From: Leucoraja erinacea
Taxonomy: Eukaryota
Length of the DNA: 41,088 nt
Assembly: GCF_028641065.1 (NCBI RefSeq)
Contig: NC_073390.1
Span: forward strand, 54,892,913 to 54,934,000
Direction of reading: 5' to 3'
The notes beneath the pieces were generated by a model. That model ran no database searches, was not told the DNA's origin, and saw nothing but the letters and a program-made list of their open reading frames with translations. This document shows, in pieces, positions 1 to 41,088 of this stretch (position 1 is its first letter; each line of letters starts with the position of its first letter). The translations under genes were made by a program, and so were the position numbers.

Positions 1-150
1 GGACACACATACTGGAGTAACTCAGCAGGTCAAGCAGCATCTCTGGAGAACATGTATAGGGGACGTGTTGGGTCGGGACCCTTCTTCAGTCTGAGATTTC
101 TCCAGAGATGCTGCCAGACCCGCTGAGTCCAGCACTTTGTATCTTGCTTT
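1..150. mobile_element. Penelope-like terminal fragments in inverted (fold-back) arrangement
   Basis: ctcagcaggtcaagcagcatctctggagaa (21-50) is mirrored by ttctccagagatgctgccagacccgctgag (98-127); the same module recurs throughout the window. Family assignment is from recall. Confidence 0.55.
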
Positions 151-316
151 GCGAACCAACATGTTTCCTTGTTTCTACGAGGTGGCGGGGAAATGAGAGG
201 GGGGTTAGGGGTGAGGCAAAGGAAAGAGAGAGGGAGAATGGAGCTGTTATTCATAATTCCAGGGGGGGAGGGCGGGGTGTTGTGATGTTTCCCGGCTCAC
301 GAGTCTTGCTCAAATG

Positions 317-332
317 AATTGAAAGTGAAACT
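317..332 (+). promoter_or_regulatory. ISRE / IRF-binding element upstream of RBR-A
   Basis: AATTGAAAGTGAAACT matches the GAAANNGAAACT consensus, 167 bp before ATG 499; GC box (gggagggcgggg) at ~266-277. Confidence 0.75.
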
Positions 333-498
333 TCTACAGATTGGAACTCCATGGGATTGGCCGTAAGGTTCACACTTCATTGCGTTTGTTTGCAGCAAGC
401 ATCAGTCGGGTGTTGGACTTTAGAGACAGTCGGAGCGGTCGTGAACAGGCGGCAGCAACCTTTGGACACATTGGTTGGGACTGAGCATCCAGGAAAGG

Positions 499-577
499 AT
501 GACGGAGACGCCGGGAAAGTGCTACGATCCCAATGACAGCACCCTGAAGTTTGTACAGAGAAAGGACGAGATCACAG
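499..577 (+). CDS. RBR-type E3 ubiquitin ligase paralog A, coding exon 1 (gene join 499-577, 2643-2740, 2863-3036, 3514-4028)
   Basis: MTETPGKCYDPNDSTLKFVQRKDEIT(G); aligns with RBR-B exon 1; phase-1 GT donor at 578. Confidence 0.85.
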
Positions 578-1502
578 GTCTCTTTTTAAAACTCATTCGT
601 TGATATATTTTATTTGCAGACGTTTCCTGACCTACCGAGCGTTTCAAGCATCTTCCGTCTGAATGTTTGAATTGGGAAACTAATGGATTTATCAACGCTT
701 TCCTGGGGCGTGGGAGGTGACCCCGTGTGGCCAGTTCGGACGTAGCAAAAACGGTGGAGGGGGGAATGAGATTGGGTTTGTCTGAGATTCCAGCATCAGG
801 GTAGTACCGACTCGGAAGATGACTTTGTCCCCAGGGATGTCATTCATTTTCAACTACCATCCCATATTGGGGACTATTCTATGACTCTCCTGTTCCTTTA
901 CGTTCCAGATAGATTAAGGGGAGAGCGGTGTGTCATTTGCTGCAAATACCCAGTCTCTGGTGCTGGAGCGGCAGTTAATGCATGTGCACGGCCAATCTCT
1001 AGTGTGTAGGATCCCTGCGTTGTCAGGCGCTTGTGTGCTTTGAAAGATCTGCCATTTTTCGGCCCAAATCTAACATTGGTCTAAATCTAACATTTTCTGC
1101 CGAAGGGACATTCTGGTTCGATATGACAGTGTGGAGAGAAAGGGGAACGGCTGGAGGAACTTAGCCTTGTCGAGGCTCTTGGGAGGTTGTCTATTTCCCT
1201 CCACAGACTGCTCACCTTCTCTTGCAGCAGATTCCAGCTTGTGCCGTCTCCATTGCCTCCTCGTTATGTGAGACACTGCCCATAACATTGAGCACGGGTA
1301 AAATATCCATCTGCAAACGTCCCCATTGTTGATCTTATGGGGAAGGACAAGACATTGATGAAGAAGCTGAAGGTAGTTGGAGCAACAGACAATACTCTGA
1401 AACACAATGATATAATTGTTTGAAGGTTTGATGACCAAGGGCTGAGGCAACTGATCACCAATAACCAACTCTCTGTATTTGGTATAGCTTCACCATTTGA
1501 TT

Positions 1503-2143
1503 CATAGTCAGAGTCCTAGGATCATACAGAGTGGAAACAGGCCCTTTGGCCCAACTTACCCACGCCAACCAATATATCGCATCTACACTGGTCCCACGCC
1601 TGCATTTGGCCAATATCCCTCTAAACCGGTCCTATCCATGCACCTGGCTAATTGCTTCTTAAACATAGCAACAATCCCTGCCTCAACCACCTCCTCCAGC
1701 AGTGCAGTCCATACACCCAGAACCCCTTTTTGTGAAAAAGTTACCCTCAGATTCCTATTAAATCTTTTCCCCTTCACCTTAAACCTATGCCCTCTGGTTC
1801 TCGATTCACCTACTCTGGGCAAGAGACTGGCCGGCTAAACTATCTATTCATGATTTTATACACCTCTATAAGATCACCCCTCACCCTCCTGCATTCTAAG
1901 GACTAGAGTCACCGCCGGCTCAATCTCTCCCAAAAGCTCAGACTTGAATCCTGGCAACATCATTGTAAATCTGTTTTGTACCCGTTACAACTTGACAATA
2001 TCTTTCCTCTAACAAGGTGCCCAGAACTGAATACAATCCTCTCAATGCGGTCTCACCAACGTCTTATATAACTGCAACATGACTTCCCAAACTCTATACT
2101 GAACACTCTGCTACACTCCAGACTGATGAGGGCCAATGTGCCA
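1503..2143 (-). mobile_element. CR1-clade LINE 3' fragment in RBR-A intron 1
   Basis: ORF 1583-1822 (ESRTRGHRFKVKG...FSQKGVLGVW) is a CR1 ORF2 C-terminus, followed by the 3' UTR. Confidence 0.85.
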
Positions 2144-2642
2144 ATTGCCCATTGGTTTTTCACAGGGCCACCTTGAGATTCAACTGGGTCAAATAGTGTA
2201 GTTCTCAGCTCCAAGTGTAGTCAGTCTGATCTAGTAATCTACTCCTTGCTATGTGCTGGCACCATATCTATAATGAGGGCTGCAGCTTGTTCTAGATATG
2301 AGCATTGTGTGGCAAAGTGAATGGTCCATGGTATCTCCTTTGCTAGCAATATGGGAGGAACAAGTTAGAAAGGTTGACCTCTTCAAAGTTTGCAGGTGAT
2401 GGATAATGCCAGGGAATGGAAGGGCTGGGTGGGGAGGGTGAGTAGACCAGGAAGTTACACACACAGAGTGATCCCAGCAGAAAGGGGGAGAGAGTTTGCT
2501 GGTTGACTTTGTCCTTCTTTTGTAAACAAGATATATTGGGACAATTCTCTACATTTATGGAGAGTTTACTTTATATTTTTATGTCAGAATTTGCTTGTTA
2601 TAAAAGTTATGCCAGAACTCTAATGAAAGATCTCATTTGTAG

Positions 2643-2740
2643 GTGATGATGACCCAAATGTTCTCAGAGTGGAGATGTCCTGTGGACATGCTGTGGACCC
2701 CACAGCACTGACCGGATGGTGCCGTAGCCTGATAGATCGT
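2643..2740 (+). CDS. RBR paralog A exon 2 (RING1-like N-half)
   Basis: AG at 2641-2642, GTAAGT at 2741; GDDDPNVLRVEMSCGHAVDPTALTGWCRSLIDR; 98 nt, same length as RBR-B exon 2. Confidence 0.9.
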
Positions 2741-2862
2741 GTAAGTATTTCTGGCAATCAGTTTCCATGCACTTTTCATTCATTTTAACTCTTGCATGGC
2801 CTTGCATCGAAGCAAACGTTAACATTGGTATTTTTGTTTGCAACACCCAATACCTATGTTAG

Positions 2863-3036
2863 GGTCATTTCACATTCCACTGCCCTGCTATAAAGGATGG
2901 AACAGAAGGAAAGTGCAACAAGGAATGGCCCTATGTGGAGGTTCGCAGGCATGCGTTGCTGACTGACGATGAACAGAAGTATTTTGAAGAGAAGGTTGCC
3001 TTACTCGCTGCGGCAAAGTACTGTGAATTCAGCACG
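2863..3036 (+). CDS. RBR paralog A exon 3 (RING1-like C-half and linker helix)
   Basis: AG/GT bounded, 174 nt as in RBR-B; GHFTFHCPAIKDGTEGKCNKEWPYVEVRRHALLTDDEQKYFEEKVALLAAAKYCEFST. Confidence 0.9.
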
Positions 3037-3513
3037 GTAATACAGCACCTTATTTATAATAAATGGTAACAAAATTCATAACAGGAATTGAGAAAATCCA
3101 AATTGGCAAGATGGAAATGGGCATAGGCAATCACAAGTACATATTTGCAAGAAGCAGAATTAGGCCATTCGGCCCATCAAGTCCACACCGCCATTCAACC
3201 ATGGCTAATCTATGTTTCCCTCTCAACCCCATTCTCCTATATAGTTTCAGTAGGAGGGAACTGAAGATACTGGTATGCACTGAAGATAGACTGAAAATGA
3301 TAGAGTAATTCAACTGGACAGGCAGCACGTCTGGATAGAAAGAGTGGATGATGTTTCTACCTGAAACCTCACCTAGTCCTATCCAGAAATGCTGCCTGTC
3401 CCACTGAGTTACTCCAGCATTTTGTGACTATCTTTGGTTTAAACCAGCATCTGCAGTTCCTTCCTATACATATTTTATTTCAGTGTTGAAGTCATTGTTC
3501 TGTCTTTCTTCAG

Positions 3514-4028
3514 TGCCCTGGATGCCAGACTTGTGTCGAGCGAAAAGATCTGACAAATCTTTCAGTGAGATGTTCCATTTGTACAGCGCAAAATGGAAGA
3601 TGCTATGAATTTTGCTGGCAATGTTCGAAGGAATGGAAGGGCCAAGCACCCCCCGTTCTGATCGATGCGACAATGAAGGATGCACAAACATTCAGCTGGA
3701 CGCCCTTAAGAAATGTGACATGAAAACTTTATTTTACAGTAAAATCCAATGCCCTAAATTCCGCGCTTGTCCCACATGTGGGATTACTATAGAGCATAAA
3801 GAAATGTGCAAGTATATCCTGTGCTCCAGGTGTCATGTGGAGTTTTGCTTTGCTTGTCTTAAGACCAAAGCAGTTTGTGAAAGATCATCTGACTTTTCTG
3901 CTACTTGTGCTAATCCCGTGGCCCCGAGGCAAACAAGTATTCCCACGTGGACTCGCACTACAAATGTTACTCATCAATCACCAATACCAACCACCAATAA
4001 TGAGAATTCATGGTGCACAATTTTATAA
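3514..4028 (+). CDS. RBR paralog A exon 4 (IBR + RING2 + CaaX tail); frameshift at 3649-3654 (assembly error or pseudogene)
   Basis: CPGCQTCVERKDLTNLSVRCSIC...FCWQCSKEWKG in the spliced frame, then PRSDRCDNEGC...CPTCGITIEHKEMCKYILCSRCHVEFCFAC...CTIL* in another frame; the unshifted frame stops at TGA 3721-3723. Confidence 0.85.
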
Positions 4029-4674
4029 AGCAAGTATCAGTTTGTGCAAAAACAGGAAAAGGTTTCAGGCACGGTAAATGAAGCATTGCCAATAAGCAAA
4101 TTGATAATCATTGTTGACTTTATTAAGATGCTACTTATTGCTAATAATGTGAATAAATAGATTTTGTATGGTAATTACGCAATATGCCATCCTGCAACAA
4201 AATATGATCACCTCAATTATAATTTCATTTTGTATCCATAATAATGTTAACTCTGAATTAATGTAGCATTTAGTCTGAGTATCTGTTTAATTTCAAGGTA
4301 ACATCAAAACCTGACTCGTATTTCATTTTGGATGTGGGTGAAACTTCAAATCTCTGTGTTGATGGTTTGAACAACCAAGGGTACTTTATTTTGAAATTTA
4401 TATTTTAAAATTTGCTTCTTAAATATGTGAATGCATTATGCAAAATTAATTTAATTGCATTTTTTCCTTCAATATTAAATTAAATTTACATTTTAAATAT
4501 TCAAAGTAATGGGCAGGAAATCACTATTTAAATATTGATAAATCAGCTGCCTGTGCACTGTTTTAACCTGTAGAATGCATACTGGTATTGGTTTGTGTGG
4601 CTCGGACAGGGTTTTTCATATAAGTTTGTTATGTTATTCATGTTATACCAACTCTGTAATGTTTGATTTCTTCA

Positions 4675-4680
4675 AATAAA
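4675..4680 (+). terminator. Candidate polyadenylation signal of RBR-A (alternative at 4152-4157)
   Basis: AATAAA after an AT-rich 3' UTR-like region; the site actually used cannot be determined from sequence. Confidence 0.35.
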
Positions 4681-5015
4681 ATGACCAGACGTTTGGCACA
4701 AGAATTCTGCATATTTGTATTGAAAATGTACAAAATGTCTCTCGTGACACAGAATAAATGGGCAAGAATTAGATGTGAAACAATTAGAAGCTATTTCCAA
4801 AATCCAATACCTACCTGAGAAAAAGAAGTTGGTAGTTTTTGTATAACTTTCTTTTAATACTGTTTAACGAGCATCCAGAACATCTCTACAATATCTGTGG
4901 AAGTCACAGAAATATCACGGTCTTCATATACAGAGTTCACACATACGTGTATGAGTCATTTATATTAGGAGCAGGTGTAGCCCGTTGATCAGCTCCACTA
5001 CTAAAGACTGGTTGA

Positions 5016-8000
5016 TTTTATTTCGGAGTCACGTGAGTGACTACGTGAAGAACCCGCCTCAGGACGCATGTGCGGCATTACGTTTCAGCAGGCAACAGCG
5101 GCAGGCGGGAGACAGGGCTCCCGTAACAACCAGAAAAACTAAGCTTTAGGTAAGTACTTACCTTTATTTTAACAGCCCCTTCGCGTCTGCTTGTTCCCCG
5201 CAGGGCATGCAAGCGGCCCCCTTGGACTCCGGGGAAGGAGTGTTCCGTTCGCGGAAGGGGGGGAAAGACGCCACCAGGACCGCACACACGGCGGACCATG
5301 GATGGGAGCTGTGCCGGTGCCGGTACCACTCCACAGGGGCGACAACGGGAAGACGGCGCTTGCACTGCGTTGGAGGTTCCCCTCAGTCCTCGCTCGCCCT
5401 CGAGTAACTGGCCAGGTGAGGCAGGCAGGCGGGCGGGCGGAGGCTTCCGACCATTCGGAGCCGATGAGGGGGACCCACGACGCAGTGTTGGCGTGGAGTG
5501 CGCTGCACTCTAACAGCAGCCCGAGTGCATGAGAGAGAGAGAGCGCACCGCGGCAGGACCGCTAACCAGCGCCCCGCTCCCGACACTGCACCAAGCCCGT
5601 CAACACTTCAGCAACGGGCTGGGGAAAACGCTGCACCTGCCTGCTCAACGGAGGACGTCTCATTGCGGGGGCAGCAACAGGCGGTAGGACCGCTTAGTGG
5701 GCGGTCCGCTACCCCGACACCACGACCGAGCCAGCCCGCTAGCGCCTGAGCAGCGGGCTGGATGTATGCAAAACCGGCCGGTGGTGCCGACATCGGACGG
5801 GGACGTCTCTCCACCCAGGAGGGGGAGAGACAGCCGCCTGAGCTGCAGGAGCGGCTCTTGGGCATTGGAGAGGTGAGTTGCAGTTGTGTTTTTTTTGCAG
5901 GTTTCAGGAACGCAACGCAGAAAACTCAAAAGATAAACTGCCCCGCTCCAACTCTACCAGCGGGGCAGCAACCAGCGGCAGCGTCGCTCGCAGAGCGTTT
6001 TTCGCTATCCCTGAGACCGAGCCAAGCCCAGTCTCGCCAGAGCCTGCACGGCGGACTGGGAAAGCGGCCAGGAAGCCAAACGGCCGGTCGTCTCCGACTC
6101 GTCGGAGGGGGACATGTCTCCACCAAAGCAGAGAGAGACAGCCGCCTGAGCTGCATTTAGCAGCTCCTGGAGGAGAAGGTCCACCGGGAACAGCAGCGCT
6201 CCCGGCGAGACAGGACAGGCACCTCCTCCATAGTGTCGTGTCAGGCACTGCCCTTTGCTACCCTCATACCACGGGTTGGAGCAGGAGGCTAGCATTGGTG
6301 ACCAGGGCAGGGCTGGTCTGCAAATGGGGCAGGCGGACAAAATCGGGAGTATGCATGAGGTGCAGGATCAGGAACAGCTGTTGGGTGTGGTGGACCGCTT
6401 CGTAGCAACCCCACAGGCTGGAGCACCGCCGGAGCCAAAAAATGGCAGCCAGTATTAACCACCTATCCAACAAACCTCTACTGAAGAAGGTGCTCGCAGG
6501 AAGTGCTGGTATTAAGGTGTACCACACAATTCGAACTAAACAATCTCCGGAGGGAAATATAAGACCTGCCCTCAATCTCAAAATTTGCAGGCTTGAGTAA
6601 AGCCCCAGCTGCGGAGGCAGACTCACTGCTATTTGGGGAGAGATCTGAACAAAAAGCTGAAGGAGATGGAAGAGGCATCAAAAACCTTCGGCATCATGAG
6701 GGCAGGCCCCGGGACGAGCAAACCACGACTTCCGATACCCAAGCGGCAGCACCCCACGGCATCCACCAGTCGACGTCTAGAATATGGGACTGGTGAACGC
6801 TTGGGGCCGCATTATCCCCAAAGATCTTTTAGATCAGGGCCCGCCGCGGACCCCCTGGAAAATGCGCCTCCCCCCAACGTCGCCAGCACGTCGTCAGAAC
6901 AAAAGCACTCAGAAAACAGAAAAGACAAAACCGCCAATAACCATGGAGGTAGGTGGGTCTGGTTCCTACCAGCATATAGAGCTCTTTCCTGGACTATCTT
7001 GGGTTTCATATTAATTCAGTCCACGTAACTATAATGTTGCCAAGAGACAACATAATAAACAAGCAACAAATTAATGGTCAACAAACTACCAACTACTCGA
7101 CAAGTAACAGAGTAATTGGGAAAATGGTAGCATTTCTGTCTACATGATTCAGACCTTAGTATCAAAAACAACATATACGTTGTCATTGAGCATCTCATGA
7201 AGTTACCCACTGAAGTAATATCAGAAAGACAGTGGTGGGGTTTACCACTTATACTGGGCATTAAGTATCTAAAAAATGTTCGGGTGAATTTTATGGATTT
7301 AAAGCACTTGCATGTACGGTTATAAATAGACTACACTACGGTGGTGGCCTACATTAACCATATGGGTGGCATAAAGTCGGTATCATGTGACAAGTTGGTC
7401 AAAACAATTTGGCAATGGTGTGTCCAAAGATGTATTTGACTATCAGCAACTTACCTGCCAGGTAAGCTAAATACAGTGACAGACACCAGGTCACATAAAT
7501 TTAATGACAACATCGATTAGATGTTTTTTATAAAAAAGTTTTAACAAAACTATCAAGCTATATGACACGCCAGATATTAATGCATTTCGTTGTCTCTGTA
7601 CTGTACACTGACAATGACAATTAAAAATCTGAATCTGATATCGATTATCTGCATCAACGCTAAATCACCAGGTGTTTGGGGATGTCCTATGTATGTCGCG
7701 TGGGAACCAGACCCTGGGGCAGCAAATGCGTTCGCGCTGCATTGGTGAAATTATTTCTATGTATTTCTTCCCTTCTGCCTCATCAATCGAGGACTACGCA
7801 CAGTACAAAAGGATTCTGCTTCAGGTATTTGATAGTACCTGACGGACTTACGCAGCCATGGTTCCCTATACGACATGACATGGTTGTTGAAACTTCGATG
7901 GTATTTCCCAGTAACCCAGAATTATTAACAATCGGAGCCGGGCACAAGTCAACTGTGCCATGGGAAAATCAAGCTCCTGGGTTGCAGATTCTGCACAAGC

Positions 8001-9448
8001 CATATCTGGGACTGGGATTGTTATACTGAACCATCGACACCATGTCAGCATCCTTCTGAACATCCACTGGACTACAGCACTTGTCCAGCATCAAGAGAAG
8101 TACTGCAAGGATACAGGGATAACCTACTCAACCGCTACAGTTACTACGAACTGGAATTCCTGGTGAACCTTCATCATGATGAAGGATTCGGCTACAGTAC
8201 CATCAACACAGCTAGAATTGCCCTGCCTGTTTTTTCAAAACAGCTACAGGACAACAGGCCATGGGGTCACTGGCTGGGGGTAAATCTTTGAAGGGTATTA
8301 CAACTCTAAATCCCTAGACCAGGTACACCCATATACGGGATGTCACAGTGGTATAACCATACCTCAGGGGATGCCCACCAGCCAGATCCCTAAACCTGAA
8401 CCTTCTATGCACTAAACACATATGTTGAGGGCACACGGAGCAGCACAGAGGGTCCAGTCACTACTCCTATTGCAACTGGACACCATGCTCACAGCTTCAG
8501 ACCAGATCTCTATCATTGTCCAGGGAATGGTCAAACCAAACCAGGAACACCTTATCCAGTCATAAAACCCGGGCTTACCCGCCAGAAAACACGGTAATGT
8601 GCCGTGACCCTATTACCTTACATAGACACAACCTAAATATTCGAGGGAGATGAAAAGCCTTGTGGGTTGGTCACAAAAAACCTTGTGGTCGGGAAACAAG
8701 CCTTTTTTGGGATGGCTCAAGCAGGTATTAAAGCTCCTGGGATAAAACTAACATGTACAAAGTTTTCATTCCACAGGACAAGCTTCCACGTCAACGGCAA
8801 AAGAATGGACGTGCCTATAAACCACATCCTGGCTACAGCAGAATGGTGGGGGTAAAACGTTCAGAGAAATAATTTATTATAAACTGTTGACAAAACCTGT
8901 TTTTATTTGCAGGAAAGATTCCAATCTGCAAATATTTAAATTAGCCAAGGGGAGCATTTAAATTTCTTCATTGTTATTGTAAAATACCATTGTGTTTCTA
9001 TAAACAGATTCATTGGTTGATTACGATAACACACTTCCTCCCTCAAAGACTTCGGCAGTGATGTAGTAATAGCTGTTACACGGTTTGAAATCACAGAAGC
9101 TTTGAAATCTTCACGTAGTCACTCACGTGACTCCGAAGTAAAATAGTAAGATTAAACGAGAACTTACCAGTTTGAAGTTTGATCTGTATTTTATGAGGAG
9201 TTACGATGAGGGATTACGTGCCCTCCGCTCCCACCCTCATTATATGGGTCAAACTGATAAATTGATGTCTCTTTGTCTTTACTATGTTACTTCAAATACT
9301 TGTGTCTATCTGTGATTCCACACCGCTGCTTTGAAGTATGCTGCACATGCGTCCTGAGGCGGGTTCTTCACGTAATCCCTCATCGTAACTCCTCATAAAA
9401 TACAGATCAAACTTCAAACTGGTAAGTTCTCGTTTAATCTTACTATTT
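5016..9448 (+). mobile_element. DIRS1-like tyrosine-recombinase retrotransposon: complete termini, degenerate coding regions
   Basis: ITRs 5042-5077 / 9339-9374; internal complementary region 9109-9220 matches both ends; RNase H remnant IDYTTVVAYINHMGG...YLPGKLN (~7310-7500); MT-like remnant (YVAWEPDP, FYVFLPFCLI, TQPWFP); YR remnant (~8000-8880, ...MDVPINHILATAEW); many stops and frameshifts. Confidence 0.92.
7578..7636 (+). mobile_element. Very short non-LTR retroelement 3' tail nested in the DIRS element
   Basis: aatgcatttcgttgtctctgtactgtacactgacaatgacaattaaaa + (aatctg)n, near-identical to ~32744-32810; flanked by a GATAT duplication (7573-7577 / 7637-7641). Confidence 0.75.
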
Positions 9449-10024
9449 GATTGTAAACTCCACATTTCCATCTACGTACAGTTAACTTTCACTCCCTCAC
9501 TATTGAAGAATCGTTCAACCACTGCCCTAACCCAACCACTTCACTTCCACTATTCTTTGGGGAAACATTTCAAAGACTGGCAACCATCTGCTAGAAAAAT
9601 AAAACAATATCTGACCTTGTTATATATTCATTTTGTTGGATCTGGCTCTTGCTGGTAAGGCCTGCCATTATCGCCCAGCCCTCTTTGTCCTTAGAAGGTG
9701 GTGGTGGGCTGTCTTCTTGAACCAATCCAGTCTTTCTGGTGAAAGCACTTCCCCAGTGTGATCGGGGAGGGAGCTCCAGGACTTAGTCAGCAACAATGAA
9801 GGACCAGCAACTAATTTTCGAGTCAGGGAGGGCAGAATGAGGCCACACACAATTTGAAGGAACATATTTCATATTTCACTTGGGCAGCTAACAAGCTCGA
9901 GGGTATCGTCCCAAAACGTTACCCATTCCTCTCCAGAGATGCTGCCTGTCTCGTTGACTTACTCCAGATTCTGTGTCTATCTTATAGGTAGATGGGACTA
10001 GGGGAGAATAAGTGTTTGGCAAGG

Positions 10025-10385
10025 ACTAGAAGGGCCGAGATGGCTTGTTTCCGTGCTGTAATTGTTATATGGTTATATCTTTGGTATGAATATTGAGTTC
10101 TTCAATTTCAAGTAGCCCTTGTATTCCATCCCCATTCCTACCCCACCCTAGTTGTCCTGCCAGATCCACTGTTTGCATCGCCACTTCCACAGCCAACAAT
10201 GGACCATTGTGGGCTCCACCTTTCCTTGGTCATCGGTGCTGGCTCTGATTTGTTCTGAACCTTGTCATACCTCTGGTTTGCCTCTCCCTTGACAGTCTGC
10301 AGAAGGGTTTCAACACAGAACAGTCACATCCATTTTCTCCAGTGATGCTGCCTGACATTTGAGTTACTCCAGCCTTTTGTGTCTC
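10025..10385 (+). mobile_element. Penelope-like / mixed retroelement fragment
   Basis: Ends in the recurring gaagggt...ttctccag...gagttactccagc module also seen at 23460-23540, 29879-29970, 31130-31260 and 38880-38985. Confidence 0.5.
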
Positions 10386-10654
10386 ACTTTGGGCAGTGGA
10401 ACCGGCAGGTGGTGGCATTTCCATGCACCTATTGACCTTGTCCTTACTTGGACAGAGAAGACAGGGGTTTGAAAGGTCCTCTTTGGAGTAGCCTGGATGA
10501 GTAACTGTGGCAGGGTTATTGGTGGTGGAGGTACAGGCAAACCTGCATTACTGAGGGAGGAAGTTGATACATTCCAGGAAACCAGTCCATACCATGATTT
10601 TACGTAAAGCCGAGCTGCGACACCTGTATAGGCATCAAGAAGCACGTTTGTGTT

Positions 10655-10800
10655 GAGTTGCTGCTGTCCAGCACCAGAGACCCAGGTTCAATCCTGACTA
10701 AGGGGGCTGTCTGTATGGAGTTTGTATGTTCTCCCTGTGACAGCGTGGGTTTTCACAGAGAGCTTGGGTTTCCTCCCACACTCCAATGACGGACAGGTTT
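10655..10800 (+). mobile_element. V-SINE (HE1-like) fragment
   Basis: tRNA-like head plus V-domain (tgtatggagtttgtatgttctccctgtg...ggtttcctcccacactcca). Confidence 0.75.
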
Positions 10801-10801
10801 T

Positions 10802-10922
10802 TATGGAGAGAAGGCAGGTACAGGATACTGAGTTGGATGATCAGCCATGATCATATTGAATGGCGGTGCAGGCTCGAAGGGCCGAATGGCCTACTCCTGC
10901 ACCTATTTTCTATGTTTCTATG
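10802..10922 (+). mobile_element. Young CR1 (HER1-like) LINE 3' tail
   Basis: Near-identical to the tails at 18656-18782 and 39600-39720; ends in (tttctatg)n. Confidence 0.85.
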
Positions 10923-11399
10923 ATTGAATGGCAGAGTAGACTTGATGGGGTGAATGGACTAATTCTGTTCCTCCAACTTATGAGCTTGTGTTCAATTTTG
11001 CTTTCTACAAATTCAAAGTGTGATGATCAAGCACCACTGTTACACATTGCTCTTCAGTTAATGTGAGCGTTTGCCATCAAATGACCACAGCAATACTTCA
11101 TGTCATTGCACAATCATTTATTCAGTTGATATTAAGCATATCATTCACAATAGGCCATTGAAATGATTGGTGACTGCATCAAATAATACCAATTCCATCA
11201 CATGCAATACAAATTATCTTATGTTAAAGAACTTGGGGAGGTTTAAGTCCTTTGGCAGTAAATGATAAATGATCGGCTAATTTTAGACCCTGAATTTACT
11301 AAACAGAAGTAAGCAAAACAAAACTGAACGAGTCTCTCAATAATAGTGAAAAACACATTTCTATCATGTTAGTGCATTTGTTCCCTCAAAGCTGCAGAC

Positions 11400-11725
11400 A
11401 ACATGGTCCCTGTGTTTGGGGAGTCCAGAACCAGGGGTCACAGTTTAAGATTAAAGGGTCGGACATTTAGGACTAAGTTCAGGAAAAACATTTTCACCCA
11501 GAGAGTTGTGAATCTGTGGAATTCTCTGCCACAGAAGGCAGTGGAGGACAATTCACTGGATGTTTTCAAGAGAGAGCTCTTAGGGCTAATGGAATCAAGG
11601 GATATGGAGAAAAAGCAGAAATGGAGTACTGTTTTTGGATGATCAGCCATGATCATATTGAATGATGGTGTTGGCTCGAAGGGCCGAATGGCCGACTCCT
11701 GCAACTATTTTCAATAATTCTATGT
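11400..11725 (+). mobile_element. CR1 LINE 3' fragment
   Basis: ESRTRGHSLRLKG...FTQRVVNLWNSLP. Confidence 0.88.
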
Positions 11726-13035
11726 TTATTCCTTGTGTTGTGCGGGTGTCCACAATAATGGAGTAGCTGCCACTTCCTCCTGTTCATTCTGGTTGGGTGG
11801 CAGAATTGAGGGCTCACAGTGCAATGGTGAGGCTACAAATACAATCTTTGGAAGTTTGTTCTGTTAAAAGAATCGGCGTCGAAACACATACTTTGTTTAT
11901 CTGCGTTCATCCATCTGTTTTCAGTTTAAATTATTAATCTCATTATCAGTCAGGTATAAAGCTTTCTGATTGATTCAATTACTTTATCAGGTCCTGTCAC
12001 GTAGCAGGGTTTAAGAAAATTTAATAAAATATTCCAACCATGATAATAAAATGAATATAATTACGTCATTGTACATATTATTTCACATGTCAGCTTTAAC
12101 TAAGAATTAATGAAGAGTTTTTATTTACTTCAGTTTCACAAATATGAAAGATTGGTTACAATGTTCATTTAAGCTGTGGCCCAGTTCTCTTTCCATGATT
12201 GTTTTGACTGGAGAGGTGAAGAATGTTTCTGTGAACCTGATCTTACTGTGCAGAAGAATACTAGCGATACAAAGTTAAAAAGGTTTACACTTATACAACA
12301 TTGTTTATGACAATCTCGGTTGAATATTAAGATACCTATTGAATTATGATCACTGTTAATGGTAGAGGGATTAGGATAATTAGGAAGGGGATTGCAGTAT
12401 TTAAGGTCCAGGCAATATAAGCAATGATGAAATCATCACTGCATGAGCATTGAAGGCGTGTGGGCATCTCTAAACGTTGTAGATTCCAGGTTGTGGGTTG
12501 AGGGGGGGAGGTTACAAAAAGTGGACAAGATCAGGAATCACAGCAATGCTTAATTGCAATGTACCTACCTAATTGAGGTGTGGTCAGTGCAAGTTTGGGC
12601 ATAGGCAGTCGAGCTTCATTGACTACCTGTTTACAGCATGCACTAGAATAGTGAAATCTAGGCATCACAAAGACACAGATAACTAAAGAGGCAGAACTGT
12701 GTCACTATAACCACAATGAAAATAGGTGGCCTGTCTGAGGGCACAGATATCAAATCTGAAGCTCAATTCAAGTCAGGTAAGGCAGTATGGCTGCAAATGG
12801 TCATGTTCAGAACATGTCAGAGTGAAACTTGGATACAGCAGGAAGCAATGTTTGTGCTGGCTTGAGGGTGGTTGCTTCAGTTTTTCAACGGTGAATGAAT
12901 AATCAGATGGTAAAGTCAGGCACAAAGTCCAAAAGTGTAAATGTCAGGGGAAGGTTTGGAGGAATGTTAGTAAGGTAAAGCTGAGTGCCATGGGAATAAG
13001 GTTGCATTTGGTGCCATGTTCTTTGTGTAATGTAT

Positions 13036-13497
13036 TTAGTCATATCTATGCCATGTTGGGATTGCAGTTTGCCTTGGACTAATGCCTTTGGCACAGACAT
13101 CAAACCACGACTCGGGTCTTTGTGCCTGGCATATGGGAGTCAGCTCGAGACAGGCAAAGCAAAATTCAACATGACACCTACAACAGATAATATTTTTACA
13201 TCCCCTCTGGTTGTGTTCAAGCAGCTTGCCACACGTCGGACAGGCTCGAATAGAAGGGCAATTCTTCACCACAGTCTCTACGAGGCTGACTAATGGACAG
13301 GTGCGGAGGATTTCCAATTCCATGTTGGTGCAGCCATCGTTGTTGCATCGATCAGAACGTGGACCCGGTCCCTTCCACTGTTTCAGGCACTGCCAGCAGA
13401 ACTCATAAACATGGCCTTTCTCTGCTGTACAGATGGTGCAGCGGACATTCAGGTTACTCAGATCTGTGCGTTCAACAAATGTTTGACAGCCAGGACA
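13036..13497 (-). CDS. RBR-type E3 ubiquitin ligase paralog B, exon 4 (IBR + RING2); gene join complement(13036-13497, 15302-15475, 19258-19355, 22176-22242), 266 aa
   Basis: CPGCQTFVERTDLSNLNVRCTIC...FCWQCLKQWKG...CPTCGKLLEHNQRGCKNIICCRCHVEFCFAC...PTWHRYD*; CAG acceptor at 13500-13498. Confidence 0.93.
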   Translation of the reverse strand, partial: CPGCQTFVERTDLSNLNVRCTICTAEKGHVYEFCWQCLKQWKGPGPRSDRCNNDGCTNMELEILRTCPLVSLVETVVKNCPSIRACPTCGKLLEHNQRGCKNIICCRCHVEFCFACLELTPICQAQRPESWFDVCAKGISPRQTAIPTWHRYD

Positions 13498-13729
13498 CTG
13501 TTGATAACAGACCATAATAAACAATTTGCAAAGTAAATTATATCCCAGAGATAACCCTTTTTAAGAAGGGTACCGACCTGAAACATCACCTATCCATGTT
13601 CTCCAGAGAACCCACTGGTTCACCAGCTAATTCCTTGCATCTCCTAAACCCTTTTTAAGCATGCACCTAAACATGTGCTGCAATTGCTACAGACCACCAT
13701 ACCAATCTAGTCTAGTTTAGTTTAGCGAT

Positions 13730-14035
13730 AGAGAACAGAAACAGGCCCTTCGGCCCATGCCACCCATCAGTAATTCTGTAAATTACCCCTAGTGTGTAGA
13801 ATAGAATAGAACTAGTGTGTGGGTGATTTGGGGCACGATAGGAACAATTTATATTTTTTACCAAAGCCAATTAACCTACAAACCCGTACGTCTTTGCAGT
13901 GTGGGAGTGAACCGGAGCACCCAGGGAAAACCCACGCGGTCACGGGGAGAACGTGCAAACTCCACACAGACAGCACCCGCAGGATCATATCTGGGTCTCT
14001 AACGCTGTAAGTAGCAACTCTACCTCTGTGTCACC
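13730..14035 (-). mobile_element. V-SINE (HE1-like)
   Basis: Reverse complement of the SINE seen at 32065-32368. Confidence 0.8.
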
Positions 14036-14108
14036 ATATAATTGTGATTAAGGAATGTAATACAGACACAACCATGGGAGTACAGAACAGTTATCCTTAT
14101 TTTCAGTA

Positions 14109-15258
14109 CAGGTGCACAACCTTTTATCCGAAGTTCCAGAAACCGAAAAGCTCCGAAAACCGGCCATTTTTTCCAGATGTCGTCTGCGCACCAAAGCTCG
14201 CGTTTGGCGCCAAACTTGACCCAAAACGACCCACGGTCAACCCAGGTCTGTACCAAAGATCCTCTAGGAGGTCTGTACTACTGTAGCGGCTGCCTCCTCC
14301 CTGGAGACCGGGAGACGCTTAAACATCTGTAAATCATTGCCTAAATGTTAGTTAGTTAGTTTGGAGGGCTTTTATGTGAAGGGGGGTGAAGGGGTAAACT
14401 TTAATTCTTAGTCCCCTACCTGGTCGGAGAGGCGGGGAGTGGTCAATGCCTTACCGGGTCGCTGTGCAGTAAGCTCCGCAGCGCTGTGGCCGGTGGGGCC
14501 GCGGGCGGCACCGGTTGTAGCTCCGACCCCGGCAACTCTACCCCTGGCTGCGAGGCGCTCCAAATCCAGCGCGGCCCGCGGCCGGACGCCCCAGCTCCGC
14601 GAATGTCGGGAGTCGGCGGCATCGCAGTGCTGGGATACCAGCGGGGAGCGGGCAATGCCTTACCGGGTCGCCGTGCGGCAAGCTCCGGAGCGCTGTGGCC
14701 GCCGACACACAACATCGCGGAGCGTCGCTGGATTTGGAGCCGCGGAGCTGGGGGCTCCGTCCGGCCGCGGGCGGCGCCGGTTGGAGCTCCGACCCCGGCA
14801 ACTCTACCCCTGGCTCTATCCCAGCACTGCGACGCCGCCGACTCCCGACATTCTCGGAGCTGGGACGTCCGGCCGCGGGCGGCGCTGGATTTGGAGCGCC
14901 TCGCAGTCAGTGGTAGAGTTGCCGGGGTCGGAGCTACAACCGGCGCCGCCCGCGGCCGGACGGAGCCCCCAGCTCCGCGAGGTTGGGAGTCGCCGACCAG
15001 GTAGGGGACTAAGAATTAAAGTTTCCCCCTTCACCCCTACTCCACCACCACCACATAAAATCCCTCCAAACTAACTGACTAACATTTATGCAATGATTCT
15101 CCCGGTCTCCGGGGGGGAGGCAGCTGCTCCAGACTTTTCAAGCCGCCCGCGCTACCTACCTAATCTACGCTAAAAATCTTCCATTCTGAAATCCGAAAAT
15201 GTCCGAAATCCGACAAGTGTCTGGTCCCAAGGCTTTCGGATAAAAGGTTGTGCACCTG
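14109..15258. mobile_element. Non-autonomous Tc1/mariner-pogo type MITE with internal fold-back
   Basis: 24-bp TIR CAGGTGCACAACCTTTTATCCGAA at both ends; TA duplications at 14107-14108 and 15259-15260; internal inverted arms ~14285-14605 / ~14868-15127; no transposase. Confidence 0.88.
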
Positions 15259-15301
15259 TAATGTACTGTCCGGAACTAATGTTTCTAATTGTTATACGTA
15301 C

Positions 15302-15475
15302 TGATTTATATTCACAATACTCAGCAGCAGCCAACACAGCGACTGTTTCCTCAAAATGTCGCTGCTCCTCACTGGTCAGCACTGCCAGTTGGCGAACTTC
15401 ATGGTAGGACCACTCCTGTCCACAGTTCTCTGTCGTTCCATTTTTCAGCGCTGGGCAGTAAAACTTGTACTGACC
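15302..15475 (-). CDS. RBR paralog B exon 3
   Basis: GQYKFYCPALKNGTTENCGQEWSYHEVRQLAVLTSEEQRHFEETVAVLAAAEYCEYKS; 174 nt, AG / GTACGT bounded. Confidence 0.92.
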
Positions 15476-15619
15476 CTGTAATTTCAAATTTGGTTAAAAC
15501 TCATTCATCAAACTTGCCTTCTCTCTCTGTAATGAGATGGGCAGAGGCAACATCTTCATGCAACCAAACTCAATAGACAATAGGTACAGGAGTAGGCCAT
15601 TCGGCCCATCCCGAGTAGC

Positions 15620-16150
15620 CTCTCTCAAAGTACTCTCTATGCCCACTTACCCTTCTCCCAACTTCCTGCTGTGGAGCTCATTTCTCACTGAGTCCCAAAG
15701 TCTTTACTGAGTGCTGAATTCACACAGTTTCCAACATTCTCACTGATCACCCTAATTTCATTCAATACCAACTCCATCCCTCAATGCATTAATTCTCTGC
15801 TCAACACCAAACTCCTCCCCCCCCCCCCCCCAAATATCAAACTCCCCCAGGGAGTGGCCAACTCCCTCATTCAATCCCCGTGGCATTAAGTAACTAAGTC
15901 CTCAACACCCATAATTAGTGCCTGATTCTCACAGATTTCTGCTCCATCAGTTAATTTCTCTGCTCTGTCACACAATGCTCAATTCTCACACAGTGCCCCA
16001 ACCCCTCACTGAATGGCCAGCTCACATTTAGTGCCCAATTCTCATTTGGAGCCCAACTTGCTCACTCAATGTCTAGTTCTGGCTCAATGACAATCTCCCT
16101 GCTTGAATGGTGAATTCTCTCAATGCCCAGCATTTAATACTGAATGGCCA
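15620..16150. repeat. Degenerate ~20-bp minisatellite-like tract (also ~20580-20715 and ~21190-21310)
   Basis: Recurrent variants of tgcccaactccctcactcaa. Confidence 0.5.
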
Positions 16151-17081
16151 GTCCAGTGCATGGAAGGTTCACTGGACTGGTTCCACATGAAGAGGGATTA
16201 AACAAACCAGCGTTATATTCACTTGACCTTAGAAGAATGAGCGAGGATTTAGTTTGCAACCAGGTTGGTTCACTTGTAGTTAAGCATGGGGAGGAAATGC
16301 TAATGATACTGTAAATGGTTTTATCCCAAGGATGAGTTTTTAAATGTTTATTAGAAACATAGAAACATAGAAAAATAGGTGCAGGAGTAAGTCATTTGGC
16401 CCATTGAGCTAGAACCGCCATTCAATATGATCATGGCTGATCATCTAAAATCAGTACCCCGTTCCTGCTTTTTCCCCATATCCCTTGATTTCATAAGCCC
16501 TAAGAGCTAAATCTAACTCCCTCTTGAAAACATCCAGTGAATTGGCTTCCACTGCCTTCTGTGGCAGAGAATTCCACAGATTCAAAACTCTCTGGGTGAA
16601 AAAGTGTTTCATCATCTCAGTCCTAAATGGCCCAGCCCTTATTCTTAAACGGTGACCCCTGGTTCAGAACTCCCCCAACATCGAGACCATTTTTCCTGCG
16701 TCTAGCCTGTCCAAACCTTTAAGAATTTTCTATAAGATCGCCTATCATCCTTTTAAATTCCAGTGAATTCAAGCCCATTCGACCCATTATGCCAGTCCTG
16801 CAATCCCGGGAATTAACCTGGTGAATCTACACTGCACTCCCTCACTAACAATAAAGTCCCTTCTCAAATTAGGAGACCAAAATTGCACGCAATACTCCAG
16901 GTGCAATTTCACCAGGGCCCTGTACAACTGCAGTAGGACCTCCTTGCTCCTAAACTATATTCTCTCGCAATGAACGCGACATGCCATTCACTTTCTTCAC
17001 TGCCTGCTGTACCTACATGCGTACTTTCAGTGACTGATGTGCAAGTACATCCAGATCTTGTTGCACTTCCCCGTTTCCTAA

Positions 17082-17900
17082 AGTGGCGGAAGTGTGGGCG
17101 CTGTTGAACGGATGCGGATCGCCTGCAGTCCGTCTGTCTTTACTTTTTTGTTGTTGTTTTTTTTGTCTTGTTTAGTTAAACTTTAGTTTATTAGGTTGTT
17201 TATGTGTTATGGGGGGGGGGGGGGGGGGGGGGGGGGCTTAAACATGGTTTTCTGTCTCTCCCTTCGGGGGAATGCGACTCTTCTGTTGTATCTCCCTTCT
17301 CTACCCCCGTCTGCTCTGAGGCCTAATGGCGGAGCTGGCGGCCTCCAACCTGCGACCGACCTCGAAGCTCTGGAGGCAGAGCCAGCCGGGACTCACCAAC
17401 GCGAGGCTGGCCGTCTTCGAGCTGAGGCGGCGTTCCAGCGGCGGCGACCTGAATCCGAGGCTCGGCCGCGGGCCAGTGGACAACATCGTCGGGAGCTCGC
17501 AGGTCACAGGCTGGTGCCTGTTTTCCGGAGCTCCCGCGGCAACAGCTGCGTCCACTGGACTGGAGGGCGGCAGCTTCGACCACCCCCGGGCCGCGGAGCT
17601 TGAACCGGCCCGTTCTCGGACCTCGGTGAGCCGCGGGACTGATTTACCATCGCCCGGTGGGGTAACAACATATCGCCTCAGCGCAGAGGGAGAATGAGGA
17701 GGGAAGAGACAGTAACTTTAAGACTTTTGCCTCCATCACAGTGAGGAGGTGCCTGGTGAACTCACTGTGGTGGATGTTAATTTGTGTTTATTGTGTGTTT
17801 TATTATTTATTATTATATGTATGGCTGCAGGCAACGACATTTCGTTCAGACCGAAAGGTCTGAATGACAAATAAAGGATCTAATCTAATCTAAATCTAAT
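17082..17900 (+). mobile_element. Non-autonomous GC-rich non-LTR retroelement with 3' stem-loop and (tctaa)n tail
   Basis: Same architecture and shared 5'/3' motifs as 36241-37097 and ~22730-23040(-). Confidence 0.65.
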
Positions 17901-17964
17901 CTGACACCATTCAGATTATAATCTTCCCACCAAAGTGGATAACCTTACATTTATCCACATTATA

Positions 17965-18782
17965 ATGTGGATAAATGTTTATCCACTTTGGTGGCAAAAA
18001 CAGGAAAGTAGATTATTATCTGAATGGTGGCCAATTAGGAAAGGGGGAGATGCAACGAGACCTGGGTGTCATGGTACACCAGTCATTGAAAGTAGGCATG
18101 CAGGTGCAGCAGGCAGTGAAGAAAGCGAATGGTATGTTAGCATTCATAGCAAAAGGATTTGAGTATAGGAGCAGGGAGGTTCCACTGCAGTTGTACAGGG
18201 TCTTGGTGAGACCACACCTGGAGTATTGCGTGCAGTTTTGGTCTCCTAATCTGAGGAAAGACATTCTTCCCATAGAGGGAGTACAGAGAAGGTTCACCAG
18301 TCTGATTCCTGGGATGTCAGGACTTTCATATGAAGAAAGACTGGATAGACTCGGTTTGTACTCGCTAGAATTTAGAAGATTGAGGGGGGATCTTATAGAA
18401 ACTTACAAAATTCTTAAGGGGTTGGACAGGCTAGATGCAGGAAGATTGTTCCCGATGTTGGGGAAGTCCAGAACAAGAGGTCACAGTTTAAGGATAAGGG
18501 GGAAATCTTTTAGGACTGAGATGAGGAAAACTTTTTTCACACAGAGAGTGGTGAATCTGTGGAATTCTCTGCCGCAGAAGGTAGTTGAGGCCAGTTCATT
18601 GGCTATATTTAAGAGGGAGTTAGATGTGGCCCTTGTGGCTAAAGGGATCAGGGGGTATGGAGAGAAGGCAGGTACAGGATACTGAGTTGGATGATCAGCC
18701 ATGATCATATTGAATGGCGGTGCAGGATTGAAGGGCTGAATGGCCTACTCCTGCAACTATTTTCTATGTTTCTATGTTTCTA
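17965..18782 (+). mobile_element. Young CR1 (HER1-like) LINE, 5'-truncated, ORF2 C-terminus open
   Basis: 236-aa ORF with LYRVLVRPHLEYCVQFWSP...RRLRGDLIETYK...FFTQRVVNLWNSLP; (tttctatg)n tail. Confidence 0.93.
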
Positions 18783-19257
18783 TTATACTGCACCTGCCAT
18801 GCATCTGCCCACTCACCCAACCTATCCAAGTCACCCTTCAGCCTCATAGCATCCTCCTCGCAGCTCACAATGCCACTCAGCTTTGTGTCATCAGCAAACG
18901 TGGAGATGTTACTTTTAATTTAATTCCCTCGTCTAAATCGTTAATATATATTGTAAATATCTGGGGTCCCAGCACCGAACCTTGCGGCACCCCACTAGTC
19001 ACTGCACAATTCTCTCCACAATTCCTGCAACTGAACCCAATGTAACAAATAAATGATGGCCAGGTACTTCCTTGGTGGGGTCACTAATGCGACCTTTCAC
19101 CTGACATTGGAGGAGGAGGGTGAATCGTTTGGAAACAGACTTTTCCTGACAAAATGTAAAATCAAACAATCAATGTTAATCAAGTAGCAGTGCAGCAGAA
19201 AGAGATATTTTTACACAGTTATGTGGCTCTATTAAATCAACAGAGCTCACTTCCTAC

Positions 19258-19355
19258 CCGATCCAGGAGACTGCGACACCACTGGGTCAGTGAGTTGGGG
19301 TCCACTGCATGCGTGCACGACATTTCAGCTCGCAAAATGTTGGGATCATCATCTC
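19258..19355 (-). CDS. RBR paralog B exon 2
   Basis: GDDDPNILRAEMSCTHAVDPNSLTQWCRSLLDR; 98 nt, CAG acceptor, GTAGGA donor. Confidence 0.92.
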
Positions 19356-19664
19356 CTGAAATTATAAGTTATACAGTCCTTTTAGTACAGTGCAAAATAA
19401 ATAACTAGTTGCCCAATACTTGTACTTAAGGTCCAGGTTAGGAAACAAAACATAATCCTTGGTCTGGAGTGTTAAGTACTGGAGTCAGATACTTAAATAA
19501 CCATCGAGAAACCATCAGGTAAAACCAACGTGCCTGTAATCATGGTTTCAGAGGGGGAAAGGAAGAGAGAATGCTCACACTACCACCAGGGCTTTTATAC
19601 TAAGCAAGCCCCCTTTGGTGGCTACCGGTATTACAATAGGTGTATGATATATCTTAAAGGGGCA

Positions 19665-20003
19665 TACATAGAAACATAGAAACATAGAAATTAGATGCAG
19701 GAGTAGGCCATTCGGCCCTTCGAGCCTGCACCGCCATTCAATATGATCATGGCTGATCATCCAACTCAGTATCCCGTACCTGCCTTCTCTCCATACCCCC
19801 TGATCCCCTTAGCCACAAGGGCCACATCTAACTCCCTCCGAAATATAGCCAATGAACTGGCCTCAACTACCCTCTGTGGCAGAGAGTTCCAGAGATTCAC
19901 CACTCTCTGCGTGAAAAAAGTTCTTCTCATCTCGGTTTTAAAGGATTTCCCCTTTATCCTTAAGCTGTGACCCCTTGTCCTGGACTTCCCCAACATCGGG
20001 AAC
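19665..20003 (-). mobile_element. Young CR1 LINE 3' fragment
   Basis: FPMLGKSRTRGHSLRIKG...GYGEKAGTGY; near-identical to the other young copies. Confidence 0.9.
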
Positions 20004-20109
20004 AATACACCACATGGAGGTTGTTAATGTTCTTGTTAATCAAAATTTTAAATTTGACATGAGGACCAAAGCCACAAATGGATTTTGTCTTTTCAATTTA
20101 GTTTGGCCG

Positions 20110-20520
20110 GTTAAGTCTATTCGGCCCTTCAATCATGGCTGGTCTATCTTTCTCTCTCAACCCCATTCTCCTGCCTTCTCCCCATGACCTTTGACACCAT
20201 TACTTATCAAGAATCTGTCAAACTCCGCTTTAAAAATACTAATTTACTTGGTCTCCGCAGCATCTATGGCAATGAACTCCACAGATTCACCACCCTGACT
20301 AAAGAAATTCCTGCTCATCTCCTGTCTATAGGCATGTCCTTTTATTCTGAGGCTGTGCCCTCTGATCCTAGACTCTCCCATTAGTGGAAACATCCTCTCC
20401 ACATCCACTCTAACCACGCCTTTCATTATTCGGTAAGTTTCTATGAGGTCCCCCTTTTCACCCTCCTAAACTCCAGCGAGCCCAGGCCCAAAGCCATCAA
20501 ATACTCATCATATGTTAACC
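20110..20520 (-). mobile_element. Older CR1 LINE fragment
   Basis: VDVERMFPLMGESRIRGHSLRIKG. Confidence 0.8.
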
Positions 20521-20715
20521 TCTGGGGTGGAATGTAGTGTTTGAGATAGTGTTAACAGAATTGGGTTTGAAAATCCTCCAGAAACTCTCCGCACTCACAG
20601 CTCACTTCTCACGGTGCCCAACTCCCGCACTCAATACCCAAATCTCACTCAATGCCAAACTCCATCTGTTGAATCTCTACTCCTCCACCTATCAGCAAAC
20701 ACCCTCACTCAATGA

Positions 20716-21190
20716 CCTGGGATGTCAGGACTGTATTATGAAGAAAGATTGGATAGACTTGGTTTATACTCTCTAGAATTTAGGAGATTGAGAGGGGATC
20801 TTATAGCAACTTACAAAATTCTTAAGGGGTTGGACAGGCTAGATGCAGGAAGATTGTTCCCGATGTTGGGGAAGTCCAGGACAAGGGGTCACAGCTTAAG
20901 GATAAGGGGGAAATCCTTTGAAACCGAGATGAGAAGAACTTTTTTCACACAGAGAGTGGTGAATCTCTGGAACTCTCTGCCACAGAGGGTAGTTGAGGCC
21001 AGTTCATTGGTTATATTTAAGAGGGAGTTAGATGTGGCCCTTGTGGCTAAGGGGATCAGGGGGTATGGAGAGAAGGCAAGTACGGGATACTGAGTTGGAT
21101 GATCAGCCATGATCATATTGAATGGCGGTGCAGGCTCGAAGGGCCAAATGGCCTACTCCTGCACCTAATTTCTATGTTTCTATGTTTCTA
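20716..21190 (+). mobile_element. Young CR1 LINE 3' fragment
   Basis: ORF 20722-21093 is a CR1 ORF2 C-terminus, followed by the tail. Confidence 0.9.
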
Positions 21191-21312
21191 AAATCCCCCA
21201 GGCACTGTCTAACTCCCTCACTCAATGCCTGGGGTTATTCAGTGCACAATTCCCACACCCAGTACTCACACTCAGCTCCCGGTCTCCCTGCTCTTTCACT
21301 CATTTTGAGTGA

Positions 21313-21540
21313 ACATAGAAACATAGAAATTAGGTGCAGGAGTAGGATATTCGGCCCAACGAACTGGCCTCAACTACCCTCTGTGCCAGATAATTCCACA
21401 GATTTCCCCTTATCCTTAAACTGTGACCCTTTGTTCTGGACTTCCCCAACATCAGGAACAATCTTCCTGCATCTAGCCTGTCCAACCCCTTAAGAATTTT
21501 GTAAGATTCTATAAGATCCCGCCTCAATCTTCTAAATTCT
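21313..21540 (-). mobile_element. Internally deleted CR1 3' fragment
   Basis: EFRRLRRDLIESYKILKG... joined with deletions to the tail. Confidence 0.8.
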
Positions 21541-22175
21541 GGAAACCAGGAATGAAAGGCCAATGTTTTGAACATCCCTCTGTAGAGTTTGGACCAACGA
21601 CACATTATCTGCGCACGTTTTTTTTTACTTTAATCAATGTTTGTGTATTCGTTGTAAAAAGTATCACAGATGAGAATAAAGCCAGCAAGTGGGTCAGTTT
21701 GATTGTCTAAGTGTCGGGTCTTAACTCACTTCAGGTGAAGCCGGTCCCAGTGGAGCAGCTCACTTTTCCCCACTCCTGCAACCAGAGCCTCCAGAAATGA
21801 AACCTGTTTCTCCCACGTCTCTCCCCCCCGAGGCTGGGATCTTGTTCAGGGATCACTACATATTTAGCACTGCTTCTTTGAAACTTTAGCCCGTGAGAAA
21901 AGTATGAATTCCCCATGTACACCATCCCCTGTCATTGCTACATTCACTTTCACTTTTACATTCATTATGTATACGGCTAAACTATACTTAGTCATGTTAC
22001 ACGTTTTAAAACTCAACTCCAAATCTTAGCCTAGCAATAAACAAAATGTATCATGTATCATCTATAAATCTGTTTATTCCAGTTAAAAAATAAAGGTCAC
22101 GATTTAAGTCCTGCAGTAAATCCAGCAGTTGGTTCAACACCTCAAAATACCTCCTGTAATAACATTTTGACTTAC

Positions 22176-22242
22176 CTGTGATTTCATCTTTACTTTTCAC
22201 AAATTTCAGAGTGCGATCTTTGGGGTCGTAGCGTTTCTCCAT
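22176..22242 (-). CDS. RBR paralog B coding exon 1
   Basis: MEKRYDPKDRTLKFVKSKDEIT(G); phase-1 GTAAGT donor; aligns with RBR-A exon 1. Confidence 0.9.
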
Positions 22243-22317
22243 TTGTCCTGGTACAGTTGACGACTTCCCAGCTGTAATGTGTGGACGTTCTGCTCGTTGA
22301 CAAGAGGAAACTTGACA

Positions 22318-22327
22318 GGAAAGTCCC
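22318..22327 (-). promoter_or_regulatory. NF-kB site upstream of RBR-B
   Basis: GGGACTTTCC (canonical Ig-kappa site), 76 bp before ATG 22242, in non-repeat sequence. Confidence 0.6.
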
Positions 22328-22729
22328 TTCAACAGTGGCTGAAGATAACAAACTCGACAGCCGATCACATGATATGTGTTTTGCAGCACTGTAGCATTTG
22401 CAGCATTTGCAGCCAATAGGTCTACAGGGTGTAAAACACACCCCAACTCCTCTTGTGCAGGAAACTGTTGTCAGCACATTAACACATTATTTCCTGCATA
22501 GTCATTTTTACAGCTAACTCTTCACACAGATGTTCAGGATCAGACTATGATATTTAATTTATGAACTCTAAGGAGCGTGGTGACACTGGCCACATGCACT
22601 TATTTGGCTCAACATTGTGAATGTGCTTTAATGGATGTGGCTCGAGCACCCAAAAGATGTTAGCAGGAATTTTCAGACCCTGTGATTGTAAGACATGATA
22701 ACGCATGCCAATGTTGAAACATGTACAAC

Positions 22730-23040
22730 TAGAATACAATACAATATACAACACAATATTTATTCATTGTCATTAGATCCTCAGCGAGGCTCAAACGAAA
22801 CTCTGTTTCTCCAGCCATACAAACAAAACAATTCCTACAAGACACACAAACAATTCAATTTACACAGACACCCATCACAGTGAATCTGCTCCTCACTGTG
22901 ATGGAAGGCAAAGTCTTTTCTCTCCCCTGCACCATTTCTCTCCCGATGTCGAAGCCCCAGGCGGGCGATGGAAAGTCCCACGGCCATTAAGGACACGCCG
23001 GGCGATGTACTGCCCCACTCCGGGCCCAAAAGTCACAAAG
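22730..23040 (-). mobile_element. 3' fragment of the stem-loop-tailed non-autonomous retroelement family
   Basis: Minus strand reads ttttgccttccatcacagtgaggag...gtatggctg...tttcgttt...tgacaa, then a (tattg)n tail; shared with 17082-17900. Confidence 0.65.
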
Positions 23041-23274
23041 TTGGAGAAGGGAATATTGCAGATGTAGATTGTTGCTCTGTCAATCCATATTCCTCTGTGT
23101 GAAAGCCATCAAATAGGAAAGAGGAGCCTCCAAATAACCTTAATAATTGGACTTGCCTATGAGATACAATGCCAAAACATGCCCTTCGGCCCATCGAGTC
23201 CGTGCACTAGAACTATCCCACACACTAGGGAAAATGTATTATTTTATCAAAGTCACTTTAGTTTAGTTTAGAAT

Positions 23275-23540
23275 GGCCCGGCATTCCTTCTCTCCATCCG
23301 TCTGCCACCCAAGTCGCACCAGCTTCTCGTTTTCACCCTACAAACAGCTAACAATGGCCTGTTTCCTTGATCATCGTTACCATGTTGCACATCTTTCATT
23401 AATTGTTCTCTATCTCTCCATATTATTGTCTATATCTCTCGTTTCTCGTCACTAACCAGTCTGAAGAACGTCACCCATTCCTTCTCTCCAGAGATACTGC
23501 CTGTCCTGCTGAGTTACTCCAGCTTTTTGTGTCTATCTTT
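23275..23540 (+). mobile_element. Penelope-like fragment
   Basis: cagctaacaatggcctgtt...gtctgaagaa...ctccagagat...gagttactccagc module. Confidence 0.5.
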
Positions 23541-23544
23541 AGTT

Positions 23545-23855
23545 TACTTTAGAAATACAGGGTGGAAACAGGCCCTTCGGCCCACCAGGTCCATGCCGGC
23601 CATGGATCATCCCATACACAAACACTTTCCTACACACTAGGGACAATTTTACAATTTTTACCAAAGCCAATTAACCTACAAACCTGTACATCTCTGGAGT
23701 GTGGGAGGAAATTGGAGCACATGCGGAAAACCCCAAGCGGCCACAAGGAGAACGTATAAACTCTGTACAGACAGCACCCGTAGTCAGGATCGAACCCAGG
23801 TCTCTGGCGCTGTATGGCAGCAACTCTACCGCTCCCCTTGCTCCATTGTGCTACC
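23545..23855 (-). mobile_element. V-SINE (HE1-like), near full length
   Basis: B-box-like ggttcgatcc and V-domain on the minus strand. Confidence 0.85.
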
Positions 23856-25566
23856 CCTAACATGAATATTACAGACATGGATGAGCTCTTGAGTGAGGAG
23901 ATGAATATTGGGCCTAACATTAGGGATGGAAATGACGTGAACTTCTCTGCCCCTTGATGGCTGGGACTTGTCATTGCATCTCTGTCCATCTAGACAAATA
24001 TTTCTCCAGCATCCTGACTTAAATAATTTAAATTGTGTTGAGGCTTTGAAATGCATCTGGAGGGGAGGGGAATTTCAGGAGGGGAGTTTCAATTCATGGA
24101 GCACTCGTTACCCAGTCTCTATCCTGCTGTTACAAACACAGATTTCCTTCGACAGCCAATGTTAATGTTTTGCTCGTTAGTAATGTAATATGAGCAGGTG
24201 TTGAGGGTTCAGATCAATGATGGAAGAACACTCAAACAATATGAAATTATGGGAGAAATACATTTATCAAAACAACAATAAAACTATAATAAACCACAAC
24301 TAAACAGCAGCAAAGTGTCAAAGAAACATATCCTTCAATTAACACGACCTTCAACTGCTAAACCTCACAATGTTAGTAGCAATAGATTTGTTTGGATTTC
24401 CTTCTTAAAACAAAACATATCAAAGTCTGTGGGTCCTGGTGTCTTTCCAAAATCACAGTCCGGTGAGCTCACTTGCATTATGCACATAAAATCAATGAGC
24501 CCTCACTTCAACTCTAGCCCACAAACAGCAGTTTACTATGCTTTGTTTTTTTAAGACTAAGGTCTCCCCTAAATGATGGAAGCACGGATTATTCCTTGCA
24601 TCAGCAACCAAGCAAGTCTTGGGATATCTCCAGGAGGAAATGTTTGTCTTATCTCACATCTATATTCCCTTGTGGCTACATAATATGATTTACTGGTTCT
24701 TCTAAGTGAGCCCAAATATTTTACAAAGCACCTAATTGTTGTCTTAAGCGAACCTGCATGCTTGACCTGGGAACTGTTTGCAGACAACTTGATTTTAGTT
24801 GAAAAGTTTGTTTTAACCCTTCCATTACAAGCAGCGGGCTAAATGTGAATGATGGGAGATTCAGGTTGACGGTGGTGGTTCTAAGAACAAAGAAAAATGG
24901 TTTGTAGAACGGAACTGCAGATGCTGGTTTATACTGAAGATAAACACAAAATGCTGCAGTTACCCAACAGGTCAGGCAGTATGGGTGAAAAAGGATGGGT
25001 GACATTTTGGTTTGGGAACCATCTTTTTTTTCCGGAGTTGCTGCCTGACCCTCTGAGTTACTCCAGCATTTTATATCTATCTAATGAAAATATGCTTTAT
25101 TTATTTGGTCTGTGACCTCAGATCCACATGGTGTCTGTACTGGTCAATCATCAGCCCCAAGCATGATAGGTAGTCATGCTCTGCCTTAGGCTGACTGGGC
25201 TATGTTACCAACAGAGTATTGTGAAAGGAGGTGAGCCACATGCTTCATGCATGCTATAGACAAGAGGAAATAAATGATGCAGATGAAGGTGGCCTGCCCA
25301 AGGGCAGTTTCAAAAGGATCTTCAGTAGTGACGTTCTGGGGCTGTGGAAGTTCTTCCAGCCTCAGTCAGTGAGATCTTCCAATTAACTGCTTCCATGTCC
25401 GCTTGCAATGCAACCCAACACTGTCGATCGCACTTTGCCTGTTTGGTGTCAAACTCAGTTGGAGGAAAACAGCAGAATGGCCATGATATCCAGGAGGAGT
25501 GTAAATTGTGAACCAGCACTAGAGGTTGCACACGTTGCTCCTTGAATCTACTTGGCCATTCAAAAT

Positions 25567-25860
25567 GTGCGGCACAGTGGTGCAACAGTAGAGTTGCTGC
25601 CTCACAACGCCAGGGAGCAAGACTCAATCCTGACTATGGGTGCTGTCTATAAGGAGTTTGCATGGTATCCCAGTGACTTCATGGGTTTTCACCTGGTGCA
25701 CTGGTCTCCTCCTCACTCCAAAGACATACAGGTTTGTAGGTTAACTGTAGGTCCCTGGTGTGTGTAGGTTAGGGAACAAGGTGGTTGCTGGTGGGCGCGG
25801 ACTCTGTGGGCCAAAGGACCTGTTTCCGCGCTGTATCTCTAAAGTCTAAAGTAAAGTCTA
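25567..25860 (+). mobile_element. V-SINE (HE1-like)
   Basis: gcggcacagtggtgcaacagtagagttgctgcctcacaacgcc head, V-domain, (taaagtc)n tail. Confidence 0.8.
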
Positions 25861-26360
25861 ATGTCATTCAACATAATGGCCGAACCTCCATGTCACATCC
25901 AGTTTTTATCCCAATCCACACATCCATGAATTCTATTGCGGTTAAACACCATTTTCAATGGCTGTTGTAGTTGAGTTTATTGTTCCCACTTGTACTGAGG
26001 AACAGGTTTCTCTTTATTTCAGGGATGGACAGAAAACAAGACAACTGTCAGATTCAGGAGGCAGTTTTGAAGTGTAATCACGTTGGCAAGGCTGAAGATA
26101 TTGCAACAAACTGTGTACAGCAAATAACCAAGAATAGATAAATAAAGAGAGCATTGCATTTGCATAATACCATTCAGGAAAGGGAGTTTCTGCCTCTTTG
26201 TTCCATCAAGTGGACTGTCAGGTTGGGTGCTCTGTGCTCCTGAACATCTTAAATACAAAGTTTTCAGGCTGCTAAATTAAACCAAAATCTAATGCAAATA
26301 TTGAGGCACATATTATGACCAGATGCCATTACTTCTGTTGAACTTCTGTGCTTCTCTAAG

Positions 26361-27050
26361 ACAGTCATAGTCATAGAGCGAGGAACAGGCCCTTCAACCC
26401 AACTAGTTCATGCCGATCAAAATGCCCCATCTACGCTAGTCCCATTTGGTTGCATTTGGCCCATATCCCTTTCAACCTTTTCCCATCCATGTTCCTGTCC
26501 AAATGTCTTTTAAATGTTGTTGTAGTACATGTCTCACCTACATCCTCCGGCAGCTCGTTCCACCATGCCCACCACCCTCCGTGTGAAAAAATTGCCCTTC
26601 AACACCAACCCACTGGACTCTTATTGTGTGGATTGATACTCTGGTTCATGGTGTCAAATATGAAGGCACAAATTGTGACCAGGAGCCATAACTCCAGTGC
26701 TTCTCAAGGGCAGTCATAGTCATAAAGTGTGGAACTTTGACCCAACTTTGATCATTCATACTGATCAAAATACCTGATCTACGCAAGTCCCATTTGGTTC
26801 CATATCCTTTCAACCTTTCCTACCCATGTCCCTGTCCAAATGGCTTCTAAATATTGTTATTGTATATGCTGCAACTACATCCTCTGGCAGATTGTTCTGT
26901 AAACCCACCACCCTCTGTGTGAAAAAGTTGCTGCTCAGCCACAACTGGCTGGACTCTTATCCCAGGGATTCCTGGAGTTTGGCAGTCTGGTTCATGGTGG
27001 CAACTTGGGAGCATCAGAAGACCCAGTTGAACCATTGTGTATTGTGAAGG
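26361..27050. repeat. Old ~350-bp tandem duplication containing an antisense CR1 tail
   Basis: Both units start cagtcatagtcata and share the CR1 tail plus flank motifs ctggactcttat and tctggttcatggtg. Confidence 0.55.
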
Positions 27051-27169
27051 GTAGCTTCACAATGTGAAATTTAGCTTCAGAGATTGAAAAATGTCTCAAT
27101 AAGCTAATATATTTATCAGGAAAGATGTTTAAATGCACACACGCTCTATGTCTTTAAATACCTTTGCCC

Positions 27170-27420
27170 ACAGGGGGCCCATTGAGTCCACGGCAAATAT
27201 TGATCATCCGATCACACTAGTTCTATGTTATTCCACTTTTGTATCCACTCCCTACACACTAGGAGCAATTTACAGAGGCCAATTAACCTACAAACCCATA
27301 TGTTTAGGGGCCTGGGACAAAACCAGAGCATCTGGAGTCAATCCACAGAGTCACGGGAAAACCGTGTCAACTCCACACAACCAGCACCAGAGGTCAGGAT
27401 CGAACCTGGGTACTGCCTGC
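27170..27420 (-). mobile_element. V-SINE, diverged
   Basis: gccaattaacctacaaacc...aactccacacaa...ggtcaggatcgaacctggg. Confidence 0.75.
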
Positions 27421-27627
27421 TACATCACTGAGCTGCCCACCACATGTTGTAATTGAATGAACTTTAACCACTACTGTTATGTTACTCAATATCTACATCA
27501 TTTAAGTTCACTTATCTCTGTCCAATCAACTTATTTAGAATATTATTTTTAATAATCATTTGACAAAAGTTATACTGGGAGGCAACCTGCATATCTGACA
27601 TAGATTAGTCTGGTTTTACGTATAATA

Positions 27628-27633
27628 TTTATT
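27628..27633 (-). terminator. Candidate polyadenylation signal of the UBL gene
   Basis: AATAAA on the minus strand ~400 nt after the stop, in an AT-rich UTR with several ATTTA motifs. Confidence 0.5.
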
Positions 27634-28028
27634 GGTAATAAGATAGGGAATTAAAATTAATGTACAGAAACATATTATGTGAACTTTAATGTTTGCAATA
27701 ACTGAAAGAGTCATAAAGGTACATTCATATTAAAATCAACCAACCAAGTGCTGGAAATAATCCGAGCTATTAGAGACCAGACTGAAATAACCAATTATAT
27801 ACAGGTTTCCTATTTGAAAATTATAGATCAAATTGATGGTTTACTCATTACATGTTAAATAACTTCCATATTAAATGCCACTAGAGATATTTTTAAATCA
27901 TTTTTAAAGGATAAAAGAGTAAAGATATGAAACCCATTTTGCATTCTGTATCAACAACATTGAGGAGAGAGTTTTCATTAATATCGAGACGGCAGATCTT
28001 GGCAACAGCTTCAGTTTTCTTTACAATA

Positions 28029-28165
28029 TTAGCAACATTTTCCTCCTCCAGGCAGACGCAACACCATCATTATTGTGGATTTATCCATGACCTTATAATC
28101 CGAGAGCCTTTTATCATCTTCCAGTTGTTCATTGGCAAAAAGAAGGCGGAGATCGTCTGCTTGAA
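28029..28165 (-). CDS. Single-domain ubiquitin-like protein, exon 2 (gene join complement(28029-28165, 31436-31580), 93 aa)
   Basis: VQADDLRLLFANEQLEDDKRLSDYKVMDKSTIMMVLRLPGGGKCC* aligns with ubiquitin [37 protein letters not shown]; polypyrimidine tract + TAG acceptor; phase 1. Confidence 0.92.
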
Positions 28166-28204
28166 CTAAACCAAAAGCAAAAGCGAGATAGTGAGAGGAA
28201 TACA

Positions 28205-28470
28205 AACGCAACTGGTGCAGCTGGCAGCATTGAGGCCCTGCAATGCCGCAGACCATGGGTTCGATCCTGACCTTGGTGCTCTCTGAGTGGAGTTTGCACG
28301 TTCTCCCTGTGACCACATCCCAAAGGCGTGTGGGTTTGTAAAATTGCCCCAAGTGTGTAAAGCGTGGGTGAGAAAGTGGGATAACACAGAACTGGTGTTA
28401 ATGGGTCAATGGTCAGCATGGACTCATTGGGTCAAAGGAACTGTTTCAATGCTGGATCACTGAATTAACA
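28205..28470 (+). mobile_element. V-SINE in the UBL intron
   Basis: gggttcgatcctgacc...ggagtttgcacgttctccctgtgacc. Confidence 0.75.
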
Positions 28471-28749
28471 TAATTCCCAAGATTGAACAAAGCCTAACGA
28501 CTTCAAGAAAGTGTAATACATTTCTGATGTAATACAATCAGGTATGGAACTATCCGACAGAGGAATCTAGAGCGCAACTTTCATTTGTGTCGCCCAGCCA
28601 ATTTTCATCCCATTATGTTCAAGGACTCACTCCTTTGTCTAATTACACTTGCTCTTCAGGAATCTGACAGAGGGATTATATTCTTCAGCATGCTCTTGTT
28701 CAACTTCCTGCTGACATTTTGAAAAAGAGTGGATATTCCTTGACCAGAT

Positions 28750-29456
28750 GTTGTACACCAGTCATTGAAGGTAGGCATGCAGGTGCAGCAGGTAGTGAAG
28801 AAAGCCAATGGTATGTTAGCTTTCATAGCAAAAGGATTTGAGTATAGGAGCAGGGAGGTTCTACTGCAGTTGTACAGGGTCTTGGTGAGACCACACCTGG
28901 AGTATTGCGTACAGTTTTGGTCTCCAAATCTGAGGAAGGACATTATTGCCATAGAGGGAGTGCAGAGAAGGTTCACCAGACTGATTCCTGGGATGTCAGG
29001 ACTGTCTTATGAAGAAAGACTGGATAGACTTGGTTTATACTCTCTAGAATTTAGGAGATTGAGAGGGGATCTTATAGAAACTTACAAAATTCTTAAGGGT
29101 TGGACAGGCTAGATGCAGGAAGATTGCTCCCGATGTTAGGGAAGTCCAGGACAAGGGGTCACAAGCTTAAGGATAAGGGGGAAATCCTTTAAAACCGAGA
29201 TGAGAAGAACTTTTTTCACACAGAGAGTGGTGAATCTCTGGAACTCTCTGCCACAGAGGGTAGTCGAGGCCAGTTCATTGGCTATATTTAAGAGGGAGTT
29301 AGATGTGGCCCTTGTGGCTAAGGGGATCAGGGGGTATGGAAAGAAGGCAGGTATGGAATACTGAGTTGGATGATCAGCCATGATCATATTGAATGGCAGT
29401 GCAGGCTCGAAGGGCCGAATGGCCTACTCCTGCACCTAATTTCTATGTTTCTATGT
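28750..29456 (+). mobile_element. Young CR1 LINE 3' fragment in the UBL intron
   Basis: LYRVLVRPHLEYCVQFWSP ORF with small indels; intact tail. Confidence 0.92.
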
Positions 29457-30002
29457 TTGTTATGCTGTAAAACTCATGATTTAAAAAAGGTTTATTTCAG
29501 AATGAACATTTTGAATCCTGTGGTAGATAAACAGTTTCACTCAAATACTGCGTTACAAATTCTGCTTAGGAAACCTTACCAACTAAGCCACAATTTGCTG
29601 TTTTGTTTTGGCATTAATCAAATGGTGCAAATGTCCTAGTGTTGTTTGTGAAAGGCACAAAAATAGCAAGAACTTTAACTGTGTGGATCACAGATGAGGG
29701 TTGCTTATTTACAGGTGCATCGAAGGTGAGATAATATTATTTGTTTCAGCATGGGGGTTCTTTGTTGATGTGTTTTGCAGGTTTTTGTGATCACCAGAGA
29801 ATAACATGGCAAAGCACAGTGTCATGGAGTCACGGAACTACACGGCTCATCTTGTTTGCACTGTTAGTCAAACACCCAGTCTGAAGAAGGGTCCCGACCT
29901 GATACTTCACCAATCCTTTCTCTCTGGATATGCTGCCTGACCCACTGAGTTACTCCAGCACTTTGTGTCGACCAATTTTTTACTCTATTCCCATACTTAG
30001 GA

Positions 30003-30560
30003 CATGGAACATTGAACAGTATAGCACACAAACAGGCCCTTCAGCCCACATTGTCTGTGCCGATCATAATGCTAAGACCAACTGTTATCTGTTTGTGGAT
30101 AATCCATATCCATCCATATACATGTGTCTGTGCAAAGCCTCTTAAATGCCACTATCGTCTCTGCCTCCATCACCACCCCTTGCAGCACGTTCCAGGCACC
30201 CATCACCCTCTGTGTAAAAAACCTGCCCCACACACCTGCTTTACATTTGCCCTCTCACCATGAAGTTATGCCCTTTAGTATTTGATATTTCTATCCTAGG
30301 AGAAAGTTCTGACTGTCTACCCTATCTATACGCCTCATACTTTTATATACTTCTGTCAGGTTTGCCCACAATCTCCGATGTCAAGAGATAACAATCCAAG
30401 TCTATCCAAACTCTTTTTGTAACTAATACCTTCTAATCTAGGCATCATTCTGGTAAATATCCTCTGCATTCCTTCCAAAGCTTCCAAATGTTTTCTGTAA
30501 TGGGGCAACCAGAACTGCAACACAATATTCTAAACCCAGCCTAGTCACAGTTCTATAGAG
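30003..30560 (-). mobile_element. Older CR1 LINE fragment
   Basis: Antisense CR1 3' region (caccctctgtgtaaaaa, gaccagaactgca-like motifs). Confidence 0.75.
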
Positions 30561-30799
30561 CTCATCCATTTATTTGCATTCCTACATTTCCATCAGCTCC
30601 CTCAAGATTTTTCTGGTCACCCACATACGGCAAAAATCAGCAGCTTTAATATCTTGGAATGATTTTGAAGATAGCAACAGGCGAGAGATATATGTGAGGT
30701 TGTTCTTGTGATGGGAGCAACGAACAGGATGCACTTTTTATAGTCAGTAATTTACATGGCATTGTTTCTGGGAACTATAAAGAATAAGCCCAGTTTTTA

Positions 30800-31010
30800 A
30801 AGATACAGCGCGGAAACAAGATCTATCTTACACAGTACAGGCAATTTACAATTTTTACTGAAGCCAATTAAACGACATGTACTTCTTTGGAGTGTGAGAG
30901 GAAAGCGGACCACCCAGACATCTCCGTGCGGTCACAGGGAGAATGTACACACAGCACCCACCCATATTCAGGATCGAACCCATGTCTGTAGGCAGCAGCT
31001 CTACCAGCCC
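30800..31010 (-). mobile_element. V-SINE, diverged
   Basis: ttggagtgtgagaggaaa...ggtcacagggagaatgtac...caggatcgaaccc. Confidence 0.7.
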
Positions 31011-31435
31011 TAACCATTTATACAGCATTGTTTCAGGAAACTAGCTTAATAAGACCAGTTTGTTCTGTGTAAACTAGGAGCTGTCATGTCTTGTAGCCCA
31101 TTGACATTTCTGCAGATGGGTTTAGATTGTTCAAGAAGGGTCTCGACCCGAAACGTCACCCATTATTTCTCTCCAGAGATGCCGCCTTTCCCGCTGAGAT
31201 ACTCCAGCTTTTTGTGCCTATCTTCAGTTTAAACCAGCATCTGCAGTTCCTTCCTACATATTTAGTTTGTTATGATATCGTTGACATAAGTGGGGGAATT
31301 TTACACCAGTAAAAAACAGCGTTAGAAATCCTGTACAAATGAGACAGATGCTATCCCTCAGAAAACCGTGTAAAACTGCTGGGTTAAACTGGTTTTTAAA
31401 AGTATGAATACATTTCCAACTTATCGCTTAAATAC

Positions 31436-31580
31436 CTGTTCCTTGCGGCAATTTTGTCAACAGTTTCATTTTAAACACCAGAACCGTCGTCTCATTGAAC
31501 TCTTTTTCCGTCTGTGAAATATCAACAGTAGTTGTTTCTCCCTTGAGCCCCTTCACTAACACTTGATAGATTTTTCCCAT
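31436..31580 (-). CDS. Ubiquitin-like protein, coding exon 1
   Basis: MGKIYQVLVKGLKGETTTVDISQTEKEFNETTVLVFKMKLLTKLPQGT resembles ubiquitin MQIFVKTLTGKTITLEV...TIENVKAKI; phase-1 GT donor joins exon 2 in frame (145+137=282 nt). Confidence 0.9.
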
Positions 31581-31656
31581 TTTACTCCTGCGAAGGTTTT
31601 TATCAGGTTGTTTTCGTTCCTCTGCTGTTCTCAAAGTCTTGCAACAAATAAAATTC

Positions 31657-31674
31657 AGTTTCACTTTCAATTTC
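31657..31674 (-). promoter_or_regulatory. Extended ISRE upstream of the UBL gene
   Basis: GAAATTGAAAGTGAAACT: three GAAA cores at 6-nt spacing, 77 bp before ATG 31580; TATAAA at 31692-31687. Confidence 0.8.
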
Positions 31675-32064
31675 CGGTTTAAAGACTTTATAACATACAC
31701 TACAGCAGCTCCTGTGTTTGTAAATACAATCATGTTTTATTAACGCATAGTTGTGTGCTGTGGCATATCAGTAATACTTCAAAACATATAATACGTGATT
31801 TTATCAAATCAAATGTTCAGATTTGATTTTTCTTCATTTTGCATCCAGTTTTGGTCTGTTTGAAATGGAAACCAAGTATAGATTACAGATCATGTATTAT
31901 TGGCACAGATGACCATCCACAAATAGATGGAATTAGAGCCCTATCCCTCTAAACCTAGCCCATCCATATATCTGTCCAAATGTTTTAAGTGCTGCATCAA
32001 CTACCTCCTCTGACAGCACGTTCCATATATCTACCACCCTTTGTGTAAAACAATGGGACACCTT

Positions 32065-32368
32065 GGGTGGCACAGTGGTAGAGTGGTAGAGTTGCTGCCT
32101 TACAGCACCAGAGACCCAGGTTTGATTCTGGCTACGGGTGCTGTCTGTGTGGAGTTTGTACGTTCTCCCCCCCTGACCATGTGGGGTTTCTCCAGGAGCT
32201 CCGGTTTCCTCCCCATTCCAAAGACGAATAGGTTTGTAGGTTAAATGGTTTCTGTAAATTGTAAATTGTTCCTAGTGTGTAGGATAGCGCTAGTGTGTGG
32301 GGTGATTGCTGATCGGCACGGACACAGTGGGCTGAGGAGCACTGGATCTCTAAACTCATCTAAACTTT
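32065..32368 (+). mobile_element. V-SINE (HE1-like), near full length
   Basis: tRNA-like head gggtggcacagtgg..., V-domain, (tctaaac)n tail. Confidence 0.85.
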
Positions 32369-32679
32369 AAATGAGAGGGATTTCTTTCCCTGCTGTACCT
32401 TTCAATCAATCATTAACTTTTTTCCCCAATTGTATTTTTTGCATTAATATCTTGTTTTGCAGTCTTTTTCACTTTCCTAATAAAAATGTAAGTGTATCGT
32501 ATGTTTTATGTGTTGTCTGAATCTATCAGCTGTTGCAAGAAAGATTGTTGTTGAATCTGTCCGTACTGCCCAGCTTACTTCTGTACACCATATCCTATAT
32601 CCTGGACTAAACAGTATCAGTATATAGGATATATATAGGAACAGTAACAATCATCCCCCCCCCCCCCCCCCCCCCCCGC

Positions 32680-32810
32680 GGACACTTATTTATTATTTTT
32701 TTATTCAAATCGTTTGCTATGTCGCTCTTCAAGGGAGATGCTAAATGCATTTCGTTGTCTCTGTACTGTACACTGACAATGACAATTAAAATTGAATCTG
32801 AATCTGAATC
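32680..32810 (+). mobile_element. Non-LTR retroelement 3' tail with (aatctg)n
   Basis: Same tail as the insert at 7578-7636; preceded by a long C run. Confidence 0.65.
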
Positions 32811-33224
32811 AGTGATTTGTGTTCACGATCCCTTGATCATTCTTTATCTCCTTGCCCTGTTAACCCCTTCAGTCACTTCTCAGATCAATTGACTGGTGAT
32901 CCTTATCTTATATAAGGTCAAATTGACACAAACTCTGACAGGTTACATCTTTGATGCCAGATTAAATAAGACAAAGATTTAAACATGTGCCTGTTGACTA
33001 ATACTCATCTTAGACTTCTCAAATGCAATCACAATCAAAGGTTGGTAGGTGACATGACTTGTCGAAGGGGTTTTCCAGTCAAATATTAGTCTGGCATTTC
33101 AGCGCGGCACTTACACTTTGCTGCTTGTAAAATGTCACCAGAACCAACCTCAGCAAAGAAAGGTGACAAACAAACCAATTGTACTGTGAGCTGTAACACA
33201 AATGTTATATTGTGTGTCACAACT

Positions 33225-33407
33225 CTACTGAACGTTTTTCCTTCCATTATTTATTATGTAAAAGAATATGTGTGTTATGATTGTGTTTATCATTTGTTTG
33301 GTTGTTTTGTTGTTTGTCTTTTGCACAAAAGTCCGCGAGCATTGCCACTTTCATTTCACTGCACATCTCGTATGTGTATGTGACAAATAAACTTGACTTG
33401 ACTTGAC
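33225..33407 (+). mobile_element. LINE 3' tail (Rex1/Babar-like) with (cttga)n
   Basis: catttcactgcacat...atgtgtatgtgacaaataaa(cttga)n. Confidence 0.55.
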
Positions 33408-34519
33408 ATTATTGTATTTTAAAACTGGGGAATTTACTTCAGGGGATGTATCATTGCCAGGGATGGTGGTGGAGGAGGCAGATATGATGGTGATTTTTTT
33501 AGAGGCTTTTAGATAAACACATGGAGAGTGCAGGGAATATAGAGGGATATGGGTTATGTACGAGCTGATGAGTTCAGTTTAACATGGCATCATGTTCAGC
33601 ACAAACATTGCTGGCCGACGAGCCTGTACCTATACCTGTGCTGTTCTATGTGCTATTACCTGTAAAACAACATTGCAATGGATTAGACTGATATCTGTTT
33701 TTTTATTGTTATTCTTTTAGTTTGACTGCATTATTGCAGATAGAATGTGGCATTGTCACTATATTTAGCTGACTTCCTTGTACAGATGTGTTTACTGGAA
33801 TCATTGAATATAATTGAAAGAGCAATTAAGCTATTCATAATTTTTTGGCTCGTGCATAAAAAATTCAAAACATTTCCATCATCCTCAAATTCCACACATA
33901 TTACACACATAGCCCTATTCCATGACATGTAAATTAAATTAGAAAATAGTTGCAGAGATTTTGATAACACCACACAGAGACTTGGAGCAAGCAGGGAGCA
34001 GCCAGTGAGGTTACTGCCACCCACCTCCAATGAAGTAGGTTCAATGTAGACCTTTGGTGCTGTCTCTGTGGAGTTTGCATGTGTTCCCTGCAACCGTGTG
34101 GACTCCCCCAGGTACTCAGGTTTCCGGTAAATTTCCCCTCTGTGTTGGTGGGTGGCAGAAACCGGGGAGAGCTCCCTCGATTATGGAAAGTATGTTACTG
34201 TGATATTAGTGTAAATGAGTACTCGATATTAGGCATAAAATCAATGGGCTGAAGGGCCTGTATTCCTCTATAACTGTGTTAGTATACACTGTTAACAGGA
34301 AGTATTTGAGAGCACTCTGAAACAATGTTACACATTAAACATTGAAATAATTGGTTGTTTTATCTTCTATCATTCTTCCACTTTGAGAAAAATTAGAATT
34401 GTTCTGATTAAAATACCCGTATAAATCAATCAACGTTTAGAAGGAGTTATGATAAAATTCTAAGATGTGGCACAACTTTCGCTTGGTGCAGTGTTCAAAC
34501 CCTGGGGAAGAATGGGAAT

Positions 34520-34820
34520 ATACAGTGGTGCATCGGTAGAGTTGCTGTTACAGCACCAGAGACCATGGTTCCATCCTGACTACGGGTGCTGTCTGTACAG
34601 AGTTTGTTCCTTCTCCCTGTGACCACGTGGATTTTCCCCGAGTGTCCTTTGTTGCTCCCACACACCAAACACTTGCAGGATTGTAGGTTAATTGACGGGT
34701 AAAAATTGTAAATTGTCCCTAGTATGTAGGACCAAGCTAGTGTACGGAGTGGTCGCTGGTCGACGGCAACTTGGTCGGCTGAAGGACCTGTTTCCACACT
34801 GTATCTCTGAAGTCTAAATT
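34520..34820 (+). mobile_element. V-SINE (a more diverged copy lies at ~33995-34280)
   Basis: cagtggtgcatcggtagagttgctg head plus V-domain. Confidence 0.8.
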
Positions 34821-36240
34821 CACAGTTCTCCATTCTGTTTTGCACGCTGTGCTCATTTTCAGTGAAAGAAAGAATGCATTGAAACATGGAATAACAGGAA
34901 ATTGTAGATATTCCACAATTTGCCATCTGAATTTTTGTGTCCCTGATGTGTGAACACACAGAAGAACGGAGGCATGTGCAGCGATATTCAGCGCAGGTAT
35001 CACATGCCTGGGTATGCAGGTATCTTGGCATTATAACCTTACCACCTGCATGAAGCATGGACATTGAATTTGCATAGGTCGCCCATGCAGAAACAGGTCA
35101 TCACAATAGTTCTGAGTCATTTATTACCAGAACATGGCAATCTGTGGAGTTCAGTCTTCTAAACCAATCGTGGGTAGATCAAAGTTTAGAGACACAGCCT
35201 GGTAACAGGCCCTTCAGCCCATCGAGTCCATGCCGACCATCAATCACCCGTATATTAGTTCTATATGAAATAATATGTTTCCATTCTTCTGATGTGAAGG
35301 TCCTATATGGTGTAAAGCCTGAAGTTGCCACTTTATTGCATTTTTTTAAACTGTTTTCTGTGATACTGTTAGCCATCTACGCTTTGGGAATGTAGACTAT
35401 ATCAAGAGTAAATTTAAAAGGCAGAAACATACTATTTCGAAGCACTATGTGTTCTCTGAACTTAGTTGTGTTAACACTGAGTTTTCTTTTAAGTTGGTAG
35501 GGTCAGCACTGTGCATTCCCATCTCCATTTAATATGAACTAAGGTTATATTCTTAGAATTATATTCTTATAATCATATTCTGTAAGAAGGATGTATATTC
35601 CTCTTGGAATTTCATGTTCTTAACAAATTTACGTTTCAAACCCTGAATACACTGTTCAGCCATATAGTGATTATTTGGTAAATTAACACTTTCCTTCCTG
35701 AAAGATCTGAAAAATCTGCCGCTACATTAAGTCGAAGGATACCTCCGACGGGGGTAAATACCAGTCCCTGAGATAGGGACAGAACTTCGAAGTGAGAAGG
35801 CTAAGACCTCGGAGAGGCGCAGCCAAAGAAGATTATATAAAGCTAATATTATATTCTTGATAGGTATACTTTAATTTGACACATATTGATAAATATAACC
35901 TTCATTTGATGCCATGGAGCCTCTCCTAATATTGGCAGCCCAAGGATCTTGGTCTAATCACTGAAAGAGTGTCATAATATCAAATAAGCAATGTGGACTC
36001 TGTCTGAACCATGTAACAATATAACAATGAAGGAGGGTCCCGACCCAAGATGTCTTCTGTCCATTGCTCCACAGATGCAACCTGGTCCACTGAGTTCTTC
36101 CTGCACCTTGTTTGCTACTCAGGGTTCCAGCAACTGCAGACTCTTGTATCTTCAATAGGGTATTAACTTTTTCAGTTCCAATATGAATTGAAAATCGGGT
36201 CAAAATCAAAATGACATCCCCACTCATTACCGGCTTACCG

Positions 36241-37097
36241 GTAGGCGGCGCGGCTCTGGCCAGCAGCGGCCTCTGCAGTCTGTCCGCGTTTTTATTATTT
36301 TCTGTCTGTGTTTTAATGTAGTTTTTGTTATTTTTTTGTTGGGGTGTGTGTGTGTGGGGGGGTGGGGGGGGGTGGGGGAGGGGGGGGGGAAACTTTTTAA
36401 ATCTCTCCCTGCACTGGAGACCCGACCTTTTTCTCGTCGGTTTCCGTTGTCGTTGAGGCCGCAACGAGGAGCGGCCTCCAACAGGAGGAAGCCGGGGACT
36501 CAGGTGCTACTCACCGTCACCGTCGCGGGGCTGGCCGAGTCCGGAGCGGTTGGAGCGGTGGAGGAGCGCTGCTGCTGCTGCTGCTGCTGCTGAGTCGGAG
36601 GCTGCTACTGCGGGTCTGCAGACAGCGGCGCCGGGAGCCCGCGGATCCCTGGAGAGAGACCGCTTTTCGGGGCTCCTGCAACGGCGAATTCTCCCGCCCG
36701 AGTTGCGGGGTCGAAGAGCTCCTGGAGCGGGGCCTAACACCATTGCCCCGCGCGGCTGGAACGGCTGCGGGACTTTACGAGCGCACACCGGGGGCTCCAA
36801 CATCAAGACCCGGTGTGCGACCTCGCACCACCCGGCGTGGCTTTAATGGCCGCGGGACAATCGCCATCGCTAGCCGGGGGCTTTGACTTTGACTCTGACA
36901 TCGGGGGGGGGAGAGTGCAGTGGAGAGATAAGTTTTTTTTGGCCTTCCATCACAGCTATGTGATGGATGTTTATGTAAAATGTAATTATGTTGTGTCTGG
37001 GTCTATTTGTGTGTAATGTATGGCTGCAGAAATGGCATTTCGTTTGGACCTCCAGGGGTCCAAATGACAATTAAATTGACTCTTGACTCTTGACTCC
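36241..37097 (+). mobile_element. Non-autonomous GC-rich non-LTR retroelement with 3' stem-loop and (ttgactc)n tail
   Basis: Architecture shared with 17082-17900; contains (GCT)8 at ~36568-36591. Confidence 0.65.
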
Positions 37098-37221
37098 TCA
37101 CAGACCTAGAGTTATGGTGTGTAAACAGATCCCTCGACCCAAATTGCCCATGCCGACCAACATGCCCCATCTAAACTTGTCCTACCTGCCTGCATTTAGC
37201 CCATATCCCTCTAGGTCTATA

Positions 37222-37677
37222 GGGTGATTTCACGAAAGGTCACTGGAGCGTAGATCCGCACCCACGTGGCCGAAAATCTCAAGTGGAGTACATGCTAGGA
37301 TGTCAATAATGCCTTACTTTTGATGAAATTCAGCGAGCAAACGCGATAATTCCCGATATTTTGGACCTTTAAATCTCCACGGCAAATGTCCGCTGTTCAC
37401 TTCCGCTGGATTGGCACCTTCAGCTCCCTCTTGAATTTACCTTAGTTTCTATCTTTTTTTTGGACTGTAAATCTAGGTAGCTGTGCCTCACGGTCACCCC
37501 GACTGGCACAATAAATTGCAGATCAAAACCTGGCCGTTTTCTATGTTTTTAACGGGTGGGAAAGTGCGTGTTTTCCCATCCACTAACATGTACCGGATGT
37601 CTAGCATGTCCTCCACTTGAGATTTTCGGTCACGTGGGTGCGGATCTACGCTCCAGTGACCTTTCGTGAAATCACCC
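37222..37677. mobile_element. MITE with 77-bp TIRs inserted in a CR1 tail
   Basis: 37222-37298 vs 37601-37677 are inverted with 2 mismatches; flanked by TATA on both sides; the host CR1 tail resumes after the element. Confidence 0.9.
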
Positions 37678-37799
37678 TATACTATCAATGTACCTGTCCA
37701 AATGTCTCAACATTGTGGCAGTACCTGGTATGAACTTGGAAAACATCCCACATTGTTAAGTTGCTGCTAAGCCAATAAATAGTTAAATGTAAAGGTATG

Positions 37800-38100
37800 C
37801 ACAGAATCTCTAGCCCAGAGTAGGTGAATCGAGAACCAAAGAGCATAGATCTAAGGGTGAGGGGTGTGAGGTTTTATCGGAATCTGAGGGGTAACTTTTT
37901 CACACAAATAGTGGTGGGTGTATGGAACAAGCTGCCAGAAGAGGTAGTTGAGGCTGGGACTATCGCTACGTTTCATAAGCAATTAGACAGGTAGATATGT
38001 TAGGACACGTTATGGGCCGAACCCAGGCAGGTGAGACTAGTGTAGATGGGACATGTTGGGCGGTGTGGGCAGGTTGGTCTCCACACTGTATGACTCTTAT
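37800..38100 (+). mobile_element. CR1 LINE 3' fragment
   Basis: ggtgaatcgagaacc...ttttttcacaca...tggaacaagctgccagaagaggtagttgaggc; related to 1503-2143. Confidence 0.8.
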
Positions 38101-38416
38101 GAACAAAACATTTGTTGCTTCGCTTGCCGCATTAGATGCGTTCACAGAGCCCATTGAATTCTATGCCCCATTGTGGCTCTGCCTTTAACTCTGAATCAAC
38201 CCGTTAAACTGAAGCGGACGCTCTTAAGTTTGAAACGTAATCAAAATAAAAGTGAGTGCCGTATGCTGACAAAGATGTTGGCAGTCTGAAATACAATACA
38301 ACACGCTGTAAACGCGGAGTCTGTTGCTGGGTCGGTGGTGTTTCTGGGCAAGGAGGTGTCTGTGTTGTGTTGTGAAGCTGGAGCTGTCGTTGCTGTGACC
38401 AGGGAATCAACAGCAC

Positions 38417-38428
38417 AGTTTCAGTTTC
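38417..38428 (+). promoter_or_regulatory. ISRE upstream of the putative fourth gene
   Basis: AGTTTCAGTTTC matches AGTTTCNNTTTC, 79 bp before ATG 38507. Confidence 0.65.
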
Positions 38429-38506
38429 GTTTGTGTGGAAACTGTGAGGAGCAGCGAGCGGCCCGGCCTGGCCTGTGTGGCATCGAGTTCCCGTGGGTGC
38501 TGCACC

Positions 38507-38713
38507 ATGTCCTACAGCGACTACGCTTGGATTCGGTCGGAGAGAAGGATCGCTAACCAGTCCAGATCTACAGCCCACGACAGGACCCTGTACTACGACA
38601 GAAGGATTTGGGACACAATCGGCAGCAGCAGCCGAACCCCCTACTCTCGGATCCCGGACAACATCCTTCAACTTCGTCAGGCGAGATCCCACTGGGAAAC
38701 GTATCCAACCGGG
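38507..38713 (+). CDS. Putative first coding exon of an unidentified gene (69 codons)
   Basis: Good Kozak context gcaccATG; CpG-rich non-repeat open frame MSYSDYAWIRSERRIANQ...HWETYPTG; phase-0 GG|GTAATG donor; upstream ISRE. No recognisable domain and no exon 2 identified in the window. Confidence 0.5.
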
Positions 38714-39404
38714 GTAATGGCAAAGTATAACAACCTCCTTCATGCGTGTTTCTGCTCCAGCCTGCCCCAACACTATCTGAAAGGCGCAGCGGGAATGAGA
38801 CTTGCTTTCTCACGAATCTGAAATGTGTAAAAACAAAGAACCACAGATGCTGGTGTGTACCAAAGGTGGACATAATGTCTGGAGAAGGATCGCGACCCTG
38901 AACGTAACCGATTCCTTTTCTCCAGAGATACTGCCTGATCCGCTGAGTGACTCCAGCTTTTTGTGTCTATCTTCGGTTTAAACCAACATAAATCAGCGGG
39001 TCGGGCACAATGAGCCTATCAGGGAACCACCCCCTGCCTTGAGGTAATCTGTAGCCCCCCTGATTTGTCCCGGCCCCTCCTCCTCCCCTCTCCCCTCCCC
39101 CTCCCCCCTTCCAGTCTGAATAAGGGGCCAAAACATCACCCATCCTTTTTCTCCGGAGATGCTGCCTGTCCCATTGTTATTTCAGGGCTCTGTGTGTTAT
39201 TTCAAAGGTTTAATCCCATTTCTCTATCACTCTGCGACATGGTGCAGATTATTATTTTAGTTTGGTTACAGCATGGAAACAGGTCCTTCGGCCCACCCAT
39301 TCACCGTAATTCTGCTATCCCACTTCCGCATCCACTGGGGGCAGTTTTACAGGCAAACCCGCACGTCATTGGGACGTTAGGAACAAAGATCTTAGTAAGA
39401 TCAT

Positions 39405-39720
39405 GGTCCAGGACAAGGGGCAAACACAGCTTAAGGATAAGGGGGAAATCCTTTAAAACCGAGATGAGAAGAACTTTTTTCACACAGAGAGTGGTGAATC
39501 TCTGGAACTCTCTGCCACAGAGGGTAGTTGAGGCCAGTTCATTGGCTATATTTAAGAGGGAGTTAGATGTGGCCCTTGTGGCTAAAGGGATCAGAGGGTA
39601 TGGAGAGAAGGCAGGTACGGGATACTGAGTTGGATGATCAGCCATGATCATATTGAATGGCGGTGCAGGATCGAAGGGCCGAATGGCCTACTCCTGCACC
39701 TATTTTCTATGTTTCTATGT
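39405..39720 (+). mobile_element. Young CR1 3' fragment inserted into an antisense V-SINE (~39270-39375 and ~39718-39820)
   Basis: SRTRG...FFTQRVVNLWNSLP...GYGEKAGTGY; SINE halves lie on either side. Confidence 0.88.
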
Positions 39721-40254
39721 CACAGGGAGTACGTGCAAACCACGCAGATTGCACCCAAAGTCAGGATCGAACCCGGGTCTCCATCGCTGTGAGGCAGCAG
39801 CTCTTACCAGCTGTGCCACTGTATTCATTTGTTTAAAAATTGCAGAATTACTGCATATACTAGAAATTGTTTAAAATGTTTATATAATTAATGTGAATGG
39901 CAAAAACATTTCGATGTACTTCACTTTTTAGAGCTATATCCAATTTAAGTAAGACATGATTGTTTTTGTTAGAAGAAAGCTGTTGTGCAAAACACAAAAT
40001 GTCCACATTAAGCCAGTACATTAAGCCAGTGCATTTAGTGTTACAGTTGTGCAGTTTCTGTGCATTCAAATTTCATGGATTTATTTATCACAGCTGTGCT
40101 TCAAGATCTAGAACTCCTTCCCTTATCTTCATTACTACTTTCCTCAATTATTTTAAGACACCAGTGAACATCCCGAATAAAACCTGAAAAGTATGACTTT
40201 AAATACATAGCAGATGAGGCAACATGTTCGTAGAGTTGTACCAAGGTAATGTTT

Positions 40255-40627
40255 CAAGCGAATTGTGGCTGCAGCCCGGACCATCACACAGACCAACCTC
40301 CCCCCAATTGACTCAATTTATATCTCACGCTGTCTCAGCAAGGCCAGCTGCATAATCAAGGATGTCTCCCCCCATGGCCACTCCCTCTTATCCCCTCTCC
40401 CATCAAGCAAAAGGCATGGAAGTGTGAAAACACAAACTACCAGATTCAGCTGTAATCAGGCAACTGAATCACCCAGCCACAGCCAGAGAGCAGTGCTAAA
40501 CCACTCCCTGCCTATTTGGTGACCCTCAGACTATCCTTGATCTGACGTTGCAGGCTTAACTTACACTAAACATTATTCCCTCATCATGTATCTATACACT
40601 GTAAATGGCTCGATTGTAATCATGTAT
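40255..40627 (+). mobile_element. Rex1/Babar-type LINE 3' fragment
   Basis: AARTITQTNLPPIDSIYISRCLSKASCIIKD...HSLLSPLPSSKR resembles the Rex1 RT C-terminus. Confidence 0.75.
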
Positions 40628-41088
40628 TGCCTTTTAAGAAAGGCAGGAGAGATTATAGACTAGTTAGCCTGACATCGGTGGAAGGGAAGATGCTGGAGTC
40701 AATTCTAAAAGATGAAATAGCGGCAATTTTGGATAGCAGTAGCAGGATCGGTCCGAGTCAGCATGGATTTACGAAGGGGAAATCATGTTTGACTAATCTT
40801 CTGGAATTTTTTGTAACAAGGAAAATGGACAAGGGAGAGCCAGTGGATGTAGTGTACCTGGGCTTTCAGAAAGCATTTGATAAGGTTCCACATAGGAGAT
40901 TAGTGGGCAGAATTAGAGCACATGGTATTGGGGGTAGAGTGCTGACATGGATAGAAAATTGGTTGGCAGACGGGAAACAGAGAGTAGGGATTAACCGCTC
41001 CCTTTCAGAATGACAGGCAGTGACTAGTGGGATACCGCAAGGCTCGGTGCTGGGACCACAGCTATTTACAATATACATTAATGATGTA
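40628..41088 (+). mobile_element. CR1 LINE reverse transcriptase fragment (runs off the window)
   Basis: YRLVSLTS...QHGFTKGKSCLTNLLEFF...VDVVYLGFQKAFDKVPH...[10 protein letters not shown]. Confidence 0.93.

Follow-up and report, generated by a model that had tools for sequence, protein, structure and literature searches.

A skate gene block joining a ubiquitin-like protein, ARIT-type RBR ligases and USP proteases suggests an antiviral protein-tagging system beside ISG15

When a small ubiquitin-like protein (UBL) gene and two RBR ligase genes are found side by side with ISREs near their starts, the question arises whether they belong to an antiviral modifier system parallel to ISG15. Such a system had been proposed, from the sequence alone, for a stretch of 41,088 nucleotides of Leucoraja erinacea DNA (NC_073390.1:54892913-54934000), which is here called the window (Table 1). 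The window is one end of a block of about 230 kb, which contains five UBL genes, four ARIT genes (the clade to which both RBRs belong), three further USP protease genes and USP18. The genes, their motifs and promoters, the block and its conservation were established in the present analysis. Along with the co-induction of the bony-fish counterparts, the block hints that a protein-tagging system with an antiviral role has been overlooked next to ISG15, and we lean, with slightly better than even confidence, towards an interferon-induced modifier-ligase-protease conjugation cassette, in which conjugation is the putative step. The UBL, both RBR genes and a fourth gene are indeed neighbours, as the sequence-only reading stated; its description of them needs correction, in that the fourth gene is no orphan, RBR-A is frameshifted and the GG of the UBL is not terminal.

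Table 1. Coding exons and promoter elements located in the window.
Feature	Position	Strand	Remarks
ISRE GAAAGTGAAACT	321..332	+	167 bp upstream of RBR-A ATG
RBR-A exon 1	499..577	+	spliced contig X3; ARIT, shark/tetrapod-type lineage
RBR-A exon 2	2643..2740	+	RING1, one zinc site only; X3
RBR-A exon 3	2863..3036	+	X3
RBR-A exon 4	3514..4028	+	IBR-RING2, C-terminal CaaX-like CTIL; frameshifted in assembly
RBR-B exon 4	13036..13497	-	IBR-RING2, catalytic Cys (GCKN); Pfam IBR E 1e-8
RBR-B exon 3	15302..15475	-	part of the open 266-aa frame
RBR-B exon 2	19258..19355	-	RING1, one zinc site only
RBR-B exon 1	22176..22242	-	ARIT, teleost-type lineage
kB-like site GGGACTTTCC	22318..22327	-	76 bp before RBR-B ATG; no more than suggestive
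UBL exon 2	28029..28165	-	ends LRLPGG + 4-residue tail; XP_055502437.1
UBL exon 1	31436..31580	-	zgc:194655 family
Tandem ISRE	31657..31674	-	77 bp upstream of UBL ATG
ISRE	38417..38428	+	79 bp upstream of USP18 ATG
USP18 coding exon 1	38507..38713	+	XP_055502438.1 (497 aa); GT directly 3'

The two exons of the window UBL are separated by a GT-AG phase-1 intron and encode 93 amino acids; the NCBI model begins 51 codons upstream, and the orthologues of two other skates have 93 residues. Exon 2 matches the Pfam ubiquitin family (E 2e-9), and by its sequence the protein is a member of the zebrafish zgc:194655 family. The length and the di-Gly motif reported earlier are thus both present, the GG being internal in a protein that ends LRLPGG-GKCC. 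This GG is in register with G75-G76 of ubiquitin, is retained by all five skate paralogues (42–47% identity to the window copy) and is kept in 64 of the 70 full single-domain family members. In none of these 64 is it terminal; the tails behind it have 1–68 residues and show no conservation. Since the GG always precedes a tail, the UBL would require processing. Most fish members retain an equivalent of ubiquitin R72, that of R42 is mostly kept too, and Pro occupies the position of R74 in 46 of the 64 relatives. This unusual Pro could hinder standard E1s and USPs, which counts against the cassette. The predicted fold is a beta-grasp (TM 0.75, from the model of an 85%-identical Rhinoraja orthologue) with a family-specific helix, residues 25–30, inserted after strand 2, and the best 60 solved-structure matches are all ubiquitin forms. 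The UBL is distinct from skate ubiquitin (32 of 76 residues identical, 42%) and, having a single domain, from ISG15 (35 of 78 identical in the C-terminal domain, 45%) and FAT10; it is probably distinct from NEDD8 and SUMO as well.

The fourth gene, taken earlier for an orphan, is the first coding exon of USP18, as indicated by the annotation, by a search for longer proteins (a match of 100%) and by the best solved match. The 100% match rules out reading this ORF as a novel gene; the exon gave no usable match in the ESM Atlas, and no paralogue of it was found in the skate genome. On the exon map, this much-studied gene extends as far as about 59 kb, counted from the start of the window. The skate protein has USP18 as its best solved match (E 1e-51), followed by USP47 (8e-41) and USP7 (2e-21), and it contains the Cys-Cys box and the His box (C179, H430); the Asn at the third catalytic position of human USP18 is replaced by Met447, with the Asp at the next residue kept. 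The three further skate USPs lie upstream and are similar to those USPs that teleost gene models join to the UBL. They may correspond to the 'USP18-like' (annotated as USP47-like) clade of PMC12234341, an assignment made from position and similarity. According to the supplement of that paper, USP18-like and ARIT.1 are 157 kb apart in salmon, both genes are induced by ISAV and IFN-gamma, and the salmon USP18 genes are outside the block (PMC12234341). The cassette is a stronger picture than first supposed, because the presumed orphan is a deconjugating protease and three more USPs accompany it. However, true two-domain ISG15 genes are present in skate on another chromosome, C25 (155 aa, LRLRGG), and these suffice to explain USP18, which counts against the cassette, as does the location of the salmon USP18 genes.

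The two RBR genes are paralogous, as had been claimed, with 158 identical residues among 262 aligned. The reading frame of RBR-B is open (266 aa). RBR-A carries two extra bases in a C6 run (3649-3654), which shift the frame in this assembly and are absent from the contigs or read of all four sequencing runs compared. In contig X3, which is RNA only by guess (none of the listed runs that contain these genes is recorded as RNA), exons 1-4 are spliced in frame, and exons 1-3 and the 3' end are of RBR-A type. The missing bases and the in-frame contig indicate that RBR-A is probably intact elsewhere, or that the assembly is wrong here; a fixed pseudogene is unsupported by the four runs. Contigs from a paralogue located 17 kb upstream can be collapsed onto exon 4 (contig X1 shows double depth and paralogue-type letters there), and therefore the DNA runs by themselves are not decisive for the frameshift. 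The raw reads of X24, at about 1x, were too thin for this check.

The novelty assumed for the RBRs did not stand, since both are, by sequence, members of the ARIT clade, named in 2025 by Grimholt, Sindre and Sundaram, whose salmon genes are induced by virus and IFN-gamma (PMC12234341). Their N-terminal and RING2 signatures match, by eye, the carp, barramundi and turtle rows of alignment SF1.12 in that paper, and skate ARIT is identical to a chum salmon protein at 179 of 263 positions and to a turtle protein at 149 of 261; the accompanying tree has no outgroup. Shared with the published clade are the N-terminal signature, the range from teleosts to monkeys, the induction of orthologues by virus or IFN-gamma and a minimal architecture (PMC12234341): as the sequence-only reading held, there is only the RBR module, with no extra domain and no transmembrane segment (examined in RBR-B, where the model spans the chain). 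The published account, which does not cover cartilaginous fish, calls the domain structure typical and proposes ISG15 as cargo (PMC12234341); in contrast, zinc site 1 is missing from RING1 of the skate proteins, and skate has two old lineages, A and B, side by side.

In the AlphaFold model of a shark ARIT orthologue (P0064, pLDDT 88), the RING1-IBR-RING2 fold is predicted; all top Foldseek matches are RBRs, the best whole-chain TM values belonging to active transthiolation states. This fold and the RING2 Cys are common to parkin, HHARI/ARIH1, HOIL-1, RNF216 and RNF144. Unlike these canonical RBRs, ARIT is missing four of eight RING1 ligands, has no His at Cys+2 and has no autoinhibitory domain. 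Among 50 ARITs, RING1 ligands 3 and 4 are kept in all and ligands 7 and 8 in 49, ligands 5 and 6 are never Cys, and Asp, Thr or Pro, but no Cys, occupies the columns taken as ligands 1 and 2; by these alignments RING1 has lost zinc site 1 and is left with one site. In the predicted model it still aligns with RING1 of HOIP and RNF144, and it matches RBR RING1 domains at Z 6.3–6.6 as against 3.4 for the SP-RING of NSE2. SP-RING SUMO ligases (NSE2/MMS21, PIAS) also have a RING with the second zinc site only, and they serve a non-ubiquitin modifier; the likeness is an analogy, and kinship is not claimed. In RING2, the catalytic Cys aligns with that of ARIH1, the Lys at Cys+1 is invariant, a His stands five residues ahead of the Cys, and the Cys+2 position, where the catalytic His is expected, holds Asn (36), Tyr (12), Ser (1) or Thr (1). 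RNF144 lacks this His too in alignment SF1.12 (PMC12234341). The absence of the four ligands and of the His from all 50 ARITs makes their chemistry unlike that of parkin or HHARI, and this counts against the cassette. If the Pro ahead of the GG and the degenerate ARIT motifs meant that standard charging fails, the UBL might be a free, unconjugated interferon-induced protein (a decoy for viral deubiquitinases, a stabiliser of USP18-type proteins or a secreted signal like free ISG15), its GG being kept for binding to protease active sites; the rapid duplication to five skate copies would fit a decoy under viral pressure. We consider this very improbable, since a decoy needs no ligase and the ARIT RING2 Cys, conserved in 49 of 50 sequences, travels with the UBL.

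Most starts of the block carry ISREs. The ISRE 12-mer RGTTTCNNTTTC is found 4 times in the window, where 30 Markov shuffles would predict 0.27 matches, and an ISRE precedes three of the four starts (RBR-A, UBL and the fourth gene), as had been noticed. Across the block, an ISRE core lies within 200 bp of six of the nine mapped ATGs, two of these six being recent duplicates, as compared with 2.3% of random windows; ISREs also precede two of the three USP genes. The NF-kB site ascribed to RBR-B is present, and its class is not above chance: a count of 4 for the consensus in the window compares with an expected 6.1, and 1% of random 200-bp windows contain it. It was therefore rejected as evidence.

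Linkage of the UBL with ARIT is conserved. Consecutive identifiers were found in three of five comparable species (Coilia ACEWY4_025072/025073, Triplophysa E1301_Tti005159/005160 and Salminus XP_072542895/896), so that the adjacency spans three teleost orders; on the tetrapod side, in turtle and lungfish, linkage means the same chromosome only. Merged gene models join UBL with ARIT in Siganus and Gambusia and UBL with USP in Caranx, Scomber, Thunnus and Siganus. Most of them are partial in a domain or joined at exon 1, and they are therefore read as merges of neighbours and as evidence of adjacency only; true fusions were rejected. The UBL occurs in skates, rays, sharks, chimaera, bichirs, teleosts, lungfish, turtle and Old World monkeys, a range that matches that of ARIT from sharks to Old World monkeys. 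The expected co-induction is likewise found in published fish tables. In trout, the same five cell-type-by-line lists show the UBL and ARIT orthologues raised by VHSV, with log2FC of 2.6–4.6 and 2.7–3.6, and the list of the clustered heatmap has the two in adjoining rows (PMC12648952 supplement). Both trout orthologues are mislabelled, as UBA52 and RNF19A. In zebrafish, UBL and ARIT mark a macrophage cluster that is also marked by isg15, rsad2, usp18 and uba7; in the infected-versus-bystander list they are not significant (adjusted p 1), nor are usp18 and uba7 (PMC11591593 supplement). The latter null result counts against the cassette. So does the tendency of immune genes to lie in clusters and respond together even where they do not act together.

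Linkage, co-induction and shared range would be explained equally well if the UBL were a non-covalent partner of ARIT, binding, in its free or processed form, the allosteric RING1-IBR site and switching on a ubiquitin (or ISG15) ligase activity, in the way that other RBRs respond to phospho-ubiquitin, di-ubiquitin or NEDD8. Allosteric activation by ubiquitin and UBLs is described as common among RBRs (PMC9834252), and a trans-acting UBL would give ARIT the kind of regulatory domain that it lacks. By itself, however, this leaves unexplained both the GG, kept in 64 of 70 members ahead of a freely varying tail, and the proteases in the block, and we regard it as rather unlikely. It is unlikely, too, that the UBL is a covalent modifier using general machinery (UBA7 or UBA1, HERC or TRIM ligases), with ARIT and the USPs as independent interferon-stimulated neighbours and ARIT working with ubiquitin or ISG15. 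The similarity of the UBL to ubiquitin (42%) and to the C-terminal ISG15 domain (45%), its mostly kept R42 and R72 equivalents, the commonness of ISG clusters and the suggestion of ISG15 as ARIT cargo by Grimholt et al. (PMC12234341) would agree with this. The way in which UBL and ARIT genes are tightly interleaved and have duplicated together in skate, their adjacency in three teleost orders and their matching range, Old World monkeys included, argue against it.

The cassette, favoured above, was compared with the ISG15 system (ISG15, UBA7, UBE2L6, HERC5/6, USP18). Common to both would be an interferon-induced beta-grasp modifier with a di-Gly end that needs processing, a co-induced ligase and USP18-class protease, and an unlinked E1 and E2. 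However, ISG15 has two tandem domains ending LRLRGG and a HECT E3, whereas the block UBL has one domain with LRLPGG and an inserted helix, its candidate E3 is an RBR, and modifier, ligase and proteases share one gene block. As stated before, no E1 or E2 was found in the window, nor was either linked on C14, the chromosome of the block: an exon-wise search placed there none of at least 48 E2 and none of at least 17 ThiF (E1) genome matches. The absence of linked enzymes counts against the cassette; an E1 and an E2 encoded elsewhere could serve in trans, as they do in the ISG15 system.

For the processing and charging of the UBL, its pairing with ARIT, its targets and its antiviral effect, we infer the following course. 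IRF/ISGF3 acting at the ISREs would switch on UBL, ARIT ligases and USP proteases together. The UBL would be made as a pro-form and cut behind its GG by a block USP, most likely of the USP47/USP18-like family and possibly USP18. An E1 (UBA7 or UBA1/UBA6 as candidates) and an E2 encoded elsewhere would charge it. ARIT would use its RING1, which retains the fold with a single zinc site, to bind the charged E2, and the UBL would move onto the RING2 Cys and then to host or viral targets, from which the USPs that mature it may also remove it. As for the original proposal of an antiviral system parallel to ISG15, it has gained from the linkage, the co-induction and the deconjugating proteases, and its parts are less new than supposed.

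A wider proposal, which we put forward tentatively and at less than even confidence, is that jawed vertebrates have a second dedicated interferon-induced pathway encoded as one block, with a single-domain UBL, its own one-zinc-RING1 RBR and its own USP. USP18 would be the tandem duplicate of that USP, gone over to ISG15, and apes would have lost the pathway, which turtles and Old World monkeys would still have, so that macaques and fish would hold an antiviral tag that humans lack. The list of conjugated vertebrate UBLs is short and drawn from human and mouse. In a search with subscription journals outside its coverage, no papers were found describing the UBL or its linkage with ARIT, or dealing with zebrafish zgc:194655 or ch211-212k18.15 or with an uncharacterised modifier lost in humans; on ARIT, PMC12234341 was the only paper listed. 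Sections 3.2 and 3.6 and supplement parts 2-4 of PMC12234341 contain no mention of a neighbouring UBL or the linkage. The main text of a zebrafish ISG paper names neither gene, and its tables may include them (bioRxiv 10.1101/693333); both are absent from 12 of the 16 supplementary files of PMC11218377, and passages of PMC13030082 and PMC11258392 hold nothing assignable to them.

If the proposed cassette is real, a further modifier with its own ligase and protease would constitute a new branch of antiviral immunity, missed because the most-studied lineages appear to lack it. It would provide a cargo for the orphan ARIT ligases and a substrate for the 'USP18-like' proteases, as well as an example of an active RBR whose RING1 is half-zinc and whose catalytic His is absent. 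In trout, both genes belong to the strong responders to VHSV, which makes them relevant to aquaculture, and the system would also be of relevance for macaque infection models.

The UBL (zebrafish zgc:194655 family), ARIT (RBR-only ligase; zebrafish si:ch211-212k18.15) and USP genes of this region may together form an interferon-induced cassette, a reading that we hold at somewhat better than an even chance and whose every enzymatic step we infer. Interferon would switch the block on, a USP would trim UBL to GG, E1 and E2 encoded in trans would charge it, ARIT would accept it on the RING2 Cys and then pass it on, and USPs would reverse the tagging.

The window DNA is rich in repeats, and its four genes were reconstructed using splice signals (table); two of them match named proteins of the little skate (Leucoraja erinacea). 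The RBR genes, RBR-A and RBR-B, are paralogous, as the sequence-only reading had proposed: they have exon sizes in common, and 158/262 residues are identical. The 93-aa UBL with a di-Gly was also recovered, but the di-Gly is internal, the protein ending in LRLPGG-GKCC. The proposed promoter motifs stood in part: four ISRE 12-mers were observed against 0.27 expected, three of them within 170 bp of an ATG, whereas the kB site exists but its class is not enriched. The supposed orphan gene at 38507 is USP18. Its exon 1 is 100% identical to the N-terminus of XP_055502438.1 (497 aa; Pfam UCH 171-486), which rules out a novel orphan; the remaining exons are spread across the next 21 kb. The best solved-structure match is USP18 (E 1e-51), followed by USP47 (8e-41). 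The skate protein keeps Cys179 and His430, with Met447 in place of the usual Asn.

Positions of the window genes and accompanying features (window coordinates unless a chromosome or contig, C, of the skate assembly G000 is named)
Feature	Position	Strand	Remark
RBR-A	499-577, 2643-2740, 2863-3036, 3514-4028	+	splice signals
RBR-B	22242-22176, 19355-19258, 15475-15302, 13497-13036	-	splice signals
UBL	31580-31436, 28165-28029	-	93 aa
USP18 (fourth gene)	start 38507, 207-base first exon	+	splice signals
RBR-A C-terminus	4014-4028	+	predicted CTIL, CaaX-like
UBL pro-form end	28029-28043	-	two cysteines (GKCC)
Retroelement remnant between RBR-A and RBR-B	5015-9448		decayed, DIRS-type (our reading, not a library match); inverted terminal repeats, 80-nt internal inverted pair
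Tyrosine-recombinase-like ORF	C14:54676043-54677056		338 aa
ARIT paralogue directly upstream of window	C14:54879549-54880200		307 aa; long poly-Asp tail at end; Arg within otherwise invariant CGH motif
Divergent ARIT-like genes	C1529:4136-6371; C1240:102568-102912		unplaced scaffolds; 31-37% identity
ISG15 array	C25:25.470-25.516 Mb		two ISG15 genes, three more two-domain UBL frames; one ISG15 gene read as 155 aa, LRLRGG
Further two-domain UBL frame	C7:985.5 kb		LRLRGG internal
Flanking genes	C14:54.67 Mb; C14:55.03-55.08 Mb		GPCR, RhoGEF, EF-hand-like gene

The window is one end of a larger block at 54.72-54.95 Mb, found in the 441 kb examined of its chromosome, C14. Its UBL, ARIT and USP matches follow the order USP(+), USP(-), UBL(-), USP(+), ARIT(+), UBL(+), UBL(+), ARIT(+), UBL(+), RBR-A(+), RBR-B(-), UBL(-), USP18(+). 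All five UBLs retain GG and tail. The three extra USPs have intact Cys-box and His-box exons and, in an exon-level comparison, appear closer to teleost USPs than to USP18. Of the nine mapped ATGs, six have an ISRE core no more than 200 bp away, as against 2.3% of random windows, with duplicates reducing the six to about four independent cases; the ISREs of two USP genes lie 0.9 and 2.4 kb before the Cys-box exon. No E1 or E2 match was obtained anywhere on C14, which extends the earlier statement that the window holds none. The block is flanked by a rhodopsin-family GPCR and a RhoGEF gene. These and the EF-hand-like gene are, as we take it, neighbours of human 2q37 and not of human USP18 (22q11); USP18 would therefore have moved in one lineage.

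The UBL exon 1 profile, built from five skate paralogues, matched 129 representatives at E<=0.001, plain polyubiquitins among them, and a second search listed 62 proteins. Named members belong to skates, rays, sharks, chimaera, bichirs, teleosts (zgc:194655), lungfish, turtle and Old World monkeys (Pygathrix, Macaca); the matches listed included none from apes, mice or birds, though such searches cannot prove absence. Four metagenome proteins (P0206, P0209, P0178, P0231) are divergent look-alikes that carry the inserted segment of the UBL family and may be non-vertebrate members, and the predicted proteins P0130 and P0143 fuse a CARD-like N-terminal part to a UBL-family part. Skate UBL is distinct from ubiquitin (32/76 identical) and from ISG15, as had been claimed; ISG15 is encoded separately in skate, on C25, with two domains, and UBL is identical at 35/78 residues to the C-terminal one. 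The model predicts a beta-grasp with an additional helix at 25-30. Among 70 complete single-domain members (polyubiquitins, multi-domain and partial rows dropped), GG aligned with ubiquitin G75-G76 in 64 and was terminal in none of these, tails of 1-68 residues following it; the residue equivalent to R74 is Pro in 46, and that equivalent to R72 is Arg in 41. A constant GG ahead of a freely varying tail is typical of pro-forms that undergo processing, as is established for ubiquitin, NEDD8, SUMO and mammalian ISG15. That UBL is a free decoy seems very improbable. Judging from the sequence, the end cysteines of the pro-form (GRRC in two other skates) could be lipidated prior to processing.

The search with RBR-B exon 4 returned 167 relatives among 172 candidates (84-268 aa), and the 120 listed include teleosts, sharks, lungfish, salamanders, turtles, platypus and aardvark. 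The clade was named ARIT by Grimholt et al. 2025 (PMC12234341). The accessible portion of that paper gives induction of 11-13 log2-fold with IFN-gamma and 4 with ISAV, reports ARIT in monkeys and its absence from apes, and poses as a question whether ISG15 is its cargo. RBR-A and RBR-B have signatures in common with the published alignment, and on sequence grounds both belong to ARIT. In 50 aligned ARITs, RING1 keeps ligands 3, 4, 7 and 8, whereas no member has Cys at ligand positions 5 and 6, and positions 1 and 2 read Asp/Thr; in RING2 the catalytic Cys is present in 49/50, the adjoining Lys is invariant and His at +2 occurs in none. A shark ARIT, modelled at pLDDT 88, is predicted to retain the RING1-IBR-RING2 fold despite the RING1 ligand changes. 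Its residues 19-116 superpose on HOIP and RNF144 RING1 (Z 6.3-6.6, middling on the tool's scale), and the top whole-chain scores are against active transthiolation states. ARIT would work like an RBR, but two sequence features of canonical RBRs are missing from it. In a rival to the cassette reading, UBL would be an allosteric activator of a ubiquitin or ISG15 ligase; such activation is known for other RBRs (PMC9834252, accessible portion), yet we regard this as unlikely. An 18-row unrooted tree set RBR-B and teleosts apart from RBR-A, sharks and tetrapods (100/98), so two old ARIT lineages stand side by side in skate. No UBL match was found in 20 kb around each ARIT-like gene on C1529 and C1240.

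In RBR-A exon 4, a C6 run (3649-3654) carries two surplus bases that were missing from 4/4 sequencing runs compared; the DNA contigs there may be collapsed with the close upstream paralogue. In run X3, which we guess to be RNA, contig 9 splices 387-575, 2641-2737, 2863-3035 and 3513-3965, and its exons 1-3 show 2, 0 and 1 differences from RBR-A versus 9, 6 and 7 for the upstream paralogue. This splicing and the RBR-A-type exons support the exon model and the existence of an in-frame RBR-A; the window's copy reflects either an error in the assembly or a private allele. ARITs of macaque, baboon and golden monkey terminate in CLIL in the published alignment (PMC12234341, accessible portion). Given these ends and the CaaX-like end of RBR-A, prenylation and membrane binding may occur in some ARITs.

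Linkage, which the sequence-only reading had asked to be checked, recurs elsewhere: among five other species with comparable identifiers, those of UBL and ARIT are consecutive in three (Coilia, Triplophysa, Salminus) and only on the same chromosome in two (Mauremys, Protopterus). Two teleost gene models run UBL and ARIT together, and four named ones do so for UBL and a USP. The 'USP18-like' gene of salmon is 157 kb from ARIT.1 and is induced together with ARIT, whereas USP18a is 22 Mb off and USP18b is on a different chromosome (PMC12234341, accessible portion). That UBL is a true modifier served by general enzymes, ARIT being merely adjacent, is marginally less likely still than allosteric activation. 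The fish orthologues are co-induced. In the accessible material on VHSV-infected trout head kidney, zgc:194655 (log2FC 2.6-4.6) and si:ch211-212k18.15 (2.7-3.6) are both up in five common lists, covering T and B cells from both lines and monocytes from one, and their rows adjoin in the list behind the clustered heatmap; UBL is not named in the main text (PMC12648952). In norovirus-infected zebrafish macrophages both are cluster 2 markers, as are isg15, rsad2, usp18 and uba7; the two were detected in few cells (6% and 4%) and are without significance in the infected-versus-bystander list (PMC11591593, accessible portion).

ARIT, USP18 and the USP18-like clade are already named in the literature; no description of the UBL family or of the modifier-ligase-protease linkage was found in the open literature, subscription journals and unseen supplements lying outside this coverage. 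Summarizing, our estimates for the cassette and its rivals make it probable that UBL is conjugated in some way. The block would work like the ISG15 system, yet it is not a member of that system.

What the first reader, a model, noticed from the sequence alone, without database searches (positions are those of the whole stretch)
28029..31580. Single-domain UBL ending LRLPGG followed by a GKCC extension
Seen, by alignment to ubiquitin: R72 and the di-Gly are kept, R74 is Pro, K48 and K63 equivalents are E and D, H68 is M, and there is a ~6-residue insertion after strand 2 (DISQTEKEFNETTV). The di-Gly is masked by GKCC. Known: UBL precursors need a protease to expose GG; terminal CC motifs are geranylgeranylated on Rabs (REP-dependent); UBL3/MUB proteins are lipid-anchored via C-terminal cysteines. 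Inference: a dual-state modifier, membrane-tethered until cleaved, unable to make canonical K48/K63 chains.
Basis: partly seen in the sequence, partly recalled or inferred. Interest (0 to 1): 0.8.

Follow-up and report, generated by a model that had tools for sequence, protein, structure and literature searches.

The report
Overlooked interferon-linked ubiquitin-like modifier cluster
This skate gene encodes a small ubiquitin-like protein whose family sits beside a ubiquitin-ligase gene from sharks to a dugong and beside protease genes in several fishes; it is likely an interferon-induced tag that these enzymes would unmask and attach to other proteins, while its two end cysteines are a recent change and likely no membrane anchor.

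Summary
The gene is real: two exons, spliced in RNA contigs, 93 aa, ubiquitin fold, ending LRLPGG-GKCC. The lipid-anchor idea fails. CC ends 1 of 69 family proteins, and two other species' runs read RRC, so the first Cys is one CpG change. What is conserved is the di-Gly (62 of 62) and Pro74 (56 of 62), ahead of a short tail of free sequence, as in a precursor. The gene belongs to the uncharacterised zgc:194655 family (sharks to turtles and dugong). It lies in a cluster of five UBL, four minimal RBR E3 and four USP genes. It has a tandem ISRE 94 nt upstream, the only stretch shared with a paralogue's promoter. UBL-RBR linkage recurs in about 33 of 40 species. A 2025 salmon paper named the E3 (ARIT) and a 'USP18-like' protease, both interferon- and virus-induced and 160 kb apart, but not the UBL. 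Best reading (0.65): a second interferon-induced ubiquitin-like conjugation pathway beside ISG15, with its own ligase and protease. Cleavage, E1 charging and conjugation are inferred, not shown.

The parts
31657..31674 (-). Tandem interferon-stimulated response element (GAAA-NN-GAAA-NN-GAAACT), 94 nt upstream of the ATG
   Evidence: 1 match in the window, 0 in 100 shuffles; same element at -89 in two paralogues; its core is the only colinear match to a paralogue's 220-nt upstream stretch. The consensus itself is recalled.
31436..31580 (-). UBL exon 1 coding part (M1-T48 plus one base)
   Evidence: RNA contigs reach up to 31632 and 31605
28166..31435 (-). Phase-1 GT-AG intron, repeat-rich
   Evidence: junction in contigs X4 record 5 and X5 record 8
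28029..28165 (-). UBL exon 2 coding part with stop codon
   Evidence: Pfam ubiquitin E 9.9e-9
28044..28061 (-). LRLPGG motif, predicted mature C-terminus
   Evidence: GG in 62 of 62 rows, Pro in 56 of 62
28032..28043 (-). GKCC tail, a non-conserved extension; first Cys from a CpG transition at 28037
27633..28028 (-). 3' UTR with ATTAAA (27690) and AATAAA (27633)
   Evidence: contigs reach 27637 and 27652
13036..22242 (-). Next gene downstream, same strand: minimal RBR E3 of the ARIT / si:ch211-212k18.15 family; exons 22242-22176, 19355-19258, 15475-15302, 13497-13036
   Evidence: fold matches Parkin, ARIH1/2, HOIL-1, RNF216 (model of the Rhinoraja orthologue)
499..4028 (+). Second ARIT copy with a frameshift near 3650 in this assembly, ending CTIL (CaaX-like); ISRE-like element at 321
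   Evidence: RefSeq marks it LOW QUALITY
38417..38713 (+). ISRE (38417-38428) and candidate first coding exon (ATG 38507), likely of the USP18-like gene whose Cys-box exon lies 4 kb past the window end; join not shown
   Evidence: the donor phase does not join the Cys-box exon directly, so this is a lead only

Best explanation
The gene encodes a single-domain ubiquitin-like protein of the zgc:194655 family that lies in a cluster with RBR ligase (ARIT) and USP protease genes, and it is likely an interferon-induced protein modifier that a linked USP would unmask and the linked ligase would attach to targets. Steps: (1) interferon/IRF signalling would switch the gene on through the tandem ISRE (element shown; induction inferred, measured only for ARIT and USP18-like in salmon). 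(2) A cluster USP would cut after LPGG and drop the tail; Pro at position 74 would bias against general deubiquitinases (inferred). (3) An unlinked E1 and E2 would charge it. I favour UBA7 or UBA6 over UBA1, because position 72 drifts to Gln or Lys in turtle and dugong members (inferred, E1 undecided). (4) ARIT would take it on its invariant Rcat cysteine and pass it to target lysines (cysteine shown; transfer inferred). (5) The same USPs would remove it. The GKCC tail is a disposable propeptide with no family-wide role.
For: Di-Gly in 62 of 62 rows. Tails of 1-56 residues, never empty and free in sequence, in 65 of 69 proteins that matched the motif pattern. E1-facing R42 61 of 62 and R72 60 of 62 (roles from PMC12355090 passages). 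The family is one side of a branch against ubiquitin and both ISG15 domains, support 100/99; the skate has two ISG15 copies on another contig. Skate cluster: five UBL and four ARIT genes and four USP genes with Cys and His boxes; three UBLs lie directly upstream of an ARIT in the same orientation. UBL and ARIT share a record of the same length in about 33 of 40 species (counted by eye), with consecutive locus tags or accessions in 6. Gene models merge ARIT with the UBL in dugong and loggerhead turtle and the UBL with a USP in a cyprinid and a sturgeon. ARIT Rcat Cys invariant in 93 of 93, aligned to the ARIH1 active-site position. ISRE results. In salmon ARIT.1 rises log2 13.45 with IFN-gamma, USP18-like log2 4.93, and they lie about 160 kb apart on chr 7 (PMC12234341). 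ARIT persists in alligator and soft-shelled turtle, which lack ISG15 (PMC5381560).
Against: No biochemistry: cleavage, thioester and conjugates are untested. No E1 or E2 match lies on the cluster's contig (0 of 21 ThiF and 0 of 58 E2 matches; best candidates only). Arg74 contacts UBA1, so Pro there may hinder charging. Paralogues in the skate cluster drift at positions 72-74 (KLLGG, RVTGG, DMVGG, SLPGG). ARIT lacks the first CxxC of RING1 and the His that follows the catalytic Cys in ARIH1. Induction of the UBL itself was not measured; the salmon paper does not list it. In 7 of about 40 species the two genes were on records of different length. Same record length shows a shared chromosome, not adjacency.
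Confidence: 0.65

Rival explanations
1. The UBL is interferon-induced and works with ARIT or the USPs but is not conjugated: it binds ARIT as an allosteric activator while ARIT transfers ubiquitin, or it acts as a poorly cleaved decoy for proteases.
For: Pro74 removes an E1 contact; no linked E1 or E2; RBR ligases carry allosteric ubiquitin/UBL sites (recalled; Parkin-phospho-ubiquitin and Parkin-phospho-NEDD8 entries appear).
Against: An invariant di-Gly followed by an unconstrained tail and repeated linkage to active-site-intact USPs fit processing and conjugation better than binding alone.
Confidence: 0.2
2. ARIT and the USP18-like enzymes serve ISG15 or ubiquitin, as the salmon paper leaves open, and the UBL is only a co-regulated neighbour that uses the general machinery.
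For: One cluster USP's His-box exon has USP18 as best solved match (E 5.9e-8); UBA7 is the only E1 induced in salmon; immune genes often cluster without sharing a pathway (recalled).
Against: ARIT is kept in lineages without ISG15; UBL-ARIT pairs were duplicated as units in the skate; linkage spans sharks to a mammal.
Confidence: 0.11
3. One reading: the CC tail is prenylated or acylated, tethering the precursor to membranes until cleavage.
For: The three skate orthologues end in Cys after basic residues (GKCC, GRRC, GRRC); some cyprinids end FQTC; UBL3 shows that a ubiquitin-fold protein can be anchored by C-terminal cysteines (PMC6158211).
Against: CC at the end in 1 of 69; FQTC alternates with FQTS and FQT in close relatives; the first Cys is a single CpG transition; no CaaX; Rab geranylgeranyl transferase needs a REP-bound Rab (recalled).
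Confidence: 0.04

Closest known systems
ISG15 system (ISG15, UBA7, UBE2L6, HERC5/6, USP18)
   Same: Ubiquitin-fold protein with di-Gly, interferon element, an induced E3 and a USP18/USP47-related protease; 33 of 76 identities to the skate ISG15 C-domain.
   Different: One domain, not two; LPGG, not LRGG; RBR rather than HECT ligase; modifier, ligase and protease genes are clustered; ISG15 is a separate locus in the same genome.
ARIT and 'USP18-like' of Grimholt et al. 2025 (PMC12234341)
   Same: ARIT is the neighbouring E3 family: the paper's turtle and alligator rows read as P0191 and P0228 (compared by eye). USP18-like is described as the USP47-like sister clade of USP18.
   Different: In the parts read, the paper does not mention this UBL or the linkage and suggests ISG15 as the possible cargo. 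Placement of each skate USP in that clade was not tested by a tree.
Ubiquitin and NEDD8
   Same: Single beta-grasp domain, closest solved fold and sequence; precursor tail after GG.
   Different: 42% identical to ubiquitin, fast-evolving (47-95% within the family), Pro74, 6-residue insertion, K63 replaced by Asp in 55 of 62.
FAT10 with UBA6
   Same: Cytokine-induced UBL with a non-Arg residue at position 74, charged by a shared E1.
   Different: FAT10 has two domains and ends at GG; this family always carries a tail.
UBL3 / MUB
   Same: Ubiquitin fold with two cysteines near the C-terminus.
   Different: UBL3 has a CaaX box and modifies targets by disulfide, not through glycine; here the cysteines are not conserved and the di-Gly is.

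Membership tests
Conjugatable (type I) ubiquitin-like modifiers | Stand-alone beta-grasp fold | tested here: met
   93-aa spliced product
Conjugatable (type I) ubiquitin-like modifiers | Conserved C-terminal di-Gly, free or exposed by cleavage | tested here: met
   62 of 62; variable tails
Conjugatable (type I) ubiquitin-like modifiers | E1 activation and covalent attachment to targets | not testable with these tools
   needs biochemistry
ISG15 | Two tandem ubiquitin-like domains ending LRLRGG | tested here: not met
   one domain, LRLPGG; true ISG15 copies on contig C25; separate branch
ISG15 | Interferon induction | tested here: inconclusive
   ISRE present and footprinted; no induced samples examined
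UBL3 / MUB | Conserved C-terminal CaaX box | tested here: not met
   residue -4 is Gly; cysteines not conserved; feature
Rab-type CC geranylgeranylation substrates | Rab GTPase domain for REP binding plus conserved terminal CC | tested here: not met
   no GTPase domain; CC in 1 of 69; the REP requirement is recalled
zgc:194655 family | MGKIYQ start, insertion after strand 2, LPGG end, clade with named members | tested here: met
RBR E3 ligases (neighbouring gene) | RING1-IBR-Rcat arrangement with catalytic Cys | tested here: met
   Foldseek hits to Parkin, ARIH1/2, HOIP, HOIL-1, RNF216 (best E 9e-7, low TM of 0.2-0.3); Cys invariant 93 of 93
RBR E3 ligases (neighbouring gene) | Complete C3HC4 RING1 | tested here: not met
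   first CxxC is absent in all 39 aligned rows
USP18 (cluster protease upstream of the UBL) | Orthology to USP18 rather than to the USP47-like sister clade | tested here: inconclusive
   His-box exon best matches USP18, Cys-box exon best matches USP47 then USP18; no whole protein or tree

The most novel reading that the evidence does not exclude
Jawed vertebrates carry a second interferon-induced ubiquitin-like conjugation pathway beside ISG15, encoded as a gene cluster of an LPGG-ended modifier, the ARIT RBR ligase and USP18-related proteases; it runs from sharks through turtles to mammals and was lost on the way to apes and humans, which is why it has gone unseen.
Probability: 0.55. Interest if true: 0.9.

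Novelty: new variant of a known kind. Interest (0 to 1): 0.76.

Why it matters
The list of vertebrate ubiquitin-like modifiers comes from human and mouse. A further modifier with its own ligase and protease, switched on by interferon and kept for over 400 million years, would add a branch to antiviral immunity and give a cargo to the orphan ligase ARIT and the 'USP18-like' proteases. It would be an RBR ligase dedicated to a non-ubiquitin tag, and Pro74 offers a simple handle on how E1s and proteases tell modifiers apart. All parts are small and can be tested in fish cell lines. It also bears on disease resistance in farmed fish and on what apes lost.

Tried and rejected
CC lipid anchor: rejected. 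RefSeq's 144-aa start: disfavoured, since its Met lies upstream of the ISRE, orthologues start at MGKI, and no laid read or contig covers 31689-31800; contigs cannot show a true start. UBL as N-terminal domain of the RBR: rejected for this locus, each skate UBL has its own stop; merged database models are taken as signs of adjacency, though read-through transcripts are not excluded. The USP18-like hit on contig C18 proved to be USP47 by its Cys box. Search for a linked E1 or E2: none on the contig; the E1_UFD search found nothing and its control was silent, so it says nothing. The profile search of 1.84 billion representatives was flooded by polyubiquitins and added no range. Pfam scans covered 150 of 179 and 149 of 280 filtered flanking frames; short exons were missed. 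Earlier scan findings: nothing relevant. Literature searches with no paper on this UBL: LRLPGG, zgc 194655 (20, 21), ch211-212k18.15 (28), G0292642 (29), and term sets; one search gave the salmon paper.

Full report
Observation. The finding's coordinates hold a two-exon gene on the minus strand: 31580-31436 and 28165-28029 give 282 nt, 93 residues and a stop. Contigs from two runs guessed to be RNA carry the junction (X4 record 5, X5 record 8) and a third shows exon-1 letters at it. Basal expression is low: 7 reads on exon 2 among 12.9 million records of one raw run. The product equals RefSeq LOC129703759 of Leucoraja erinacea from its second Met.

The tail. From the 120 listed of 621 hits I kept 69 family proteins and dropped the polyubiquitins. 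In 65 of 69 the motif pattern matched: LRLPGG 56, LRLHGG 4, VRLPGG 2, LRLAGG 2, LRLRGG 1. Tails run 1-56 residues and none is empty; 6 of 65 end in Cys and 1 in CC, this protein. Of the 4 unmatched, three still show GG plus a tail, one of them a lone Cys. Amblyraja and Rhinoraja end GRRC. Runs under two other species labels differ at 28037 and 28039, which reads AGA-CGT-TGC, so the first Cys is one CpG transition from Arg. In cyprinids FQTC alternates with FQTS and FQT. GKCC is not a CaaX box, the feature that anchors UBL3 (PMC6158211, passages). The lipid-anchor reading is therefore not supported. An invariant di-Gly before a free tail is what a processed precursor looks like.

The family. 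It is the family of zebrafish zgc:194655, found in sharks, rays, chimaera, bichirs, sturgeons, bowfin, teleosts, coelacanth and lungfish, in turtles ending QLPGG plus tail and in a dugong model ending KLPGG-A. In 62 aligned rows both glycines are invariant, Pro74 is in 56, R42 in 61, R72 in 60; K48 is Lys in 35 and K63 is Asp in 55 (amniote members not in this alignment). Twenty members form one side of a branch against ubiquitin and both ISG15 domains (100/99; long branches for dugong and turtles; NEDD8 and FAT10 not included). The skate's ISG15 is a separate two-copy locus.

The cluster. Over about 220 kb of contig C14 the order is USP (+, 54.72-54.74 Mb), USP (-), UBL (-), USP (+), ARIT (+), UBL (+), UBL (+), ARIT (+), UBL (+), ARIT (+, frameshifted, in the window), ARIT (-, in the window), this UBL (-), USP (+). 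All five UBLs keep GG, a tail and their own stop. The ligase is a bare RING1-IBR-Rcat protein of about 270 residues: its model (pLDDT 84) hits Parkin, ARIH1/2, HOIP, HOIL-1 and RNF216, and the Cys that aligns with the ARIH1 active-site position is invariant in 93 of 93 rows. Its RING1 lacks the first CxxC and the His after the catalytic Cys is missing. All four USPs have Cys and His boxes and share exons with USP47 on another contig; the one head-to-head with this UBL has USP18 as best solved match for its His-box exon. No E1 or E2 match lies on C14.

Linkage elsewhere. Counted by eye, UBL and ARIT lie on records of the same length in about 33 of 40 species with both. The 7 misses are six cypriniform fishes I recall as polyploid and a turtle copy on a 92-kb scaffold. 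Six species give consecutive locus tags or accessions (Megalops, Aldrovandia, Triplophysa, Phoxinus, Cirrhinus, Onychostoma). Gene models merge ARIT with the UBL in dugong and loggerhead turtle, and the UBL with a USP in Onychostoma and a sturgeon record flagged as unverified.

Interferon link. A tandem ISRE lies 94 nt upstream of the ATG (1 match, 0 in 100 shuffles). Of 5 triple-GAAA matches in 521 kb scanned, 3 are at -89 to -94 of UBL genes and 2 are A-rich runs; one UBL has a near match and one has none. The core is the only colinear match between this promoter and a paralogue's. Single elements sit 180-190 nt upstream of two ARIT copies, none was seen for the ARIT next to this gene. Grimholt et al. 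2025 (PMC12234341; passages, sections 3.2 and 3.6, parts 1-3 of 4 of DataSheet1) name this ligase clade ARIT, find it in teleosts, reptiles and monkeys but not hominoids, and report log2 rises of 13.45 and 11.59 with IFN-gamma. They name a 'USP18-like' clade, also induced. Their table places USP18-like at chr 7 23.86 Mb and ARIT at 24.02 and 24.10 Mb. The UBL motif has 0 hits in that supplement; Table2.xlsx could not be read and may list the gene. ARIT is kept in alligator and soft-shelled turtle, which lack ISG15 (PMC5381560, passages), so ISG15 cannot be its only cargo.

Mechanism. Shown: the gene, fold, di-Gly, free tail, ISRE, neighbours and their catalytic residues. Inferred: induction, cleavage after LPGG by a cluster USP, charging by an unlinked E1 and E2, transfer through ARIT, removal by the USPs. 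Arg42, Arg72 and Arg74 contact UBA1 and Arg72 sets specificity, while UBA6 also takes Tyr at 72 and Ile at 74 in FAT10 (PMC12355090, passages; PMC13572539, passages). With Pro at 74 and Gln or Lys at 72 in amniote members, UBA6 or the interferon-induced UBA7 is more likely than UBA1; this is not settled. I put 0.65 on a dedicated conjugation pathway, 0.2 on a non-conjugated partner, 0.11 on a bystander and 0.04 on the lipid anchor.

Novelty. The genes are in databases under placeholder names, and two were named in 2025. Searches for the motif, both zebrafish names, the Dictyostelium-based label and four term sets found no paper on the UBL or on the three as one system. The zebrafish ISG preprint (10.1101/693333, passages) does not name them in its main text; its tables were closed. 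Subscription journals are not covered, so prior description is not excluded. It works like ISGylation but is not ISG15: a new variant of a known kind, interest 0.76.

Noticed in passing
window 3609-4028 and ARIT homologues: A CaaX-like end occurs on some of the ligases, not on the UBL: CTIL here, C-x-x-x in 11 of 120 hits across sharks, lungfish, amphibians and mammals, CLIL in the monkey rows of PMC12234341. A subset of ARITs may be prenylated.
   Followed up: partly
window about 3650: Frameshift in a C run in the plus-strand ARIT copy; RefSeq marks the model LOW QUALITY. Assembly error or pseudogene not decided.
   Followed up: partly
P0502 and P0508 (Onychostoma): The cluster USP carries a C-terminal AIG1/GIMAP GTPase domain (E 3e-29), another immune module; real fusion or merged model not tested.
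   Followed up: no
L041:4136-4567 (C1529) and L047:565-912 (C1240): Two more divergent ARIT-like exons (37% and 33% identity) on small contigs, with no UBL match in the 30 kb and 50 kb fetched.
   Followed up: partly
L019 and L020 (C25:25.47 Mb): Two tandem ISG15 copies ending LRLRGG directly at the stop.
   Followed up: partly
L067:6510-7472 and L071:508-1946: Flanking genes of the cluster: a single-exon rhodopsin-family receptor on one side and a RhoGEF on the other; usable as synteny anchors to find the human remnant.
   Followed up: no
window 28157-28166: Three in-frame AG acceptors within 10 nt; the contigs use the first.
   Followed up: partly
L028:6883-7080: One skate paralogue has a long Cys-rich tail after MVGG (ECTASEILTCETFVCK), reading through where its neighbours stop.
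   Followed up: no
L005 and L007: Some polyubiquitin repeats of this genome read E where others read D at position 52.
   Followed up: no
window 17975-18685, 20716-21093, 28744-29423, 40570-41013: Many fragments of an abundant LINE-type repeat, one inside the UBL intron; they swamp read mapping.
   Followed up: no
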